The notes under the pieces were generated by a model. The model was not told where the DNA came from, searched no databases, and was given only the letters and a program-made list of their open reading frames with translations. Of a DNA stretch of 43,318 nucleotides, positions 1 to 43,318 are shown piece after piece. The stretch is from Candidatus Woesebacteria bacterium (GTDB lineage Bacteria; Patescibacteriota; Microgenomatia; UBA8517; UBA10165). Location of the stretch: positions 1 through 43,318 of the forward strand of contig NZCP01000040.1 in NCBI GenBank assembly GCA_002686465.1, written 5' to 3'. A program made the position numbers and the translations under genes. Numbering within the stretch: position 1 is the stretch's first letter; every line of letters starts with the position of its first letter.

Positions 1-614
1 AAAGAAATAATTATTCCCAATAGAAACACAATCGTGATACCGCCAAAAACTGCTTTGTCTAGCCGTTTACTTTTGTTAAAAAGTGCCAAAGAGACAAATA
101 GCCCTGCCATCATTAGAACCCCAAAAAGAATTGGATGGGATTCTGTTGAGGAAATACGGGTCAAAAGATCTCCAGTTTCTAAAACCCTCTTTCCATACAA
201 AAACAAACCATACAGGGCGCTTGCTGCCAATCCCAACACAATAAATGCTAAAAGTTCCCGTATCTGATCCTTCTTTTTAAAAATAGCCTTAATAAGGAAG
301 AAAAGTGTACCTGTAAAGAGGAAAAAAAGAAGGCTTTGGGAAGCTCGGGGATAGGTCCCAAAAACTGCCAAAGACGGATCTTTTGAGCTAAGAGTTGACA
401 AGCCGACTAATACTATAAATAATAGTATTAGAGCGTCTGGGAGCGCGAGTTGGATTTTGAAGGATGTTTTTAGGCGCAACCAGAAAAAGATAGGCAAGAT
501 CAAAAGGATAAATAAATAGGTTAATAGAAGTTTCGGGAACTCGAAAGGATCGAAAAATCCATTGAAGAAAAGAATTGGTAAGATTAAGAAGTAAAGGAAG
601 AACAAAAATCGCAT
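1..614 (-). CDS. O-antigen ligase-like (Wzy_C/PglL-type) membrane protein, 5' part (runs off window start)
   Basis: Own translation from ATG 614: MRFLFFLYFLILPILFFNGFFDPFEFPKLLLTY...SKDPSLAVFGTYPRASQSLL...RISSTESHPILFG, open to position 1. Parallels FEFNK, WGYHSRSHGGLL and RIFATLGQPN in 25868..27913. Confidence 0.75.
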   Translation of the reverse strand, partial: MRFLFFLYFLILPILFFNGFFDPFEFPKLLLTYLFILLILPIFFWLRLKTSFKIQLALPDALILLFIVLVGLSTLSSKDPSLAVFGTYPRASQSLLFFLFTGTLFFLIKAIFKKKDQIRELLAFIVLGLAASALYGLFLYGKRVLETGDLLTRISSTESHPILFGVLMMAGLFVSLALFNKSKRLDKAVFGGITIVFLLGIIIS

Positions 615-636
615 AACTTGTGTATACTGTACAGTA

Positions 637-1179
637 ATGGATCAATCTGCCCAAATTAATACTAACACTTCTCCTTCCTCAGGATCCCTTTTTAAAGCAC
701 ACATAGGATATTTTGTCGTTATAGCACTTCTTCTTGCTGGCGTTGTGGCGGCGAACGTTTGGATTTTCGGCTGGGCTGAGGGTGAAGGTAAAAAGGTAGG
801 TTGGAAAAAATTGGCGCAAGAAAACAAAGAACCCCAAGGAAAATATGTTACTGACTTGGCAATCGTTTACGAACTTGAAGGAGTTCTTGCTCAGATGAAA
901 GATGATTCCATTGTTTTAGAGAAAGACGGCCAGACTCGCGAGTTTTCTACAGAGTATGCACAATTTGCGGTTACCTCTCCTTTGTCATACTTTGCTGAGT
1001 GGTCCAGGAAAATTATTGTCGACAATGAGCCAGGTCAATTTCGTCCAGGAGACCAAGTCACTCTTCATATAAAGGGGAACGAGTTAAATGACAATTTATA
1101 CGTTACAAAAATAAGAAAAGTTGGAACAGGATTGACAGGTGAGCCATGGCCAACATCAAAACCAGCCCAGTTGTATTAG
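637..1179 (+). CDS. Hypothetical membrane-anchored protein
   Basis: 180-aa ORF with one N-terminal TM helix and a beta-rich soluble part; TATACT 8 nt before ATG. Confidence 0.75.
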   Translation: MDQSAQINTNTSPSSGSLFKAHIGYFVVIALLLAGVVAANVWIFGWAEGEGKKVGWKKLAQENKEPQGKYVTDLAIVYELEGVLAQMKDDSIVLEKDGQTREFSTEYAQFAVTSPLSYFAEWSRKIIVDNEPGQFRPGDQVTLHIKGNELNDNLYVTKIRKVGTGLTGEPWPTSKPAQLY

Positions 1180-1577
1180 CAGTAGCCCTTTTGGCTATTG
1201 TTGTAGTTACCGTAGCTACGGCAGCTGCAGGGTATTGGTATGGGATAAAACAAATAGAGCTAAAATATATAAATGGCGCAGAAACTTCATGGGAGCCTTT
1301 TTTGAAGGATAAACATTTTAAATTGGGTATCAGTGGTAAACTTGTGGAAAACGATGGGGATCTTTGGACGGTTGAGAATGAGGGAGAAAAAGTTCCCCTC
1401 CGACTCTTGCCGGACCAAATTGCAATAAAAGGAGATAGTTTTAGCGCTGCAGCTATGGAGAGCTGGGAAAATTTTGATGCCACACAAATTGCAGTAGGAG
1501 AAGAAGTTTTAGTTAATGCGTTTTATCATCCTAGTGACGGATATATTGTTACAAATATTTTTGTAAAAAATAAATAA
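1146..1577 (+). CDS. Hypothetical membrane-anchored protein, similar architecture to upstream ORF
   Basis: 143-aa ORF, N-terminal TM helix; ends in a YIVTNI strand resembling LYVTKI of the upstream gene. Confidence 0.7.
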   Translation: MANIKTSPVVLAVALLAIVVVTVATAAAGYWYGIKQIELKYINGAETSWEPFLKDKHFKLGISGKLVENDGDLWTVENEGEKVPLRLLPDQIAIKGDSFSAAAMESWENFDATQIAVGEEVLVNAFYHPSDGYIVTNIFVKNK

Positions 1578-1586
1578 GTTAGAAAT

Positions 1587-3284
1587 ATGTTAATTGAGTC
1601 TTTGAGAAATAGAGCCATACTTTTGACACTTGTTCTTTTTGGCATTTTTGCTTTTGCTCTTTTTGTAGTTAACTCCAAAACTACCTGGATTGCGAACGCG
1701 ATATGCTATGAATGCCAGCAAGAGACGTGGGATGCCTTTGAGGGCGACCCGGGTTACACAGGAGGTCGCCAAACAAGTTGGGGAGAGAAATATTACCAAA
1801 CAACGCCTTGTGGAGGCAGTAGTTGTAAGACAGAGTGGTGTGATTGTGGGGAATTTGGATGCTGCGGCAGTTGTGGGGGAAGTTGTACAGACAAAAAGTG
1901 CCACGAGAACATTGTTGCTGATAGTTTTTGTCCGGCTGGGAATAATGCCCAGTGCATTAGTCATACTATTCCATCCGCAGTGGATGTCGGTCAAAGTTAC
2001 AATGTTTCAGTGACAATGAAGAATACAGGGATCAATACTTGGACGAGGGCAGACGATTATAAGTTAGGAAGGGCGGATGATATATGGGGTACAACCAGGG
2101 ATCTTCTTTCAGGTGGTGACAGTGTGGCGACGGATCAGCAACATACCTTTAGCTTCTCAATCACAGCGCCTTCTACTCAAGGTAGTTACAATGGACAATG
2201 GCAAATGGTTGAAGAGTTTGTTCAATGGTTTGGTGATAGTTGTGGGCCGTCCGTAATTACTATAAATAATAATGACCCAACAGCCTCGATCACAGGACCG
2301 ACAACTGCGGAAACCGGCGACACTCTCACCTACGATGGGGAGGATATTAATGATCCGGAGGGTAATATCGACTTGGCCCGAATTTGGGTGAAAGTTGCGG
2401 GAAGTACAGCCCCGTGGCCGTCGTCATATAGTTGCCCCAATACCCCAAGTAATCAATGGTGTTTGCTTGAAGAAGACACGACAGTGTCATCTGGTAAGAT
2501 GACAGCGAATTGGACACCTTCAGATCCTGATACTTACAACGTGCATATCATGGCTGCTGACGAAAATGGAGGGCAATGTAGCGGGAACCCCGAGTGTACT
2601 ATGAATGGCGGGGCTGATTCGTGTACTGGTTGGGGAGATTGCGGATCATCCGACAATTTTAATGTAACAGTTACTTCCTCAGAGCCGACTCTGAATTCAC
2701 TTGAGGTTACTGAAACTGTGAATAACCAATCTTCGGGTTTTGAAGGGAACCTTGGTTATTCTGGAAATATTGCCTCAGATCAAGGGTCAAATTGGATTAA
2801 CTCCATGGATATTAAAGTTAATGCCACAGAGGCAACGAGTGGCGAACTATTCGATGAGTTTTATGTCGCTTTCTATGCCGGGGACAAGGAAACATCTGGG
2901 TCCAGTTTCCTTAGTAGTGTTCAAGGAATATTAAACTCTGATCGAAAAGATGGGTTTTTGTTGAGACACTCTTCTGCTGGATATCAGGTGTGGGATAGTT
3001 GTGCTGCGGACTGGGGTTTGGTTGATCCTGATACGGGGTTTCAGATTCAAGAAAATTGTTCAGGTGGAGAAACGCTTTATAGCGTGTCACTGGTTGGGAA
3101 AACAGATACTTCTGTCACATGGGGTGTGACTTTTAACAAAAATTTTGGTAGCAAGAGTATGAATACGGCGGCATACGTTAAAGATGCAGGTAACCAAACG
3201 GCCTTTTCTCCGGATTGTACAGCGTGGGTAGATACTAGTTCGGAACAGGACAAGACAGATCAGCGCTGCACACAGTTAGAGTGA
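1587..3284 (+). CDS. Secreted Cys-rich surface protein with NBR1-type Ig-like domain
   Basis: Signal/TM segment, Cys-rich N-terminus, VSVTMKNTGINTW...FSITAPSTQGSYNGQWQMV Ig-like motif, further beta-sandwich segments. Confidence 0.8.
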   Translation: MLIESLRNRAILLTLVLFGIFAFALFVVNSKTTWIANAICYECQQETWDAFEGDPGYTGGRQTSWGEKYYQTTPCGGSSCKTEWCDCGEFGCCGSCGGSCTDKKCHENIVADSFCPAGNNAQCISHTIPSAVDVGQSYNVSVTMKNTGINTWTRADDYKLGRADDIWGTTRDLLSGGDSVATDQQHTFSFSITAPSTQGSYNGQWQMVEEFVQWFGDSCGPSVITINNNDPTASITGPTTAETGDTLTYDGEDINDPEGNIDLARIWVKVAGSTAPWPSSYSCPNTPSNQWCLLEEDTTVSSGKMTANWTPSDPDTYNVHIMAADENGGQCSGNPECTMNGGADSCTGWGDCGSSDNFNVTVTSSEPTLNSLEVTETVNNQSSGFEGNLGYSGNIASDQGSNWINSMDIKVNATEATSGELFDEFYVAFYAGDKETSGSSFLSSVQGILNSDRKDGFLLRHSSAGYQVWDSCAADWGLVDPDTGFQIQENCSGGETLYSVSLVGKTDTSVTWGVTFNKNFGSKSMNTAAYVKDAGNQTAFSPDCTAWVDTSSEQDKTDQRCTQLE

Positions 3285-3287
3285 TTT

Positions 3288-4805
3288 TTACCAACCCGAT
3301 CCAGTGAGTCTTTTAAAAATAGCGGGGAGAAACTGCCGCTTTTTCTCAGGAGTTGGTGTCGGAGTAGCTGGTTGACTGATAGTTACTGCAGCTTTTTTCC
3401 ACTCATCTCCAGGATTGTTTAGCCCGTCAGTTATCCGCTTAATATGTATGCCATTAGCGTTTGGATCGGTGGATTTTAGAGAAACTACAAGGTATCGCTC
3501 TCCATTTTTTTCTAACACATTGATCGATCTAATGCTATTTCCAGATAGGCTTTCTGTTGGGAAACTACCATTTCTTTCAACAAGTTCGCGCTTGTCTAGA
3601 TTTTCTGGATCATCTAAGTCAGCGACCTCAATATAGAAAGAGTGCTTATTGTTTTCTGATGTCTGTATCCCCAGAAACATCTCCCTGCTTATAGTGTCAA
3701 GAGTAGCTCTAGTTAGAAAAATGGAACCAGAGACAGGTGAGTAAAGACTGACTTTTGGCTGAACTTCATTTTTTGTTGAACCATGTATATCAAATAGTGT
3801 CCCTGTAAAATGACCGGGATTGTCTGGGGAAGTTGTATTGTTACTAAGAAAGCCGGTTCTGCTGGTGCCCTGATCATCAAACTGAATGACTTCTCTGCCT
3901 CTTCCGTCACTAGCACTTTTTCTTTCTGCCTGTATACTACCGTCTTGAGCGTAAACGATTTCTACATATCCGCTATCCAGAAGGAGTATTGCTTCGTTCA
4001 CAAATGTTCCGTCACCTCGGTCTCGAATCTCAGTCATTTGAACAAATGCCTGATCGTCGTTTTCTGGAAGACCTTGGAAAGTTACAGGGGTTTCGACAAC
4101 TGCATTGTTATTGTCACGATCCAGGCGAAACATTACAATTGGACCTTCACTATTTTTAAGAAAAGACACAACGATGAATTGATTGTCTGGAGAAATTTGC
4201 ACTATGCCTTGATCACTCGACATAAAACCAATAGATTCAACTTCCTCTCTTATCGTTGTTGCCCAGCCATCTTCGGTGATTTCGATTATTCCCTTTGATC
4301 CATCGTATCCGACGGCAGCTCCGAAATTTGGGTCGGTTGTGGACATAGAAACAGATCGGATATCGAAGTCCACCTCTTTTGATGTATTTTGGTCTAAAGT
4401 CCCAGTGGTTGTGTTGAGTTCAGCTTTAACAATATATCTTTTACCGTCATTAAATTCTGCTCCGTAATACATTACACCGTCACCATTGACAGAAACATCT
4501 ATTACCTCGTAACTAAATTCTTGGGCAAGTTCGGAAGACTCTTTTCGAGCAGCTTTCGCTTTTGGACGTTCTGGCGGGGGGGTAGTTGTTGGTTCTGGTC
4601 CGGATGCCGCCTCGACTGAGGGGATAGGTAATTTTGATGCGACCCCTGCCACTACAGCCGCTCCTATGGCTCCTCCCAAAAGGCCAAGAAATCCTCTTCG
4701 GCCTATACGTGGGGAGGATGGAGTTTTAGGTTTTTCTGGAGAGGTAGGATTCCGTTCTATGTCTAGCATAGGCTTGGGCTCTTTTCGGGCAGACTTGTCT
4801 TCCAT
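3288..4805 (-). CDS. Exported protein with twin-arginine-like signal peptide, beta-rich
   Basis: RIGRRGFLGLLGGAIGAAVV...VEA signal; Pro/Thr linkers; C-terminal ATPTPTPEKKRQFLPAIFKR. Confidence 0.8.
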   Translation of the reverse strand: MEDKSARKEPKPMLDIERNPTSPEKPKTPSSPRIGRRGFLGLLGGAIGAAVVAGVASKLPIPSVEAASGPEPTTTPPPERPKAKAARKESSELAQEFSYEVIDVSVNGDGVMYYGAEFNDGKRYIVKAELNTTTGTLDQNTSKEVDFDIRSVSMSTTDPNFGAAVGYDGSKGIIEITEDGWATTIREEVESIGFMSSDQGIVQISPDNQFIVVSFLKNSEGPIVMFRLDRDNNNAVVETPVTFQGLPENDDQAFVQMTEIRDRGDGTFVNEAILLLDSGYVEIVYAQDGSIQAERKSASDGRGREVIQFDDQGTSRTGFLSNNTTSPDNPGHFTGTLFDIHGSTKNEVQPKVSLYSPVSGSIFLTRATLDTISREMFLGIQTSENNKHSFYIEVADLDDPENLDKRELVERNGSFPTESLSGNSIRSINVLEKNGERYLVVSLKSTDPNANGIHIKRITDGLNNPGDEWKKAAVTISQPATPTPTPEKKRQFLPAIFKRLTGSGW

Positions 4806-4933
4806 GAGCTATTATGGGTAGATTGTACCAAATTTGGGCCTTGTTTAACAGAATCTTTGCTACTGAATAAACTCATTAATTAACTATTAAGTTAATTGCG
4901 TAATTAATTACGTAATTTAATACGTATTTCCTG

Positions 4934-5583
4934 TTAACAAGCTTTCCGACATGCCGGATTCCTTGTTAGTCTCTTAAGTGCAGCAACGAGTCCCAATGCT
5001 TTTATCCTTCGGTAGTCTATTCCCAGTCTACCTAATCTGTTTTCTTTATCTTCACCATCATCTATCAGAACAGTTTCTTGCGGCTTTATATTGTTTTTTC
5101 TGAAATAATCTTTAAAAAATAAACTCTCTCCGTTTTTCCCAAAAGCACTCTTCGTTACCTTGAGCTCATGAGAACTTAGTATTTCATCAAAGATGGGTTT
5201 TAGGTTAAGTGCAGGTGCTGTCCATCTGGTGAAAGAGTCCATGTTGTCGGTGGCTATAACAACCTTAACTTTTTTACCTCTTAATTTCTTTACCAAAGTA
5301 GGAATCTCTTCAGAGACCAGCTTCATGTTTTGCAGCTTTTTACAAAAGCTTTAAAAATGGAGTTCTTATCCAGTCCTGTATCTTTCGATATTTTCTTGGT
5401 GATGTTTTCAGATGCTAGTTGCCCCAACATCCATGGCTCTAACAAATGTCTGAATTTGCCGAACAGAGATTTTTCGATTCTTTGAAATAGTTCTCGGTCT
5501 TGCACAGAACCATCTTCGAGGTGCTCCAAAAATTTGGAGGTGGAGAGGGTATTGTGCCAATCAAGAAAAACAGCCTTATACAT
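4934..5583 (-). pseudogene. HAD-family hydrolase split by a one-base frameshift (5323..5583 plus 4934..5326)
   Basis: Motif I-like AVFLDWHNTL in the first ORF; VVIATDN and VLIDD in the second. Junction TGC AAA ACA TGA AG becomes CKNMK with one extra A. Confidence 0.65.
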
Positions 5584-5664
5584 AGTATGTATCGGTAGTC
5601 GATAAATAAGTATACACAACGAGTTTTGCTTGCAAAAACCGAACCTGTATGTATAGAATGGGGT

Positions 5665-7185
5665 ATGATTTCTGCCCGGCGGTATTTTCTCCTTGCCTTT
5701 GCCTCGGCACTTTTCCTTGGAGGCCTCCTTTTTCATAGACAATTGTTGGCAGGCTGGGTTTTTGATACAGAACCCCCGACCTTAACGATAACGTGCGGCG
5801 GAACAGAGCTTGCTTGTACTAAAGCCGGTACCACATATAGTTGTGGTCAATGCGCAGACACAAAAGCTTTAGTAACTTGCATAGATCCACTGAGTGGATG
5901 CCAAGAATATCAGTATGATAGTGATACTGGGGGTACTTCTGGCACAAAACCTTTTGGTAGTTCATGCACCCCAGGCGAGATATGTGACGATACAATTTTT
6001 AATATAGACAAGGATATTGGTACCATTTCTATCCACGATATTATAGATTGGTCAGGAAACATATCGGAGGATAATTATGAATTTACTTTTGCCGACTGCG
6101 ATATTGATATAACAGCAGTTACTGTTGAGGAAGGAGCTACTCAGACAGCAACTGCGGTGATAACCTCTGGTTCTGTTGACCAAGTTGATTTTTCTATTAC
6201 CGATGAAAGTCCAGCTGGAACAGCAAGTGTTAACCCTGTTTCTGATTTAACTTCGCCTTATGAAACTGGTGTTACCGGTGATAAGGTTGGTACCGCAAAC
6301 CTCAACGTTTCCGGGATTGTTGGAGGAACAGAGATGTGTTCTGATGTAGCAGGGGTTACTGTGACGGCAGCTGGGGCTTGGTGGCAAGTTAAAGATGCAG
6401 ACGTTGGAGTTGCTGGGGGTCTTGTTTCTTCGATCCCTGCCGGATGTTCCGATCCTTGTGATCCAAAATTCAATCTTGTCGGAGAGGGGGGATATCCAGG
6501 GGTGAGTATTCACAGTGGTGGAACTACAGGGTTTGGAGAAGGTAGTGGTGGTGTTGTTGCAGACCCTGCTTGGATTGCAGACTCCGCCTATAACGGTCCG
6601 ACGTATGATTACGACTTCTTTGCAAGAGCCGTACCGTCTGCAGTTTTTACAGATCCTTCCTCGGTTATTACAAGCGGCCAAATCAATGGTGGTGACCTCC
6701 AATCTGGTTATTCGTCCGGAGGATATACTTGGTGGTATCGCGACGGAGATCTAATTATTAACGGGGCAGCAGTTCTTGGGGACGCTGATGTTATCATTTT
6801 AGTAACTGGCAATCTAACTATTAATAACAAAATAACAATTACTGATGGGAAAGGGTTCTTTGCAGCAATTGTTAAAGGAAATATCAACATAGATGATGGT
6901 GTTACATACACGGGGTCGCCGGCTCCAGACAGCAGTGCTGGTCCTGAACTCGAAGGTCTATATATGGCAGATGGTACGATCAGTACTGGTACGGACGGAG
7001 ACGATAAACAGCTTTATGTTCGAGGATCACTTGTTGGTTGGGGAGGTATTAACTTAGAAAGAGATTTGGGTAACGACAATGATACTACTCCAGCAGAGTT
7101 TTTTGAATATGCACCGGACTTAGTCTTAACTTTACCGAGAGAGCTTCTAAGACAAGGAGTGGTTTGGAAGGAAGTAGTTCCTTAA
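5665..7185 (+). CDS. Secreted/surface protein with Ig-like and Gly-rich beta-strand domains
   Basis: ATG 5665 then signal peptide MISARRYFLLAF; Cys pairs; GDLII/GNLTI/GNINI strands; C-terminal WKEVVP. Confidence 0.8.
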   Translation: MISARRYFLLAFASALFLGGLLFHRQLLAGWVFDTEPPTLTITCGGTELACTKAGTTYSCGQCADTKALVTCIDPLSGCQEYQYDSDTGGTSGTKPFGSSCTPGEICDDTIFNIDKDIGTISIHDIIDWSGNISEDNYEFTFADCDIDITAVTVEEGATQTATAVITSGSVDQVDFSITDESPAGTASVNPVSDLTSPYETGVTGDKVGTANLNVSGIVGGTEMCSDVAGVTVTAAGAWWQVKDADVGVAGGLVSSIPAGCSDPCDPKFNLVGEGGYPGVSIHSGGTTGFGEGSGGVVADPAWIADSAYNGPTYDYDFFARAVPSAVFTDPSSVITSGQINGGDLQSGYSSGGYTWWYRDGDLIINGAAVLGDADVIILVTGNLTINNKITITDGKGFFAAIVKGNINIDDGVTYTGSPAPDSSAGPELEGLYMADGTISTGTDGDDKQLYVRGSLVGWGGINLERDLGNDNDTTPAEFFEYAPDLVLTLPRELLRQGVVWKEVVP

Positions 7186-7188
7186 GAA

Positions 7189-7240
7189 TTCAGATTGGCA
7201 GACTTCAGATTTCGGATTGCAGATAGTCAGTTTACAGATT
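7189..7240. repeat. Degenerate ~7-bp tandem array (CAGA core), left flank of four-helix-bundle gene
   Basis: CAGA-like cores at 7191, 7199, 7206, 7213, 7220, 7228, 7235. Confidence 0.8.
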
Positions 7241-7640
7241 TCTTCTTTATGTAACTGTTTGCTGGTTCTGCGAACCTTCTCCATGTTTGGCGTAGGCTGT
7301 TCAGTTGTTTTGATAACTCCGTGTACTTTTCGACGATTGATTCGCATGCACCTTTAGGGATTTTGCGGAATCTGCGAGAGAGAATAATTGCTTTTGTTAA
7401 ATGGATAACAACTTCATCACTTTCTGCCATGGCCATTTCGTAAAATCTAGCCGCATCAGCTGGATTCCTTTGTCTTGAGAAGCCCTCTCCGATCAGTGGA
7501 GGAATGGCCTCGCTTGAGTTTATTAGCTGTGTTCTGAATTTTATATGTGGTATAGCGTATGCCACATCGTAAATTTTATCTAGGAGTCGTAGGGAGAGCT
7601 GATAGACCCGAAGATCGGACACCCCTTTTACTGATGGCAT
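7227..7640 (-). CDS. Four-helix-bundle protein (23S rRNA IVP / bAvd-like family)
   Basis: DLRVYQLS...TQLINSSEAIPPLIGEGFSRQ...RFYEMAMAESDEV resembles the family consensus DL.VWQ...Q..RSA.SI..NIAEG..R...F...A.GS..E. Confidence 0.8.
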   Translation of the reverse strand: MPSVKGVSDLRVYQLSLRLLDKIYDVAYAIPHIKFRTQLINSSEAIPPLIGEGFSRQRNPADAARFYEMAMAESDEVVIHLTKAIILSRRFRKIPKGACESIVEKYTELSKQLNSLRQTWRRFAEPANSYIKKKSVN

Positions 7641-7654
7641 GCATCTATATTATC

Positions 7655-7705
7655 AGATCTGTAGTCTGAGGTCTGATAACAGACAACTGATATCTGTTAA
7701 TCTGG
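7655..7705. repeat. Degenerate ~7-bp tandem array (TCTG core), right flank, inverted relative to 7189-7240
   Basis: TCTG-like cores at 7658, 7665, 7672, 7686, 7693, 7701. Confidence 0.8.
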
Positions 7706-7720
7706 GATTGGCAATTGAAG

Positions 7721-7936
7721 TTATTCTGCTTTTCCCTGCATTCCAAGCACCCAAAGTACTGCTTCTTTTCGATAGCGGCGGTCGCCTCTGGAGTTTATAC
7801 GAATTGCGGGAAGTTTTCCACGCTTGCCCCAACGTTTAATTGTCAACGGGGAGACACGAAGGATTTCTGCGACTTCACGAACAGTCAAAAGGTCCGGAAG
7901 TTCATCGAGTTTTAATTGCCTTTTCCCTTGCGCCAT
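7721..7936 (-). CDS. Excisionase/MerR-type HTH (HTH_17) DNA-binding protein
   Basis: LLTVREVAEILRVSPLTIKRWGKRGKLPAIRINSRGDRRY; likely start ATG 7936. Confidence 0.85.
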   Translation of the reverse strand: MAQGKRQLKLDELPDLLTVREVAEILRVSPLTIKRWGKRGKLPAIRINSRGDRRYRKEAVLWVLGMQGKAE

Positions 7937-8081
7937 AACCCAAAAAAGTGGGCAGTGCTTTCTGATACTCAATGTATCAGAAGGTGAAGAAACATGTCAA
8001 TACCCAGTTTGGGGTAATTTTCAATTTCGAGTCAAAAAGTGGAAAATACTGATACAGGATTGGTATAATTTCTCTACGACG

Positions 8082-8948
8082 ATGGCAAAGTTACTTCTGG
8101 CAAGTTTTGTGGCAGTGAGCCTTTTGTTTGCTGGATCCGTAACCCTGGCCCAAGAGCCGACTACAAACATGGGCAGTGTTGAGTCGGCAACGACTGATGC
8201 ATTGGAACAAAATTTAGTTACTCCTCTTCGCGGCCAGCCCGGGGAACTTACAAACCTTTTAAACTCCCAAGACCCCGGTAGCGTTTTTGCTAACCCTGTC
8301 AAACATGCAATTCGTTCTGCTGTTGACCATGGAGTGGCGGTAGACACAGTTGTTTTACTTTTACTCCTTCCTCTTGTTGCGGCAGTGATTGCAACAGCAC
8401 GTCATCTCGTTGGTATTCAAGGTTTTGGAATTCTTCTGCCGGCAGCGTTATCTGTAGTTTTTGTTTCAACAGGTCCGGTTGTTGGCATTGCGCTGTTTTT
8501 AGTTATTGTAATTGTGGCGACAATCGTGAGGATGTTGCTGCGAAAGTTTAAAATAAGCCTTCAATATCTTCCTAGAATGGCATTTATTTTATGGATGGTT
8601 GTTGTTGGGGTTCTTGCTGCCATGTTTTCCGCGCCTTTCATTTCCGGTCTTAATGTTGCCGACGTTTCGATTTTCCCAGTTCTTATTTTGATTCTTTTAG
8701 CCGAGGACTTTACTCGCGTGCAACTCGGGAAAAGTGTCAGAGTCGCCGTCGCATTAACAACCGAAACTTTGATTCTTGCACTCGCTTCCTTTGTGGTCTT
8801 ACAACTTAGGCCAGTTCAGCACTTTGCGCTTCTTAACCCTGAAATGTTACTTATCTTGGTTGCTATTTTTGACTTCTTTCTAGGAAAATATGCCGGATTG
8901 AGACTGTTAGAACTTTGGCGCTTCAGGAGGCTAATTGGGGCTAGATGA
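8082..8948 (+). CDS. 7TM protein of the 7TM_transglut type associated with ATP-grasp ligases
   Basis: LLLLPLVAAVIATARHLVGIQGFGILLP, LQYLPRMA and IFPVLILILLAEDF motifs; directly upstream of an ATP-grasp gene. Confidence 0.8.
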   Translation: MAKLLLASFVAVSLLFAGSVTLAQEPTTNMGSVESATTDALEQNLVTPLRGQPGELTNLLNSQDPGSVFANPVKHAIRSAVDHGVAVDTVVLLLLLPLVAAVIATARHLVGIQGFGILLPAALSVVFVSTGPVVGIALFLVIVIVATIVRMLLRKFKISLQYLPRMAFILWMVVVGVLAAMFSAPFISGLNVADVSIFPVLILILLAEDFTRVQLGKSVRVAVALTTETLILALASFVVLQLRPVQHFALLNPEMLLILVAIFDFFLGKYAGLRLLELWRFRRLIGAR

Positions 8949-10249
8949 AATTATCTTCAATCTTGGGGCTGAATGCCCGTTTCCAGCTTTATGCGTTTCC
9001 ACACAATACACCGCGTGGTAAAAGCACTGCTGCCTCGAAAGTTTTTACTAAGAAAAAGTTAAACAAAGCAGGGATTCGAACACCAGAAAGCTATGCAGCT
9101 TTCAGAAAACCTAAGAATATTATTGATTTTGACTGGGGTAAGCTGCCAGCGTCGTTTGCATTTAAGCCAAGTGGGGGTTTGGGTGGTGAGGGAATAATCG
9201 TTGTTAAAAAAAGAGCGCGTGATGGTGATGGTTGGATTACAACCCAAAGAAGGAGAGTCACCATCGACGATCTTAAACTTCATGCATTGGATATTTTAGA
9301 GGGTGCATACAACGACAGCAACATTCCGGACGTTGCCTTTTTTGAGGAGTATGTAGGGCGACATAAAGCATTTCGTAAATACGCATATCGAGGCACTCCA
9401 GATATCAGGGTTGTTGTGTTTAACAACGTTCCAGTTATGGCAATGCTTAGACTTCCCACATTAGAATCTAAGGGAAGAGCAAATATTCACCAGGGGGCAA
9501 TAGGGGTTGGTATTGATATTGCAACTGGTATTACAACGCACGCAGTTTGGCATGGAGAGACCATTAAATTTAAACCTGAAACTAAACGGAAGTTGCATGG
9601 CATTAGGATTCCTGATTGGACAGAAATCTTGAAGAGTTCAGTTCATTGCCAAAAAGTATTGAAACTTGGTTATGCTGGAGTTGATGTAATGCTCCATCCG
9701 GACAAGGGACCCATGGTGTCAGAGGTGAATTCTGCACCTGGTCTTGAGATACAACTTGCAAACATGGCGGGCTTAAGAAAACGCTTGGATAGAGTCGAAG
9801 GGCTCAAGGTTAGTAGCGTCGAACAAGGGGTGCAGCTTGCCAAAACTTTATTTGCCTCAGACTTTGCAGTACGAGTTCGGGCAGAAGATGAGGGAGTTAA
9901 AGTTGTCGATGTTTTTGAAGAGGTGAAAGTAAAATCCAAAGGTGGGAAAAAAGTTGCAGTACGAGCAAAGCTTGATACTGGGGCGTGGAGGAGTGCAATC
10001 GACAAAACGTTGGCGAAAGAACTTGGGCTATTGGAAAAAGACAATGTTTTATTAACAAGGCTTGTTCGTAGCGCATTCGGAAGGCAAAAAAGGCAGGTTA
10101 TTGATATAACCTTTTGGCTAAAGGGTCGAAGGATCAGGACCACAGCAGGAGTAGTCAATAGAAAAAGACTTAAAAACTCATTTATAATTGGGCGTCGTGA
10201 CCTTGTTGACTTCTTTGTTGTCCCACAACGAAGACAACGAGCAAATTAA
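8945..10249 (+). CDS. Alpha-L-glutamate-ligase-like ATP-grasp protein (ATPgrasp_ST type) fused to a C-terminal retropepsin-like (RimB-like) protease
   Basis: ILGLNAR, FKPSGGLGGEGI, PDIRVVV, MLRLPT, GRANIHQG, GVDVM, EVNSAPGLEIQLAN; C-terminal AKLDTGAWRSAID...IIGR. Confidence 0.88.
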   Translation: MKLSSILGLNARFQLYAFPHNTPRGKSTAASKVFTKKKLNKAGIRTPESYAAFRKPKNIIDFDWGKLPASFAFKPSGGLGGEGIIVVKKRARDGDGWITTQRRRVTIDDLKLHALDILEGAYNDSNIPDVAFFEEYVGRHKAFRKYAYRGTPDIRVVVFNNVPVMAMLRLPTLESKGRANIHQGAIGVGIDIATGITTHAVWHGETIKFKPETKRKLHGIRIPDWTEILKSSVHCQKVLKLGYAGVDVMLHPDKGPMVSEVNSAPGLEIQLANMAGLRKRLDRVEGLKVSSVEQGVQLAKTLFASDFAVRVRAEDEGVKVVDVFEEVKVKSKGGKKVAVRAKLDTGAWRSAIDKTLAKELGLLEKDNVLLTRLVRSAFGRQKRQVIDITFWLKGRRIRTTAGVVNRKRLKNSFIIGRRDLVDFFVVPQRRQRAN

Positions 10250-10260
10250 TTTAAGAAGCA

Positions 10261-11187
10261 ATGATTAAAAAGAGTGCTGGCAAGATTCTTATTATTACTA
10301 GTGGAAAGGTAGAGAAGCTCGAGCTGTTTTTGGAACCTGCCAAGAAAATGGGTTTGGATTTTACAACCGCTTCCTTTTCCGATCTGGAATATGTTTCCCA
10401 GGGAAAGGACACCGACTTTAAATTACAAGTGGACGGAAAAGATGTTGCAAGTTTTAACCTCATTTATGTTCGTCTTGTTGGGAAAAGCCTAGAGGAGGCT
10501 TCACTTCTTGTTAGTTATGCGAAAGAAAAGGGTGTCAAAGTTATTGATCCAATATATGAGAAATCCCACATTTTGCCTCCTAGTATAAGCAAGGTTATGG
10601 AACTAAAGTATTTGATTCAAGCTAGTGTTCCAATTCCGCCGACGATCTTCGGCAGTCTTGCAAAAATAAAAGAAAAGGGGAAAGCTCTACTTGGCACCCC
10701 ATTTGTTATAAAGAGTACGCAAGGTAGGAGAGGGCGTGAGGTTTGGTCGCCAAAAACACATGATGAGTTTATCCGGTTGATTGAGGACTTGAGTGCGCAA
10801 GAAGAGGATGGCAAGAGATTTTTTGCGCAGAAATTTGTTGCGGCATCACAAAGAATAAGAGTTTTGGTTGTTGGTGGTAAGGCTTTGGCGGCGTTAACTA
10901 TGCCGACAAAATGGAGAAGGAGATTTATTACGAAGGTAGACGGGGAGTATCCAGAAAGGAAACAGGAAAAACTTTCGCCAATCCCGAAAGAAGACGCAGA
11001 GTTAGCACTTGCTGCTGCCCGAGCTGTTTCATTGGACATAGCAGGTGTTGATATTTTGCACGAAGATAAAAGTGACAAGCGATATGTTATTGAAGTTAAC
11101 GCTGCCCCTCGGTGGGAAGCGGTTCGAAGAGATACAGAGATTGACGTTGAAAAAGAAATTTTAGAGTTTCTCGCTAAAGTTTCATGA
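10261..11187 (+). CDS. RimK/LysX-family ATP-grasp ligase
   Basis: VPIPPT, PFVIKSTQGRRGREV, QKFV, RIRVLVVGGK, AGVDIL, IEVNAAP. Confidence 0.85.
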   Translation: MIKKSAGKILIITSGKVEKLELFLEPAKKMGLDFTTASFSDLEYVSQGKDTDFKLQVDGKDVASFNLIYVRLVGKSLEEASLLVSYAKEKGVKVIDPIYEKSHILPPSISKVMELKYLIQASVPIPPTIFGSLAKIKEKGKALLGTPFVIKSTQGRRGREVWSPKTHDEFIRLIEDLSAQEEDGKRFFAQKFVAASQRIRVLVVGGKALAALTMPTKWRRRFITKVDGEYPERKQEKLSPIPKEDAELALAAARAVSLDIAGVDILHEDKSDKRYVIEVNAAPRWEAVRRDTEIDVEKEILEFLAKVS

Positions 11188-11792
11188 TGAACAACAACTA
11201 TCAAAAAAGATTTGCAAAATACGGCGTCGACCCTAAATCTCTAAGTTGGAAAAGCAAAGGGGCTGCACATCAACGGTATCGCCAGATTTGGTCCGAGATC
11301 GACTTCAACGGAAAGAGCGTTTTAGACGTTGGCTGCGGATTTGGAGAAATTGCCACATTTTTGGACAAGAGATATAAAGGCTTTTCCTATACTGGGGTCG
11401 ATGTTATACCGGAGTTTATTTCCGAGGCAAAAAAACTCCACCCAGAACACAAATTTTTTGTCCAGGACTTTTTCAAAGAGCCTCTAGACGATAAATTCGA
11501 TGTTGTTATGGCAAGTGGGGTCTTGAATAGTAATGTTAAAGACAACATTAATTATAGAAAACGCGCGATAAAGCAAATGTTTGATCGCACAAAGAACGTC
11601 TTAGTTTTCAATATGATGGGGGGACATCCAGCGCCGAAAAATAAATCCGGGAATAACATTTGGTATGCAGATTCTTTAGAGGTTCTAAATTACTGCATGA
11701 GTTTAACGCGACGTGTCATTCTACGCCAACATTATCACCCAAGAGACTTTACGATCTTAATGTTTCAGGTGCGTGAGACAGCAACACCGTAG
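11184..11792 (+). CDS. Class I SAM-dependent methyltransferase
   Basis: SVLDVGCGFG, YTGVDV, FDVVMASGVLN. Confidence 0.9.
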   Translation: MMNNNYQKRFAKYGVDPKSLSWKSKGAAHQRYRQIWSEIDFNGKSVLDVGCGFGEIATFLDKRYKGFSYTGVDVIPEFISEAKKLHPEHKFFVQDFFKEPLDDKFDVVMASGVLNSNVKDNINYRKRAIKQMFDRTKNVLVFNMMGGHPAPKNKSGNNIWYADSLEVLNYCMSLTRRVILRQHYHPRDFTILMFQVRETATP

Positions 11793-11824
11793 TATATACT
11801 TAGTATATATCAAGTATATACTAC
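11789..11824. terminator. Inverted repeat between convergent genes; probable bidirectional terminator
   Basis: GTAGTATATACTT (11789-11801) / AAGTATATACTAC (11812-11824), perfect 13-bp stem. Confidence 0.55.
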
Positions 11825-12273
11825 TACTTTAGCTCTACCTTCGCGCCTGCTTCTTCGAGTTTCTTTTTAGCCTCAGCTGCTTCTTCGCTCTTTAAATCTT
11901 TTGCAACTTCTGCCGGAACCTTGTCAGTCATATCTTTTGCTTCTTTAAGTCCCAAATTGGGATCGATTTCTCGAAGCGCTTTAATGACCGAAATTTTATT
12001 TGCTCCTCCATCTGTTAGAACAACTGTTTGAACGGCGGCACTTGCACCTTGCTGTGCTTCGCCTCCATCTGCGGAATCAACTGGTGCTGCAGCTGCTGCT
12101 GCGGGCATAGCACTTACGCCAAGTCTTTCCTGGAGGGATGAAACCAATTCCGAAACTTCAAGAACTGAAAGCTCCTCGATCTCTTTTGCTATTTTTTCAA
12201 GCTTTGGAGAAAGACTTTTGTTTTTTTCTGCCTCGTTTTTATTATCTTTGTTTTCGTCTGTTTGATCAGTCAT
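11824..12273 (-). CDS. rplL: 50S ribosomal protein L7/L12
   Basis: [39 protein letters not shown]; SD GGAGGTGA before ATG 12273. Confidence 0.97.
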
Positions 12274-12294
12274 ATTACTCACCTCCTTAAGTAT

Positions 12295-12390
12295 TAGCTA
12301 ATTTAGCAAATGTAAGCAAAAAGAAAGCAAATATATCGTTTATTCGCTTTTGTTCGCTGAAATTTGTTTGGATTTGCTAGTGTTTTGTGC
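12295..12390. repeat. Inverted pair of ~10-bp periodic arrays (GCNAAT / ATTYGC) spanning the rplJ 3' end
   Basis: Left cores at 12297, 12306, 12316, 12327; right cores at 12342, 12352, 12362, 12372, 12383. Confidence 0.8.
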
Positions 12391-12897
12391 GGCAGATTGC
12401 AGCACAAAAACTAAGTTTTGCATATTTGCCTGCAAGGTTGCTACAAGGGAGTAGGCTGGACCAGCTATAGATCCCACAAGTTGTCCAAATAAGATATTTT
12501 TGGCAGGCAAGCGGGATAGTGCTAAAAGTTTCTCACCATCAAGTATTTCTGCATCAAAAATACCAAACTTCAGCTTTGGTAAGTCATTTTCCTTTTGTGC
12601 CTGACCTAAGACTTGCAAAGGTCCAATTTCGTCTTCCATAGCAAAGACCACAGCGGTTGGTCCAGTCAGTCCTTTATCTATCTTTGATTCAACCTTAACC
12701 TTTGATTTTTTTAATGCGAGCTTAACTAAGGTATTTTTAGCAACTAAAAATATTCCACCAACATCTTTGATTTTTGCCCGTAGTTCACCTAAGTTTTTTG
12801 TTGCGAGACCTTGGTAGTCCACCACGGTTACACTTTTGGCATCTTTTATTCTTGCCGTCAAGTCGTCAACTACTAATGGTTTTTCTGATTTTTTCAT
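12340..12897 (-). CDS. rplJ: 50S ribosomal protein L10
   Basis: VVDYQGL, VAKNTL, LTGPTAVVF, LSRLP; lies between rplA and rplL. Confidence 0.96.
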   Translation of the reverse strand: MKKSEKPLVVDDLTARIKDAKSVTVVDYQGLATKNLGELRAKIKDVGGIFLVAKNTLVKLALKKSKVKVESKIDKGLTGPTAVVFAMEDEIGPLQVLGQAQKENDLPKLKFGIFDAEILDGEKLLALSRLPAKNILFGQLVGSIAGPAYSLVATLQANMQNLVFVLQSAAQNTSKSKQISANKSE

Positions 12898-12934
12898 TTC
12901 TCGTCACTCCGTTACTCGAAACAAGTTTCCTAAA

Positions 12935-13068
12935 AGCAAAAAACCTCGGGTTTACCGAGGCTGTCTTTACCAAGCAACTTGTTACTTAAAACATGTTACC
13001 TGTTACTAGATTGTGCCTCGGTAGGAAATTAATCTCGGCCAATCGGCCAGAACCTACTGTCTTCGGGA
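12935..13068 (-). promoter_or_regulatory. Ribosomal protein L10 leader with terminator hairpin
   Basis: Minus strand CCGAAGACAGTAGG...TAATTTCCTACCGAGG...CCTCGG-TAAAC-CCGAGG-TTTTTT upstream of rplJ; promoter TTGCAT-18-TAGAAT at 13110-13081. Confidence 0.85.
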
Positions 13069-13116
13069 TCTTTGAGTGCAATTCTACAGCATCTACACCA
13101 GAGAATGCAATATTTA

Positions 13117-13938
13117 CTACGCTACAGCTATTTTTATTCCTGGTCCCATTGACGCAGAAATAACAGCCTTTTTTACTTTTTTGGAACCTATAGCTTCAAT
13201 CACAGCTTTTATATTTTCCGATATTTCGCGTCCTGGCTGATTTGTTTTACCAATAGTGGTATGGATTAAAGGTGCGTCTTTTTGGGTTTTTAGACTTATA
13301 GAATTACCACCAAACTTCTTTTTTGCCTGCTCCGGATTTTCTGTAATTGTTCCCTGCTTGGGGTTAGGCATAAGACCACGGGGACCCAGGGTTTTGGCAA
13401 ACGGTACCAACTTCGGCATCATTGCAGGTGACGCAAGTAAGACATCAAAGTCAATTTTCCCCTTTTTTAGTTTTTCAACTGTTTTCTCATCCGCAATTTC
13501 GATTTTCTTCTTTGTGCCTGTGGAGTGAGGGAGTTCTGTTTGTGTATTAATACCTTCCTTGCCAACAACTAAGTGCAGTTCAACAGAACCAGGGAAGGCC
13601 GAAAACGAGGTTTTCTGAACTAACGTTGCAGCCTCGGAAGGCGTGTAGGTTTTGGCAGGGTCAACCTTTGCACGAGCGGCTAGATATTTCTTGCCAACAT
13701 GCTTTGGTTCTTTAGCCTTCTTTTCTTCCTTTTCGGGTTGTGACGCTTCTGTTTCTTCCTCAACTGGTGTTTCACCACCTACAACTACAACACGTTCTCC
13801 ACCCTTGAGCCCGGGAATATGAACCCCTTTTTCCTCCCGCTGGCTTCTTTTTTTCTGCCGGCTAGCGGATTCCTTTTTTGTCTCTTGCTCGGAAGAATCT
13901 GCACCTTCATTAATTACTGTAATTTTTGTTTTACCCAT
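13117..13938 (-). CDS. rplA: 50S ribosomal protein L1 (N-terminal extension, internal deletions)
   Basis: FPGSVELH, LPHSTG, DFDVLLASP, LGPRGLMPNPKQGT, SASMGPGIKI. Confidence 0.95.
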   Translation of the reverse strand: MGKTKITVINEGADSSEQETKKESASRQKKRSQREEKGVHIPGLKGGERVVVVGGETPVEEETEASQPEKEEKKAKEPKHVGKKYLAARAKVDPAKTYTPSEAATLVQKTSFSAFPGSVELHLVVGKEGINTQTELPHSTGTKKKIEIADEKTVEKLKKGKIDFDVLLASPAMMPKLVPFAKTLGPRGLMPNPKQGTITENPEQAKKKFGGNSISLKTQKDAPLIHTTIGKTNQPGREISENIKAVIEAIGSKKVKKAVISASMGPGIKIAVA

Positions 13939-13966
13939 GTTTGTTTCTAATAAACAAGCTTTGTTT

Positions 13967-14395
13967 TTAAGCCCCTGTCTTCACTCCCATAGACCTTGCT
14001 GTTCCTTCTACAATTTTTTCTGCTGACTCGACTTTGTCTGTGTTTAAGTCGTCGAGTTTTTGCTCTGCAATTTTCTTTACTTGATCTTTGCTCAACTTCC
14101 CAACTTCTGTCTTTCCTGCCTCCCCAGATCCTTTTTCGAGATTAATCTCCTTTTTGATCATGTCCGCAACCGGTGCAAGTTTCGTTTCAAAGTCAAAAGT
14201 ACGGTCCTCATAAACTGTTATTACCACTGGGACAACGTTACCTTTTTGGTCAGCCGTCTTTTCGTTATATGCCTTAACAAAGTCCATGATAGGCAACCCA
14301 TGTTGTCCCAATGTTGGACCTAAGGGCGGAGCAGGGGTTGCCTCTCCGGCTGGGAGGTTGAGTTTAATAATAGTCTTAATTTTCTTGCTTGCCAT
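13967..14395 (-). CDS. rplK: 50S ribosomal protein L11
   Basis: [35 protein letters not shown]. Confidence 0.98.
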
Positions 14396-14488
14396 AAATA
14401 GTCAATCTCAAGGTTCTCGCCGAAGGCGAGGTTCTTTAGATCTAAAAGATCACAAGGTTCTGCGAATAGCAGGTTCTTATTATAGTCT

Positions 14489-14713
14489 TTACTTTTTTTG
14501 TAGCCATCTTTTAATTTTGGTCCAACTAAGTCTGTTTGCTTTTTCTGCCGACATGTAACACAGTCTACGCTCAAGCCATTTTTTACCTGCCCCTGGTCCA
14601 TCAGACACAATTTTGTGTCGTCTTACTTTCATACCTATTCCTCCAACAAGAGGAGCAGAAATTAAGGGCACGCGATCTGCAGCGCGTTGTACTAGGTGCT
14701 GTTCTCTTTCCAT
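14489..14713 (-). CDS. Small basic hypothetical protein between nusG and rplK
   Basis: 74-aa ORF starting 3 nt after the nusG stop on the same strand; no recognisable motif. Confidence 0.5.
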   Translation of the reverse strand: MEREQHLVQRAADRVPLISAPLVGGIGMKVRRHKIVSDGPGAGKKWLERRLCYMSAEKANRLSWTKIKRWLQKK

Positions 14714-14716
14714 GAC

Positions 14717-15337
14717 TTATACTTTTGCAATTTGTAAGAGATCCAGCTCTACTGGAGTCTCTCGACCAAAGATGGAGACAAGAACTTTGACCTTTCCTTT
14801 TTCTTCATCTATTTCCTCAATTGTTCCTAAAAATTGAGAGAAAGGCCCATCTGTGATTTTTACTGCTTCTCCGGTAGAGAACTTTACTTTATATCGGGCG
14901 GCAGGGGCTGAGACGAACTTTTCTATATTATCAACCTCACCTGCTGAAAGCGGAGCCGGTTTGGTACCTGCGCCGACGAACCCTGTTATTCCTGTTGTTG
15001 TTCGTACTGCAAACCAAGCCTCGTCAGTGAGTATCATCCTAACAAGAAGATACCCAGGGAATATTTTTTCCTTAATTGTAAGTTTTTTGCCAGATCGGAT
15101 TATGACTCTGTCTTGAGTAGGAATCAGAATTTCCAGAACGTTTCCCTCAAGGCTCATTGTCTCGATCCTTTGCCTTAAAGACTCGGCGACTCGCGCTTCG
15201 TGGCCGCTAGTTGTGTGTACTACAAACCAAGCAGCTTTTGGGTCCTCGGATTTCGAGATGACAATGTGTCCAGACAGCTTTTTACTGCCTGAGCCTTTTT
15301 CTTCAAGTACAGCTGGTGTTTCGTTTTGATCGGACAT
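14717..15337 (-). CDS. nusG: Transcription termination/antitermination factor NusG
   Basis: WFVVHTTSGHE, KIFPGYLLV, KOW motif VKITDGPF, SIFGRETPVEL. Confidence 0.98.
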   Translation of the reverse strand: MSDQNETPAVLEEKGSGSKKLSGHIVISKSEDPKAAWFVVHTTSGHEARVAESLRQRIETMSLEGNVLEILIPTQDRVIIRSGKKLTIKEKIFPGYLLVRMILTDEAWFAVRTTTGITGFVGAGTKPAPLSAGEVDNIEKFVSAPAARYKVKFSTGEAVKITDGPFSQFLGTIEEIDEEKGKVKVLVSIFGRETPVELDLLQIAKV

Positions 15338-15340
15338 ACT

Positions 15341-15520
15341 TTACCTAATGAAATTACTCATTATGCTTGCGAATATATAATCTAATCCTCCGATGTAAAC
15401 CCCGATAAATATTGAGGCAACAATAACTAATACAGTTAACTGTATTGTTTTTTCTCTTGTGGGCCAGACAACTTTGTCAAGCTCAGCTTTAACTTCGCGC
15501 AAAAAAGAAACAGGGTTCAT
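15341..15520 (-). CDS. secE: Preprotein translocase subunit SecE
   Basis: ATG 15520: FLREVKAELDKVVWPTR plus a single TM helix, directly upstream of nusG. Confidence 0.95.
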   Translation of the reverse strand: MNPVSFLREVKAELDKVVWPTREKTIQLTVLVIVASIFIGVYIGGLDYIFASIMSNFIR

Positions 15521-15646
15521 ATACGGGAAATTTCTAAAGAATGCAAAATTGTAGCATATTTGAGCGTAGATTTCTACCGTTTGAGTTTGCAAGGCTGGAT
15601 TTTCATTGATTGAGGGAAATATGTTACTTTGGTATACTCTTTGAAA

Positions 15647-16531
15647 GTGGCTAAAGTTAGAAAAGCTGTTATTCCAATAGCTGGGCTTGGCACCAGGTTT
15701 TTGCCTCAGGCAAAAGCAATTCCCAAGGAAATGATCCCCTTGGTTGATAAACCCGTTGTGCAGAATGTTGTTGAGAGAGTGGTGGATGCCGGAATAGATC
15801 AGATAATTTTCGTCACTAGTCCGCACAAGAAGGCAATAAAAAATCACTTTGACAGGAATTTTGATTTAGAAGCAAAACTTCTTTCCAGCGGCAAAAAAGA
15901 GGAGCTTCAACAAATAAGAAAAATCTCAAAACTCGCAGAGTTTATCTATGTAGAACAGAAGGAAGCTCGTGGTAATGGTGATGCGATTCTGACTGCTGAG
16001 AAGGTTGTTGGAGATGAGCCCTTTTTTGTTACATATCCTGATGAGATTTTAGATGCGAGTCCGTCTTTGGGGAGTCAGCTCATAAAAGAATATAATCGGT
16101 CTGGCACAATCATATTGGCGGCAATCAGGAGTGATGATCCTGATGCAGCAGACAAATATGGATATGCAGCAGGGCGTGAGATACAAAAGGGGATATTAGA
16201 TGTTGAAAAGGTAGTCGAGAAGCCGGGCAAGGGAAATACTCCTTCTGATTACGTTTTGGTGGGTGGATATATTTTCACACCCGATATTTTTCCAGCTTTG
16301 CGCAAAGCTGGAAAAAAAGTTGAGGAAGGCAAAGAGCTTGTTTGGGCTGATGGAATGAATGTAGCGCTCTCAGAAGGCAAGCACGCGCGGGCCGTTATGA
16401 TTAAAGACTTCAAATATTACGACTGTGGGTCAAAGATTGGCTATTTGCAAGCAGTTGTGGAGATGGCCCTTAAAGATAAAAGGCTGGGCAGTGAATTTAG
16501 GACGTATCTCAAAAATCTTCGGTTGGAATGA
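15647..16531 (+). CDS. galU: UTP--glucose-1-phosphate uridylyltransferase
   Basis: KAVIPIAGLGTRFLP, PKEMIPLVDKP, VVEKP, YYDCGSK; likely GTG start at 15647. Confidence 0.92.
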   Translation: MAKVRKAVIPIAGLGTRFLPQAKAIPKEMIPLVDKPVVQNVVERVVDAGIDQIIFVTSPHKKAIKNHFDRNFDLEAKLLSSGKKEELQQIRKISKLAEFIYVEQKEARGNGDAILTAEKVVGDEPFFVTYPDEILDASPSLGSQLIKEYNRSGTIILAAIRSDDPDAADKYGYAAGREIQKGILDVEKVVEKPGKGNTPSDYVLVGGYIFTPDIFPALRKAGKKVEEGKELVWADGMNVALSEGKHARAVMIKDFKYYDCGSKIGYLQAVVEMALKDKRLGSEFRTYLKNLRLE

Positions 16532-16572
16532 AACTCCTCGAGTTTTCGACGAAAGCAGGAAACGTAGTATAT

Positions 16573-16767
16573 TTACTCGTCCCGCTTTTTTGCTAGCTCA
16601 CGCAAATGTCGAACTCTGTAGAGTTGTTCTTTGCGACGTTCAGACTTAGTCGTGTGTCGCTCCCGATCTTTAACTTCTAATAAAAGACCAGATTGTAGTA
16701 TTCTTTTTCGAAACCGAGCGATCAATCTGTCGGACGATTCGCCAGGCTTTGCTTTGACAACTACCAT
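16573..16767 (-). CDS. rpsU: 30S ribosomal protein S21
   Basis: GESSDRLIARFRK...GLLLEVKDRERHTTKSERR; SD-like AAAGGGGG upstream. Confidence 0.85.
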   Translation of the reverse strand: MVVVKAKPGESSDRLIARFRKRILQSGLLLEVKDRERHTTKSERRKEQLYRVRHLRELAKKRDE

Positions 16768-16847
16768 TCATATCTCAACCCCCTTTCAAATTCGGCAGAA
16801 ATTGGAGTAACTATGGGAATTATACCACATTATCACTTTAGTGATTC

Positions 16848-17008
16848 AGCAGGGGTGGAGGGAATAAGTCTACCTTTGCTTTGCAAACGATCTTGATCCT
16901 TCCACTATTTAGATGAACAAACTGCAAAAATGCAGCCTGTTTTAACTAGCAGGGGTGGAGGGAATAAGTCTACCTTTGCTTCGCAAACGATCTTGATCCC
17001 TCCACTAT
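16848..17008 (-). repeat. Two 61-bp direct repeats (59/61 identical) each carrying the 17 nt at the 3' end of the tRNA-Trp locus
   Basis: 16848-16908 and 16948-17008; GCAGGGGTGGAGGGAAT recurs at 16849, 16949 and 17049. Confidence 0.95.
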
Positions 17009-17049
17009 ATACAAATATTTCAGACACAACGGTCTGAAATATCCGTATG

Positions 17050-17120
17050 CAGGGGTGGAGGGAATCGAACCCCCGTTACCGGTTTTGGAGACCGGTGTCC
17101 TACCACTGAACGACACCCCT
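17050..17120 (-). tRNA. tRNA-Trp (CCA)
   Basis: AGGGGTG...CCGGT-CTCCAAA-ACCGG...GGTTCGATTCC...CACCCCTG cloverleaf. Confidence 0.97.
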
Positions 17121-17150
17121 AGATAAAAGTTCAAAACTCAAAAGTCAAAA

Positions 17151-17324
17151 CTATTTCAACTTCTGTCTTTCTTTATGCTCTGTTTGTTTACGACACCTTC
17201 GGCAAAACTTACGCAAGGTAAGTTTACCTTCCATGTTTGTCTTGTTTTTTTCAGTTATATAATTCTGACTTTTACAATCAGAACAAACTAATCCATAAAG
17301 TTGTCTTCCACCTCTTTTAGCCAT
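17151..17324 (-). CDS. rpmG: 50S ribosomal protein L33 (Zn-ribbon type)
   Basis: Own translation: MAKRGGRQLYGLVCSDCKSQNYITEKNKTNMEGKLTLRKFCRRCRKQTEHKERQKLK; SD AAAGGAG. Confidence 0.96.
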   Translation of the reverse strand: MAKRGGRQLYGLVCSDCKSQNYITEKNKTNMEGKLTLRKFCRRCRKQTEHKERQKLK

Positions 17325-17350
17325 TATATCTCCTTTCTATTTTGTACCTG

Positions 17351-17422
17351 AGCCTGGGGCGGGAATCGAACCCGCGACCCCATTCTTACCAAGAATGTGC
17401 TCTACCACTGAGCCACCCAGGC
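17351..17422 (-). tRNA. tRNA-Thr (GGT)
   Basis: GCCTGGG...CATTC-TTGGTAA-GAATG...GGTTCGATTCC...CCCAGGCT. Confidence 0.97.
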
Positions 17423-17450
17423 AAATCTTGGGTGTCAGAGTAGCACCCGG

Positions 17451-17533
17451 TGCTGGGAGAGGGATTCGAACCCCCGTAGGCAAATGCCACCTGATTTACA
17501 GTCAGGCCCGGTTGACCACTTCGGTATCCCAGC
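17451..17533 (-). tRNA. tRNA-Tyr (GTA)
   Basis: GCTGGGA...CCTGA-CTGTAAA-TCAGG, long variable arm, GGTTCGAATCC...TCCCAGCA. Confidence 0.97.
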
Positions 17534-17620
17534 GAACCTTCTCAAACTTTCTTTGGTAAAGAAAGTGTACACGCTTTCTAAAAAGAAAGGTGACAAAGAA
17601 ACAGAAAAATCCGGATTGAG

Positions 17621-17692
17621 AGCCGAGGAGAGGATTCGAACCCCCGACCTTGGCTTTACAAAAGCCCTGCTCTGCCCCTGAGCTACCCCGGC
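17621..17692 (-). tRNA. tRNA-Thr (TGT)
   Basis: GCCGGGG...GGCT-TTTGTAA-AGCC...GGTTCGAATCC...CCTCGGCT. Confidence 0.95.
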
Positions 17693-17788
17693 CCGTCTAG
17701 GCTCGGACTATATCCGAGGCTGACGTAAGGTGTATTATACCAGAAATGTAGTTAAAATTGAACCTAACTTACTTGCCAAATCTTCTGT

Positions 17789-17817
17789 TTGACAATGATG
17801 TCTTCAGTCAATATACT
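17789..17817 (+). promoter_or_regulatory. Sigma70 promoter, probably giving a leaderless mRNA
   Basis: TTGACA (17789) - 17 nt - TATACT (17812) - 6 nt - ATG 17824. Confidence 0.75.
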
Positions 17818-17823
17818 CTCTCC

Positions 17824-18135
17824 ATGGCCAGAGAAGTCTTCGATCAAGACCCCTACACAGAATTAAGACAGGGAGCGCGCGATATTTTGTTTCGTGCTGG
17901 AATCCCCAGTAACCCAGGAAGCATAGATTTGGAAATTGTTAACGGTGCAAGAAGAATAGCTAACCTGGCACCAATTGAGCCATGGGACGAGTGGAGTAAA
18001 CAAGATGGTAAATTCGAAGGTTGTAGAGACAGATTAATTGAAACTATCCTGGAAGCAGGAGTGGATTTGCAGGAGCCAATTACTGAAACAACCAACATTC
18101 TCAAGGGGTTGGAAATCTTGACGTCGAGACGATAG
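17824..18135 (+). CDS. Hypothetical protein
   Basis: ORF from ATG 17824 directly behind a consensus promoter. Confidence 0.7.
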   Translation: MAREVFDQDPYTELRQGARDILFRAGIPSNPGSIDLEIVNGARRIANLAPIEPWDEWSKQDGKFEGCRDRLIETILEAGVDLQEPITETTNILKGLEILTSRR

Positions 18136-18156
18136 TCCTCAAGTAGTCCGTTTGCC

Positions 18157-18444
18157 TTGCAAAAGCGTTTATCATTTGTTACTATTCCAGGCATGATAAC
18201 AGAAAGAGATCTCGCCACAATTGAGCGATCTCATGTCAAAAAATTGGTGCGCTTCTTGCAAACTGAAACTGAACCAGCATTTCCTGATCGGGTGCAGTTG
18301 GACGTGCTCAAGGATGCACGAGAACGATTTGTCGGTCAAATGACCCCTGGGGCAAGAGAGTGCCTTCGCCAAGAGACGCGTGCCTTGACCGAATCTTGTA
18401 CATCGTCTAATCCTGAAAAAACTCTCCAAGAAGTACAAAGATAA
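18157..18444 (+). CDS. Hypothetical protein (start 18157 or 18193)
   Basis: ORF fills the gap on the same strand as its neighbours; no motif. Confidence 0.5.
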   Translation: MQKRLSFVTIPGMITERDLATIERSHVKKLVRFLQTETEPAFPDRVQLDVLKDARERFVGQMTPGARECLRQETRALTESCTSSNPEKTLQEVQR

Positions 18445-18523
18445 TTTCTGACAAAGTTTGCCAGGGTCTGTTGATATAGTTCAAGTTGTTGAAAAAATAC
18501 ACTTCACAGTATATATTTTAAGT

Positions 18524-18751
18524 ATGTTAACAAAATCGGATATTAGGCAGATAGACACTGTTGTCTCAAAAAGAATAACTAGAGAAATTAAGCCTGTAAA
18601 AAGGGATATTGGAACCATCAAAAGTGATGCTGCCCAAATAAGAAAGGATGTGAAAACGCTAGTAAATTATTTCGACAGAGAATATTTAGAATTAAGGGCG
18701 CGGATTGAAAGAATAGAAACCCATCTCCAAATAGAACCGAGCTCTTCTTAA
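18524..18751 (+). CDS. Small coiled-coil hypothetical protein
   Basis: MLTKSDIRQID...LRARIERIETHL heptad pattern; TATATT 6 nt before ATG. Confidence 0.75.
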   Translation: MLTKSDIRQIDTVVSKRITREIKPVKRDIGTIKSDAAQIRKDVKTLVNYFDREYLELRARIERIETHLQIEPSSS

Positions 18752-18783
18752 AGAATTCCCTGGGAATATGCTAAGATTTAGAT

Positions 18784-19800
18784 ATGAGTAAAGGCATTGT
18801 AATGCCGTTGGTTGCGGCTGTCGTGGTCTTAGGTCTTAGCGCTTTGCTAGCTTGGTATTTCTTCTCTTCATTTTCAAAATCTTCCTCTTCAAAACTTGGA
18901 CCATCAATCTCATATAAAGAAGCGGGGATTCCTGTTCCTGAAGAGTTCGATCCGGCGTCAGTTGGAAGCCCACATACAAGAGACAGTGAAAAACATCCGG
19001 ATTGTTGCAATCATCCTTATTGGCACAAGGTTTATAAAGCAACTTCTTTTAATGGCACGACTTGGAACAGGGAGAATGTTTTGATTGAAGAGCATGCGAG
19101 TGTTCCGGCAATTTTAGAAAAAGATGACGGGAGTTTTATTCTTTATTACGTTAATGGTGATGTTGACACGATGGATTGTTCGGTGTCGCAGGATGGAAAA
19201 GATTTTACAAAGGGTGGTTGTACTATTTATGGGTTTACAGAAAACAAAGTTTGGGATCCCTATATAGTTAAAATCGAAAATGGGTTTTACAGAATGTATT
19301 TTTATGCACCTTCAAAAGGGTTAGTTCGGGAAGAGCAAGAACATAAAATCATGAGTGCAATCTCAAAAGACGGAATAAACTGGCTTCAAGAAGAAGGTCC
19401 GCGGTTCGAGTATCAGGGAATTATAGACCCGGCGGTTATTAAGATGGGAGGTGTCTGGCGCATGTATACTTGGTATCCAAAAGATGCTGGCGGTCCTGGA
19501 AATTCAGTCATGGTCTCGGCAACAAGCAATGATGGCCTAAATTTTCAATTTGAAAAAGAGTTTAATGTTGGTGGTGGAATTCCGGAGATTGTTGAGTATA
19601 GCCGTAATAGATATAGGATGTATTTTTGTGAACAAGGGATAAGTGCTGTGACGAGCACTGATGGACTTGACTGGTCAAGAAAACAAACAGTCCTTCCAGC
19701 AGGTCCTGGGGAGATAGTTTGTGACCCAAGCGTTATAAAATCAGGCGGAGAATGGGTGATGTATTACAAGGTACAAGAAGTCAATTCTTCTCCTTTTTAG
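18784..19800 (+). CDS. Membrane-anchored five-bladed beta-propeller, glycoside hydrolase GH43/32-like
   Basis: N-terminal TM; repeated blades WDPYIV..YRMYF, IDPAVI..WRMY, CDPSVI..WVMYY with SxDG turns. Confidence 0.75.
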   Translation: MSKGIVMPLVAAVVVLGLSALLAWYFFSSFSKSSSSKLGPSISYKEAGIPVPEEFDPASVGSPHTRDSEKHPDCCNHPYWHKVYKATSFNGTTWNRENVLIEEHASVPAILEKDDGSFILYYVNGDVDTMDCSVSQDGKDFTKGGCTIYGFTENKVWDPYIVKIENGFYRMYFYAPSKGLVREEQEHKIMSAISKDGINWLQEEGPRFEYQGIIDPAVIKMGGVWRMYTWYPKDAGGPGNSVMVSATSNDGLNFQFEKEFNVGGGIPEIVEYSRNRYRMYFCEQGISAVTSTDGLDWSRKQTVLPAGPGEIVCDPSVIKSGGEWVMYYKVQEVNSSPF

Positions 19801-19827
19801 ACCCCAGAGTGATATAATGCAAAAATT

Positions 19828-20343
19828 ATGGAAAGGACTCCTAGAAGGTTTACTCGGGATGAGAAAAAAATAGAGAGACTTAGGGAATGTGCAACGAAGG
19901 AATTGGCTCGCTTCTCCAATGGCCTAGGGTTGCCATCGATCTTCTCGGGATGTTTACCGAATTCAATGGTTGAGAAGTTAGGGGATTCACCTCCAACCGA
20001 GCGTGCCGAGGGAAATATAAAATTTATCGCAGACGTTTGGACTTGTTCGCCGGCCTTGAGAACCCTTTTCATGCGAACAAGAAAGCCAGTAATTCTTGAT
20101 GACATTGGGTGCTTTAGGTTCGTTGTGCGTCGCGACATGTATGATATTTGCTATCGTGAACCTAGTCGAAACGGAGATTTGGCTACGCCATATCGTTCTG
20201 CACCCACTTTGTTTGGAGAGTTATGGGGAGCTGAAGATGATAAAATACTTGAGAATATTGCGGGTCTTTCTAAGAAAAGAATACTTCTTGGTTTTAACAG
20301 AATCCTTCGAGATAAAGCCGTCCTTTCAAGGCAACCCCTTTAG
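19828..20343 (+). CDS. Hypothetical protein
   Basis: 171-aa ORF; TATAAT 9 nt before ATG. Confidence 0.65.
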   Translation: MERTPRRFTRDEKKIERLRECATKELARFSNGLGLPSIFSGCLPNSMVEKLGDSPPTERAEGNIKFIADVWTCSPALRTLFMRTRKPVILDDIGCFRFVVRRDMYDICYREPSRNGDLATPYRSAPTLFGELWGAEDDKILENIAGLSKKRILLGFNRILRDKAVLSRQPL

Positions 20344-21447
20344 TATCTCCTCTGTTAAATAATCTGCCACCCTTTTTGTTCCCACTGGGGTTAGATGAAA
20401 ATCCCAAAGATAGTAGCAGTCGAGACACCCGTCTTTTCTAAATTCATCTAAAAGCGAGAAATAGGCAAAGCCGTTTTTTTCTGCAACTTCTCTAAGATCC
20501 GGATCTGGGTTGAAGTCAAGCAGTCTGTTGCTTACCTGAAAACCGAGACCTTTTCTATAAGAGTGAAATTCTTCCGAGACCAAATCATTTGAAGGCAAGA
20601 AAACAATGTAAACAGGAAGGTCTTTACTGCAAGAGCTTTTTAGTCTTTCCAGTTTTTTGTCTACCACGTTGACAGCTTTTCTAAACGTTGTCTCGTCAAG
20701 CATCGAAATTAAAAAGTTGGGATTTTGTGTGCTGTAGGAAATTATGTCTGGGTTCAGCTTTCCTTCTAAATACATTTTGCGTGCTTCGGGGGCAAGTGAG
20801 TTAATATAATCTTGATTAAATGCAGCAAAGCTTTGAGCTCTCGGCTTCCAATAACTTGAAGTTTCAATAACTGCCCCTGGTTTTGCACCAGACGGTTGGA
20901 TAAAGCGATTTTTAATCCGGGATAATGTTGGCCAGAAGGTACCGACTATGCGATGCTCATTTGACGTCCCTTGCTCTCTGATTAATACTTGGTTAAGATC
21001 ATCAGTTGAGTAGAACCCTAAGATTATTGCGTCGATCTCTAGTTGGTCAGCATACGCTTGACATACCAAAATTTCGCTTTCTAAATCTAGACCAGGTGCT
21101 CCTGCATTAATTACCTCTACAGTTTTCCCTTTTGAACGTAGATTTTTTTCTAATAACTTTGGCCAGGAATCGGAAAGATCAACACCCCAGCCAAAAACGA
21201 ATGAGTCTCCAAATGCCAAAATACGGTAGGTATCAGAGGGTTTTGGTATTACTACTTCTCCATTCCGCAAACCTTGTGAGGAGGTAAGTATCTTGATAGT
21301 GAATTCACCAGTTGCCATTGTCTCTGTGATATGGGGAACTATTGTCTTGAAATAACCGATTTGGTTTAAGTAAGAGCCGAGAAATCTATCGAGTACGATC
21401 GAAGATGTAAAGACAATTAAAGATGAGACGAGTACTAGAATTGCCAA
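20326..21447 (-). CDS. SGNH/GDSL hydrolase family protein, membrane-anchored (start uncertain)
   Basis: LAFGDSFVFG (block I), INAGAPG (block II), DFHLTPVG (DxH). Confidence 0.88.
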   Translation of the reverse strand: MAILVLVSSLIVFTSSIVLDRFLGSYLNQIGYFKTIVPHITETMATGEFTIKILTSSQGLRNGEVVIPKPSDTYRILAFGDSFVFGWGVDLSDSWPKLLEKNLRSKGKTVEVINAGAPGLDLESEILVCQAYADQLEIDAIILGFYSTDDLNQVLIREQGTSNEHRIVGTFWPTLSRIKNRFIQPSGAKPGAVIETSSYWKPRAQSFAAFNQDYINSLAPEARKMYLEGKLNPDIISYSTQNPNFLISMLDETTFRKAVNVVDKKLERLKSSCSKDLPVYIVFLPSNDLVSEEFHSYRKGLGFQVSNRLLDFNPDPDLREVAEKNGFAYFSLLDEFRKDGCLDCYYLWDFHLTPVGTKRVADYLTEEILKGLP

Positions 21448-21464
21448 TGGAAGTTGTGTAAAAA

Positions 21465-21614
21465 TGCCCCACCTTCTGGGATTGTCCAGAGATGTTTCCC
21501 CTGGTTTTCACCAGGTGGGTGGGCTGTCCCAAACCCCAAAGGGTTAGGGAACTCCGCCTTCCCGTAAGTAAAATGATAGGGGAAATATTCCCTGGTATCC
21601 TTTCCGGTAGGGCA
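21465..21614 (-). ncRNA. Probable 6S RNA (ssrS-like)
   Basis: Rod fold: GCCCUACC/GGUGGGGC, GGAU/AUCC, CCAGGGA/UCUCUGG, UUUCCCC/GGGGAAA, central bubble, apical UCCCUAACCC/GGGUUUGGGA; own promoter; U-run after. Confidence 0.75.
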
Positions 21615-21619
21615 ACTTC

Positions 21620-21648
21620 AATATAGCAAAAAAGTGGGTTTTGGTCAA
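21620..21648 (-). promoter_or_regulatory. Sigma70 promoter of the 6S-like RNA
   Basis: TTGACC (21648-21643) - 17 nt - TATATT (21625-21620). Confidence 0.75.
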
Positions 21649-21651
21649 TCT

Positions 21652-22290
21652 CTAAAGGATGGGTGAGGTGGGGAGAAGCGTGCTTAATATGATGTTTAAT
21701 ACGGGTCTAATAATGCTAAAGATTATTGATGTTCCTCCAAAGATTGGGAAGATTAGAAATAGAAGGATGATAAATCCATATTGGCTCAAAATTTTATCCC
21801 AACTGTGTGCGATGTCTTCTGGGAGAAGAGCAATTAGAATTTTTCCTCCATCAAGAGGGTGTATTGGGATTAAGTTAAAGATTGCCAAGATGATATTGAT
21901 ATATATAAAGGGAACTAGGAGTACCGCAAGGGTTGGGAGGACCTGAAAAACATCCAAACCTCTTACTATGAGAGCAAGGGCGGTTGCGAGTATTAAATTA
22001 GACAAAGGTCCGGCAAAGGCAATTTTAGCTGCGTCTCGTCTTGGGTTTTCAAGATTATAGGGATCGAACCGAACGGGTTTTGCCCACCCAAAAAGAATTG
22101 GTGCGCCGCTTATGATTAAGAATGCGGGTACAAGGATTGTGCCGATGATGTCTATATGGGCTATTGGATTTAGGCTAAAGCGTCCCTGAACCCTTGGGGT
22201 AGGGTCACCGAGTCTGTCTGCTGCCCAGGCGTGAGAAAATTCATGAATTACGATTGCAACTAAGAAAGCAAGTGCTAGTATCAGTATCAT
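21652..22290 (-). CDS. Site-2 protease (M50) family membrane metalloprotease
   Basis: IHEFSHAW, AFAGPLSN, FNLIPIHPLDGG. Confidence 0.95.
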   Translation of the reverse strand: MILILALAFLVAIVIHEFSHAWAADRLGDPTPRVQGRFSLNPIAHIDIIGTILVPAFLIISGAPILFGWAKPVRFDPYNLENPRRDAAKIAFAGPLSNLILATALALIVRGLDVFQVLPTLAVLLVPFIYINIILAIFNLIPIHPLDGGKILIALLPEDIAHSWDKILSQYGFIILLFLIFPIFGGTSIIFSIIRPVLNIILSTLLPTSPIL

Positions 22291-22348
22291 TTCTGGAAAA
22301 TCGAACCTTTCTGTAGTATAGTATACAGGTTCGAAAGTAAGGAGTTCA

Positions 22349-22585
22349 ATGGCTATATGTAACAGTTGTGGGAAAGGGTCTATGCGAGGTAGTCGTATTT
22401 CTCACGCACACAATGTCAGTAAACGTGTTTTTAAACCAAACCTTCACAGTTTTTGGATGGTTGAAGGCGGTCACCGCACGCGAAAAAAGTTTTGTACGAA
22501 GTGTTTGAGGAAAGTTAAGAAAGAGGTATTACAAGTATCAAAAGTACCACAGGTATCAAAGGCTCAGAATATTGCTTCAGGATAA
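22349..22585 (+). CDS. rpmB: 50S ribosomal protein L28 with repeat-derived C-terminal tail
   Basis: CNSCGK...ISHAHNVSKRVFKPNL...CTKCLR. Confidence 0.95.
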   Translation: MAICNSCGKGSMRGSRISHAHNVSKRVFKPNLHSFWMVEGGHRTRKKFCTKCLRKVKKEVLQVSKVPQVSKAQNIASG

Positions 22586-23484
22586 CCTTGTCTAAATTGG
22601 TTCCAGGAAACAGGCGATTTGCCCTCTAACTGTACTTGATCCAAGATCAATTTCCCATCTTTAGCATGTGCCCTTAAAATCTTTAATTTTCTTGTTACTT
22701 GTCCCTTGTTACTTGTTACTTTTATCTCTGTCCATGCATTTGGCCAAGGAGAAACGGCTCGAATGAAACGCTCTATGGCTTTGGGATTAGGCACCAGAGA
22801 AAACCCCTGTATATATAGTACAGACCATTTACTCTTTGCGATCTTACCGTTAAGTGCGAGTTTTACATATTTCGGGGGGACAAATCCGTATTCTTTTTTA
22901 AATAGAGTGGTGTATGTGGCTTTGTCATGTTCCTGTGCGACCGGCTTAAGTTTTCCGTCTAAGTAATCCTGGAGAATTTTTGCGAGTTCCTTTGCAGATT
23001 TTGTAAATAATCTCTCAAGTAAACTTCGGCCTGTGTCGTCATTTCTTACCTTTTCCTTGAATTGCGCAATTATTAAACCGTGATCCATTTCTTCATCCAT
23101 TTGCATTAGAGATACTCCTGTATCTCTGTCACCTGACACAATCGTCGCTTGAGTTGGGGACGCCCCACGATATTTTGGTAAAAGAGATGGATGGATATTG
23201 ACTATCCCAGAGGGGAACATATCTATTACTTTTTTGGGGATAATTCTGCCATAGGCCGCCAAGACTCCAACATCCGCTTTGACACGAATGTTTTGTAAGT
23301 CAGTGACAATTTTGACTTTATGTTTCTTTGCCCATTCTGCGACTGGGGAGTCAACTACTTCTTGTTTTCTTCCAACCGGCTTTGCCGTCTGAGTAACGAC
23401 CGCCACGATCTCGTGTTGCTTGTTTAGGGCAATTAAGATTGATAACACATAATCCGGGGTGCCAAAAAATACAACCTTTGCCAT
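22564..23484 (-). CDS. fmt: Methionyl-tRNA formyltransferase
   Basis: VFFGTPDY, AAYGRII, NIHPSLLPKYRGASP, MDEEMDHG, PWPNAW, QLEGK. Confidence 0.96.
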   Translation of the reverse strand: MAKVVFFGTPDYVLSILIALNKQHEIVAVVTQTAKPVGRKQEVVDSPVAEWAKKHKVKIVTDLQNIRVKADVGVLAAYGRIIPKKVIDMFPSGIVNIHPSLLPKYRGASPTQATIVSGDRDTGVSLMQMDEEMDHGLIIAQFKEKVRNDDTGRSLLERLFTKSAKELAKILQDYLDGKLKPVAQEHDKATYTTLFKKEYGFVPPKYVKLALNGKIAKSKWSVLYIQGFSLVPNPKAIERFIRAVSPWPNAWTEIKVTSNKGQVTRKLKILRAHAKDGKLILDQVQLEGKSPVSWNQFRQGYPEAIF

Positions 23485-23495
23485 ATTATCTTATT

Positions 23496-24317
23496 CTACT
23501 CTTTTTTCTTGCGAAGTTTGTTCTCGATGTATTCTCTCCAGATTGGCCCTTTTCCATTTGTCTCGATCCACATTGCTGCCAACTCCTCGTTTTCAGATCT
23601 AGATTTGTAGTTGTCGCGCAGACCTGCTGTAACAATGTAAGCTTTTGCTTGGACTGCATACGCTTCTGCTTGCCGCGAGATATAGTCGTTAATATTTGCT
23701 GCACTCTTGTGTGGGGCGGCCAACCCGTTTTCTGGACCGTAGAATAGAGACATCTCGCGGGTAAGAGCGACTGCAACGTCGATCAAATCCATTTGATTTA
23801 GGAGTCGGGCTGCAGAAGCATTGACTACCAACCTTGATTTTCCTTTGTTTTCTTCCAAATACAGTACTAGATTTTTCGGATTACTTTTATCCGAGTCATT
23901 TAGAAACGCAAGATCTGCTCCCTTTGATTCAAGAGCAAATTTTATATTGGCTGCTGCATTTCTGAACCAGGTGTTCTCTGACTGACCCATTGCAAAATAA
24001 GTGCGCCTTATCTTGTCTATAGCTTTTCGAGTCAATGGCTTTGCCTCCTCATTTATAGGAAAACGGTCTTGGGGTGGGTTATTGACTGCGTTTTGCCACA
24101 GGAATATTTCTTTCTCGCTCCACGATATTTTGTGATGCTGTACTTTGCTCCAGATTATTGAGCGGAAACTTTCTGACCTTTCCCTGAATTTATCTTGGAC
24201 AGATTGTTCAGGGGGCAGACATGCCGTCGCGAATACTGAAGGCATTGCTAGCAAGCCAAGTGTCACTCTCCTTGAAACTCGTGCACCAAGAATGGGATGA
24301 GAGAATTCTCTAGTCAT
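23496..24317 (-). CDS. Hypothetical exported protein/lipoprotein; paralog of 24310..25257 lacking HExxH
   Basis: VSRRVTLGLL...FATAC signal; shares blocks with its neighbour. Confidence 0.75.
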   Translation of the reverse strand: MTREFSHPILGARVSRRVTLGLLAMPSVFATACLPPEQSVQDKFRERSESFRSIIWSKVQHHKISWSEKEIFLWQNAVNNPPQDRFPINEEAKPLTRKAIDKIRRTYFAMGQSENTWFRNAAANIKFALESKGADLAFLNDSDKSNPKNLVLYLEENKGKSRLVVNASAARLLNQMDLIDVAVALTREMSLFYGPENGLAAPHKSAANINDYISRQAEAYAVQAKAYIVTAGLRDNYKSRSENEELAAMWIETNGKGPIWREYIENKLRKKKE

Positions 24318-25257
24318 GAGTGGGGATTATATCACTTTTTTGTTCACTTTTCTTTTTTTCTCTTGCTTTGATGCCTTCCTGTAATCGATTCTCGACAAGA
24401 TATTTTCTCCAATCTGGACTGTCTGCACGACGACCCGATTGAATAAGAGTTACTGCCAACTCTTCGTCTTCTGATCCTGTGCTGTCACGTCCAAGAAGAC
24501 CTACATGATAAATATATGCCCCAGCTTGGGCTTTGTAACCACGAGACTCTTCTACTATATATTCATCTATGTCTTGGAAGCGTCTTCTGTGTATGTCGAG
24601 TCTGTCTTCTGGAGAAAGAGGCAACAGCATGCGATCATAATCTCTCACATTCTGCAAGTGTTCAATTTCGTGAACTAGATCAATTGCTAGTTCTGAAGAA
24701 TTTTTCCCGAATATAACATCTGTTGGTATCCCAATTATCCATACTAGTTTACCGTCTTCAACATTGGCTGCTGTGGTCATTACCCTTGTGGTGTCCTCAC
24801 TAGATGGAGATTTAAAAATATCGACGAAGGTTTGCCCGGATTGCAAAAGGGGCAATAAATAATCTGCAGCTTCTTTAAAGTGTATATTTTCCGAACGTTC
24901 CATAATCCAGAGTGTGCTATACAATCTTTGACCTACTTCCTGTAATACCTCGTCTGTCGGTAGGGGGATTGATAGACTACGAAAGGCATTTTGTTCCCAT
25001 AGATCTATCTCTTTTTGGCTTTGTTCTATACTTTGGCGTTGAATCTCTTTTTGTATTATTGATTTTGCAGTTTCAGGTGGTGCCCCTGTCTTTTCAGCAG
25101 TAATACGGTCCTTCTCAATTTGGGTAGTAATCCTTCTGATAGCCATACCTCCTGCTCGGGCACCTACTGTCGCAAGAGTGGCTGCGGCAAGAGATATTAT
25201 AAAGTCGTCTCGGCCAATTCGGATGTCAAGCCAGGATTTCTTTCTTTCGGTACTCAT
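24310..25257 (-). CDS. Hypothetical exported protein with HExxH (zincin-like) motif
   Basis: N-terminal hydrophobic segment; LAIDLVHEIEHL...EESRGY. Confidence 0.75.
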   Translation of the reverse strand: MSTERKKSWLDIRIGRDDFIISLAAATLATVGARAGGMAIRRITTQIEKDRITAEKTGAPPETAKSIIQKEIQRQSIEQSQKEIDLWEQNAFRSLSIPLPTDEVLQEVGQRLYSTLWIMERSENIHFKEAADYLLPLLQSGQTFVDIFKSPSSEDTTRVMTTAANVEDGKLVWIIGIPTDVIFGKNSSELAIDLVHEIEHLQNVRDYDRMLLPLSPEDRLDIHRRRFQDIDEYIVEESRGYKAQAGAYIYHVGLLGRDSTGSEDEELAVTLIQSGRRADSPDWRKYLVENRLQEGIKAREKKKSEQKSDIIPTHD

Positions 25258-25303
25258 CAGGCGGAATTATATCAGGTCTAGGCTTAAACTAAGAAGTTTT
25301 GGG

Positions 25304-25855
25304 CTATGGGAGTTCTACTTCGTGCCATTCACCTTTTTTAAGCTGGAATAATTGTCGCTTTTGCTCAAAGAGACGGTCAACAAAGATTCGTCCATTAAGA
25401 TGATCTATTTCGTGTTGGACGATTTGTGCCGGAAAGCCGGAAAGGGATTTTGTCACAGTTCCCATTTTTGTATTTTGGTATTTTAGTTTTACGTCGCGGG
25501 ATCTTTGTACGGGGCCATAATAATGGGGGAGCGAGAGGCATCCCTCCATCGCATATTCTTTTTGTTTTTTGATCTTTTTCTTTCGACCTTTTGCTGGGTC
25601 GTTTGTTTCCTTTGAAAGTTCAATGACTTCAGGATTTATGACTGGAGTGATTTTGCCTTCGTATCGCATTACAAAAACACGTAAAAAAACTCCGATTTGC
25701 GGGGCTGCAAGGCCAACACCTTCTGGATCATTTTGCGATTTCAAGGTATCTTTAAGATCATCTATTAATGACAAGATTTTTTTATCTATCTTGCCAACTG
25801 ACTTTGATTTTTGCCTCAAACGCGGATCTTGTGTCGAAAGAACTTTCCTAACCAT
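25304..25855 (-). CDS. def: Peptide deformylase
   Basis: GVGLAAPQIG, EGCLS, QHEIDHLNG. Confidence 0.98.
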   Translation of the reverse strand: MVRKVLSTQDPRLRQKSKSVGKIDKKILSLIDDLKDTLKSQNDPEGVGLAAPQIGVFLRVFVMRYEGKITPVINPEVIELSKETNDPAKGRKKKIKKQKEYAMEGCLSLPHYYGPVQRSRDVKLKYQNTKMGTVTKSLSGFPAQIVQHEIDHLNGRIFVDRLFEQKRQLFQLKKGEWHEVELP

Positions 25856-25867
25856 GCCTGTATTGTA

Positions 25868-27913
25868 TCATTTTGAGAGTTTCTCTAGCTTATTTTGTAC
25901 TTCCTCATCATCAGGGTCAATATTCTGCAAAACATATTCTAGCTGCTCTCGGGCAAGAGCTTGTTTTCCTAAGGAGTCATAAATTGTTGCAAGCCCAACT
26001 CGACCATCATAGTAGTTTGGTTTGAGGGTTACAGATTCTTCGAGCACTTCTTCTGCCCGCTCAATTTGCCCTAAGCGACCATATAAAACTCCTAAGTTGT
26101 AGCGAACCTTTGGATCGGTCGGAGCAAGCTCGACAGCTTTTTCGAGAACAGGTAGGGCTTCGTGCAGATATTGCTGATCAACTTGGACGAGTCTATATAG
26201 GATAGTAACTCGAGACTTCAAAAGATTTAAATTGTATGGGGAGATGGTAGTGGCATATCTAGAAGCTTCATTGGCTAGTTGCGCGGATGCACCGTCGCCT
26301 TTCTCTTCCAGTTCGAGTGCGATACTAGATGTAATTTTTGCAAGCTGGTCATAGTATCTTGGCTCATCTGTTCGGAGAGATAACGCACTTTCTATTCTTT
26401 CCAGGGACAGAGCATACGATCCCTCTGTAGCTAAATTTTTAGACTTTGTAAAAAGTACATCAGCGTACCAGACATGAAAGACTTTTAGTAACAGGTAACA
26501 TGTAACAAGTATCAGCAGTAGGATGCTAGCGATTTGAAGGATGGAGAATTTTTTGTTTCTACTTGTTACTTCTAACTTGTCACTTGTTACCGACCATGCC
26601 AAAGCAGGAAAGAGGAAAAATAGTATAGCGACATTGACGACCGAGAAACCAAAAAAGTTGGTAATTAAAATGGAAGCATGTCCTGCAAGCAGTGCAGGTA
26701 AAAGATTCTGGCCCGATCGAAGTCTTGAGGCTATCAACCACACAGTTGCCCCAATAAAAATGAGGTATGAGACCAAGCCAAATGTTCCTGTTGTTGCTGC
26801 AAAGTTTAGATATTCGTTGTGCGCTTTGTTATAGAGGAAGTCCCATTCGGAAGTAAGGTTATGCTCAACTGGTCGAAATTGATAATAGGAGTAGGCGAAT
26901 GTCTCAACGCCGGTTCCTGTAAGGGGATATGCTCGCCAAGTGTTAATTGCACCGTTCCATACAATCTTTCGGATTTCCCCGGATTCTGTTCCTCCGGTCT
27001 CCAACACGGTCCCCGTGTTGGGATGATTTACGGTTGGTGGTTTACGATTAATATTATTTTGTATGACTTCTGTTGCACTTGGGGTCCAGGGAGTTCCGAA
27101 AATAGTAACAAGTAACAAGTAGAAAGTGATAAGTAATAGGAAAGGGCGAGTTAGTATTTTAAGGCGATCTTTATACAACCAGGCCATAGTTAACCAAAAA
27201 ACAGCGAAGGATGCTCCAAAGCCGAGTAGTCCTGAGCGGCTTTTTGTAAATAAAATTGCTGTGAAGAAAATAATAGACATACCAATCCACCACCATTTCT
27301 TTTTAGAAATTGCAAATGCCCAAGTGATTGGAATAATAGCTGTAAGCCATGCTGCGAACCAATTCGGCTGACCCAAAGTTGCAAAGATTCGCTCTTGAAC
27401 TTTTTGTACCCAGCAGTCGACCCCAAATTCTTTTTTCATGATAATGCAACTAGGACTTGATCCGAGACGTTCTGCAATTCCCCAAATGGAAACAATTAGT
27501 GCCGAAGCGAGCAGATTACGTATTGCGCTCCTTGTCTCCTGTTTTCCCATATTTGAGACAAACGCCCAGTAAAGAAAAAGGTAGGAAATCGTTGATAGTA
27601 ATCCGCCATGCGATCGAGAGTGATATCCCCAGATAGATGTATGCTGATCAATTGAAAAAACAGTGGAGATGATTTGCGCGGTTAAAAAAAGCAAAAGAGG
27701 AATATCAAGAATAGTGCGCCGAAAGATCAGTTTTCCCCCAAGGATAGATTTTATTGCCCAGGAGGCCGTAATTACGACCGTAATTACGTACGTTAGAATC
27801 ATTTTGTTAAATTCAAAAAGCTCAGAAGTTAGAGGGGTAAAGATGAAGGGGACAAGAAAAAAAAGAAGATAAAAGGAAGATTTGATAATTCTGTCTGCTG
27901 CTTGGAATAACAT
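25868..27913 (-). CDS. O-antigen ligase-like membrane protein with C-terminal TPR repeats
   Basis: Many TM helices; RIFATLGQPN, TKSRSG, GTGVETF, KAHNEYL; TPR (AVELAPTDPKVRYNLG). Confidence 0.9.
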   Translation of the reverse strand: MLFQAADRIIKSSFYLLFFLVPFIFTPLTSELFEFNKMILTYVITVVITASWAIKSILGGKLIFRRTILDIPLLLFLTAQIISTVFSIDQHTSIWGYHSRSHGGLLSTISYLFLYWAFVSNMGKQETRSAIRNLLASALIVSIWGIAERLGSSPSCIIMKKEFGVDCWVQKVQERIFATLGQPNWFAAWLTAIIPITWAFAISKKKWWWIGMSIIFFTAILFTKSRSGLLGFGASFAVFWLTMAWLYKDRLKILTRPFLLLITFYLLLVTIFGTPWTPSATEVIQNNINRKPPTVNHPNTGTVLETGGTESGEIRKIVWNGAINTWRAYPLTGTGVETFAYSYYQFRPVEHNLTSEWDFLYNKAHNEYLNFAATTGTFGLVSYLIFIGATVWLIASRLRSGQNLLPALLAGHASILITNFFGFSVVNVAILFFLFPALAWSVTSDKLEVTSRNKKFSILQIASILLLILVTCYLLLKVFHVWYADVLFTKSKNLATEGSYALSLERIESALSLRTDEPRYYDQLAKITSSIALELEEKGDGASAQLANEASRYATTISPYNLNLLKSRVTILYRLVQVDQQYLHEALPVLEKAVELAPTDPKVRYNLGVLYGRLGQIERAEEVLEESVTLKPNYYDGRVGLATIYDSLGKQALAREQLEYVLQNIDPDDEEVQNKLEKLSK

Positions 27914-27981
27914 TAGATAGCTACAATTGTACCGTGACGAATGATATACTACAATCGCGCCGTCTGCTCCACATAACTTAA

Positions 27982-29043
27982 ATGTTAGATCGTTTATTCA
28001 GTCTATTCTCTCATGACGTAGGAATTGACCTCGGTACTGCTAATACTCTTGTGCATGTTCGGGGGAAGGGGATAGTAATCCGGGAACCTTCGGCTGTCGC
28101 CAGACATAGAAAGAGTAAAGAAATTCTTGCCATTGGAACTCAAGCAAAAAGGATGGAGGGGCGGACTCCACAAACTATCGAGACAGTTCGACCTCTTAAA
28201 GACGGTGTGATTGCTGACTTTGATGCAACAGCAGCAATGCTTGCCTATTTTGTAAGGCAGGTACACGAAACTCCTCAAGGTGTACGAATGATAGGACTAC
28301 CTAAAGTTCCAAAACCGCGTGTTGTTGTTGGTATACCATCCGATGTAACAGAAGTTGAGCGCAGAGCAGTTCAAGAAGCGGCTCTTGCCGCGGGAGCCAG
28401 ACAAGCCTTTTTAATTGAGGAGCCAATGGCTGCAGCTATTGGGGCTGGTATGAATGTAGAGGAACCAGGAGGAGTTTTTGTGGTTGATATTGGTGGGGGA
28501 ACAACAGAGATAGCAGTAATTTCCCTGGGTGGAATTGTTTTGAATCGGGGTTTAAGGGTTGCAGGAGACGAGATGGATGAGGCGATTATTAATTATCTTC
28601 GAATGCGATACTCACTCCTTCTTGGGATGGCCTCGGCAGAAGAGTTAAAACACCAAATTGGAAGTGCTATCCCACAAAAGAAAGAACGACATTATGTCGT
28701 TCGTGGACGGGATTTAGAAACTGGTTTACCTAAATCAGTGAAGGTTGCATCAAGCGAGCTTGTGGAGGCTCTTACCCCAATAATTCATCAGATTGTAACT
28801 CGGGTTGCCGATACACTTGAGGAGTCACCGCCGGAGTTAGTTGCCGATGTTATGGAGAGAGGGATACTTCTTGCGGGGGGTGGGGCGCTTATTCCAGAGA
28901 TTGATAAGCTGATCTCAGAGGAGGTAAAAATTCCGGTCTGGATTGCAGAAGACCCCCTGACTGCTGTTGCTCGCGGAACAGCAAAAGTTTTAGAAAATCC
29001 TAGCCTTTTGGCAAAAGTAAGAGTTACAGGCGGGCTGAGATAG
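27982..29043 (+). CDS. mreB: Rod shape-determining protein MreB
   Basis: GIDLGTANT, RPLKDGVIAD, EEPMAAAIGAG, VDIGGGTTE, AGGGAL. Confidence 0.98.
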   Translation: MLDRLFSLFSHDVGIDLGTANTLVHVRGKGIVIREPSAVARHRKSKEILAIGTQAKRMEGRTPQTIETVRPLKDGVIADFDATAAMLAYFVRQVHETPQGVRMIGLPKVPKPRVVVGIPSDVTEVERRAVQEAALAAGARQAFLIEEPMAAAIGAGMNVEEPGGVFVVDIGGGTTEIAVISLGGIVLNRGLRVAGDEMDEAIINYLRMRYSLLLGMASAEELKHQIGSAIPQKKERHYVVRGRDLETGLPKSVKVASSELVEALTPIIHQIVTRVADTLEESPPELVADVMERGILLAGGGALIPEIDKLISEEVKIPVWIAEDPLTAVARGTAKVLENPSLLAKVRVTGGLR

Positions 29044-29078
29044 CCTTTTCCACAAGACGTATATACGCCGCCAAAAAG

Positions 29079-29106
29079 TTGACAACCACCATATTAAGCC
29101 TATAAT
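29079..29106 (+). promoter_or_regulatory. Sigma70 promoter, probably giving a leaderless mRNA
   Basis: TTGACA (29079) - 16 nt - TATAAT (29101) - 6 nt - ATG 29113. Confidence 0.75.
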
Positions 29107-29112
29107 ACTCCT

Positions 29113-30180
29113 ATGGTAGAAGGAGAGCAGAGACTACAGCAAAGACTATTCACAAAAAGATCTTTCTTAACCGGACTTGGTGCAACTGCCGCCCTCGCAG
29201 TTCTTTCCGCCTGCCAACCAAAAGAAAATACTTCTACTTATGTCTTTACTAGGAAAGAGCTTAACGCTTTACCGGACAGAGTTGAGGCGCCGTTAGATAT
29301 AAGAGAAAGGGAGCTAGTCGATCCTCTCGAGTCAATGCGCGTTGCGCAAAACCGTAAAATAGATCGAGAGAGGTCGTTAATTACAAGACGACAAATATCA
29401 GAATCCCTCTCGAACTCCTCGTCTCGTTTAGTTAAGAAGATCGCTCGGAACTTAAGGTTTTTGCAAACTTTAGAAGTTCGCCCTCCGGGGTTTTCGGAAT
29501 GGTTTACATCCTTACCAGTGGCGACAAGATATGGGGATTATGGCAAGTCTAGTGCCACTGTTGAAATAGAGAGGGATAAACTCGACCCAGTTATGTATCG
29601 TAAAGATGATCAGTGGACAATGATGCTAGATGTGAGTAGTCTTGAGTTTTATATTAATCTAAATGCGCCAAATGTCGAAGAAGATAAAGACGAATTAACG
29701 GAAGGGCTTGGTTGGTGCGCCCAACATGTATTTTGCACGCTCTTTTTGAAAATGGCTTCTGAGTATTATGATTTGGATCAAGCAATGCATCCTGCAAGGA
29801 TAACGGACTCGGAAGGAAATTTAATTGTTGATAGAGAGATCCAGTCGAGAATAGGAGCAGAGAATTTTGTTAGAAGGTGGTTTAATCCTAAAAGTTATAT
29901 CAGTTATCTACCTAGAAATTTATCAGATCTTTTTATAGGTGTAGAAGCTTCTCGATTAGTCGCGAGAGGAGAGTTACCAAAGGATCTTGATGGCTCTCTT
30001 GGTAAAGCAATGAGGTTGATTGAGAGAAACCCTATTGCACAAAAGCAGATTCTTGACTTTGCCGGTACGTGGGTTGAAAGTGATACCTTTTTGCCGCCTA
30101 ACGGTATAACCAAAACTGCCTTTATGGGTCCAATTTCGCATGCTGTTAGTCTTCTCGAAGAGGCAAGAAGCGAATCATAA
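29113..30180 (+). CDS. Hypothetical lipoprotein with Tat-like signal
   Basis: FTKRSFLTGLGATAALAVLSAC (KR-x-FL plus lipobox). Confidence 0.8.
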   Translation: MVEGEQRLQQRLFTKRSFLTGLGATAALAVLSACQPKENTSTYVFTRKELNALPDRVEAPLDIRERELVDPLESMRVAQNRKIDRERSLITRRQISESLSNSSSRLVKKIARNLRFLQTLEVRPPGFSEWFTSLPVATRYGDYGKSSATVEIERDKLDPVMYRKDDQWTMMLDVSSLEFYINLNAPNVEEDKDELTEGLGWCAQHVFCTLFLKMASEYYDLDQAMHPARITDSEGNLIVDREIQSRIGAENFVRRWFNPKSYISYLPRNLSDLFIGVEASRLVARGELPKDLDGSLGKAMRLIERNPIAQKQILDFAGTWVESDTFLPPNGITKTAFMGPISHAVSLLEEARSES

Positions 30181-30186
30181 GAAGAG

Positions 30187-30456
30187 TTAGAAGAGATTAA
30201 ACTTTCTTTCTTCGTTCTTGGGTCTTTTCGATATTGCACGAGTTGTCTTTCTGTAGACAAACTCAAGACAGCCTGTCATTACAGCAAGGCCGAAAATACT
30301 ATCTGCGTATATTTTCTTGGCTGTTCCAGTCCCCCTGCCGGATATCAGATCCTGATCAGCACTTTCTCCAATCTCAGATGCATGACCTATCATTTCTTCT
30401 GCTAAGAAAGTTTTTCTTGAACCTGGTTTTCTGACTTCGATTTGTTCAACGCTCAT
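30187..30456 (-). CDS. Hypothetical protein
   Basis: 89-aa ORF; TATAAT 7 nt before ATG. Confidence 0.6.
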   Translation of the reverse strand: MSVEQIEVRKPGSRKTFLAEEMIGHASEIGESADQDLISGRGTGTAKKIYADSIFGLAVMTGCLEFVYRKTTRAISKRPKNEERKFNLF

Positions 30457-30524
30457 TTCTTCTGATTATAGTCTTCGCCCACATGGCTGTCAAAACATCT
30501 GGCGTTGCGTGGTAAAATGTTTGC

Positions 30525-31328
30525 ATGACAACTTCTAAGAAGAGTCCATACTCCTTGGCCATTGTTTATCTTCTTTTGGCAGTGCTTTTGTATTTTCTGG
30601 ATTCGCGGGGAACTTTGGGATCTGTACACAGTGCTACCCAGGCATTAACCACTCCTGTTCGAAGTTTTCTTTTTAACACAAAACAAAATATTCTTTCCCC
30701 ACTTTCTGTGTTTTCTGATTCTAGCAAGCAAGAACAAAGGGTAAAAGAGCTTGAAGAAAAGAATGCCTCGCTTTCTGCGCAACTGGCAAAGTTGACTGGA
30801 CTTCAAGAGGAAAACGAAAAGATGCGACGCCTTTTGGGCACTGATCTTCCACCTTCTTGGCAGTTTGCGACGGCTCGCGTGGTGACGGTTACAGCGGATA
30901 CACTCGTTCTCACAAGCGATCACGCTCCTCAAGATGATACTTCTGTGATTACCACCAAAGAATCTGGAATTTTTGTAGGTAGAGTTCAGGAGGTTAAGGG
31001 AAAAGAAGTTCAGATATTGTTGCCAAGTCATTCTTCATCAAAAATCCCGGTTATTGTGCGAGATTCTGAAAGTGGTTTGCGTCAAGCTTCTGGAATTGGT
31101 GTTGGTCGAGGAGGAAGGGCGGTCTTAGAGCAAGTATTGACTAGCGAGCAAATTAAAGAAGGAGATTTGATTTTAACTTCCGGAGAAGGAGGAGTGCCGG
31201 AAGAACTTCTTCTTGGCTACGTCGCGGAAGTTTCTAGGGTAGAGGGTGCCGCTTGGCAACAAGCAGAAATAAAAAGCGCAGTTGACTTAGATGACCTAGA
31301 TTTTGTATTTTTTGTTACTAAGTTTTAG
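30525..31328 (+). CDS. mreC: Rod shape-determining protein MreC
   Basis: TM, coiled coil LQEENEKMRRLL, GDLILTSGEGGVPEELLLGYV; context. Confidence 0.92.
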   Translation: MTTSKKSPYSLAIVYLLLAVLLYFLDSRGTLGSVHSATQALTTPVRSFLFNTKQNILSPLSVFSDSSKQEQRVKELEEKNASLSAQLAKLTGLQEENEKMRRLLGTDLPPSWQFATARVVTVTADTLVLTSDHAPQDDTSVITTKESGIFVGRVQEVKGKEVQILLPSHSSSKIPVIVRDSESGLRQASGIGVGRGGRAVLEQVLTSEQIKEGDLILTSGEGGVPEELLLGYVAEVSRVEGAAWQQAEIKSAVDLDDLDFVFFVTKF

Positions 31329-31331
31329 CTA

Positions 31332-31757
31332 ATGTCGGCAAATTTATTTTTGTTACTATCTTTGATCTTCTCCCTTTTACAAGGCTCTTTTTTGCCTCCT
31401 GTTTTAGTAGAAGGAGCGATTGTTCTTCTGGTAGTTCTAGCCGCCCCTCCTCGTCAAGCGTTTCTTGCACTTTTTGCAGGCGGTATAATCTTTGATCTTG
31501 TTCAATCCCAAACCTTAGGTTTGACGTCTCTTGTTTTCTTATTGAGTGGAGTTGCTATTCTTGCTATGCGGGATCAACTGCCACTCCAAAAGCCTATTGT
31601 TGCAGGGGTCGTTGCGGCTCTTGTTACACTTGTGCGGGCAAAGGTTGTTTTTGCAAGCTTTCTTTTTGCACCCTCCGTTGTTGTAGGACTTTTGACCATC
31701 CTGATATTCCTGTTTGTTTGGCAGCCGCTATCCAGTAGTAGGATTAGACTTCAATAA
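31332..31757 (+). CDS. mreD: MreD-like membrane protein
   Basis: Hydrophobic; GGIIFDLV...LGLTSL; between mreC and PBP2. Confidence 0.7.
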   Translation: MSANLFLLLSLIFSLLQGSFLPPVLVEGAIVLLVVLAAPPRQAFLALFAGGIIFDLVQSQTLGLTSLVFLLSGVAILAMRDQLPLQKPIVAGVVAALVTLVRAKVVFASFLFAPSVVVGLLTILIFLFVWQPLSSSRIRLQ

Positions 31758-33523
31758 TGAGAAAATATCAGAAACTTGGACCTGTTTTTGGGGAGAGGAT
31801 TACAAGGGGAGGAGTTTTTAGGAAACATCAAAGTTCTAAATATTCTCCGCGCTGGGTAATACTTGCAGGAGTTCTTGTAGTCTCGATCTTGATCGGGATT
31901 GCCCGACTGGTCGATTTGCAAATTATTCGAGGATCGTACTTCAAAGCTTTGGCTGAAGGAAATCGCGTTCGGCACATCCCAATTAAGGCCCCAAGGGGGG
32001 AAATATTGGATACGGCAGGCCATGCCCTTGCCCGTAATATCCCCGTTTATAAGCTAGCTACTTTTTCGGAAGGCGGAGTGGTTGTAGAAACCGAAGGTAT
32101 ATCTCGCGAAGAGGCTTTACTTATCCAAGCCTCAGATCCTGAAAGATCTGGGAGAATTTTGGTAGACATTGGGAGAGAATATCCACTTGGGGTAGCAGCT
32201 GCCCATGTTGTCGGTTATGTTAATGAAGCAGCTCCGGAAGAAGTTGGGGAGTCACCTAATTGTGACTTAAGGTCTAGAACGCCGTATGCACTTGGCGATC
32301 TTGTTGGGCGAATAGGTATTGAGGCTCAATATGAATGTATTTTGCGAGGAGTAAATGGCGAAGAATTAATTGAAGTTGACTCGCAAGGACGTTTGATCAG
32401 GCGATTAGGTCGACGCGAGCCGATCTCAGGAACCAGTATTACGCTCTCTATATATAGTAGTCTCCAAGAAGCCTCATATCAGGCACTAATTGATGCACCG
32501 AATGAAGAGGGGACCAGACCGGCGCGCGAGGATGGAATAACCGTGCGCGGGGCTGTTGTTGCACAAGACCCCCGAACTGGCGAGGTTCTATCACTTGTAT
32601 CTGTTCCGTCGTTTGACCCTGCGCGCTTGGGGGAAAAATACGAGGAATATAAAAGGGATGAAAATTTGCCATTTTTCAACCGTGCTATTGGGGGGGCGTA
32701 TGCCCCGGGGTCAACTTTTAAGATTGCTGTCGCAGCAGCCAGCCTTGAGGAGGAAAAAATTAATGAGGACTATGAGTATGAGGATAAAGGTATTATCACT
32801 GTCAACGATTTTTCGTACAGAAATTGGTATTTTACTCAATACGGCCGAACAGAGGGATTCATAAAAATTGTTCGAGCAATAACGCGTTCAACCGATACGT
32901 TTTTCTATAAAGTTGGGGAACTTGTCGGGGTTGACAGCTTGGGTGATTGGGCAGGAAAATTTGGGTTAGGGAAGCTGGCTGGAATTGATCTTCCCGGGGA
33001 AAAAGCAGGACTAGTGCCCACTCCTGAGTGGAAACAAGAAGTAAAAGGTGATCGGTGGTATCTGGGGAACACTTACCATTTGAGTATTGGACAGGGAGAT
33101 ATATTGACCACACCGCTGCAGGTAAACATGATGGCTGGCGTTATAGCCGCTGGTGGTAAATTATGTGTTCCTAATGTGTTGAAGGATGATGCGTCACAAG
33201 ATGATAAATGCGAAGAAGTAGGAGTAAAGGATGAAACGATTAAGCTGATTACAGAAGGGATGGTTGGGGCGTGTAGCTTGGGAGGGACGGCATATCCGTT
33301 ATTTACATTCGAACCTAAGGTAGCGTGTAAAACAGGGACTGCAGAGTTTGGAGGTAGTGACAAAACACATGCCTGGCTAACTGCGTTTGCACCCGCCTTC
33401 GCCGAGGCTTCGGCGGGCAAGCCAGAGATTGCAGTAACTGCTTTGGTTGAGGGAGGCGGGGAAGGATCCCGAGTTGCTGCACCAGTAGTGAAAAAAGTTC
33501 TAGAGGAGTGGTTTAGTAAGTAG
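31757..33523 (+). CDS. mrdA: Penicillin-binding protein 2 (class B transpeptidase)
   Basis: APRGEILD, PGSTFK (SxxK), STD (SxN variant), KTGTAE. Confidence 0.93.
   Translation: MRKYQKLGPVFGERITRGGVFRKHQSSKYSPRWVILAGVLVVSILIGIARLVDLQIIRGSYFKALAEGNRVRHIPIKAPRGEILDTAGHALARNIPVYKLATFSEGGVVVETEGISREEALLIQASDPERSGRILVDIGREYPLGVAAAHVVGYVNEAAPEEVGESPNCDLRSRTPYALGDLVGRIGIEAQYECILRGVNGEELIEVDSQGRLIRRLGRREPISGTSITLSIYSSLQEASYQALIDAPNEEGTRPAREDGITVRGAVVAQDPRTGEVLSLVSVPSFDPARLGEKYEEYKRDENLPFFNRAIGGAYAPGSTFKIAVAAASLEEEKINEDYEYEDKGIITVNDFSYRNWYFTQYGRTEGFIKIVRAITRSTDTFFYKVGELVGVDSLGDWAGKFGLGKLAGIDLPGEKAGLVPTPEWKQEVKGDRWYLGNTYHLSIGQGDILTTPLQVNMMAGVIAAGGKLCVPNVLKDDASQDDKCEEVGVKDETIKLITEGMVGACSLGGTAYPLFTFEPKVACKTGTAEFGGSDKTHAWLTAFAPAFAEASAGKPEIAVTALVEGGGEGSRVAAPVVKKVLEEWFSK
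33392..33421. repeat. GC-rich palindromic REP-like element in frame within PBP2
   Basis: CCCGCCTTCGCCGAGGCTTCGGCGGGCAAG, encoding PAFAEASAGK. Confidence 0.65.
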
Positions 33524-33532
33524 TATATACTA

Positions 33533-33892
33533 TTATAATTTGATGCATTCTCCGCTTGCATCGGGATAATTTCCGTCAAGTTGGCATTTATAGCCTTTTG
33601 GGCACTGGTATTCAGGAAGATTTGCAGCTATTCCTCCACAAAACTTCCTTTCTACACCATCTGTATCGTCTGGTGGGTCCATCTTTTTAATCTGGATTTT
33701 CTTATACAAAGTTTGCGCAATCGATGGGTTCCAGCCTAGGGTTAGTTCTCTTGGGCACGGCGGGCACTGATTAGGATATACCATCGGGCAAGCACAAGTT
33801 GTTTGTTCGTAACGAAAGGGAATTGGTGCAAAAAATGCGGCAAGTATTAGTGTGGTAACCAGAATAGGGATTAGAGTCAAACCCTTTTGCAT
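33533..33892 (-). CDS. Small Cys-rich exported protein
   Basis: MQKGLTLIPILV pilin-like/signal start; CACP..CPPCP and FCGGIA..CPKGYKC..GEC. Confidence 0.75.
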   Translation of the reverse strand: MQKGLTLIPILVTTLILAAFFAPIPFRYEQTTCACPMVYPNQCPPCPRELTLGWNPSIAQTLYKKIQIKKMDPPDDTDGVERKFCGGIAANLPEYQCPKGYKCQLDGNYPDASGECIKL

Positions 33893-34077
33893 AGATCTAC
33901 ATTATATCACTCTTAGAGGTGGTACCAGTTAAGAATTCACGGCGAGTGAAAACTAGTGTTTTAGGATTTTCAACCACATGGCATGATAGCCTTTTTGAGG
34001 CTGAAAATCAACCTATAGCATAGCATGAAACCTGTGTGCAATGTGGCTTTACACCGTGAATATGCTATCGTATTTGT

Positions 34078-35205
34078 ATGACAGAACGCGAATCATGGAT
34101 TGCATTTAGTGCGTTTCCACAGATAGGACCTGCACGTTTCACGCTGATTAAGAAATATTTTGGTAATGCAAAAAAAGCATGGAAAGCACCGATAGGGGAA
34201 TATATAAAAATAGGGTTTAGCAAAAAGTTAGCAGACAGTTTTGAGAAGTTCAGAAAAGAAAAATTCGACATCGGGTCGTATTTAGTCCAGTTAGACAAAC
34301 TTGGTATACAGGTCTTAAGGTATGATGATACTGATTACCCAGAAAGGCTAAAAAAGATTGATGATTCGCCATATATCTTATACGTCAGGAAATCTCTAAA
34401 AAGTATCAGAAGTATTAAAAATACCATAGATATCAAAGGCCTGTCTGACGTATCCGTGGCAGTGGTTGGGACGAGAAAGATGACATCATATGGACGCGAA
34501 GTTACAGAAAGATTGGTAACAGAGTTAGTAAACGCAGGGGTTACGATCATTAGTGGGCTTGCATTGGGAATTGATAGTGTTGCACATAGAACTGCGATAG
34601 ATACGGGAGGGCGAACAATCGCAGTTTTAGGTGGTGGATTGGACGAAATTTACCCTCCGTCTAATCGACAGCTAGCAGCCGAGATACTTGGAAAAGATCG
34701 AGGACTTCTGTTATCCGAATATCCATTATTTTATCCATCTATGCCCCAAAACTTCCCTGTCAGAAACCGTATAGTTTCCGGTCTTTCGCAAGGTATTGTA
34801 GTTGTTGAGGGCATGAAGAAATCGGGTACTCTTTTGACTGCATCGAGTGCTGCCTCCCAAGGAAGAGAGGTATTTGCGGTTCCTGGACCTATTACATCCC
34901 CTACATCACAAGCGCCGAATTTTTTGATTAGACAGGGTGCTAAGCTTGTTGAGAGTGCAGAGGATATTCTTGAGGAATTGAAAATCGAATCTAGAGTTGT
35001 GAAGATGGAAGCTAGAAAGGTAATTCCTGAGACGAAAGAAGAGAAGAAACTCTTGAAGGTTTTGGAGACAGAAGGGTTAGATATTGATACTATTGTTAGA
35101 ATGAGTGGTTTGCAAGCAGGAGTTGTGCTGGGTACACTGACGCAAATGGAGCTTAAAGGCTTAGTGCGGAACATGGGAGGTATATATCGCACTAATAGCG
35201 AATAG
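34078..35205 (+). CDS. dprA: DNA-processing protein DprA (Smf)
   Basis: VAVVGTR, ISGLALGIDSVAH, FPVRNRIVSG, REVFAVPG, C-terminal winged helix. Confidence 0.97.
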   Translation: MTERESWIAFSAFPQIGPARFTLIKKYFGNAKKAWKAPIGEYIKIGFSKKLADSFEKFRKEKFDIGSYLVQLDKLGIQVLRYDDTDYPERLKKIDDSPYILYVRKSLKSIRSIKNTIDIKGLSDVSVAVVGTRKMTSYGREVTERLVTELVNAGVTIISGLALGIDSVAHRTAIDTGGRTIAVLGGGLDEIYPPSNRQLAAEILGKDRGLLLSEYPLFYPSMPQNFPVRNRIVSGLSQGIVVVEGMKKSGTLLTASSAASQGREVFAVPGPITSPTSQAPNFLIRQGAKLVESAEDILEELKIESRVVKMEARKVIPETKEEKKLLKVLETEGLDIDTIVRMSGLQAGVVLGTLTQMELKGLVRNMGGIYRTNSE

Positions 35206-35240
35206 AGCAAATTAAAGCTAATGAGCACGAATAAAAGCAT
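35190..35240. repeat. ~10-bp periodic array (GCNAAT), left flank of GxxExxY gene
   Basis: Cores GCGAAT 35198, GCAAAT 35207, GCTAAT 35217, ACGAAT 35227. Confidence 0.8.
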
Positions 35241-35619
35241 GGAACGAATAATATACCCTCGATTATCGTATAAAGTGGTTGGGGTTTTGTTCGATGTGCA
35301 CCGCAAGCTTGGGAACAGGTTGCAAGAGAAATATTACCAGCGAGCTATTGCTTTGGGATTCAAGAAGGCAAATATTCCATTTAAAGAACAGGCGTTAGTC
35401 CAACTGGAGTACGAGAGCGAGCCCATTGGGCGATATTTTGTTGACTTTGTAATTAGTAATAAGATAGCCTTGGATATTAAAGCTGTACCCAAGACTAGCA
35501 AGCATGATTACGATCAAATGCTTGCTTATTTGCATGTTTTAAAGTTAAAGTTAGGTGTCATTGCAAATTTTAGAGCGCAGAATCTGACTTTTAAAAGATT
35601 GGTCAATTCCAGAATTTGA
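35221..35619 (+). CDS. GxxExxY protein (PD-(D/E)XK nuclease-like); start 35221 or 35239
   Basis: VHRKLGNRLQEKYYQRA, YFVDFVISNKIALDIKA, QMLAYL, LGVIANF. Confidence 0.92.
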   Translation: MSTNKSMERIIYPRLSYKVVGVLFDVHRKLGNRLQEKYYQRAIALGFKKANIPFKEQALVQLEYESEPIGRYFVDFVISNKIALDIKAVPKTSKHDYDQMLAYLHVLKLKLGVIANFRAQNLTFKRLVNSRI

Positions 35620-35677
35620 ATTTGTACTATTTGCTTAAATTCGTTAAAATTTGCTGTTATTTGCTGGTAAATTCATT
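35618..35677. repeat. ~10-bp periodic array (ATTYGC), right flank, inverted relative to the left flank
   Basis: Cores ATTTGT 35620, ATTTGC 35629, ATTCGT 35639, ATTTGC 35649, ATTTGC 35659. Confidence 0.8.
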
Positions 35678-35679
35678 TT

Positions 35680-37683
35680 ATGAATCTTATTATTGTTGAA
35701 TCGCCGACTAAGGCCAAAACTCTGTCCCGATTTTTAGGTAAGGAATACACGGTTGACTCCACAATGGGTCATATCCAGGATTTGCCCAAAAGTAAGCTTG
35801 GAATTGATGTGGAGAAGAATTTTGCCCCTGATTACATTCTGACTCCAGGCAAGGAGGAGGTTGTTGAGCGTCTCAAGAAGGAAGCAAAGGACGCAAAGAG
35901 AGTATATCTTGCAACTGATCCTGACCGAGAGGGGGAAGCAATTGCGTATCATACATTTGACAGTCTCGCAGGCGGTAACGCAAGCCAACCTTCAAAAGGA
36001 ACTGCTTCCAAGTTCCAGAGGATTGTTTTTCATGAGATTACGGAAGAAGCGGTCAAGGAGGCATTAGGACATCCAAGGGTTATAGACAATAAGCTTGTTG
36101 ACGCTCAAGTCGCCCGCAGAGTTCTAGATAGGCTTGTTGGGTACAAACTCTCGCCTCTTATTTGGAAAAAGGTTAGGCGTGGGTTATCGGCTGGGCGTGT
36201 TCAGAGTGTTGCGGTTCGACTTGTTGTGGAAAGGGATCGGGATATCGCAAAGTTTAAGGCAGACGAGTATTGGGAGATCTTTGCAGATGTCAAAGCTAAG
36301 AAAACTAAGGGTTTTACTGTCGAATTGGTCAAAATAGCGGGTAAAAAGGCAGAAGTTAAGGATGGGAAGACAGCAAAAAAGGTAGTTTCAGACCTGAATA
36401 AGGCTAAATACATAGTTTTATCAGTCGATAAAAAAGAAGTAAAAAGAAATCCATACCCTCCTTTTACTACCTCAACCATGACTCAGTCTGCGAGTAGTCT
36501 TTATAGTTGGTCGGCAAAGAGAACGATGTCTGTTGCTCAAAAGCTTTATGAGAAAGGATTAATAACTTATCACAGAACAGATTCTGTGCATCTTGCTACA
36601 CAAGCGGTTGATATGGCACGACACTTTATTCAAACAAAGTATTCTGAAAAATTCCTCCCAGAAGCACCAAGAGTATATAAAGTAAAGAGCAAATCAGCAC
36701 AGGAAGCGCATGAGGCAATTCGACCAACTAAAGCGGACCGGATTCCTGGTGAATTTAAAACAGTTGGCAAATTTAAAGAGGATGCATCCAAACTCTATGC
36801 TCTTATTTGGAAACGTTTCGTAGCTTGCCAGATGGCTACGTCTATATATGACCAGACGACTATCAATGTCGAAGCCTCCAAATACCTGCTTCGTGCGTCG
36901 GGCAGAATTATGAAGTTTGAGGGATGGCAAGCTGTGAACAGGGAGATAAAAAGTGCGAAAACTCAAGCTGTAGACGGGGAGCAAAAGCTACCTGAAGTTA
37001 AAGAAAAAGATTCGCTTCAATTAATTAAAGTAGATCCGCAGCAGAAGTTTACTGAGCCGCCACCGAAGTATAACGAGGCATCATTGATTAAGACTCTAGA
37101 GCAGCTTGAGATTGGAAGACCTTCAACTTATGCTCCTATTATTTCAACAATCCAAGCCAGACAGTATGTTGAGAAAACAGAAGGAAAACTTAATTCGACT
37201 ACTATTGGAGTTGCCGTATCTGACTTTTTAGTAAAGCATTTTCCAGACGTTTTTGATTACCAGTTCACAGCCTTAATGGAGGGTGACTTGGACAAAATTG
37301 CCGCAGGTAGCAAAAAATGGGCGCCGATAATTGGTCAATTTTGGAAACCATTCTCGTCAAAGCTAAAAGGTGTAGAAGAAAAGGCTAAAAGGGTAAAAAT
37401 AGAAGTCGAAAAAACTGGTGATAAATGCCCAGATTGCAAAAAGGGTGACCAGGTTATACGTGTGGGACGATTTGGCAAATTTCTATCCTGCTCACGTTTT
37501 CCAGATTGTAGTTGGAAAGCCAACTATGTTGAGACTATAGAGATGAAGTGCCTGGGATGTAAAAAAGGAGAAGTGGTTGTGAAAAAGACAAAAACAGGCA
37601 GGCGTTTCTTTGGCTGTTCACGGTATCCTGATTGTGATTGGGCGTCCTGGAAAAACCCCAAACAAGAAGAGAAGAAAGAGTAG
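35680..37683 (+). CDS. topA: DNA topoisomerase I
   Basis: IIVESPTKAK, ATDPDREGEAI, SAGRVQS, ITYHRTDS, GRPSTY, two C-terminal Zn ribbons. Confidence 0.98.
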   Translation: MNLIIVESPTKAKTLSRFLGKEYTVDSTMGHIQDLPKSKLGIDVEKNFAPDYILTPGKEEVVERLKKEAKDAKRVYLATDPDREGEAIAYHTFDSLAGGNASQPSKGTASKFQRIVFHEITEEAVKEALGHPRVIDNKLVDAQVARRVLDRLVGYKLSPLIWKKVRRGLSAGRVQSVAVRLVVERDRDIAKFKADEYWEIFADVKAKKTKGFTVELVKIAGKKAEVKDGKTAKKVVSDLNKAKYIVLSVDKKEVKRNPYPPFTTSTMTQSASSLYSWSAKRTMSVAQKLYEKGLITYHRTDSVHLATQAVDMARHFIQTKYSEKFLPEAPRVYKVKSKSAQEAHEAIRPTKADRIPGEFKTVGKFKEDASKLYALIWKRFVACQMATSIYDQTTINVEASKYLLRASGRIMKFEGWQAVNREIKSAKTQAVDGEQKLPEVKEKDSLQLIKVDPQQKFTEPPPKYNEASLIKTLEQLEIGRPSTYAPIISTIQARQYVEKTEGKLNSTTIGVAVSDFLVKHFPDVFDYQFTALMEGDLDKIAAGSKKWAPIIGQFWKPFSSKLKGVEEKAKRVKIEVEKTGDKCPDCKKGDQVIRVGRFGKFLSCSRFPDCSWKANYVETIEMKCLGCKKGEVVVKKTKTGRRFFGCSRYPDCDWASWKNPKQEEKKE

Positions 37684-37866
37684 ATTTTCCCCATTGACCC
37701 CATACAATCTTACTTCTCGCCTTTTCAATTCTGTTCGAATACGGCTCGAAGAGCGATTTGACGGGGTCGGTGACCCTAAAGCGGGGCTTGACACGTCTTC
37801 TGTAACTTTGTTACAAAGTAACTTACTTCTGCCCGAGGGTTTCTTGCCCCTTTGTTAAATTGAGTC

Positions 37867-38736
37867 ATGAACACAGCTGAGAGTAGACCATCTAGATCAC
37901 CAGATTCTGATCCGTATCCACCTTCTGAAGTTATGAAGGAGCTGTTGTACACCCATTATGCAAGAGATGGGATTCTTGCTTATCTGGCTAAATTTGACCA
38001 GGATGTTGATTGGATTCTCACTTTCCCAGACGAGAAGCGAGGAAGCTTGGTAGATATAGGAATCCTTCGTCATCTTGTTGCAGGCAATATAGATATAAAG
38101 CCTTTTCGCCCAGACCAGTTGACAAATAATGGGTATGATGTTCGCCTGGGCGAGCATCACCTCTTTCATGATGGAGATTATGGAGACAAGTCACTCAGGT
38201 TTATGAGGTCACCGATTTATAATCCAAATGAACCCAGGAGCGTTCGTACAGCATGGGGTGAACCAAAGAGAGCAGCTAGTCTGAAAAGTCATGCAGAGCG
38301 TATAGACGGCGCGTTCGGGATAGATAAATTGGACCTCAAGGGTATTGAGCAAGAGGATCTTATCATACTTCTTGAGCCAGGAATAACAATGTTAGGTCAT
38401 ACTGAAGAGTTTATTGGAGGAAGAAGGGTAGTAACAACTCGGATTTCTGGAAATTCTACCACAGGGCGCCACATGCTTGAGATTTGCAGCGATGCTAATT
38501 TAGGAGCTGTTGGATTTCGTAGCCGCTGGACTCTAGAGATTACAAATAAGTCGCTTTTGAGCATGACCCCTCTAGTGGTAGGTCAGGTAGTTGCAACCAT
38601 TACATTTGAAGAGGTTGAAATGCCGGCTCAGTCATATGATGGTAGATATCAAGAAGGAAGGACGATTGAGGAAATCGAAGAGGCTTGGGTGCCAGAGATG
38701 ATGATTCCCAAACCACCCAGGATTATACGGGGGTGA
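37867..38736 (+). CDS. dcd: dCTP deaminase family protein
   Basis: GYDVRLG, TEEFIG, GNSTTGR, GFRSRWTLEITN, YDGRYQ. Confidence 0.8.
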   Translation: MNTAESRPSRSPDSDPYPPSEVMKELLYTHYARDGILAYLAKFDQDVDWILTFPDEKRGSLVDIGILRHLVAGNIDIKPFRPDQLTNNGYDVRLGEHHLFHDGDYGDKSLRFMRSPIYNPNEPRSVRTAWGEPKRAASLKSHAERIDGAFGIDKLDLKGIEQEDLIILLEPGITMLGHTEEFIGGRRVVTTRISGNSTTGRHMLEICSDANLGAVGFRSRWTLEITNKSLLSMTPLVVGQVVATITFEEVEMPAQSYDGRYQEGRTIEEIEEAWVPEMMIPKPPRIIRG

Positions 38737-38741
38737 GAAAT

Positions 38742-39182
38742 ATGAACAAAGAAGCACAACCCATACTTAAATTCCAATTGTCCGCAGGGGTTAGCCTTCC
38801 TGAATATGCTAACCAAGGTGACGCAGGGTTTGATCTTCGTTCTCAGGAGAGAGTGAGTCTTGCTCCAGGTGAACAGCACATCTTCAAGCTAGGTCTCAGG
38901 TCAGAGATACCTCCGGATTGGGCTGTCTTGCTCCGCGACCGTAGCAGTCTTGCTGCGAAACACGGACTCCACGTTCACGCTGGGGTAATAGATAGCGGTT
39001 TTCGAGGGGAATGGGGTGTTGTTTTATTCAATCATGGGAAGGAGTCGGTTACTATTGATGAGGGAGAAAGGATTGCTCAGGGAATCTTGCAGCCTGCACC
39101 TCAGGCCAAAATTGTAGAAGTTCAAGAGTTGTCAAACACTGAACGTGGCAGCGGAGGTTTTGGAAGCACAGGAAGAAAGTAA
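38742..39182 (+). CDS. dut: dUTP diphosphatase
   Basis: DAGFDL, DRSSLA, GVIDSGFRGE, RIAQG, RGSGGFGSTG; ATG 38742. Confidence 0.97.
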   Translation: MNKEAQPILKFQLSAGVSLPEYANQGDAGFDLRSQERVSLAPGEQHIFKLGLRSEIPPDWAVLLRDRSSLAAKHGLHVHAGVIDSGFRGEWGVVLFNHGKESVTIDEGERIAQGILQPAPQAKIVEVQELSNTERGSGGFGSTGRK

Positions 39183-39185
39183 TTT

Positions 39186-39797
39186 ATGACTGAGAGGGGT
39201 AAATTTATTGTTCTTTATGGGGCAAACAATCTTGGCAAATCAACCCAGGTTGAGCTGCTTGTTAAACCCTTAAGAGGTTTGCTGCCTTCTGTTGAAAGTC
39301 TCAAATATCCTGTATACCGTCTTGGGCCCACAGGTCCTATTTTAAATGCGGCACTTCGGGAGGGTTTGGTGATCTCAGATCTAGAGTTGCAGCGCCAGTT
39401 TGCGAAAAATAGACGTGATTATGAACCTAGATTAAAAGTGATGTTGGAGAATGGAACCTGGGTAATAGGAGAAGACTATACAGGGACTGGTATTGCTTGG
39501 GGGATGACACATGGGATTTCTCGAGACGTTATGGAGAAGATGAACAAGGAATTGTTAAGGGAGGATTTAGCCATTCTTCTTGACGGTGAGCGGTTTACCC
39601 GTGGTATTGAGCGAGGACACAGACACGAGGAGTCATATGTAGATTGGGCTTTAAGTAGAAAGATACATCTAGAGTTATCTGAAAGATATGGCTGGAAAGT
39701 GGTTGATGCGCTTGGTTCACCGGAGCAGGTACATAGAAGAGTGGTGGATATTATAAAACAAGAACTCAGTGTTGCCCAGCGGAAGGAGGAGAAATGA
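39186..39797 (+). CDS. tmk: Thymidylate kinase (divergent)
   Basis: RGKFIVLYGANNLGKSTQ P-loop, KYP, DLAILLD; context. Confidence 0.85.
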   Translation: MTERGKFIVLYGANNLGKSTQVELLVKPLRGLLPSVESLKYPVYRLGPTGPILNAALREGLVISDLELQRQFAKNRRDYEPRLKVMLENGTWVIGEDYTGTGIAWGMTHGISRDVMEKMNKELLREDLAILLDGERFTRGIERGHRHEESYVDWALSRKIHLELSERYGWKVVDALGSPEQVHRRVVDIIKQELSVAQRKEEK

Positions 39798-40000
39798 GTA
39801 CAGAAAATAATTGGGTGGAGGACCAAAAACACTATGCAGACAAAGGTGGTCACCGAAGAAGAGGTTTTAATTTGACTGAAACCAGAAAAGCATTTCCTGG
39901 TTCTGGCTGGCAGCACGAAAAGCGTACTAAGTTGCCTGCCAAAGAGCAGTTGGTGCTATTAAAATTAAGAATGCTGAGGGATTCAAACGACGGAAGATAG
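39794..40000 (+). CDS. Small hypothetical protein
   Basis: 68 aa, ATGA overlap with tmk, SD-like GGAGGAG upstream. Confidence 0.5.
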   Translation: MSTENNWVEDQKHYADKGGHRRRGFNLTETRKAFPGSGWQHEKRTKLPAKEQLVLLKLRMLRDSNDGR

Positions 40001-40044
40001 TAAAATGGGGTATAATAGGATCGAAACCTGCAAGGCAGAAAATA

Positions 40045-41346
40045 ATGGACAAAAGAATTACTCAGTTATTAGCCCAAGAGGAAAAACGTCAAAGGGAGAC
40101 AATTAACCTCATTCCAAGTGAGAATTATGCTTCAAAACAGGTTCGAAACCTCGTCGGGAGCATTTTTGCAAACAAGTACTCCGAGGGCTATCCGGGCCGG
40201 CGATATTACCAAGGGAACACAATAGTTGATCAAGTGGAAAACTTGGCCGTAGAGCGGGCAAAGAAGCTTTTTGGGGTTCCTCATGCGAATGTACAACCAT
40301 ACTCTGGTTCCCCTGCTAATTCTGCAGTGCTCTTTGTCTTGTGTGATACAGAAAGTACCATTATGGGTATGGAGTTAGCTTCCGGGGGACACCTCACGCA
40401 TGGCCATCCAGGTATAACTTTCTCAGGAAAATACTTTAATTCGGTTCAATTTGGTACAGACAAGTCGGGTTTGATAGATTATGATGCAGTTGGTCGATTG
40501 GCGAAGAAGGTAAAACCCAAGGTAATGATTATCGGCACAACAGCATATCCGCTAATTTTGGACTGGCAGAAGTTTGCTCAAATTGCCAATTCTGTAGGTG
40601 CATACTTGGTTGCTGACATTGCACACGTTGCAGGGCTTGTGGTTAGCGGAGTTTATCCAAATCCGGTACCTTACGCACACATAATAACTACGACAACACA
40701 CAAAAGCTTGCGAGGGCCAAGAGGTGCGATTGTTATGGTAACAGACAAAGGGATCGCGAAAGATCCAGATTTACCTACCAAAATCGACAGAGCGGTGTTC
40801 CCAGGTTTACAAGGAGGACCGCACGATAACACCACAGCTGGTATTGCTCAGGCACTTTATGAGGCTAGCCAAGCAAGCTTTCGAAAGTACGCGAAAAAAA
40901 TAGTTGAGAATGCAAAGGTTCTGGCAAAAACGCTTCAGAATGGCTCTGTTGAGCTTGTTGGAGGTGGAACCGACTCACATCTTATCTTGGTAGACTTGAG
41001 CCCGCAGGGACTATCTGGGAATGTTGTTTCTGAGGCTATGGAGGCTGCTGGCATTGTTTCCAATCGCAATAGCGTACCCGGAGACACGTCGCCCTTTTAT
41101 CCATCCGGGATCCGTTTGGGCACGCCTGCTGTAACTACTCGAGGCATGGGGGTTGCCGAGATGAAACAGATAGGAGAGTGGATTTTGAGCGTGATTAGGC
41201 ACGTAGGGGGTGAAAAATTATCCAATGATCCCAAAGAGCGCACAAAGTTCTTAAAAGATTATAGAGAGCGTATTACCAAAGATAAATTTCTGAAGAAGAT
41301 TTCTCAAGACGTTAAAAATCTTTGTAAAAAATTCCCATTATTATGA
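40045..41346 (+). CDS. glyA: Serine hydroxymethyltransferase
   Basis: LIPSENY, YSEGYPGRRYY, GGHLTHG, TTTTHKSLRGPRG, GIRLGTPA. Confidence 0.98.
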   Translation: MDKRITQLLAQEEKRQRETINLIPSENYASKQVRNLVGSIFANKYSEGYPGRRYYQGNTIVDQVENLAVERAKKLFGVPHANVQPYSGSPANSAVLFVLCDTESTIMGMELASGGHLTHGHPGITFSGKYFNSVQFGTDKSGLIDYDAVGRLAKKVKPKVMIIGTTAYPLILDWQKFAQIANSVGAYLVADIAHVAGLVVSGVYPNPVPYAHIITTTTHKSLRGPRGAIVMVTDKGIAKDPDLPTKIDRAVFPGLQGGPHDNTTAGIAQALYEASQASFRKYAKKIVENAKVLAKTLQNGSVELVGGGTDSHLILVDLSPQGLSGNVVSEAMEAAGIVSNRNSVPGDTSPFYPSGIRLGTPAVTTRGMGVAEMKQIGEWILSVIRHVGGEKLSNDPKERTKFLKDYRERITKDKFLKKISQDVKNLCKKFPLL

Positions 41347-42173
41347 CGGCATATGTTTTTGACGGAAAAAAGTTTGCAAAAGATAAAGAAAAACTTTTAT
41401 CGAATAAAGTAAGACAATTAAAGTCTTCGGGTATTACTCCAACAGTTGCAGCAATTCTAGTGGGGAATGACACATCTTCCAAGATTTATATTGGTCTTAA
41501 GAAAAAGGCAGCAGAAAGAGTCGGCGTTGAACTTCATTTAATTAAATTTACGCGTACTACTCAGGGGAAGCTGGTGCATTTAATTAAAGAGTTGAACCAA
41601 GATAGGCAAATCCATGGCATGATGGTGCAATTACCTTTGCCTGGACAGCTAAATAATCGAGCTACCAGGGAAAAGATATTGAATACAATTGCTTCTGAGA
41701 AGGATGTAGATGGGCTTAGGAGTAAAGCTAGCTTTTTACCAGCCACTGTCAAGGCTATACTTTATTCTATTAAAGAGGCACAAAAGGTCAAATCTCTACC
41801 TAAGGATATGGGGGGTGTTGCTGCTTGCGTTGTAGGTGCTTCTGGTATGGTTGGGAAACCTTTAGCGGGGGGTTTGAGGAAGATGGGAGTGGAGGTTGTG
41901 AAAACTGATGTGAAAACTAAGAATTTAAAGGAGGAAACCTTGAAGGCTGATCTTTTAATAAGCGCTACCGGTGTACCTAACCTTATTGAGAGTGATGTGG
42001 TAAGGTCAGGAGCTGTAGTAATTGATGTAGGCGCGCCCAAGGGTGATGTTGATTTCCCTGAAGTGAGCAAGGTGGCATCGTTTATTACACCTGTGCCTGG
42101 AGGGATAGGACCAGTAACCGTTATTTCTCTTATGGAAAACGTAATTGAGGCTGCGGAAAAGTTTGATACTTGA
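41343..42173 (+). CDS. folD: Methylenetetrahydrofolate dehydrogenase/cyclohydrolase
   Basis: YIGLK, VQLPLP, KDVDG, VIDVG, ITPVPGGIGPVT. Confidence 0.95.
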   Translation: MTAYVFDGKKFAKDKEKLLSNKVRQLKSSGITPTVAAILVGNDTSSKIYIGLKKKAAERVGVELHLIKFTRTTQGKLVHLIKELNQDRQIHGMMVQLPLPGQLNNRATREKILNTIASEKDVDGLRSKASFLPATVKAILYSIKEAQKVKSLPKDMGGVAACVVGASGMVGKPLAGGLRKMGVEVVKTDVKTKNLKEETLKADLLISATGVPNLIESDVVRSGAVVIDVGAPKGDVDFPEVSKVASFITPVPGGIGPVTVISLMENVIEAAEKFDT

Positions 42174-42215
42174 CACAGAGCATAGTAGTTATTAAAGTGT
42201 TCGAAATACTCCTCT

Positions 42216-42515
42216 ATGAGCGTAGTTGAAAAGAAATCAAAAGACAGGAGTGGCCCCGAACCTCTTCAGCCGTTTGAGCGATCCTCTGATCCAAAAATAA
42301 TAAGCCGGGACTATGTGCATAGCGAAGGGTTTTTGTGTACGGTAGAGCTTCCGCACAACAATGATGGTGTTGATCCTAGCTCAGGTTGTACAGGAAGTGT
42401 TACTTTAATATTGCATCAGGGATCCAGGGGTAGTGCAACAGGGCGGTGCGATAAATGCAATAAAGAAGTTGGTACGAACACGGGCAAGATACAGTCAGGG
42501 TTGGGGATTTTGTAG
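42216..42515 (+). CDS. Hypothetical protein, possibly Zn-binding
   Basis: 99 aa with C...H...C...CDKC. Confidence 0.55.
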   Translation: MSVVEKKSKDRSGPEPLQPFERSSDPKIISRDYVHSEGFLCTVELPHNNDGVDPSSGCTGSVTLILHQGSRGSATGRCDKCNKEVGTNTGKIQSGLGIL

Positions 42516-42524
42516 AGAACCTTA

Positions 42525-43259
42525 ATGGTCAATTCTCCAGAGTTCAGGGAAAAAGAGCAATCCGAAAAAGTGCCTTTGGTGGTGATAATCGGAGGTGGAT
42601 CCAGGCTTCCTCCAATCATTGAACATGCCCAACAACCCGACTCACTCGTACAGATTTCCGCTGTTTTCTCTCATAAAAAAGAGTCTCCTGGGATTAGGCT
42701 TGCCAATAAGTGTCAAATTCCTGCATTTTTTGCAAATCTACCTAGATGGAAAAGGCTTCCAAGGAGAGGTCAGGAGGTATACGATCGAGAAACATACAAC
42801 AGCTGTCTTGGTGAGTTTATTTCTGAGAGATATTTTGAAAAAAATGGGGTAAAAGGTCTTGTGGTAATGGTTGGATGGGATTTAATCATGTCAGAGAAAT
42901 TTTTGAAGCACTTTCAGGCAGAAGATGGACATTTCAGGGCTATAAATCTACATCCTGCTCTGCTACCAGATGATCTAGAAAATAAAGAAGTAACTCTTTC
43001 AAACGGAGAAAAAATTCCTGTGCTTCGAGGTATGCATTCTAATCAAGCGTTTAAAGAGACACTTAAGAGAAGTTTGAAGTGGTCGGGGGCAACAGTGCAC
43101 TTTGTGACGCCCGAGGTGGATGCCGGACCGGTAGTTTTGCGCGGAGAAGTGCCGGTTCTTGCAGGAGATACAGTAGAAAGCCTAGCCGCCAGGGTGCATG
43201 AAAAAGAGGATGTGATTTTACCGAAAGCAATAGATATGATATTACGAGGACTAATATAA
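42525..43259 (+). CDS. purN: PurN-like formyltransferase (formyl_trans_N family)
   Basis: GGGSRL, VGWDLIMS, INLHPALLP, SGATVHFV, VDAGPVV, RVHEKE. Confidence 0.8.
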   Translation: MVNSPEFREKEQSEKVPLVVIIGGGSRLPPIIEHAQQPDSLVQISAVFSHKKESPGIRLANKCQIPAFFANLPRWKRLPRRGQEVYDRETYNSCLGEFISERYFEKNGVKGLVVMVGWDLIMSEKFLKHFQAEDGHFRAINLHPALLPDDLENKEVTLSNGEKIPVLRGMHSNQAFKETLKRSLKWSGATVHFVTPEVDAGPVVLRGEVPVLAGDTVESLAARVHEKEDVILPKAIDMILRGLI

Positions 43260-43318
43260 GTGGATACTGTCTAACAATATATTGCAACTTTGGGTAGAAC
43301 TTGGTAAAATATTCACTA

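Follow-up and report, generated by a model that had tools for sequence, protein, structure and literature searches.

Comparison of related loci shows that, as far as their sequences allow this history to be read, a gene of the PF05635 (23S_rRNA_IVP) family and the two inverted arrays of 7-nt units that enclose it were gained, lost, and decayed as one unit of about 520 bp (positions 7186-7708) in a Candidatus Woesebacteria bacterium and its relatives. This unit is probably a selfish cassette of the rRNA intervening sequence (IVS) type, standing free between the stop codons of two convergent genes, with an RNA stem that would be cut by RNase III. The window, i.e., the whole stretch of DNA that we analyzed, comprises 43,318 nucleotides of contig NZCP01000040.1 (assembly GCA_002686465.1). 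The host genome has a size of 0.9 Mb in 59 contigs, a G+C content of 42%, and a completeness of 91%. PF05635 was first seen 30 years ago inside rRNA IVSs, and ORF-bearing 23S IVSs with terminal inverted repeats that are cut by RNase III are textbook knowledge. PF05635 is a very large family for which we know of no established function. The features of the locus are as follows.

5626..7185, + strand: left neighbor, a 519-aa ORF that has no Pfam match and converges on the cassette gene
7186..7245: 3' cassette arm, with TCTG-core heptamers on the sense strand of the gene and CAGA-core heptamers on the + strand; 7 units
7227..7640, - strand: PF05635 (23S_rRNA_IVP) gene, 137 aa; ATG at 7640-7638, TGA at 7229-7227
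7647..7655, - strand: extended -10-like box TGATAATAT at the inner border of the 5' arm; 6 nt separate it from the ATG
7655..7708: 5' cassette arm, with CAGA-core heptamers on the sense strand of the gene and TCTG-core heptamers on the + strand; 6 units; inverted pairs I5, I6, and I8
7721..7972, - strand: right neighbor, a gene of the HTH_17/MerR type that lies upstream of the cassette gene in the same orientation

The left array consists of seven units with spacings of 8, 7, 7, 7, 8, and 7 nt. On the + strand, the CAGA core is exact at 7191, 7199, 7206, 7220, and 7235 and varied to CGGA at 7213 and to CAGT at 7228. The right array has six units on the + strand, with exact TCTG cores at 7658, 7665, 7672, 7693, and 7701 and the variant ACTG at 7686, and it keeps its phase across one broken unit at about 7679. 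The initial annotation had counted about seven CAGA-core units at a spacing of 7 to 8 bp on one side and about six complementary TCTG-core units on the other, and it had placed the left array over the last codons of the gene. Both counts hold (five exact units plus two variants on the left; five exact units plus ACTG on the right), and the left array does cover the last five codons, with the stop at 7227-7229. The 3' arm abuts the stop codon (7183-7185) of the convergent 519-aa ORF, and Tandem Repeats Finder reported a repeat of period 7 at 7185-7242 (8.0 copies, 64% matches). Chains of at least three exact CAGA or TCTG cores at a spacing of 7 to 8 nt occur six times in the whole 0.9-Mb genome, compared to a mean of 0.5 and a maximum of 2 in 20 Markov simulations, and two of the six are the two sides of the gene at 7227..7640. 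The window copy stands at the weak end of its class, with an inverted-flank score of 22 against a control 95th percentile of 21 and lag-7 periodicity values of 14 and 16, which do not exceed the control threshold of 16 (both measures are described below). Its arms are decayed to complementarity of the cores only, which leaves a weak stem.

The gene matched the Pfam profile PF05635 at positions 2 to 106 of 106 (47.6 bits against a cutoff of 33.8; E = 2.2e-12). A PDB search with the sequence of the window protein alone gave no match at E ≤ 0.01, and a search by fold was therefore needed. The AlphaFold2 model, built on 19 clade sequences (pLDDT 92.8), is predicted to hold four helices (residues 11-27, 34-55, 60-87, and 96-124). 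Its top Foldseek matches were 2GSC (E = 4.6e-4; TM-score 0.85 on target) and 2RLD (TM-score 0.82), two PF05635 structures that list chains A-E, as well as Avd of the Bordetella phage DGR (4DWL; TM-score 0.81 on target, rmsd 2.4 Å, 15% sequence identity). The profile match and the model agree with the earlier description of a four-helix-bundle gene, and the match to 4DWL agrees with the claim that the fold is common to the DGR accessory protein Avd. The likeness to Avd lies in this four-helix-bundle fold (4DWL; also 8UBE), and the portion of PMC10053308 available to us treats PF05635 as Avd-like. In contrast to Avd, the window gene has no template or variable repeat nearby and no reverse transcriptase in its genome (no RVT_1 match at E ≤ 0.001 in the 91%-complete assembly), so a DGR role is unsupported here. 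No transposase or recombinase was found among the ORFs and Pfam matches inside or beside the cassette. An RNase III gene is present in the genome (C50:3523-3912).

To follow the history of the locus, 40 relatives were searched with the neighboring 7TM_transglut protein, and 19 loci were read. The relative with the highest ATP-grasp identity, G003, is, apart from the window genome, the only one in which the 519-aa gene occupies this place. In G003, the 519-aa and HTH genes are convergent, with their stop codons 11 nt apart and no cassette between them. In the window, the same two stop codons are 535 nt apart, and 517 nt of this distance are the arrays and the gene. The G003 site is thus a clean empty site. 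The cassette protein was present in 1 of the 19 loci (G007), where CAGA-type units, a PF05635 homolog with a frameshift, and TCTG-type units come after the HTH gene in this order; the arms are intact, and the block of HTH gene and cassette has the opposite orientation with respect to the 7TM gene. The cassette either has a long history at this place, with a precise loss in G003, or arrived on two occasions behind the same gene. The closest homolog of the window protein (70% identity) was found in G013 in an unrelated context; a 681-aa host protein is 45% identical between the window genome and G013, and this difference is compatible with transfer of the cassette.

The HTH_17 gene is a host gene: it was found next to the 7TM gene of the 7TM_transglut/ATP-grasp pair in 8 of the 19 loci. 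It was considered as a part of the cassette and rejected, since it adjoins the 7TM/ATP-grasp genes in the loci of seven relatives without a cassette. The promoter-like site of this gene is at 8000-7971. We also considered the 8-mer GATTGGCA, which occurs at 7193-7200 and 7706-7713, as a target-site duplication. It was deemed a chance match, because two other exact 8-mer pairs are found in the same 700 nt. When the locus was examined as a transposon or MITE, inverted ends were present, GATTGGCA was the sole flanking direct repeat, and the filled and empty sites were not alignable base by base. When reads from two DNA runs were placed on the locus, they yielded six short contigs, of which none spans the cassette ends, and no joints.

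Period-7 arrays are common in this genome, with 43 at lag 7 compared to 3 to 12 at the neighboring lags (4-6 and 8-11) that are not multiples of three. At least eight of the arrays form inverted pairs with short loops, and most are placed exactly between one ORF and the next. One of these pairs, a gene-less hairpin on a different contig (G000:C24:9865-9916), has an arm that is 84.6% identical over 52 nt to the 3' arm of the window copy (E = 4e-4). A 23S gene on contig C33 has two similar hairpins of heptamers, again gene-less, in different helices. Among the three 23S copies of the bin, similarity is only about 70 to 74%, so the rRNA contigs cannot all be from one organism, and C33 may come from another community member. 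Heptamer arrays within the 681-aa ORF of the window were considered as remnants of cassettes and rejected, because 11 homologs carry the same segments with no gap.

PF05635 matches were found at four places in the window genome. Inverted heptamer flanks are present at three of the four genes, and the remaining gene is truncated at the end of a contig. Besides the window copy, the two complete copies have a short heptamer array upstream and its inverse downstream, with a GTAAC/GTTAC core. We then examined 141 further loci: 32 from 41 related genomes (family search), 29 of the clade of the window protein (protein similarity, 401 genomes of the class), and 80 from named records, which reached Patescibacteria-type records only. 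A duplicate record of the window's own locus (L034) from the similarity search stood outside the 141, and five loci (L040, L103, L120, L141, and L159) were left out because the gene was near the locus end or its frame was broken, leaving 136. For each gene, two 95-nt segments, one around the start and one around the stop, were aligned after the latter had been reverse-complemented; 172 other ORFs of the same loci served as controls, and the threshold was the control 95th percentile. Inverted flanks above the threshold were found at 112 of the 136 genes (111 of 135 distinct ones, as one locus was present twice) and at 7 of the 172 controls, with median scores of 31.5 and 14, respectively; it is important to note that the start codons of the relatives were called mechanically and that the loci are related and hence not independent. 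At least one periodic flank above the control 95th percentile was found for 76 of the 136 genes, and lag 7 was the best in 92 of the 101 such flanks.

These comparisons bear on the proposal of the initial annotation that the arrays are the ends of a cassette, which it had linked to periodicity and inversion in the flanks of homologs and to empty orthologous sites. Periodicity and inversion are strongly enriched in the flanks, an empty site exists in G003, and the gene is not fixed at this locus. Together with the syntenic copy in G007, the gene-less hairpin on C24, and the inverted flanks of 111 of 135 distinct genes, these findings bear the proposal out.

Beyond CPR, a protein search of a plasmid collection returned 30 records, and inverted periodic arms were found in six of the eight that we examined, as listed here.

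Nostoc punctiforme: inverted periodic arms, GTCAGGA/TCCTGAC units, around the free-standing four-helix-bundle gene NPUN_RS35280 on pNPUN02
Calothrix brevissima: inverted periodic arms, GGGTGTA units
Riemerella: inverted periodic arms
Stanieria: inverted periodic arms
Gemmatirosa: inverted periodic arms, with the 5' arm further upstream
Azospirillum lipoferum 4B: inverted arms, with the element inside a 23S rRNA gene, CAGAGGA/CGGAGGA units
Pseudanabaena galeata: nonconforming, located between cas6 and cas4 and flanked on either side by direct arrays
Nostoc PCC 7120 gamma: nonconforming, 3' arm only, with an ISL3 transposase gene on the 5' side

The clade of the window protein, which is defined by protein similarity alone down to about 25 to 35% identity, connects the cassette to rRNA. 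An Rfam scan of 14 clade relatives placed two copies inside 16S near its 5' end (L044 and L061), one inside 23S (L049), and three between the 16S 3' end and a tRNA (L037, L048, and L058), and in each of these six rRNA-operon copies, ORF and rRNA have the same orientation. The same scan of the window locus (L034) found no RNA family match, and its flanks are protein genes; unlike L044, L061, and L049, the window copy therefore does not lie inside a 16S or 23S gene. Its ends are inverted repeats that enclose the ORF in a stem-loop, with weak pairing, and tandem CAGA-type heptamers precede the ORF. Among 29 clade relatives, 11 have chains of at least three C[AG]G[AT] cores at a spacing of 7 to 8 nt in the 5' flank; in two sets of loci from other clades, the counts were 0 of 31 and 0 of 77.

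A similar arrangement is known from Coxiella burnetii. According to the portion of PMC4990558 available to us, its helix-45 IVS with S23p has two or three tandem GACAGAT heptamers before the ORF, their number varies among strains, and the 5' cut by RNase III is at the first GACAGAT repeat. The same portion describes the stems of rRNA IVSs as known RNase III substrates and the Coxiella IVS ORF as probably untranslated. The CAGA core is thus found in a gammaproteobacterium (Coxiella, from the same excerpt of PMC4990558), an alphaproteobacterium (Azospirillum), and CPR bacteria. The window cassette resembles the Coxiella IVS, as described in that excerpt, in its PF05635 protein, in an ORF within the loop of a terminal-inverted-repeat stem, in CAGA-core tandem heptamers before the ORF, and in a total length of about 430 to 520 nt. 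It differs in its position between two protein genes, in its decayed arms, and in its extended -10 box, which is conserved and stands 6 nt ahead of the ATG.

This box, TGATAATAT, was unlisted in a generic promoter scan because it has no -35 match. The pattern TGNTANNNT is found at exactly 6 nt before the start in 10 of 29 clade relatives, compared to 0 of 31 loci outside the clade, one of which has TGNTANNNT at 12 nt. A 16-nt stretch containing TGATAATAT recurs (16/16) before an L32-like gene at C17, and part of the same stretch recurs (14/14) before an L19-like gene at C36. The usual spacing between a -10 box and the start site would put the start of the mRNA at the A of the ATG, so that the position of the box implies an mRNA that would be leaderless. 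With its own leaderless promoter, the gene would produce its own mRNA without the 5' arm, and the stem would thus matter only for read-through RNA.

The initial annotation had also suggested that the arrays might pair in RNA to loop the gene out and that the flanks be folded. The arms do pair in the minimum-free-energy fold of both strands of the window copy, but the fold of the sense RNA is no better than shuffled sequences (z = -0.74; 24 of 100 shuffles as good). The fold of the + strand, which would come from read-through of the 519-aa gene, has a z score of -2.29, with 2 of 100 shuffles as good, and the duplex of the arms is more stable in antisense (-56.8 kcal/mol) than in sense (-38.2 kcal/mol). 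The 5' arm of the window copy fits the 3' arms of 8 of 29 other clade copies at least as well as its own. For the window copy, looping out of the gene through pairing of the arms in RNA may be regarded as plausible.

Because G-U pairs help the transcribed strand only, sense and antisense duplexes were compared across loci. In a first test with 32 loci, sense was favored in 16 (P = 0.79), with 236 versus 253 G-U pairs. Of the 112 loci whose arms were significant, 69 had the more stable duplex in sense and 43 in antisense (binomial P = 0.018; Wilcoxon P = 0.0026), a modest lean that tracks G+T content (r from -0.67 to -0.84) among loci that are kin. G-U pairs made up 650 of 5,667 pairs versus 572 of 5,541, and sense was favored in 14 of 25, 17 of 23, and 38 of 64 loci of the three locus sets and in 5 of the 6 rRNA-operon copies. 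This lean points weakly to pairing in the sense RNA.

As an rRNA-IVS-type element, the cassette would have as its parts the PF05635 Avd-like gene, its own extended -10 promoter, and the two enclosing inverted CAGA-core heptamer arrays. In a read-through transcript of the whole cassette, the arms would fold back into a long imperfect stem, and the RNase III encoded in the genome would cut this stem and thereby detach the cassette from the host RNA. Such detachment would explain why the element is tolerated in the helices and spacers of rRNA, in pilin leaders, and at gene junctions. The periodicity of the heptamers, which may arise by slippage, would offer many pairing registers, and the conserved CAGA core suggests that there may be an additional sequence-specific reader.

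It is conceivable, although rather unlikely in our view, that the arms act as DNA, i.e., as the ends of a foldback-type element whose hairpin or cruciform would be copied, or cut and pasted, by a factor of the host or of the cassette, with RNA pairing as a by-product. Foldback (FB) transposons of Drosophila and bacterial MITEs have inverted termini of short tandem subrepeats, and their gene-less derivatives outnumber the gene-bearing ones. The cassette resembles them in both respects. Movement as DNA would also agree with a unit that is cleanly present or absent as a whole at one site, the gene-less paralogous hairpin on C24, the two gene-less hairpins in different helices of one C33 23S gene, and the closest homolog in G013, which lies in an unrelated context and has an identity above that of the host protein. 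The strand-symmetric pairing in the first G-U test and the better pairing of the antisense strand in the window would fit as well. In contrast to FB transposons and MITEs, the cassette has no transposase (nor a recombinase) in or beside it and no demonstrated target-site duplication, GATTGGCA being accompanied by two more exact 8-mers in 700 nt, and its arm sequence is not common to the clades. A single end-binding enzyme would not tolerate arms that differ between protein clades, and no RVT_1 match was found in the 91%-complete genome. The rRNA-operon copies, which are co-oriented in six of six cases and pair better in sense in five of six, point to RNA instead.

The arrays may also be binding sites, in DNA or RNA, of the cassette's own protein, which is pentameric in solved relatives; they would then serve autoregulation, RNA protection, or mobility, and the inversion would follow. 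We hold this to be unlikely, a little more so than an action of the arms as DNA. The unit core tracks the protein clade, as the chains indicate (11/29 versus 0/31 and 0/77), and a neutral sequence used for pairing only should be randomized at about 25 to 35% protein identity. The retention of the core at this identity is the best argument for a sequence-specific reader, which it suggests because pairing alone would not preserve the core; yet common descent together with concerted evolution of the repeats could keep the core without a reader, and in other subclades proteins that are 55 to 70% identical carry different units. The CAGA core recurs in Azospirillum and Coxiella (GACAGAT, in the excerpt of PMC4990558), the arrays overlap the first and last codons, 2GSC and 2RLD have chains A-E, and Avd is part of a ribonucleoprotein, all of which would fit binding by the protein. 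That the arrays are ordinary heptamer microsatellites, unrelated to the gene and beside it by chance, is very improbable. Period-7 arrays are common genome-wide (43 at lag 7 versus 3 to 12), and some are inside conserved coding sequence and are not insertions, but chance does not account for inverted flanks at 112 of 136 family genes versus 7 of 172 control ORFs, for the joint lack of the gene and both arrays in G003, or for the same layout in four other phyla.

For the reading as an rRNA-IVS-type cassette, parts of the picture have been published. In the portion of PMC11270868 available to us, 23S_rRNA_IVP (PF05635) ORFs are reported in insertions of CPR 16S and 23S genes. The terms "inverted repeat" and "tandem repeat" are absent from its main text as available, and its Table S4 and Fig. 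S3 may list IVP-bearing insertions. The available portions of the IVS papers (PMC4990558 and PMC11270868) present heptamers as direct repeats 5' of one IVS and hold no general design of periodic inverted arms. Within the full texts of the literature searched, supplements aside, we found no description of periodic inverted arms that enclose PF05635 genes outside rRNA. If the free-standing genes are the same element, the rRNA IVS would be one habitat of a widespread selfish cassette and not an rRNA curiosity. The conserved core and the leaderless promoter would provide concrete experimental handles in cultivable hosts such as Nostoc.

The cassette also invites comparison with dispersed heptamer repeats, one family of which is formed by the cyanobacterial STRR heptamers. 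TAACTGA repeats are dispersed in Beggiatoaceae, cyanobacteria, and Bacteroidetes (PMC4679880), and GGGAATC repeats form 70 to 75 convergent pairs in Xanthomonas (PMC4692102); neither description names a source, and "four helix" and "S23" have 0 occurrences in the main texts of the two papers. These repeats resemble the arrays in their tandem 7-nt units, which are mostly intergenic and often directly before start codons, and in convergent pairs that can form stem-loops, and TAACTGA is the reverse complement of the TCAGTTA unit in arms of the window clade. They differ in that arrays of the window type are the two arms of a gene cassette or of a gene-less shell. If the free-standing genes and the rRNA IVS are the same element, one source may underlie the TAACTGA, GGGAATC, and cyanobacterial STRR repeats as well as the gene-less hairpins of CPR genomes. 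A broader proposal, which we put forward as a speculation and hold to be improbable, is that ring-shaped, Avd-like PF05635 proteins would read their own heptamer arms, as DNA or folded RNA, and would drive or protect a transposase-free cassette that spreads through rRNA helices, spacers, pilin leaders, and gene junctions in at least five phyla, with the dispersed heptamers of cyanobacteria, Beggiatoaceae, and Xanthomonas as its shells.

The arms also matter for annotation, as they explain odd extensions of neighboring reading frames, for instance, in pilin leaders of this genome. On C50, the reading frames of two type-IV-pilin-like genes run through two CAGA-type hairpins, which supply the leaders ahead of a cleavage motif of the G|FTLVELLVV type.

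GTAACAN is the commonest arm unit of the genome, yet it is also found within coding sequence. The arrays of this unit that lie inside ORFs of the window are as follows:

26484-26591 and 27097-27138, GTAACAN heptamer arrays inside the ORF 25868..27913 (minus strand, 681 aa)
22687-22729, GTAACAN heptamer array inside the Fmt-like ORF 22564..23484 (minus strand)

One pair among these in-coding arrays is inverted. Because the same transmembrane and linker segments of the 681-aa ORF are present without gaps in 11 homologs, we ruled out that its arrays are insertions.

Next to the window's cassette (the PF05635 four-helix-bundle gene with its inverted heptamer arms), the pair of 7TM_transglut and ATP-grasp genes (7824-10249) is conserved in 38 of the 41 genomes searched. 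The HTH_17/MerR-type gene was found beside this pair in 8 of 19 relatives' loci, and both orientations occur. At one relative's locus (L082, genome G036), short CAGA/TCTG-like and TTGA/TCAA-like repeats are located at positions 1150-1260, within the 240-nt gap between the HTH and 7TM genes; these might be remnants of arms.

Gene-less hairpins were present in the window's own genome bin (G000). On contig C50 (9550-10200), there are two complete heptamer hairpins of the CAGA type, neither of which contains a gene. Two type-IV-pilin-like genes lie next to each other here, and the hairpins are translated in frame as their long leaders, stopping just ahead of the prepilin motif (G|FTLVELLVV and G|YTLIEILVV). 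On contig C33 (8100-8430), a 23S rRNA gene carries two gene-less hairpins that are built of GTTAAnn heptamers and are similar to each other; they occupy different helices and have like loops of the AAAGGAATATTCC type. It is important to note that the three 23S rRNA copies in the bin (contigs C4, C33, and C51) share a pairwise identity of only ∼70 to 74%. Thus, at least two of these rRNA contigs must derive from other organisms, and the evidence from C33 may therefore not pertain to the window's organism.

Immediately 5' of another cassette of the window's clade, as defined by protein similarity, and in the same orientation, locus L045 (G058:C8) encodes at 1977-2072 a C-terminal stretch that resembles the tail of the 519-aa protein from the window (E value, 1.4e-5; 56% across 32 aa). 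This resemblance could reflect a shared site preference or chance. At L058, also near a cassette of this clade, a match to group II intron D1-D4 (535-655; 35.2 bits, at the gathering threshold) lies just 3' of a 16S 3' end. On the Pseudanabaena galeata plasmid pPg_01 (L179), a four-helix-bundle gene (46268-46627) has cas6 on one side and cas4 on the other, and its flanks contain long heptamer arrays that are direct, not inverted (GCTAAAA upstream and GCCAAAA downstream).

Follow-up and report, generated by a model that had tools for sequence, protein, structure and literature searches.

Why do two unrelated small genes of a Candidatus Woesebacteria bacterium lie between short periodic repeats, and why do similar repeats lie within and between core genes that carry no such insert? 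The 43,318-nt stretch of DNA analysed here (the window) raises both questions. A first-pass annotation had proposed that each of the two genes sits between an array and its inverted copy, with a period of its own, and that gene-less arrays elsewhere are remnants of mobile or RNA-structure elements.

Two small genes between inverted arrays

Both cassettes were found, and the arms of each are cognate within the element (Table 1). The first contains a four-helix-bundle (FHB) gene, whose product belongs to the family by its scores against PF05635 (47.6 bits, cut-off 33.8; residues 9-115 on profile positions 2-106) and TIGR02436 (46.6 bits, cut-off 24); the family profile also matches PDB entries 2gsc and 2rld. 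Inverted arrays of degenerate heptamers enclose the gene, the downstream CAGAY arm overlapping its final codons and stop. The ends of the cassette are paired in both the MFE and the centroid fold, at a z of -1.29 with 14 of 100 shuffles folding as well, and its arms are comparatively weak (cognate score 19, rank 46 among 853 genes).

The second cassette contains a GxxExxY gene, whose product likewise falls within its family (96.5 bits against PF13366, cut-off 22; 98.9 bits against TIGR04256, cut-off 35). Judging by eye and not from a structure alignment, we take the D of VDFV and the D-I-K of ALDIKA to be its putative nuclease motif, and the name-giving G-x-x-E-x-x-Y to have kept its E and Y, with R at the G position (RLQEKYY). 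The gene is enclosed by inverted AGCRAAT/ATTYGCT arrays with cores about 10 nt apart. The upstream arm starts within the last dprA codons and extends into the first codons of the GxxExxY gene; an array reported as gene-less at dprA is indeed present, and is this left arm. A 34-nt inverted pair, 74% complementary, is found in the arms, which pair and close the ORF in MFE and centroid folds (z -2.21).

Table 1 Genes and periodic arrays of the window, by position.
Feature	Positions	Strand	Product	Repeat units and core starts	Identified by
FHB cassette, downstream (3') arm	7185-7242			CAGAY cores x6, spacing 7-8 nt (7191, 7199, 7206, 7213, 7220, 7235)	TRF period 7, 8.0 copies
FHB gene, 23S rRNA intervening-sequence protein family	7227-7640	minus	137 aa		PF05635, TIGR02436 profiles
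FHB cassette, upstream (5') arm	7641-7712			RTCTG cores x5, reverse complement of the CAGAY-arm core (7657, 7664, 7671, 7692, 7700)	
rplJ/rplL gene-less hairpin	12283-12392			AGCWAAT-type x4, then ATTYGCT-type x4, 10-11 nt apart	TRF, fold
L10 leader array, upstream of rplJ	12955-13012			YTGTTAC x3, irregular spacing, single arm	sequence inspection
rpmG/tRNA-Trp array	17119-17155			TCAAAAS heptamers, single arm	TRF
rpmB array (L28 C-terminal tail)	22533-22560			period 9, weak	TRF score 35, sequence inspection
fmt array, within variable loop	22682-22733			YTTGTTAC heptamer array	TRF
Ligase-ORF hairpin, gene-less	26483-26593			GTAACAR arm, spacer, YTGTTAC arm	TRF, fold
Second ligase-ORF array	27094-27144			GTAACAA-type heptamers, single arm	TRF
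GxxExxY cassette, upstream arm	35190-35240			AGCGAAT, AGCAAAT, AGCTAAT, AGCACGAAT; AGC-type cores (35197, 35206, 35216, then into first codons)	
GxxExxY / PD-(D/E)XK-superfamily gene, dprA-topA junction	35221-35619	plus	132 aa		PF13366, TIGR04256
GxxExxY cassette, downstream arm, ending at topA start codon	35616-35680			ATTTGCT-type cores x5, spacing 9-10 nt; TTYGY cores (35621, 35630, 35640, 35650, 35660)	

Cognate flanks across the two families

Inverted cognate flanks are a property of the gene families and not of chance. When the upstream flank was compared with the reverse complement of the downstream flank, 29 FHB loci from relatives scored 24.5, against 14.2 for non-cognate pairs (n=812) and 14.1 in direct orientation, and 18 of the 29 lay above the 95th percentile. 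Eighty FHB loci of CPR genomes gave a cognate mean of 25.95 versus 16.2. Among 107 CPR FHB genes the mean score was 25.5 versus 15.0 in 243 neighbouring ORFs, whose 95th percentile was exceeded by 59 of the 107. Predicted RNA duplex energy was -26.2 kcal/mol for cognate and -16.6 for non-cognate arms, and 30 of 104 loci had a common 5-mer core, occurring three or more times in each arm, as opposed to 5 of 104 when arms were mismatched.

The cognate-flank, neighbour-ORF and shared-core comparisons disfavour a reading without any functional link, in which slippage makes heptamer arrays everywhere and small genes happen to lie in array-rich intergenic DNA. Heptamers are the commonest intergenic periodic repeat of prokaryotes, and slippage is proposed for them in the accessible text of two studies (PMC6344855, PMC4692102); arrays also occur in genomes without FHB genes and at many gene-less sites. 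Slippage alone, however, cannot make the two flanks of a gene reverse complements, and neighbouring ORFs of the same loci lack complementary flanks. Also telling against this reading, which we consider highly improbable, the array-gene-inverted-array design turns up again in rRNA and in no fewer than four phyla. Nine of 14 plasmid FHB loci from cyanobacteria, Bacteroidota and Azospirillum have it with a cognate score of at least 25, and plasmid FHB genes of Nostoc are flanked by GGGAACA/TGTTCCC units. In the Azospirillum locus L241, 23S rRNA is enlarged at its helix-45 loop by an insert of ~460 nt with the ORF lying between heptamer arrays: a classical helix-45 intervening sequence, the stem of which is itself a heptamer array. 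Exceptions among the plasmid loci are Pseudanabaena L229, where the arrays of both flanks are direct, L231 and L235, each with one clear arm, and L237, where no arm was seen. Cognate arms also flank GxxExxY genes, in a set of 36 loci with a looser spacing of 6-10 nt, and one Fusobacteria GxxExxY locus has direct repeats. The architecture is thus conserved family-wide in several phyla, with complementarity between cognate arms.

FHB arms show a lag-7 self-identity of 0.54/0.49, other lags reaching at most 0.39, and their cores are 7 nt apart in 309 of 514 cases. The proposal of a family-specific spacing is supported, at a sharp 7 nt in FHB and over a broad 6-10 nt in GxxExxY; the fixed 10 bp assigned to GxxExxY belongs to this copy and not to its family. 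Such family-specific spacing speaks for the 'repeat code' of the first-pass annotation, in which the encoded protein putatively binds its own flanking units, as DNA or RNA. A pentameric FHB ring would read the 7-nt register and the GxxExxY protein units about one helical turn apart, for autoregulation, protection or propagation; gene-less arrays would be further candidate binding sites. Consistent with binding, arms abut start and stop codons, and a CGGAT/ATCCG-type core is a recurrent neighbour of GxxExxY genes, seen in CPR, Treponema and Gemmatirosa. Arm units are shared by FHB pairs whose identity is 70% or more (24.8 versus ~14; Spearman 0.30; reached by 0 of 500 permutations), although such protein-to-arm correlation is expected from shared descent alone. 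Paralogues within one genome carry widely different units (e.g. CAGAYNN versus GTAACAR), and each would need its own specificity. Arrays are moreover present in three relatives (G002, G017, G020) without a detectable FHB gene, and array density tracks FHB copy number weakly (0.55 versus 0.35 per kb, p 0.16). On balance we find binding unlikely, even with the suggestion, in the accessible part of a Nostoc preprint, of an unidentified protein partner of heptamer repeats (10.1101/2022.06.06.494920).

Arrays without genes

Gene-less arrays had been reported at rplJ/rplL, the L10 leader, rpmG/tRNA-Trp, fmt, the ligase ORF and rpmB. We see the first five of these; the last, a weak period-9 array that codes for a peptide repeat and may be no more than that, is unconvincing. 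The rplJ/rplL hairpin has the cores of the GxxExxY arms (AGCAAAT/ATTYGCT), and its right arm codes for the final L10 residues (z -2.73; 2 of 200 shuffles fold equally well). The ligase-ORF hairpin lies in frame between the Wzy_C and TPR parts of an O-antigen-ligase-like ORF (z -2.87). At tRNA-Trp the array has no partner arm and forms no hairpin (z +0.48). At fmt there is zero net length gain relative to 13 orthologues, and orthologues have other arrays, of 7-8 nt, in that loop; an insertion there is not supported. As proposed, gene-less arrays reshape coding sequence, in the C-terminal tail of rplJ, the linker of the ligase ORF and the loop of fmt. On another contig, the 23S rRNA of this genome carries 100-nt and 111-nt heptamer hairpins at helix tips, in place of 2-nt loops (z -7.6 and -5.6). 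Hairpins that have cassette cores but no gene are thus found between genes, within ORFs and at the helix tips of 23S rRNA.

The first-pass annotation was prepared to give up its reading if arrays were no more frequent than in codon-preserving shuffles, and it comes through this test. Within the interiors of 915 CDS, 75 arrays of period 7 were found where such shuffles gave 29.4, 12 of period 10 where they gave 3.8, and 4 of period 11 where they gave 1.7. Genome-wide, period-7 arrays number 134 against 44.8 in triplet shuffles; the window contains 9 arrays of period 7. By TRF, period 10 showed no excess (40 versus 41.8). Phase-variable simple-sequence repeats are marked by near-perfect units and copy-number polymorphism; the units here are degenerate, with 64-86% matches (TRF).

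Within the 0.9 Mb of this genome a few unit families turn up at over 20 sites, as would suit a DNA mobile element with the inverted arrays as terminal repeats of a small selfish unit. Its gene-carrying form would be autonomous, the GxxExxY nuclease fold serving as a putative homing or excision enzyme, and gene-less hairpins would be non-autonomous or decayed copies, MITE-like. Cassettes indeed sit between operon genes (cas6/cas4, cas10/cmr3, radA/next gene), FHB matches reach 16 in one 1.1 Mb genome, and at the dprA-topA junction, which holds a gene in the window, 6 of 23 relatives have nothing (-2 to 5 nt) and others have different arrays; a mobile origin of intervening sequences has also long been suspected, according to the accessible text of PMC4990558. 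The copies, however, have only the short core motif in common, not loops, ends or boundaries, and no presence/absence pair was found, so that the earlier claim of mobility is not borne out. Its corollary that gene-less arrays are remnants fares no better, since they greatly outnumber gene-carrying elements and are present in the relatives lacking a detectable FHB gene. Further points against mobility are that the fmt array and its orthologues resemble in-place turnover, that no target-site duplication was noticed on a casual, unsystematic view, and that no catalytic activity is known for FHB. As first reported, transposase and reverse transcriptase are missing from the window (no Pfam match in 50 ORFs scanned), and the genome, 90.6% complete, has no match to the reverse transcriptase profile PF00078. 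We regard a mobile element as decidedly unlikely.

Among known classes, MITE/REP elements are similar in being many dispersed intergenic palindromes in which gene-less forms outnumber gene-carrying ones; they differ in that copies here share a repeated 4-7 nt core only. Conserved termini, near-identical copies and, among the ORFs scanned, a cognate transposase were not seen, and we rejected MITE or transposon membership. Avd, the accessory protein of diversity-generating retroelements, is a homologue that forms a pentameric four-helix bundle and binds nucleic acid, whereas the FHB genes here are solitary. Such a retroelement was also rejected, there being neither PF00078 in the 90.6% complete genome nor a template/variable repeat pair.

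Probable hairpin cassettes and their relatives

The closest known relatives, overlooked in the first-pass annotation, are 23S rRNA intervening sequences (IVS) and cyanobacterial STRR repeats. STRR heptamers have been known since 1990 and were originally defined in heterocyst-forming cyanobacteria; Vioque reportedly placed one inside a structured RNA gene in 1997. As described in the accessible text of PMC2670836, they are tandem 7-nt intergenic units of few types that can form hairpins between operon genes, and their function is not known. Tandem 7-nt units, few types recurring genome-wide and hairpin-forming pairs are all found here, but STRR are described as repeats and not as arms of gene cassettes, and the present arrays, from a CPR bacterium, are more degenerate. 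Other prokaryotic heptameric repeats (Xanthomonas, Nostoc; TAACTGA in Beggiatoaceae) share the period, an intergenic bias and occasional inverted pairs, differing in being mostly direct, often near-perfect and upstream of genes, as far as the accessible text goes (PMC6344855, PMC4692102, PMC4679880); S23, intervening, four helix and GxxExxY go unmentioned in those heptamer-repeat papers that were searched for them.

IVS with an S23p/PF05635 ORF (Coxiella, Leptospira, Brucella, Alphaproteobacteria) have their ORF family in common with the FHB cassette, and place it in the loop of a terminal-inverted-repeat stem, which the window's cassettes also possess. In Coxiella, according to the accessible text, RNase III cuts a 28-bp stem whose loop contains an S23p ORF (PMC4990558). 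IVS are inserted at existing helix tips, with host function tolerated; in contrast, both cassettes of the window are bordered by protein-coding genes, and helix tips are used only by the gene-less 23S hairpins and by L241. A second, unrelated family, GxxExxY, uses the design here, and periodic arms are unmentioned in the accessible text of PMC4990558 and PMC11270868. IVS are excised by RNase III; for the window's cassettes such cleavage is a prediction, and an RNase III gene was found in this genome.

Most probably, then, the elements are IVS-like hairpin cassettes, akin in design to STRR repeats; for the explanation as a whole, mechanism included, we hold the balance to be even. A short degenerate unit (7 nt in FHB, ~8-10 nt in GxxExxY), repeated in two inverted arrays, would build a long imperfect stem whose loop is either short, in the gene-less form, or contains one small ORF. 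By analogy with rRNA IVS, the arms would pair in the transcript and RNase III would cut the stem, which would let a cassette occupy operon junctions or rRNA without disabling them and would free the small ORF as a separate RNA. This RNA-stem and RNase III step is tentative and falls somewhat short of an even chance. Pairing is as good in the sense as in the antisense transcript (62 versus 42 loci, p 0.17), and therefore nothing favours RNA pairing over DNA pairing. Arrays presumably grow, shrink and turn over via slippage while selection on pairing keeps the arms complementary; fast turnover may be the reason that phase is kept by short cores only and that units are lineage-specific.

Several observations count against parts of this model. 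A generic RNase III stem does not explain why unit length should be specific to the family. Many arrays are single-armed (fmt, tRNA-Trp, L10 leader), and the exceptions L229, L231, L235 and L237 and the Fusobacteria GxxExxY locus do not fit the hairpin design. The window's FHB cassette folds little better than shuffles.

A 7006-genome survey reports, in its accessible text, "no clear clue" to heptamer-repeat function (PMC6344855). Searches of full-text literature, mainly non-subscription and excluding supplements, turned up no paper that connects genes of the PF05635 or GxxExxY families with flanking periodic arrays. Three puzzles are usually treated apart: the origin of 23S IVS with their S23p ORF, the function of STRR, and the excess of intergenic heptamers in prokaryotes. 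The present evidence brings them under one architecture and links them with two small-protein families, both abundant and uncharacterised, providing concrete candidates for the repeats' protein partner together with a testable RNA-processing model. Short-period arrays written into conserved genes of reduced genomes, such as the L10 tail, fmt loops and rRNA helices, also matter for the annotation and alignment of CPR genomes. It is conceivable, if unlikely, that FHB proteins are the missing trans-acting partners of heptamer repeats, a pentameric ring reading the 7-nt register of its own hairpin arms as GxxExxY reads units of ~9-10 nt, and that both belong to selfish cassettes that spread and seed arrays at junctions within operons, at the tips of rRNA helices and in protein loops. 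If true, rRNA IVS, STRR and the general heptamer excess would be of one origin. The presence of this design in very distant bacteria may be part of the explanation for the abundance of seven-letter repeats in bacterial DNA.

Cognate arms of the four-helix-bundle genes

The host is a CPR/Patescibacteria-type organism, whose genome comprises 901,573 bases in 59 contigs at 42% G+C (0.6-1.2 Mb in relatives). The window contains core genes (secE-nusG-rplKAJL, four tRNAs, rpmB, fmt, def, mreBC, PBP2, dprA, topA and an O-antigen-ligase-like gene) together with one gene of the four-helix-bundle (FHB) family and one of the GxxExxY family. The surplus length of rplA and rplL is due either to extensions specific to the lineage or to ORF calls that run too long.

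Coordinates of genes, arrays and repeats in the window (contig C40) and on two further contigs of the same genome
Feature	Contig	Position	Strand	Description
FHB gene	C40	7227-7640	-	PF05635/TIGR02436 match, four-helix-bundle protein of 23S rRNA intervening sequences
GxxExxY gene	C40	35221-35619	+	PF13366, PD-(D/E)XK superfamily; between dprA and topA
rplA ORF	C40	13117-13938		273 aa; L1 profile covers residues 152-266 only
rplL ORF	C40	11824-12282		~26 residues precede L12 N-domain
Period-11 palindromic array	C40	11790-11822		TAGTATATACT x3; between convergent methyltransferase gene and rplL
AT-rich palindromic array, period 12/24	C40	4866-4926		TAATTAAC...GTTAATTA; spacer of two minus-strand ORFs
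64-nt direct repeats	C40	16848-16911, 16948-17011		95% identical, 100 nt apart; adjoining tRNA-Trp
23S rRNA gene	C33	6129-8573		Model positions 1-2028 spread over 2445 nt
CRGAT/ATCYG heptamer hairpins	C50	255-350, 790-885		In either spacer of a pilin-like gene (N_methyl, T2SSG)

The window FHB gene is flanked by six CAGAY cores, 7-8 nt apart, on one side and by five RTCTG cores on the other. Folded as RNA, the ends of this cassette pair, albeit marginally (z -1.29, with 14 of 100 shuffles folding as well). A profile built from 29 family members matched PDB entries 2gsc and 2rld, each with five chains deposited; PDB searches with single sequences returned nothing useful. When the window's proteins were searched against their own genome by tblastn, each matched itself only, and a PF05635 profile search later gave four copies. 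Synteny around the gene is not kept in relatives, so that no orthologous-site comparison can be drawn from it.

Of 61 relatives, 40 have PF05635 matches, and a single genome can carry as many as 16. At 30 loci from these relatives, flank self-identity at lag 7 was 0.54 upstream and 0.49 downstream, compared with 0.32-0.39 at all other lags from 3 to 13; lag 7 was best in 19 upstream and 18 downstream flanks, several others favouring 8. Each upstream flank, aligned with the downstream flank of the same locus in reverse complement, scored 24.5 on average (29 loci, one near-duplicate removed), against 14.2 for flanks of different loci (812 pairs) and 14.1 for the direct orientation, and this cognate score lay above the 95th percentile in 18 of the 29 loci and above the 99th in 13. 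Eighty more loci from named CPR genomes, spanning Gottesman-, Levy-, Davies- and Shapirobacteria, Parcubacteria, Saccharibacteria and Peribacteria as well as some records otherwise labelled, behaved alike (lag-7 identity 0.56/0.53; cognate score 25.95 versus 16.2). Across 107 FHB genes, which include kin and are not independent, the mean was 25.5, compared with 15.0 for 243 neighbouring ORFs of the same loci, whose 95th percentile was exceeded by 59 of the FHB genes.

Of 514 spacings between neighbouring copies of the best shared 4-mer core, 309 measured 7 nt and 55 measured 14 nt. At 30/104 loci the two arms shared a 5-mer core present three or more times in each, versus 5/104 with mismatched arms. 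The unit itself varies between loci, being common only to FHB pairs at least 70% identical. The upstream arm shuts all three reading frames in 70 of 105 loci (39% expected); in the mirror test, the downstream arm did so in 42 of 105, close to the 35% expected, and no conclusion is drawn from the upstream excess.

The GxxExxY family

AGCRAAT-type cores lie upstream of the window GxxExxY gene and extend into it, and five ATTTGCT-type cores follow downstream at 9-10 nt; an inverted pair of 34 nt with 74% complementarity is present. The arms enclose the whole ORF in the MFE and centroid RNA folds alike (z -2.21, 3 of 100 shuffles as good). The family is rarer than FHB: 8 of the 61 relatives carry it, as do 40 of 301 genomes from the phylum. 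Its arms are likewise cognate, scoring 24.9 versus 16.2 over 36 loci (19.3 in direct orientation), with 14 loci above the 95th percentile, and recurring cores are of CGGAT, CGAAT or CAAAT type. The first-pass annotation had assigned these genes a 10-bp period, which holds for the window copy; across the family, units are loosely spaced at 6-10 nt and the lag profile is almost flat, and the 10-bp period therefore describes the window copy rather than the family. Among five plasmid loci, Bacteroides finegoldii has a clear cognate pair of period 9 (score 45), Treponema has a single 11-nt inverted repeat, and the remaining three differ.

A defence role for either family is unsupported: PADLOC gave no match for FHB and a weak Cas4 match (E 0.0018) for GxxExxY.

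Arrays and hairpins without a gene

Period-7 arrays number 134 in this genome, against 44.8 in triplet shuffles. Within 915 CDS interiors we counted 75, compared with 29.4 in codon-preserving shuffles, with an excess at periods 10, 11 and 12 too; in a TRF scan, period 10 was without excess. The few units that recur at many sites are GTAACAR/YTGTTAC, CAGATNT/ATCTG, TCAAAAG/CTTTTGA and GTTAACA, the first two of which also serve as FHB arms on contigs C12, C57 and C40, and many gene-less arrays form short-loop hairpins. In the window, the rplJ/rplL spacer hairpin consists of the cores found beside the window's GxxExxY gene, its right arm coding the end of L10 (z -2.73), and a GTAACAR/YTGTTAC hairpin lies in frame in the ligase-like ORF (z -2.87). 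Pairing of arrays by TRF consensus, an insensitive method, gave four inverted and three direct pairs, and a strict hairpin scan gave a genuine excess (34 versus 5 at a score of at least 28), made up mostly of ordinary terminator-like hairpins, and missed degenerate array hairpins.

In the 23S rRNA gene on contig C33, 2-nt loops are replaced by very stable heptamer hairpins of 100 nt and 111 nt (z -7.6 and -5.6). Because the model match extends over more nucleotides than model positions, this gene holds ~400 nt of extra sequence, of which these were the two inserts examined. The same contig starts with a partial FHB gene.

The conserved dprA-topA junction measures -2 to 5 nt in 6 of 23 relatives; in others it holds arrays or hairpins whose units are very dissimilar, and the GxxExxY gene is absent from this junction in all 23. 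The fmt array of the window adds zero length relative to 13 orthologues, several of which have 7-8 nt arrays of their own, both in this loop and in another one. Such differing arrays at dprA-topA and in the fmt loops suggest rapid array turnover at permissive sites. The two variable loops lie in the fmt C-terminal domain, where the arrays differ between genera and some come with inserts of 8-14 residues; in one relative (G011, contig C1), an FHB gene lies directly upstream of fmt.

Gene-less forms are far more numerous than gene-carrying ones and are also found in relatives with no detectable FHB gene. Array density in relatives showed a weak trend with FHB copy number (p 0.16) at loci sampled around array-bearing sites of this genome.

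Among the other repeats listed in the table, the period-11 array is probably a shared terminator-like hairpin. The first ~17 nt of both 64-nt repeats match the 3' end of the tRNA-Trp gene, and neither ARAGORN nor Rfam called an RNA at these repeats.

Plasmid loci and the relation to intervening sequences

Plasmids were searched by tblastn with a single CPR FHB protein; of the 44 records matched, mainly from Nostoc and other cyanobacteria, 14 supplied loci for flank statistics. Cognate inverted arrays (score at least 25) occur at nine; lag 7 is best in 10 upstream and 11 downstream flanks, with lag 8 in two loci. The exceptions comprise one locus with direct arrays on both sides, two with a single clear arm and one with none. 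The first of these, on a Pseudanabaena plasmid (L229), breaks the inverted rule with long near-perfect direct heptamer arrays, AAAAGCT ~12 times upstream and AAAAGCC ~10 times downstream of the FHB gene. Units at Nostoc loci (GGGAACA/TGTTCCC, GGGAAAA/TTTTCCC) resemble the short tandemly repeated repetitive (STRR) heptamers of cyanobacteria. Plasmid FHB genes are squeezed in between operon genes; CRISPR-Cas operons at L229 and two further cyanobacterial plasmid loci, L238 and L239, hold them in the cas6-cas4 and cas10-cmr3 intervals and ahead of cas4.

The Azospirillum locus is a 23S rRNA gene with a ~460-nt insert in the helix-45 loop, in which an FHB ORF is flanked by CAGAGGA/CGGAGGA and CCGTCYT/CTGTCWT arrays; thus, a classical intervening sequence (IVS) shares the periodic arms. 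rRNA IVSs are described as carrying an S23p ORF in the loop of a stem of terminal inverted repeats that RNase III cuts (PMC4990558), and inserts in CPR rRNA are reported to contain PF05635 ORFs (PMC11270868). The best-supported reading is that FHB and GxxExxY loci are IVS-like hairpin cassettes. By analogy, we infer that the arms may pair in the transcript and be cut by RNase III, a gene for which is found in this genome. Sense and antisense arm duplexes are equally stable and thus give RNA pairing no preference over DNA pairing. An array-reading protein would account better than the RNA-stem step for a unit length that is specific to each family. The distribution of the cassettes makes their mobility plausible, although copies have only the unit in common, and neither a transposase among the window ORFs scanned nor a reverse transcriptase in the genome was found.

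Heptamer repeats have been described as STRR (PMC2670836), as over-represented in Xanthomonas and Nostoc (PMC4692102) and as the most frequent periodic repeat of intergenic DNA, whose function is given there as unknown (PMC6344855); a Nostoc preprint postulates a binding partner, which it leaves unidentified (10.1101/2022.06.06.494920). Within the partial coverage of our literature search, no paper connected PF05635 or GxxExxY genes with heptamer repeats, or noted the periodic build of IVS stems. IVS and STRR elements being known, the novelty therefore lies in their form as gene cassettes outside rRNA and in a second gene family with the same design.

Follow-up and report, generated by a model that had tools for sequence, protein, structure and literature searches.

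Between the genes for ribosomal proteins L10 and L7/L12, the genome analysed here carries an inverted array of short words that overlaps the end of rplJ. The question is whether this array serves the ribosomal operon or belongs with the arrays that flank a GxxExxY gene in the same window. An earlier note, made from the letters of the window alone, had taken it for a gene-less copy of those arrays, either an empty site or a non-autonomous derivative. What follows points to a gene-less copy belonging to an undescribed class of repeat elements and not to a device that controls the ribosomal operon.

The window is the whole of contig C40 (43,318 nucleotides) of a genome labelled G000, whose assembly comprises 901,573 bp (0.9 Mb) in 59 contigs, with 42% G+C and 90.6% completeness. 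Labels beginning with G, C and L denote genomes, contigs and extracted loci, respectively.

The hairpin between rplJ and rplL

The features of the operon that are needed below are as follows, the bit scores of the arms being those of model R1, which was built from the four arms of the two loci compared here.

11824-12273, minus strand: rplL (L7/L12); likely start ATG at 12273, alternative upstream GTG at 12282
12280-12289, minus strand: rplL Shine-Dalgarno AAGGAGGTGA, preceding the likely ATG
12296-12332, plus strand: 3' arm of the hairpin in the mRNA; AGCTAAT, AGCAAAT, AGCAAAA, AGCAAAT at spacings of 9, 10 and 11; 32.2 bits
12333-12341: loop of 9 nt between the arms
12342-12378, minus strand: 5' arm on the transcribed strand; AGCAAAT, AACAAAT, AGCGAAC, AGCGAAT at 10-bp spacing (10, 10, 10); 34.5 bits
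12340-12897, minus strand: rplJ (ribosomal protein L10, 185 aa); last 12 residues array-encoded, with no counterpart in relatives
12928-13084, minus strand: L10 leader (RF00557) upstream of rplJ; 42.8 bits, gathering score 44, E 3.8e-5

The hairpin as a whole measures 83 bp (12296-12378), with four AGCNAAT words opposite four inverted copies. Direct reading gives the plus-strand cores GCTAAT (12297), GCAAAT (12306), GCAAAA (12316) and GCAAAT (12327) and the inverted cores ATTCGC (12342), GTTCGC (12352), ATTTGT (12362) and ATTTGC (12372), in agreement with the cores and the gap of about 9 nt reported before. When the preceding A is included all eight units fit AGCNAAT with at most one mismatch; the plus-strand units then begin at 12296, 12305, 12315 and 12326, and the inverted ones at 12342, 12352, 12362 and 12372. 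TRF detects the arrays only in part.

The right arm is coding. It supplies the end of L10, ...NTSKSKQISANKSE-stop, in which the residues SKSKQISANKSE come from the 5' arm and the stop codon TAA follows the fourth unit; this codon (complement of 12340-12342) has its first two bases in the loop and its third in the innermost arm unit. Six nucleotides separate the end of the 3' arm from the rplL Shine-Dalgarno, so that the hairpin does sit just upstream of that site, as had been claimed. Between the arms there is no GxxExxY ORF, only the 9-nt loop, which makes this a gene-less form. The sequences bordering the hairpin, AACACT and AATACT, amount to no more than an imperfect repeat of 6 bp, and no target-site duplication is evident at the GxxExxY cassette.

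A search of the hairpin and spacer for a terminator-like site (a G+C-rich stem with a T run) or a promoter-like site found neither. No Rfam family matched at E up to 1 in the interval 12283-12390, and the hairpin itself gave no match to RF00557; the leader of that family is the operon's known autoregulatory RNA and is separate from the hairpin. Contigs of a public run cover 12159-12334 and 12306-12473 with zero differences, although the run may be the source sample and hence not independent. The contigs of this run (X1), at a depth of about 3 and breaking inside the hairpin, contained no variant or joint, and they gave no sign of a presence/absence polymorphism or an excision product at the hairpin. 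The sequencing runs listed comprise two of DNA and none of RNA.

The GxxExxY cassette of the same genome

The arrays with which the hairpin is compared lie 23 kb away from it and enclose a GxxExxY gene that has dprA (34078-35205) on its 5' side and topA on the other.

35197-35250, plus strand: left array; AGCGAAT, AGCAAAT, AGCTAAT, then weaker ACGAAT-type units; overlaps the GxxExxY start codons
35239-35619, plus strand: GxxExxY gene, an intact ORF; TIGR04256 2.3e-28, PF13366 1.8e-27; upstream ATG at 35221 also possible
35614-35665, minus strand: right array; ATTTGCT-type units at 10-bp spacing on the plus strand; ends 14 nt before the topA start

The gene is present as a single copy in G000, and its cassette has about six units per arm as against four in the hairpin. 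DprA ends in RTNSE-stop, with SE-stop lying within the first cassette unit, AGCGAAT; the parallel drawn earlier between the L10 and DprA tails, each finished by an array, is therefore correct.

In the one survey that we found, the GxxExxY family (TIGR04256, PF13366) is listed as having unknown function and multiple transfers (PMC3424549). The G000 protein keeps D69, D79 and K81 at the PD-(D/E)XK positions (the middle position of D...(D/E)xK is E in at least 90% of 59 GxxExxY sequences), and its predicted structure (pLDDT 93.2) has a minimal PD-(D/E)XK fold, the nearest solved structures being Cas4 SSO0001 (E 1.9e-4), lambda exonuclease and Hjc (TM 0.50/0.53). Because the catalytic D...(D/E)xK residues are kept and the fold is confidently modelled, the putative nuclease looks functional. 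The predicted fold is that of a generic nuclease and implies no specific function; a sequence search of the PDB returned only chance-level matches to Pcc1 and no solved relative.

The match between the two loci

The hexamer GCAAAT at up to one mismatch misses both right arms, which contain units with two mismatches, and we therefore used AGCNAAT, defining a chain as units with at most one mismatch spaced 9-11 bp apart. There are five chains of at least three units in the whole 901,573-bp genome, of which four correspond to the arms of the two loci. In ten Markov genomes of order 3 the number of such chains was 0-5 each; chains of at least four units occurred once in all ten together, compared with three in the real genome. 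Because the word of this chain model had been derived from both loci, we also ran a one-sided test with weight matrices built from one locus only. The rplJ/rplL matrix scored 39.0 and 32.8 bits on the GxxExxY flanks, the next best score in the genome being 25.8 bits and the maxima of 12 null genomes 20.4-28.3 bits. Conversely, the GxxExxY matrix scored 37.2 and 35.8 bits on the rplJ/rplL arms, with 22.9 bits for the next best in the genome and null maxima of 19.7-24.6 bits.

Each locus thus finds the other and nothing else above the null, and apart from the two loci the 0.9-Mb genome has no such AGCNAAT arrays at a 10-bp period. Aligned over four units, the four arms have a mean column identity of 77%. 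The claim of a common consensus and period consequently holds in a reciprocal form that is exclusive within the genome, and the unit profiles do cross-match. The claim of a common polarity is also true, yet it is only a 1-in-2 statement (inward or outward), because an inverted repeat reads identically on both strands.

Model R1 scores 32-34.5 bits on the four arms from which it was made and at most 16.5 bits in the genomes of 60 relatives. The leading A of AGC is present in 8/8 units at rplJ/rplL and in 6/7 units of the cassette; by eye, the flanks of L092, L122, L139, L093, L144 and L108 mostly have T or C before GC.

What stands of the original proposal is family membership, on the strength of word, period, polarity and exclusivity, together with an array-encoded L10 tail that is not conserved. 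We regard it as highly probable that the rplJ/rplL hairpin belongs, in gene-less form, to the same repeat family as the resident GxxExxY cassette.

Word arrays around GxxExxY genes in other genomes

In the order of G000 the GxxExxY gene is sporadic, occurring in 8 of 61 genomes at one copy each, and seven of the eight genes, including all seven that score well, are directly flanked by inverted phased word arrays; the divergent copy in L037 has no flanking arrays. The words differ by lineage: C(N)GAT ... ATC(N)G in G025, G008, G010 and G036, TCACAG ... CTGTGA in G003, and xxCNAAT ... ATTNGxx in G000 and G041.

We also collected 80 loci on genome contigs coding for proteins related to that of G000 (identity of 34-56% in the best segment), from Patescibacteria, Bacteroidota, Margulisiibacteriota, records labelled Bdellovibrionales and Gammaproteobacteria, and one Nanoarchaeota record. 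Two loci truncated at the end of a contig and one whose flank was too short were left out, leaving 77, and 283 pseudo-cassettes shifted by 1,000 or 1,600 bp inside the same loci served as controls. At least three phased copies of one 6-mer, on both flanks and inverted, were found in 35/77 loci and in 0/283 controls; with at least two copies the counts were 67/77 and 51/283. In this protein clade the word is almost always TACNAAT or GCNAAT, its fourth letter free as in G000. At least three exact phased CNAAT units pointing inward occur on at least one flank in 52/77 loci and on both in 27/77, compared with 4/77 and 1/77 for exact units pointing outward, and units of the ATCNG or TCACAG type occur in none of the 77. 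The words follow the protein clade across phyla and not the host, and different clades within one order carry different words.

Unit spacing across the family ranges over 7-12 bp, with a mode of 8 and with 9, 10 and 11 all frequent, which weakens a strict model of one binding site per helical turn. In alignment A4 (17 arms from 15 loci) the spacing of TACNAAT is uneven, commonly 8 bp, then 11-12 and then 9-10, a pattern that suggests word pairs as a higher unit.

The cassette ORF fills exactly the space between the innermost units, with its start in or beside the last left unit and its stop abutting the first right unit. Four of 56 sampled GxxExxY genes are broken (L092, L115, L132 and L144). 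Three of these are interrupted by one in-frame stop each, where Q or Y is conserved, and the fourth by several stops or frameshifts.

The dprA-topA junction itself recurs. A cassette lies exactly there in L139 (1158-5069), L092 and L122 as well, its words being of the GCNAAT type; since L092 and L122 are related (68% identity in DprA), the number of lineages is three when G000 is counted. In 29 relatives of G000, dprA adjoins topA with no GxxExxY cassette. The identity of GxxExxY relative to that of DprA and TopA is mixed, and we read dprA-topA as a junction that may simply be permissive and not as a proven target.

Gene-less hairpins in other genomes

The genomes of L139, L092 and L122, which have GCNAAT cassettes, also hold gene-less GCNAAT hairpins (L178, L176, L173, L177 and L183). 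One of these (L183, 1470-1545, in G063) lies directly between the terminator-like stem of an L10 leader and the rplJ start codon; the G063 cassette is at dprA-topA, so that the same two operons are involved as in G000. Model R1 gives at most 14.6 bits on the genomes of L139, L092, L122, L093 and L108, and its E-values understate these matches, since several prove on inspection to be real hairpins.

For a second model, R2, we used 17 TACNAAT arms from other phyla. It reaches at least 22 bits in just one of the 61 genomes of G000's order, G041, which is also the only one there with a TACNAAT-type cassette. In G041 the cassette arms score 26.0 and 22.4 bits, a gene-less hairpin at groES-groEL 30.8 bits and a further gene-less hairpin, on C6, 17 bits; the gene-less TACNAAT hairpin (L187, about 1440-1540, on G041 C30) has 5 + 5 units and fills the groES-groEL junction. 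With G041 and the genomes of L139, L092 and L122, there are four cassette-bearing genomes besides G000 in which gene-less hairpins share the word type of the cassette. The dependence of word hairpins on the nuclease is not absolute, because weaker yet real TACCAAT hairpins occur in G011 (L189) and G033 (L188), neither of which has a TIGR04256 match. The hairpin in G033 (about 1500-1600 of L188) seems to interrupt a 16S rRNA gene in its 5' part, in the manner of an intervening sequence.

The junction in relatives of G000

The L10 equivalog model NF000955 spans residues 5-171 of 185, and tblastn alignments with 29 relatives end at query residues 166-182. The relatives' L10 stops 4-13 residues past the LVYIL motif, as against 19 in G000, and the 12 array-encoded residues have no counterpart in any of the 29. 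Most of these genomes have a near-zero spacer between rplJ and rplL, often with the Shine-Dalgarno within the L10 tail (GGE-stop), and none of the 29 has AGCNAAT arrays at this junction. The L10 tail and the spacer are thus not conserved among these relatives. The earlier note had suggested looking for versions of the junction with a GxxExxY gene or without an array. Tail and array have no counterpart in the 29 relatives, and a GxxExxY gene at rplJ-rplL was found in none of them and in none of the 80 GxxExxY loci. The 60 relatives include no genome of the same genus, and metagenome contigs searched with L10 gave six loci, the best at 46% identity, with no close relative among them.

Other, unrelated hairpins occupy rplJ-rplL in at least 9 of the 29 relatives: seven are made of other short words (L002, L004, L008, L016, L017, L018 and L030) and two are G+C-rich (L023 and L027). 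In G010 the same hairpin element of ATTTGAA words is present at both rplJ-rplL (L017) and dprA-topA (L052); it is unrelated to the GxxExxY words of that genome.

Folding of the arrays

The predicted RNA fold of the hairpin region is weak and has no sense bias. Its energy is -22.9 kcal/mol for 131 nt (z -1.36), and 21 of 200 shuffled sequences fold at least as well. Folding is more favourable for the antisense than for the sense strand (-25.1 vs -18.7), and among eight cassettes the sense duplex is the more stable in four and the antisense in three, with one tie. A by-eye impression that G-U wobble pairs favour the transcribed strand was not borne out by these energies. In the minimum-energy fold the rplL Shine-Dalgarno lies outside the main stem, within a small separate local stem. 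The words are conserved, the spacers that separate them are for the most part unable to pair, and the fold is weak; this pattern appears more in keeping with a repeated word that is recognised than with a helix under selection.

Comparison with known repeat systems

We found no paper that links GxxExxY, PDDEXK_3, PF13366 or TIGR04256 to repeats in a search of the main texts of papers. The closest published analogue is, judged by shared features, the REPIN/RAYT system. As far as the sections of Bertels and Rainey (2011; PMC3116915) used here describe it, that system likewise consists of inverted doublets of a short repeat, extragenic and capable of forming hairpins; these repeats also flank a gene, present once, for an enzyme that acts on nucleic acids, other copies lack the gene, and the repeat type is specific to the associated gene lineage (PMC3116915). 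Set against what those sections describe, the flanked gene here encodes a minimal PD-(D/E)XK nuclease (TIGR04256/PF13366) and not an HUH/Y1 transposase, the arms are 3-7 phased copies of a 6-7-nt word and not one REP palindrome, and G000 has one gene-less copy instead of hundreds. The copies here also lie inside operons, where they overlap stop and start codons, and no transposition intermediate is known for the GxxExxY arrays.

Other small repeats are less close. MITEs and Rickettsia palindromic elements are small palindromic non-coding insertions in or next to genes that can be translated within the host protein, and the array-encoded tails of L10 and DprA resemble them in this respect. However, there is no DDE-transposase parent here, the arms are word arrays, and the terminal inverted repeat with target duplication expected of a MITE is not clear. 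Cyanobacterial STRR sequences are heptamer simple-sequence repeats. The GGGNATC repeats of Xanthomonas are also tandem short units, enriched between co-oriented ORFs and near stop and start codons, but in the account of Rehm et al. (2015; PMC4692102), as far as it is used here, they form direct G-rich arrays with quadruplex potential, and the same part of that account mentions neither an associated nuclease gene nor inverted arms (PMC4692102).

Origin of the hairpin and alternative explanations

The reading that we favour on balance is that the hairpin is a gene-less family member inserted at rplJ-rplL, with a REPIN/RAYT-like relation to the resident nuclease. On this reading the hairpin would have entered the junction, exchanging the last few codons and the stop of rplJ for element sequence and leaving the rplL ribosome-binding site intact. 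The resident PD-(D/E)XK nuclease would recognise the repeated word on DNA and might spread or maintain non-autonomous hairpins in trans, as RAYT does REPINs. This mobilisation in trans, suggested by analogy, we put forward only tentatively. With its single gene-less copy (in 901 kb at 90.6% completeness), G000 does not offer the set of copies on which an inference of transposition could be based. Word and protein can also co-vary without recognition, if a gene and its flanks simply descend together. For the ribosomal operon the insertion most likely has a neutral or slight effect.

A related possibility is that rplJ-rplL is an empty or vacated site, either because an ORF was lost precisely from between its arms or because hairpins come first and the ORF moves into their loops in a homing-like way. 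The exact fit of the cassette ORF between its innermost units implies that an ORF-less form would consist of arms and a short loop, just as at rplJ-rplL, and the 4/56 broken genes point to decay of the gene part. However, we consider this unlikely: the hairpin has four units per arm where the cassette has about six, its 9-nt loop holds no ORF remnant, neither the 80 loci nor the 29 relatives have the gene at this junction, and no obvious mechanism would delete an ORF precisely between inverted arms. An origin as a host-generated simple repeat, through slippage or template switching, with the GxxExxY gene merely sitting in one such hairpin and no functional tie between them, would accord with the wealth of other word hairpins in G000 and its relatives (mostly of 7-bp units), with the other hairpins at rplJ-rplL in at least 9/29 relatives and with the TACCAAT hairpins of the cassette-less G011 and G033. 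It is nevertheless very improbable, given that AGCNAAT at a 10-bp period is confined to the two loci in G000, that array words track the GxxExxY clade across phyla and not the host, that none of the 283 shifted controls has such arrays, and that heptamer hairpins have a gene family of their own, in that PF05635 genes are flanked by the same heptamers.

The remaining alternative acts at the RNA level: the hairpin would be a processing or stability element, like the rRNA intervening sequences excised by RNase III, and would tune the translation of rplL relative to rplJ. To our knowledge such excision is documented for rRNA intervening sequences only, and the computed folds of the GxxExxY arrays give it no support. 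The location within the operon transcript, 6 nt upstream of the rplL Shine-Dalgarno, would suit such a role, and so would the word hairpin of this kind inside a 16S rRNA gene in G033. In a methanogen, according to the part of the report used here, processing within rplA-rplJ-rplL enhanced rplL translation (PMC5499594). Also, L12 dimers bind sites of about ten residues at the L10 C-terminus, as stated in the portion of the source cited here (PMC3299993), and a role of the hairpin in the L10:L12 ratio, as the earlier note had proposed, is possible in principle but gains no support from the fold, which leaves the Shine-Dalgarno outside the main stem, or from the junction, which varies freely among relatives. 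On the other side are the weak fold (21/200 shuffles as good or better), the more stable antisense strand with no consistent sense bias over eight cassettes, a junction that is not conserved in 29 relatives, the lack of any Rfam family matching the hairpin, and an operon that already has its L10 leader. Taken together these make an RNA-level element distinctly improbable.

For the rplJ-rplL locus alone, insertion of a gene-less family member is a modest result and is probably neutral for the ribosomal operon. The wider interest lies in the large GxxExxY family, which gains a hypothesis that the words are the DNA target of the protein; what makes it testable is the consistent signature of phased inverted arrays whose words go with the protein clade and which recur without the gene in the same genomes. 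The repeat family would also account for odd, non-conserved tails on essential proteins and for hairpins inside core operons of ultra-small bacteria, and such hairpins should not be read as regulatory RNAs. In its boldest form, which is speculative and rather unlikely as a whole, the proposal would make GxxExxY proteins the enzymes of an undescribed, phylum-spanning selfish DNA, a PD-(D/E)XK analogue of REPIN/RAYT, each nuclease recognising its own phased 6-7-nt words, with hairpins with and without the gene colonising the tightest junctions of conserved operons (dprA-topA, rplJ-rplL, leader-rplJ and groES-groEL) and rewriting the C-termini of essential proteins such as L10 on landing.

Other word hairpins in the same genome

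Intervening sequences of 23S rRNA may bear an ORF, and PF05635 (23S_rRNA_IVP) is a four-helix bundle family of this kind. G000 has four PF05635 genes: 7296-7616 of the window (minus strand), C12:7513-7824, C57:42882-43193 and C33:5-232. The one in the window is flanked by inverted arrays of CAGAT-type heptamers at 7190-7240 and 7655-7705. G000 contains many heptamer hairpins without a gene; those of CAGAT-type heptamers occur on C9 (3856-3961) and C50 (9552-9657 and 10092-10169). As in the GxxExxY cassettes, a small ORF is enclosed by inverted tandem arrays and gene-less hairpins of the same word exist elsewhere, but the gene family is another and the word period is 7 bp. The heptamer hairpins with PF05635 are thus a parallel system that coexists with the GxxExxY arrays in G000.

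Further arrays were noted on other contigs and in the window. Upstream of a tRNA gene, C9 (1930-1972) carries four AAATCGTGTT-like decamers as a direct array, for which an inverted partner was not seen. In the window a hairpin of GTAACAn heptamers (26488-26515 facing 26560-26590) is followed 514 bp on by an AGTAACA array (27104-27136), and similar GTAACA hairpins lie on C49 (5407-5481) and C50 (16001-16077); these GTAACA arrays overlap the ends of ORFs, as the array at the end of L10 does.

Follow-up and report, generated by a model that had tools for sequence, protein, structure and literature searches.

Behind the tRNA-Trp gene of a Candidatus Woesebacteria bacterium, the tRNA's 3' end recurs twice, each time as the closing part of a 100-nt unit rich in hairpins. 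What are these units, and how did they come to follow the gene? The window, i.e. the whole stretch of 43,318 nt that was analysed, is part of a 0.9-Mb genome (here G000). The favoured reading, to which a probability of roughly 55% is given, is that the array represents gene-less, DNA-level insertion modules of the type of the E. coli tRNA-linked repeats (TLRs), inserted twice.

Anatomy of the array

The minus-strand order is tRNA-Thr, tRNA-Tyr, tRNA-Thr, rpmG, tRNA-Trp, array and rpsU (Table 1). Beyond rpsU are galU, on the opposite strand, and then secE, nusG, rplK, rplA, rplJ and rplL; we take the protein genes, rpmG and rpsU included, to be these from their translations. The first-pass annotation pointed out that rpsU and galU separate tRNA-Trp from secE. 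The ORF list agrees, and the placement looks incidental because members of the bacterial family do not have the tRNA-Trp/rpsU neighbourhood in common.

Table 1. Features of the tRNA-Trp locus, in window positions
Feature	Position	Strand	Basis
tRNA-Trp, anticodon CCA, without encoded CCA end	17049..17120 (ARAGORN/Rfam: 17049/17050-17120)	minus	ARAGORN and Rfam tRNA, 66.1 bits
Copied source, last 17 nt of tRNA-Trp	17049-17065	minus	Repeat search
Spacer 1, near-perfect 17-bp hairpin ATACGGATATTTCAGAC / GTCTGAAATATTTGTAT, beginning one base past the tRNA	17009..17048	minus	Sequence, DNA fold
Unit A body: 5' arm GTGGAGGGA, palindromic core AAGATCGTTTGC GAA GCAAAGGTAGACTT, 17-nt copy ATTCCCTCCACCCCTGC	16949..17008, copy 16949-16965	minus	Repeats, fold
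Spacer 2, hairpin AACAGGCTGCA TTTT TGCAGTTTGTT	16909..16948	minus	Alignment, DNA fold
Unit B body, closing with the second 17-nt copy	16849..16908, copy 16849-16865	minus	Repeats, fold
Third small hairpin, ATCAC TAAA GTGAT, directly past the last copy	16832..16845	minus	Sequence
Extended -10-like element TGTGGTATAAT, about 50 nt upstream of the rpsU start	16819..16829	minus	By-eye reading of sequence
Presumed rpsU (ribosomal protein S21), gene downstream of the array	16573..16767	minus	ORF list; named from sequence
Presumed rpmG (ribosomal protein L33), gene upstream of tRNA-Trp	17151..17324	minus	ORF list; named from sequence

A 100-bp-period array of hairpin repeats that carry the tRNA-Trp 3' end had been described here, and it is confirmed: the 17-mer GCAGGGGTGGAGGGAAT (plus strand) is present in three exact copies, at 16849, 16949 and 17049, spaced by exactly 100 nt. 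The repeat search pairs 16848-16911 with 16948-17011 (64 nt, 95% identity, 3/64 differences), with unlike flanks. On the minus strand there are two units of 100 nt, each made up of a 40-nt spacer and a 60-nt body. The bodies are identical at 58 of 60 positions. One of the two changes in unit B breaks a pair of the 5' arm and the other lies in the apical loop (GCAAAGC for GCGAAGC). The spacers share 11 of 40 positions, and their global alignment is matched or beaten by 83% of 2000 shuffles.

The body folds as a pseudo T arm, in which the 5' arm and the copied T-stem/acceptor strand enclose a small quasi-palindromic core. The 5' arm of unit A, GTGGAGGGA, is the exact complement (9 bp) of TCCCTCCAC, the part of the copied tRNA end made up of the T-stem 3' strand with three bases of the acceptor; that of unit B, GTGGAAGGA, has one uncompensated A.C mismatch in the closing helix. 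The antisense relation between the 5' part of the repeat and the tRNA 3' strand, noted in the first-pass annotation, is thus perfect in A and has a single exception in B. The 5' arm differs from the T-stem 5' strand of the tRNA itself, which reads GGGGG, with a G.T pair, and has AAC before it.

Treated as single-stranded DNA, body A has a fold of -13.1 kcal/mol (z -4.7, 0/200 shuffles as good) and body B one of -8.3 kcal/mol (z -2.35, 4/200). Spacer 1 reaches -10.1 kcal/mol (z -7.3, 0/200) and spacer 2 -7.1 kcal/mol (z -3.0, 2/200), so the spacers are, as had been claimed, unrelated and yet each able to fold. The ATCAC/GTGAT pair reported after the last repeat was located as well (Table 1). 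The hairpin of spacer 2 scored as terminator-like on the plus strand. A promoter scan that requires a -35 hexamer found no minus-strand promoter at the array, TGTGGTATAAT included.

The copies are separated by 83 nt, where the ORFs (40 and 54 aa) are spurious, and the ORF list contains no nuclease or recombinase gene at the locus. The unit was found nowhere else in the 0.9-Mb genome. Among 4227 Rfam models only tRNAs scored above threshold; the best other match to the array, MIR1120, reached 22 bits where its gathering score is 86. A CRISPR array was considered and rejected: there are only two repeats of 60-64 nt, the spacers are hairpins, and the ORF list has no cas-like ORF between rplL and 22 kb.

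tRNA-Trp loci in related genomes

Are such copies inherited with tRNA-Trp? An order-wide survey gave a tRNA-Trp match in 81 of 139 genomes, and 85 distinct loci were examined, a few of them with less than 900 nt downstream. A copy was defined as 12 nt of the tRNA 3' end with at most one mismatch, at most 900 nt downstream. Eight of the 85 loci have copies, in seven genomes (G000, G009, G015, G088, G124, G101 and, on two contigs, G064), and a degenerate downstream copy is seen at tRNA-Trp of G008. The construction is patchy among relatives.

The interiors at these loci are unrelated between genomes, and the layout recurs: the tRNA end is followed by a hairpin, often terminator-like, a 5' arm complementary to the T-stem 3' strand, a variable interior and the copy. 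Several cases speak for insertion over inheritance. G015 has a unit and G013, of the same genus and with an identical tRNA-Trp, has none. The first unit in G009 ends in a tRNA-Trp 3' end of the G006 type, and ahead of this 3' end stands the T-stem 5' strand of that foreign tRNA. The two G064 contigs share a distal flank and carry different inserts, one of which is a YdjC gene. In G083 a unit of the G064 type stands behind what we take to be a tmRNA gene (ARAGORN in tRNA mode gave no gene there), and its acceptor part matches the tmRNA. No empty site that can be aligned to the G000 site was found in a close relative, so the boundaries of the insertion in G000 are inferred and not seen.

Elsewhere in the order the G000 core recurs only in G034 and G019. 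The G034 core belongs to an element upstream of tRNA-Ser(gga), where it is placed between a repeat of that tRNA's first 13 nt and the complement of part of this repeat; the G019 core is away from any tRNA. To judge from these sites, the core behaves as a small dispersed palindrome, associated with tRNA ends on either side.

A 25-nt probe of the core gave 0 matches in viral, genome and metagenome collections, from which the record itself was possibly excluded. Across the order GGAGGRATGAGAA matched 9 times and its reversed control 12 times, so that the motif as such is not enriched. Two of the nine are known units (G064, G101), and of the seven that were inspected only the tmRNA-linked unit of G083 was new. 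The two-copy pattern CCACCCCTGC, 60-90 nt, CCACCCCTGC occurs in at least 120 stretches of genome contigs; among the matches listed, two of the 80 loci with DNA are linked to tRNA-Trp (L076, L093), and the rest are unrelated repeats or chance. A match at 166101 in G042, which sits in coding-like sequence, and one on contig C55 of G109, where there is no tRNA, were discarded as chance.

A conserved family behind many tRNAs

The units of G088 and G225 are near-identical over the 18-mer GGATGAGAAGTTTACCCT. At least 124 metagenome contigs contain this 18-mer, and viral contigs gave no match. These sequences define a conserved CPR family of tRNA-trailing units in ultra-small bacteria, marked by GGATGAGAAGTTTACCCT and GGATGAGAAG. 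It is found behind tRNA-Trp itself in G088 and G225, and further in G083, and tandem arrays occur. A same-strand tRNA end lies at most 260 nt upstream of 47 of 80 distinct copies, usually at 45-58 nt. The tRNAs ahead of units comprise 11 species (Gln, Ser, Tyr, Gly, Lys, Glu, Cys, Arg, His, Thr and Asn). In 24 of the 47 units there is an exact copy of the final 12 nt of the tRNA, its end taken as defined here.

The consensus reads from the tRNA end through a spacer and a 5' arm to ATGAGAAGTTTACCCTGAG..TCGAAGGGAAT and then to the T-stem 3' and acceptor 3' strands. The spacer is a terminator hairpin with a T-run or a conserved hairpin of the ACTTCGACAAGCTCAG type. The unit is thus a T arm in which loop bases 54-56 are exchanged for about 30 nt. 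Do the arms follow the local tRNA? Over 65 units the arms form a mean of 5.26 contiguous pairs, against 3.04 +/- 0.14 (maximum 3.66) in 1000 partner shuffles. They covary with the local T stem, with 44 different stems represented and 8-18 double changes per pair in RNAalifold. Pairing is not universal, as 24 of the 65 units have fewer than five arm pairs. By eye, the conserved loop was considered as a hammerhead-like structure, which was dropped because the core does not fit, and as a K-turn/box C-D-like structure, also dropped.

Some loci are chimeric, among them several of the mismatched units. L309 is one of these: an intact tRNA and a local distal 3' arm are combined with a 5' arm from another tRNA-Ser type. 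At L248 the unit's T stem and acceptor strand are those of another tRNA-Gln variant. Units of the conserved family also enclose genes: at L235, L248 and L286 a GIY-YIG ORF of about 95-99 aa lies inside the spacer hairpin, and other copies bound segments of 0.9-2.5 kb that hold genes.

No Rfam family matches the conserved CPR units, and a literature search found no paper on them. A covariance model (R1; 37 members, 59 positions, 11 pairs) scores the units of G088 and G225 at 59-60 bits. Does the G000 array belong here? It has the full layout of tRNA end, hairpin spacer, 5' arm, expanded loop and copy. On the other hand, its spacers are AT-rich hairpins and not of the ACTTCGACAAGCTCAG type, its loop is a different, AT-rich palindrome, and it has no GIY-YIG gene. 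R1 gave no match on the array at E values up to 10 with filters off, so that a case for membership is one of architecture and of a short GCGAAGC/ATnAnGA resemblance.

Likeness to E. coli tRNA-linked repeats

The TLRs were first described for the 178-bp repeat of tyrT (Egan and Landy, 1978), and Rudd (1999) counted 22 of them at ten loci, according to the account of TLRs in PMC8144298. The same account defines them by a repeat 3' end of 18-19 bp identical to the 3' end of the upstream tRNA or rRNA. The G000 array resembles them in several ways. It lies directly behind the tRNA and on the same strand, as TLRs do behind a tRNA or 5S gene, unit A starting from the base after tRNA-Trp. The copies are identical to the tRNA end at 17 of 17 positions, twice, and are one to two bases shorter than in E. 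coli. There are two units, and E. coli has one to five per locus. At rrnB, where the TLR lies between T1 and T2, each copy is followed by a terminator hairpin; the copies in the array likewise precede hairpins. There are also differences. The array units measure 100 nt and not 178-181 nt, the two spacers are unrelated whereas an E. coli spacer is repeated along with its unit, a short palindromic core rich in AT makes up the interior, and the host has a 0.9-Mb genome of the candidate-phyla type.

The E. coli repeats themselves share features with the conserved CPR family. The tyrV locus has three 178-nt units, ...GGGGAAGG ATGAGAAG CTTCGAC ... GAGTA ATCCTTCCCC CACCACCA, and the serX locus three 181-nt units, ...GGGGGGG ATGAGAAG CCCCGAC ... 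GCGAGCGAAGCGAGTCA ATCCCCCCC TCACCGCCA. In both (tyrT/tyrV and serX) we observe that the 5' arm is the complement of the T-stem/acceptor copy (GGGGAAGGAT/ATCCTTCCCC and GGGGGGGAT/ATCCCCCCC). The motif ATGAGAAG follows this arm, in the same place as in the CPR family. These E. coli units also have a GCGAAGC mini-hairpin. A 16-nt sequence, GCGAGCGAAGCGAGTC, is common to the serX TLR and to CPR units, e.g. L287. The K-12 chromosome has 15 GGATGAGAAG sites, of which six are the tyrV/serX TLR units and four others that were inspected are all coding. At the tyrV locus the three units are the top matches of R1, with weak scores of about 9 bits. These motifs lead to the conclusion that the tyrT and serX TLRs, at the least, are probably related to the conserved CPR family. 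A literature search, in whose coverage Rudd (1999) was not included, found no paper that states such a link.

Of the motifs ATGAGAAG and GAGCGAAGCGAGTC the G000 array keeps no more than a vestige (ATCAAGAT, GCGAAGC), ATCAAGAT matching ATGAGAAG at 4 of 8 positions. The array is filed as a variant of the TLR kind and not as a member of the conserved sequence family, because it has the defining feature of a TLR and the layout of the family, but escapes R1 and has a different AT-rich loop. The tyrT precedent cited in the first-pass annotation thus holds, both through this defining feature and through the motifs that the CPR family shares with the tyrT and serX TLRs.

Comparison with mobile systems

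Integrative elements that target tRNA genes leave attachment-site repeats, and defective elements accrete in tandem. The array is similar in that a tRNA 3' segment beginning in the T loop is directly repeated on either side of its inserts, and in that arrays can build up at one tRNA; bona fide islands with a large serine recombinase (LSR) use the tRNA-Trp site in relatives. It differs in having units of 100 nt with no recombinase or remnant between the repeats, and the arms of the conserved family adapt to many tRNA species.

Integrons combine gene cassettes, attC sites with a 7-nt core and an IntI-type integrase. Like attC, the unit ends in an imperfect hairpin with complementary, conserved ends and a centre of variable length, and it comes after cargo of varying size, from a bare hairpin to single genes. 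Unlike the case in integrons, there is no IntI-type integrase beside the site, and what is shared is 17-21 nt from a tRNA instead of a 7-nt core.

The Ssn nucleases, as PMC11893778 describes them (Chenal et al., 2025), consist of a single GIY-YIG domain and measure about 94 aa, and their genes have short hairpin repeats at the flanks. The metagenome loci with a small GIY-YIG ORF in the spacer hairpin are reminiscent of this arrangement; the main text of that paper does not contain the word tRNA. The published degenerate Ssn-related motif is absent from 16780-17130 on both strands and from the three loci of the conserved family that were tested, and it occurs three times in the whole genome against 1.7 in shuffles.

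Serine-recombinase islands at the same site

Among 401 genomes of the class, a pattern scan picked out four that have two copies on the same contig. The copies are 11,240 bp apart in G338, 8,356 bp in G509 and 108 bp in G225, and 100 bp apart, twice, in G000, where the three copies form the array. The wide intervals of G338 and G509 are islands of 11.2 and 8.4 kb, bounded by tRNA-Trp and a copy of its last 16-21 nt that begins in the T loop, as in G000. Both begin with the gene of an LSR (Resolvase, Recombinase and Zn_ribbon_recom domains), the 3' end of which overlaps tRNA-Trp in antisense, and carry defence-like cargo with SMODS, AbiEii-like AAA or Mrr-type genes. LSR homologues are present in 94 of 139 genomes of the order, and by coordinates an LSR adjoins tRNA-Trp in G007, G042, G045, G029 and G059, the gene in the last of these having stops.

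Could the array be what is left of such islands? LSR islands would have entered tRNA-Trp between the T loop and the 3' end, the tRNA being rebuilt, and deletions would then have left the distal arm and the copy, twice. The islands of G338 and G509 and the frequency of LSR genes in the order, five of them beside tRNA-Trp, make this origin conceivable. The distal junction of G509 also offers a parallel, since by eye it has an inverted core copy (GGCCGGAGG), then a hairpin, then the core; this junction matches R1 weakly (9.9 bits, E 3.6), and by eye the G338 junction has no inverted core copy. A symmetric LSR attP was considered and dropped, as the inverted arm is 43 nt from the core and does not adjoin it. 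No recombinase remnant lies between the G000 copies, and two independent decays to exactly 100 nt are improbable. A fixed attachment site poorly explains a conserved family that follows tRNAs of at least 11 species, its arms matching the local tRNA in each case, and L309, with its intact tRNA, local 3' arm and foreign 5' arm, fits target duplication better than a crossover in the T loop. Decayed islands are thus an unlikely origin of the array.

Trailer RNA, tandem duplication or artefact

The units might instead be functional RNAs; the first-pass annotation had named processed tRNA-mimic small RNAs as its second reading. A search of sequencing runs gave no RNA run that contains the stretch. 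The units would be co-transcribed with tRNA-Trp through the spacer hairpins, cut out by tRNA 3'-processing enzymes, and act as small RNAs or as processing or termination buffers, by analogy with proposals for RrA/B/F and rtT of E. coli. A body that is 97% conserved and folds stably beside unrelated spacers is what such a role would leave, and selection on a functional body would give this pattern too, which counts against the insertion reading. Each copy is followed by a hairpin, as at rrnB, and for RrB transcription, processing 3 nt beyond the repeat, and in vitro binding to Hfq and CsrA are described (PMC8144298). The account of TLRs in that paper gives no known function for the remaining ones. 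The units are missing at 77 of the 85 tRNA-Trp loci of the order, interiors are unrelated between genomes, the mismatch in the closing helix of unit B is uncompensated, and no Rfam family matches. A dedicated trailer RNA is therefore doubtful.

Was a single 100-nt trailer simply duplicated, by slippage or by unequal crossing-over at the 17-nt repeat, with divergence afterwards? The period of exactly 100 nt, twice, is what this would give. There are also arrays in which whole units, spacers included, are repeated: L252 (111 nt), L278 (99 nt), tyrT (178 nt) and serX (181 nt). In G000, however, the spacers agree at 11 of 40 positions and both are clean hairpins, while the bodies differ at two of 60; uniform neutral divergence cannot yield both. 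Duplication would also leave the origin of the first unit unexplained, and it is regarded as very improbable.

The reads bear on a last alternative. Sequencing run X1, the single good DNA run, contains 0.46 of the words of the stretch at a depth of about 2.5; its Logan unitigs end at 16848 and resume at 17039, leaving the repeat interior uncovered. No unitig piece spans 16849-17038 in runs X1, X21, X22 or X2, the X2 pieces being tRNAs of other organisms. The breaks fall at the repeat edge and at the palindrome, as a 60-nt repeat and a 40-nt palindrome would produce in a k-mer graph, although this is no proof. An assembly artefact of a low-coverage metagenome bin, which the depth of the one strong run and the missing interior might suggest, is hardly credible, given that assemblers collapse repeats and do not invent them, that the copies differ at 3/64 positions and have different flanks, that the unitigs break where a real repeat and palindrome would break them, and that analogous arrays are found in many independent assemblies.

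Proposed insertion modules behind tRNA genes

The reading that the array consists of TLR-type modules inserted twice is the best supported of those considered. Each module comprises a variable hairpin spacer and a pseudo T arm that copies the T-stem 3' and acceptor 3' strands (17 nt); in the pseudo T arm a complementary 5' arm pairs with the copy, and a small palindromic core takes the place of the T loop. A DNA process resembling that of mobile elements may target the segment between the T loop and the 3' end of stable-RNA genes. Since the insert has the last 17-21 nt of the tRNA gene at either side, the gene stays intact. As the spacers are unrelated, two separate insertion events are indicated and not one duplication. 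The exact length of 100 nt in both units, despite their unrelated spacers, is not predicted by two insertions. Further points against the reading are the negative results of R1 on the array, of the 25-nt core probe and of the search for the Ssn-related motif, the locus having no nuclease or recombinase gene, and the incomplete arm pairing in the conserved family. At present the modules are probably inert passengers, at most read through as a tRNA trailer. We infer mobility, a history of two events and the absence of a dedicated function.

Iterative insertion at a tRNA att site had been proposed for this array. Repeated insertion is favoured here because of the unrelated spacers, the patchy distribution, the foreign tRNA 3' ends and the cargo-bearing versions; an integrase mechanism gains no support from these 100-nt units, which have no recombinase between the copies. 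Candidate enzymes seen in context are small GIY-YIG nucleases and LSRs. The same build holds variable cargo: YdjC in G064, a SpoU methylase at tRNA-Gln in G000 and the GIY-YIG ORF, about 95 aa, at L235, L248 and L286. Chimeras of the L309 type favour a copy that arises by target duplication, while the foreign 3' ends of L248 and G009 show that an element can bring its copy along.

How far might this extend? Tentatively, and against rather long odds, units of the TLR type could be the recombination ends of a pan-bacterial cassette system that docks at the T-arm-to-3'-end segment of stable RNAs, the E. coli TLRs being fossils of it and the G000 array two empty cassettes. A cassette would consist of its cargo, which may be none at all, a hairpin, or a gene for a GIY-YIG nuclease or for something else, and of a pseudo T arm folded in imitation of the target hairpin. 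The cassette might be inserted via a single-stranded or hairpin intermediate, with restoration of the tRNA end.

Significance

In the account of PMC8144298, most TLRs have had no accepted origin or function since 1978. The G000 array places the TLR construction in a very distant, ultra-small genome. The comparison set adds that the construction is common behind many tRNA species, that it has variable cargo, small nuclease genes included, and that it has motifs in common with the E. coli repeats. What TLRs are thereby becomes open to testing, as a question about a mobile system with the ends of stable-RNA genes as its target. There is also a caution for annotation: fragments of tRNA 3' ends behind tRNA genes in such genomes need not signal decayed prophages.

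Related loci elsewhere in G000

Analogous units at other tRNAs of the genome had been suggested as a point to check, and there is one more. Among the 44 tRNA genes found by ARAGORN, two, tRNA-Trp and tRNA-Gln(ctg), have a downstream copy of their own 3' end. On contig C44 the SpoU-family methylase gene comes after tRNA-Gln(ctg), and past it stands TCGAATCCTAGTCCCACAGC, which repeats the tRNA-Gln end with one mismatch over the last 15 nt. G000 has three small GIY-YIG genes, on contigs C57, C36 and C44 and none at the array; two of the three are directly 3' of tRNA genes and on the same strand, starting 46 nt past tRNA-Ser(gct) and 94 nt past tRNA-Gly(ccc). The sole LSR gene of the genome is on contig C3, and its last codons run antisense through a tRNA-like sequence.

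Relation to E. coli tRNA-linked repeats

The conserved tRNA-trailing elements of ultra-small bacteria (the CPR family) and the E. coli tRNA-linked repeats (TLRs) at tyrT/tyrV and serX have the ATGAGAAG motif in common, and its position is alike in both, 3' of the 5' arm that is complementary to the copied tRNA end. The serX TLRs and the CPR units also share GCGAGCGAAGCGAGTC, and TLR units account for 6 of the 15 GGATGAGAAG sites in E. coli K-12. The heptamer GCGAAGC is a DNA mini-hairpin of unusual stability. It, or its complement GCTTCGC, is present in the tRNA-proximal unit of the tRNA-Trp array (window 16974-16986), in the rrnB (L364, 260-280), tyrT and serX TLRs, in units of two relatives in the order (G008 and G009) and in the C57 spacer of G000, the genome of the window.

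Coordinates of tRNA-associated features, recombinase and tmRNA genes
Feature	Location	Remarks
tyrT/tyrV TLRs	L363, E. coli K-12 1286000-1287800	
serX TLRs	L365, E. coli K-12 1096900-1097800	
5'-end copy at tRNA-Trp	L192 and L193 (G064)	60 nt upstream of gene
5'-end copy at tRNA-Ser	L360 (G034) 1470-1550	upstream of gene
First of two G225 copies	L233 940-1040	
Small GIY-YIG gene	G000 C57 34009-34215	same strand as tRNA-Ser(gct), start 46 nt past it; 83-aa open frame
Small GIY-YIG gene	G000 C36 5190-5399	same strand as tRNA-Gly(ccc), start 94 nt past it; 96-aa open frame
Large serine recombinase gene	G000 C3 5038-6621	truncated by contig end
Second tRNA-Trp, CCA encoded	G000 C34 702-775	86% identical to first tRNA-Trp
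Two different tmRNA genes	G000 C10 7415-7784; C57 35892-36272	

Copies of tRNA 5' ends and the first G225 copy

Upstream of tRNA-Trp and tRNA-Ser genes in relatives are copies of the tRNA 5' end, 13-22 nt long, each followed by the complement of part of the copy. These are the 5'-side counterpart of the 3' units, and the one in G034 has inside it the AT-rich palindromic core found in the G000 unit bodies. In G225, of the same class, ARAGORN recognised no tRNA containing the first copy, which looks like a T arm with ~22 nt inserted in the loop. A AAATAGGTTCGAAC... module precedes this copy; the same module stands ahead of many orphan units in metagenome contigs.

Genes at tRNA ends

The genome that has the array also appears to have a single-gene cassette at the end of a tRNA. 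On the minus strand of C44 (28700-29573), the order is tRNA-Gln(ctg), a gene for a SpoU-family methylase, a AAATAGGTTCGAATAGCG...CGCCAGC module and a tRNA-end copy with one mismatch across the last 15 nt. Small hairpins precede both GIY-YIG genes, and one such hairpin contains GCTTCGC...GCGAAGC.

Larger tRNA-Trp islands, of 11.2 kb in G338 (L231) and 8.4 kb in G509 (L232), have a large serine recombinase aboard, together with SMODS, AbiEii-like AAA ATPase and Mrr-type nuclease genes; this is cargo of the defence type, in ultra-small genomes. The last codons of the C3 recombinase gene (..VDPRGIEPRRPD..) run antisense through tRNA-like sequence, and an RNase P RNA-like sequence begins ~250 nt downstream (GGAAAGTCCGG).

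Genome bin and window

Two tRNA-Trp types and two distinct tmRNA genes are present in the G000 bin, a sign that two organisms or strains may be mixed in it. In the window, the rplA-like minus-strand ORF at 13117-13938 has a ~90-aa N-terminal extension with many charged residues.

What the first reader, a model, noticed from the sequence alone, without database searches (positions are those of the whole stretch)
35190..35677. GxxExxY nuclease-like gene inserted in dprA-topA between inverted 10-bp arrays
Seen: four to five GCNAAT cores before the gene and five ATTYGY cores after it, at 9-10 bp spacing (about one helical turn), overlapping the dprA stop and ending at the topA start. Known: dprA-topA is a widely conserved adjacency; GxxExxY proteins are PD-(D/E)XK-like with unknown function. 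Inference: a minimal cassette whose phased ends are binding sites or an RNA stem; an empty counterpart lies at 12295-12390.
Basis: partly seen in the sequence, partly recalled or inferred. Interest (0 to 1): 0.82.

Follow-up and report, generated by a model that had tools for sequence, protein, structure and literature searches.

The report
Nuclease gene framed by phased repeats
A small nuclease-like gene of unknown function sits between two housekeeping genes, framed by short DNA words repeated once per helical turn and mirrored on the far side, and the same frame surrounds its relatives in many other bacteria, which points to a self-contained, probably mobile, gene-plus-repeat module.

Summary
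ORF 35221-35619 is a PF13366/TIGR04256 (GxxExxY) protein between dprA and topA. RCNRAT words lie before it at 35191-35249. Five mirrored ATTYGY words lie after it at 35620-35664, 9-10 bp apart.

None of 29 relatives' dprA loci holds the gene. The frame travels with the gene:
- About 80 homologue loci, some from records labelled as other phyla, carry sense words upstream and inverted words downstream.
- By a fixed rule (3 or more phased words), 29/71 upstream and 28/71 downstream windows pass, against 1.8% of control windows.
- Spacing peaks sharply at 10 bp.
- The word type (…AAT, …GAT, …GAA) follows the protein clade, even among copies within one genome.

Sites filled elsewhere are clean in this genome. 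Gene-less arrays exist: 12297-12390 here (rplJ-rplL spacer), at least 12 loci in one genome, and two inside a 23S rRNA gene. Array type matched the resident gene type in the genomes searched, and genomes without the gene had none.

Best reading (about 0.55): a REPIN/RAYT-like module in which a PD-(D/E)XK protein recognises its own phased words. Binding, cleavage and movement are inferred. An RNA-stem role is not excluded. I found no description in the library searched.

The parts
34078..35205 (+). dprA. Its last codons (ACT AAT AGC GAA TAG) are made of the first array words.
   Evidence: Pfam PF02481 E 3.1e-71 and PF17782; sequence.
35191..35249 (+). Upstream array of six RCNRAT words (35191, 35198, 35207, 35217, 35227, 35244), 7-10 bp apart with one 17-bp step across a degenerate position. 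It overlaps the dprA stop and both candidate start codons of the nuclease gene.
   Evidence: A CNRAW chain of 4 at 9-11 bp spacing in this window.
35221..35619 (+). GxxExxY / PDDEXK_3 ORF of 132 aa. The start is more likely ATG 35239 (126 aa, MERIIYPRLSY...), judged against homologues' N-termini. D75, D85 and K87 occupy the PD-(D/E)XK positions; E36 and Y39 are invariant in the family alignment.
   Evidence: Pfam and NCBIfam; alignments A1 and A2. It is the only copy in the genome.
35620..35676 (+). Downstream inverted array of five ATTYGY words (35620, 35629, 35639, 35649, 35659), plus weaker words at 35613 and 35671. It ends 4 nt before the topA ATG.
   Evidence: Unique in the genome by the strict rule, with 0 hits in each of 10 shuffles.
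35680..37683 (+). topA (topoisomerase I).
   Evidence: Pfam PF01131 E 3.2e-121, Toprim and zinc ribbons.
12297..12390 (-). Gene-less doublet of the same word type in the rplJ-rplL spacer. On the rplJ/rplL sense strand it reads AGCAAAT, ACAAAT, AGCGAAC, AGCGAAT, a loop, then ATTTGCT, TTTTGCT, ATTTGCT, ATTAGCT. One half is translated as the tail of the L10 open frame.
   Evidence: It folds word against word, -19.8 kcal/mol, z -2.07. Most relatives have a short spacer without it.

Best explanation
The segment from about 35191 to 35676 (about 486 bp) is one inserted module. It consists of a small PD-(D/E)XK (GxxExxY, PF13366) gene framed by an array of 6-7-nt words (RCNRAT) placed once per 10 bp on the sense strand before the gene, and by the mirror-image array after it.

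I read the words as the cognate recognition sites of the encoded protein. Protein units would line up on one face of the DNA at each arm, and the two arms would be brought together. The protein would then cut at or near the arms, so that the module and gene-less array elements that use it in trans can be copied or moved. This is the same logic as RAYT genes and their REPINs, with a different enzyme and a different repeat design.

When transcribed within a host operon, the two arms can also pair into an interrupted hairpin. That may be why insertions are tolerated between operon genes and inside rRNA.

Shown: the architecture, its conservation, its phasing, the matching of word type to protein clade and to genome, the gene-less copies, and the clean empty sites. 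Inferred: binding, cleavage, the means of spread, and any RNA processing.
For: (a) The frame travels with the gene.
- Homologues at unrelated loci in relatives carry it.
- So do 29 further loci of the class.
- So do 20 copies from multi-copy genomes.
- So do 29 loci from named records, including ones labelled Planctomycetota, Elusimicrobia and Saccharimonadales.

(b) Fixed rule, CNRAW words 9-11 bp apart.
- Chains of 3 or more: upstream sense 29/71 (antisense 2/71); downstream inverted 28/71 (sense 2/71); control windows 64/3578 (1.8%).
- Chains of 2 or more: 54/71 and 55/71 against 15.6%.

(c) Word spacing peaks at exactly 10 bp. It accounts for 86 of 316 upstream steps and 70 of 234 downstream steps, against 7 of 147 in the opposite-orientation control.

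(d) Word type follows the protein clade (...AAT...GAT...GAA, CACATGA). Six copies in one genome (G058) carry different words, each matching its own subtype. A single host factor therefore cannot explain them.

(e) Sites that are filled in other genomes (EF-Ts/RRF, FtsH/5'-3' exonuclease and others) are short and array-free in this genome. The arrays therefore arrive with the gene.

(f) Gene-less arrays of the resident type.
- 12297-12390 in this window.
- At least 12 loci in G326, six of them roughly 170-bp doublets with unrelated flanks.
- Five loci in G010 and two in G008.

(g) Cross-specificity of triple-word patterns.
- CGAATx3: 4/5 AAT-type genomes, 1/5 GAT-type, 0/10 without the gene.
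- CRGATx3: 4/5 GAT-type, 1/5 AAT-type, 0/5 without the gene.

(h) Patchy distribution: 51/301 genomes of the class, up to 6 copies per genome, some with stops. 5/40 relatives have a homologue, and 0/29 have one at dprA-topA.

(i) The catalytic positions D75, D85 and K87 are intact.
Against:
- No target-site duplication was seen at the G326 copies. Those copies are only about 78% alike, so there has been no recent burst.
- A PD-(D/E)XK nuclease alone has no known strand-transfer activity (from general knowledge).
- In the EF-Ts/RRF subgroup the gene is as conserved as its neighbours (59-81% against 52-75% and 39-71%). It is therefore inherited vertically and kept by selection.
- One AAT-type doublet lies in a genome where only a GAT-type gene was found (G135).
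- 11 of 71 loci show no phased CNRAW pair on either side. Most of these have other word types.
- The genomes for the specificity counts were picked through their gene loci, and some matches are the genes' own flanks.
- Array and gene are linked, so clade-to-word matching alone does not prove recognition.
- Genomes without the gene carry other inverted arrays, mostly 7-nt words.
- Three plasmid-borne family members from other phyla have only reduced or differently arranged flank repeats.
Confidence: 0.55

Rival explanations
1. RNA element. The arms matter only in the transcript. They pair into a long interrupted hairpin that loops out the ORF or, in gene-less copies, simply forms a hairpin. The hairpin is processed (for example by RNase III, as for rRNA intervening sequences), or it tunes stability or translation within the operon. 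The protein may even act on this RNA.
For: - The doublet at 12283-12400 folds word against word (-19.8 kcal/mol, z -2.07, 7 of 200 shuffles as good).
- Two gene-less doublets lie inside a 23S rRNA gene.
- The gene is co-oriented with its upstream neighbour in 54/66 loci and its downstream neighbour in 51/66.
- There is no promoter-like site on the + strand in 34900-35900.
- There is a weak trend for the sense strand to fold better (49 against 30 loci).
Against: - The sense/antisense difference is not significant (p 0.07 for folds, 0.23 for duplexes) and the set held duplicates.
- Pairing alone does not explain why all words of an arm share one core, why that core is kept across deep divergence, or why spacing is 10 bp.
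- Spacers between words are not complementary. The arms are 74% complementary, about what the words alone give.
- Solo one-armed arrays exist.
- There is no Rfam family.
Confidence: 0.2
2. Generic spacer furniture. Inverted arrays of short words are a general feature of intergenic spacers in this lineage (terminators, insulators or slippage products). The gene merely landed in, or next to, such a pre-existing array.
For: - Relatives' dprA-topA spacers hold genome-specific inverted arrays without the gene, for example GTCTAAG x3 / CTTAGAC x3 in G001.
- This genome has many period-7 arrays of four recurrent words.
- Five genomes with such arrays have no PF13366 match.
Against: - Those arrays have other words and mostly a 7-nt period.
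- Empty sites in this genome have no arrays.
- The RCNRAT-type frame is found around homologues in distant lineages.
- Phased CGAAT or CRGAT triples were found in 0/10 and 0/5 genomes without the gene.
Confidence: 0.1
3. Resident regulator. The protein is a domesticated, non-mobile DNA-binding or nicking protein, and the arrays are its operators for autoregulation or a local chromosome function. Gene-less arrays would be further operators.
For: - Vertical inheritance and conservation as strong as the neighbours' in the EF-Ts/RRF subgroup.
- Single copy in most carriers.
- Phased sites resemble cooperative operator arrays (recalled: ParR/parC and omega-repressor heptads).
Against: - Insertions at many unrelated sites.
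- Pseudogenised copies.
- Arrays inside 23S rRNA and inside long open frames.
- Dispersed doublets with unrelated flanks.

These look like spread, not regulation.
Confidence: 0.1

Closest known systems
REPIN / RAYT systems (REP doublets and their REP-associated tyrosine transposases)
   Same: - A small nuclease-type gene, usually single-copy and in part vertically inherited.
- Gene-less inverted doublets of the same repeat dispersed in the same genome.
- Repeat type matched to the resident gene.

   Basis: abstracts seen in the listing (PMC3337134, PMC3116915, bioRxiv 10.1101/2022.05.22.493013, 10.1101/119735). That RAYT genes are themselves flanked by REPs is recalled.
   Different: - The enzyme is PD-(D/E)XK (PF13366), not an HUH Y1 transposase.
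- The repeat is an array of 6-7-nt words phased at 10 bp, not a 20-40-nt palindromic REP.
- Copy numbers seen here are small (1 to about 12).
Transposons with multiple subterminal binding sites in inverted ends (Tn7, Mu, Ac/Ds) and their MITEs
   Same: Several copies of one short word at each end, in opposite orientation at the two ends, and gene-less derivatives bounded by the same ends. (The properties of Tn7, Mu and Ac/Ds are recalled, not looked up.)
   Different: There is no known transposase class, no target-site duplication and no near-identical copies. The element is under 500 bp.
Free-standing homing endonuclease genes (for example the seg/mob genes of T4-like phages; PD-(D/E)XK homing enzyme I-Ssp6803I)
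   Same: A small nuclease gene wedged between conserved genes (dprA/topA, EF-Ts/RRF, FtsH/5'-3' exonuclease) with patchy distribution. (The properties of the known genes are recalled.)
   Different: Homing genes have no phased flanking arrays and no gene-less repeat derivatives. Homing cannot explain copies with unrelated flanks.
23S rRNA intervening sequences
   Same: Hairpin-forming insertions inside 23S rRNA. Two gene-less doublets lie inside the 23S gene of G324.
   Different: Known ORF-bearing intervening sequences encode a four-helix-bundle protein (recalled), not PF13366. None of the gene-bearing loci held here matched the one 23S query used.

Membership tests
PF13366 PDDEXK_3 / TIGR04256 GxxExxY | Profile score above the curated cut-off | tested here: met
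   Pfam 96.5 bits against a cut-off of 22. NCBIfam 98.9 bits against a cut-off of 35.
PF13366 PDDEXK_3 / TIGR04256 GxxExxY | PD-(D/E)XK catalytic positions and the E..Y of the name motif | tested here: met
   D75, D85 (E in most members) and K87 are present. E36 and Y39 are invariant in 33 sequences. The literal G of 'GxxExxY' is R in this protein (GNRLQEKYY). That reading comes from the printed alignment.
PF13366 PDDEXK_3 / TIGR04256 GxxExxY | Nuclease fold and activity | not testable with these tools
The Atlas holds a confident model (pTM 0.87) whose neighbours are all the same family. There is no solved relative by sequence.
REPIN/RAYT | HUH Y1 (IS200/IS605-like) transposase | tested here: not met
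   The only Pfam family matched is PF13366.
REPIN/RAYT | Gene flanked by its own repeat in inverted orientation | tested here: met
REPIN/RAYT | Gene-less inverted doublets of the same repeat elsewhere in the genome | tested here: met
   12297-12390 in this window; six doublets among at least 12 loci in G326. Only one such element is present in this genome.
Cut-and-paste transposon / insertion sequence | Target-site duplication and near-identical copies | tested here: not met
   No duplication is seen at the ends of the aligned G326 copies. Copies are about 78% alike.
Free-standing homing endonuclease gene | Cleavage of the empty allele near the insertion site | not testable with these tools
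   Only the position between conserved genes and the patchy distribution were shown.
23S rRNA intervening sequence | Located within the 23S rRNA gene | tested here: not met
   The module here lies between protein-coding genes. Gene-less relatives do lie in 23S rRNA in G324.

The most novel reading that the evidence does not exclude
GxxExxY proteins are the enzymes of a previously unrecognised class of minimal mobile elements, under 500 bp. The ends of these elements are arrays of a 6-7-nt word phased once per helical turn. Each protein subtype recognises its own word and also services gene-less array elements, which colonise operon spacers, open reading frames and 23S rRNA in small genomes. 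That would give a function to a widespread family listed as 'Unknown', and a source for some rRNA intervening sequences.
Probability: 0.4. Interest if true: 0.9.

Novelty: new variant of a known kind. Interest (0 to 1): 0.8.

Why it matters
PF13366/TIGR04256 is a widespread family. The one survey found that lists it gives its function as 'Unknown' (PMC3424549, passage read).

The conserved frame gives a concrete, cheap hypothesis: each protein binds and cuts at its own phased word. Natural specificity variants (...AAT, ...GAT, ...GAA) are available for swap experiments.

If the module is mobile, it would be among the smallest autonomous elements. It would also be a second, independent example of the gene-plus-parasitic-repeat arrangement known from RAYTs.

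It would further explain odd insertions in conserved operons, protein tails and rRNA of reduced genomes.

Tried and rejected
- Structure prediction and complex prediction were closed, so there is no fold search and no dimer test.

**Searches that found nothing**
- PDB by sequence and by profile gave nothing meaningful. The best matches were Pcc1 at E 0.0015 and T7 endonuclease I at E 1.4.
- The Atlas gave only the same family.
- Rfam on 35100-35760 gave nothing near a gathering score.

**Sequencing runs**
- No RNA holder was listed. Two DNA runs hold about 45% of the words.
- Laid contigs cover 35138-35311 and 35301-35675 without differences, and no joint skips the module. They are low-depth contigs, possibly from the source sample, so this says nothing about excision.

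**RNA against DNA**
- The sense/antisense folding test was not significant.

**Rules that under-detect**
- Exact 5-mer sharing: 19/33 loci above their own 95th percentile and 13/33 above all controls.
- Exact 4-mer chains of 3 or more: 28/71 and 24/71 against 5.9%.
- Exact 5-mer triples genome-wide: 20 against 2-11 in shuffles. This rule does not catch the degenerate arrays at 35191-35664.

**Flawed steps of my own**
- The crude coding mask is unreliable, and I drew nothing from it.
- The pattern was mis-specified (four words) and found nothing even at known loci. It was replaced.

**Rows dropped**
- L041 (the same place as L004) and seven loci that repeat earlier places (L087, L088, L090, L094, L099, L111, L114) were left out. 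They were not left out.
- Loci too close to a contig end or containing N were skipped.

**Literature**
- 'GxxExxY' found 3 papers, with two passages read.
- 'PDDEXK_3 / PF13366' found 2 papers, with one passage read.
- 'TIGR04256 / IPR026350' found 0 papers.
- None of these mentions flanking arrays.
- Supplements were not seen, and those of PMC3424549 may say more. Database comments for TIGR04256 could not be read.
Full report
**What is there**

The window is contig C40 of a 901,573-base, 59-contig genome with 42% G+C.
- dprA (34078-35205) and topA (35680-37683) are confirmed by Pfam.
- Between them lies ORF 35221-35619. It is a clear member of PF13366 PDDEXK_3 (E 1.8e-27) and TIGR04256 'GxxExxY' (E 2.3e-28).
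- Homologues begin M-x(2-4)-(I/L)(I/L)Y-P-x-LSY, so ATG 35239 is the more likely start.
- The catalytic positions D75, D85 and K87 are present, as are the family-invariant E36 and Y39.
- It is the only copy in the genome.

**The arrays**

Before the gene, six RCNRAT words lie at 35191, 35198, 35207, 35217, 35227 and 35244. They overlap the dprA stop codon. After the gene, five ATTYGY words lie at 35620, 35629, 35639, 35649 and 35659, and the array ends 4 nt before the topA start.
- A strict triple of the downstream word at 9-11 bp occurs once in the whole genome and never in 10 shuffles.
- A looser four-word rule is not better than chance.
- The arms are 74% complementary over 34 nt, about what complementary words with unrelated spacers would give.
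- No promoter-like site lies on the + strand nearby. The gene is probably read from the dprA transcript (inference).

**Is it an insertion?**
- dprA was found in 38 of 40 relatives.
- In 28 of the 29 loci fetched, topA lies next to it.
- None of the 29 holds the nuclease gene.
- Twenty-three have spacers of 9-219 nt. Five hold other inserts of about 1-1.35 kb, one of them a PIN-domain ORF.

The roughly 486-bp segment is therefore an addition in this genome.

**Do the arrays belong to the spacer or to the gene?**

Some relatives' dprA-topA spacers do hold inverted arrays. Their words are different, genome-specific and mostly 7 nt long, and five such genomes have no PF13366 gene. That suggested the gene might have landed in a pre-existing array. 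The following results speak against this.

1. Five homologues in relatives (30-39% identity, all at other loci) have the same frame: C(A/G)GAT-type words before the start and ATC(T/C)G-type words after the stop.
2. The frame also appears in 29 more loci from 301 genomes of the class (51 of which carry the family, with up to 6 copies and some with stops), in 20 copies from multi-copy genomes, and in 29 loci from named records, some labelled Planctomycetota, Elusimicrobia and Saccharimonadales.
3. By one fixed rule (CNRAW words 9-11 bp apart):
   - Chains of 3 or more occur upstream in sense in 29/71 loci (antisense 2/71).
   - They occur downstream inverted in 28/71 (sense 2/71).
   - They occur in 64/3578 control windows of the same loci (1.8%).
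   - Chains of 2 or more occur in 54/71 and 55/71 loci against 15.6% of controls.
   - Eleven loci fail on both sides, most of them with other word types such as GAGCACATGA.
4. Places that are filled in other genomes are short and array-free in this genome. These include EF-Ts/RRF, FtsH/5'-3' exonuclease and others, with neighbour names confirmed.

The arrays therefore come with the gene.

**Phasing and word conservation**

Steps between successive words peak sharply at 10 bp: 86 of 316 upstream and 70 of 234 downstream. The same windows read in the other orientation give 7 of 147.

Within an arm, all words share one core while the spacers differ. On a protein tree, the core follows the clade:
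- ...AAT in the large clade that includes this gene;
- ...GAT...GAA and CACATGA in other clades.

Six copies in one genome (G058) carry six word types, each that of its own subtype. One host factor with a single specificity cannot account for this. Because gene and arrays are linked, the matching alone does not prove recognition. However, keeping a core over the time in which the proteins diverged to 30-40% identity does imply selection on the word itself.

**Gene-less relatives**

It lies between rplJ and rplL, in the same sense orientation as the module, and one half is read as the tail of the L10 frame.

In most of the 28 relatives with both genes in the locus, the rplJ stop is followed directly by a ribosome-binding site and rplL. 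By eye, five have other long hairpin-like spacers: L118, L123, L127, L142 and L144. The doublet is therefore itself an addition.

Elsewhere:
- G326, with two PF13366 genes, has phased CGAAT triples at at least 12 loci, none at its genes. Six are roughly 170-bp doublets with a shared centre, ends CTACNCNAAT...ATTNGNGTAG, unrelated flanks and no evident duplication. Copies are about 78% alike.
- G010 and G008 have a roughly 36-bp one-armed array at five and two further loci. Two of these lie inside long open frames.
- In G324, two doublets lie inside the 23S rRNA gene.

**Cross-specificity**

| Pattern (words 9-11 bp apart) | AAT-type genomes | GAT-type genomes | Genomes without the gene |
|---|---|---|---|
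| CGAATx3 | 4 of 5 (24, 5, 4, 1, 0 matches; reversed-pattern control 0) | 1 of 5 (one doublet in G135) | 0 of 10 |
| CRGATx3 | 1 of 5 (1 match; control 1) | 4 of 5 (13 matches; control 2) | 0 of 5 |

The genomes were chosen through their gene loci, and some matches are the genes' own flanks, so this is a lead with a clear direction rather than a test across independent lineages.

**Selfish or domesticated?**

In the EF-Ts / gene / RRF subgroup (seven loci), the nuclease is 59-81% identical between loci. EF-Ts is 52-75% and RRF 39-71% identical. There the gene is inherited with its neighbours and kept by selection, as RAYTs are said to be (abstracts). Elsewhere it is patchy, multi-copy or broken. 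Both behaviours fit a module that spreads rarely and persists.

**DNA or RNA?**

For an RNA role:
- The doublet folds word against word (-19.8 kcal/mol, z -2.07).
- The rRNA copies show that such insertions are transcribed and tolerated.

Against a purely RNA role:
- Sense and antisense strands fold about equally (49 against 30 loci, p 0.07).
- Pairing explains neither the conserved core nor the 10-bp step.

I therefore favour sequence-specific recognition by the encoded protein, with arm pairing in RNA as a likely secondary property. An RNA-only role keeps about 0.2.

**Limits**
- Nothing here shows binding, cutting or movement.
- The few contigs available show the module's left junction (35138-35311) and the gene through the downstream array (35301-35675) unchanged, and no excised form.
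- Three family members on plasmids of cultured bacteria have only reduced or differently arranged flank repeats. The full frame may therefore be a feature of part of the family:
  - Treponema has one 12-nt inverted pair of the CACGGAT type.
  - A Fusobacteria isolate has a 22-nt direct repeat containing such words.
  - Persicobacter has AATCC arrays in direct orientation.

**Comparison and novelty**

The closest known arrangement is REPIN/RAYT: a repeat-flanked gene, gene-less inverted doublets, matched types and vertical persistence. The enzyme family and the repeat design differ, so this is not a member of that system.

It also resembles transposon ends with several subterminal sites. It lacks a known transposase, target duplications and near-identical copies.

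Four literature searches found no description of these arrays, and the one survey that lists PF13366 gives its function as 'Unknown'.

I rate it a new variant of a known kind, with high interest because the hypothesis is directly testable.

Noticed in passing
window 7185-7242, 22691-22721, 26488-26515 with 26561-26587, 27104-27136; genome-wide in G000: The genome holds many period-7 tandem arrays of four recurrent words: ACTTGTT/AGTAACA, TCAGATG/ATCTGAA, GTTAACT/AACAGTT and AAAGTCA/TTTTGAC. Some form inverted pairs, for example C9:3856-3951 and C50:9562-9653. They resemble the heptamer repeats of cyanobacteria (recalled). No associated gene was sought.
   Followed up: partly
G000 contig C33 about 8110-8190 and 8350-8373: Heptamer arrays (AACAGTT / GTTAATT) lie within the stretch of C33 that matches 23S rRNA (6697-8566), between aligned blocks. 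This genome's own 23S gene therefore seems to carry array insertions too.
   Followed up: no
L146 = G324:C56:11688-14712: Two gene-less CGAAT-type doublets lie inside a bacterial 23S rRNA gene (Rfam RF02541, 1614 bits), like intervening sequences.
   Followed up: partly
L011, L014-L016, L025, L026, L029, L030 (relatives' dprA-topA spacers): Each spacer holds its own short tandem word, often as an inverted pair. Examples are GTCTAAG/CTTAGAC, TTCTCAA/TTGAAAA, ACCAAT/ATTGGT and CCATTAA x5. None has a nuclease gene.
   Followed up: partly
L017, L018, L020, L034, L035: Five relatives have other inserts of about 1-1.35 kb between dprA and topA. The ORFs have no Pfam family, apart from one PIN-domain protein in L035. 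The spacer therefore takes up accessory genes repeatedly.
   Followed up: partly
L173, L178 (G010:C15, G008:C12): A roughly 36-bp one-armed array (GATTTACACGGAT..GAGCGGATTTACACGGAT) lies inside 200-codon stop-free stretches. These may be in-frame insertions in protein-coding genes.
   Followed up: no
L069 / L088 (G058:C10): The nuclease frame runs on through its downstream array into the next gene, giving a 307-codon open frame. Several other homologues have C-terminal tails encoded by the array, for example L042, L048, L051 and L084.
   Followed up: no
window 12340-12400: The open frame of ribosomal protein L10 continues through one arm of the gene-less doublet, adding a tail (...NTSKSKQISANKSE) that relatives' L10 proteins lack.
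   Followed up: partly
G000 C12:41476-41502, C14:10212-10237, C44:30546-30571: Three near-identical copies of a palindromic motif (GAACGTTCGA-N-GAACGTTC) turned up in the scan for 10-bp arrays. Their role is unknown.
   Followed up: no
L180 = G135:C4:90400-90950: A compact CGAAT-type doublet lies directly before a ribosome-binding site, in a genome where only a GAT-type nuclease gene was found. It is an orphan element or a missed gene.
   Followed up: partly
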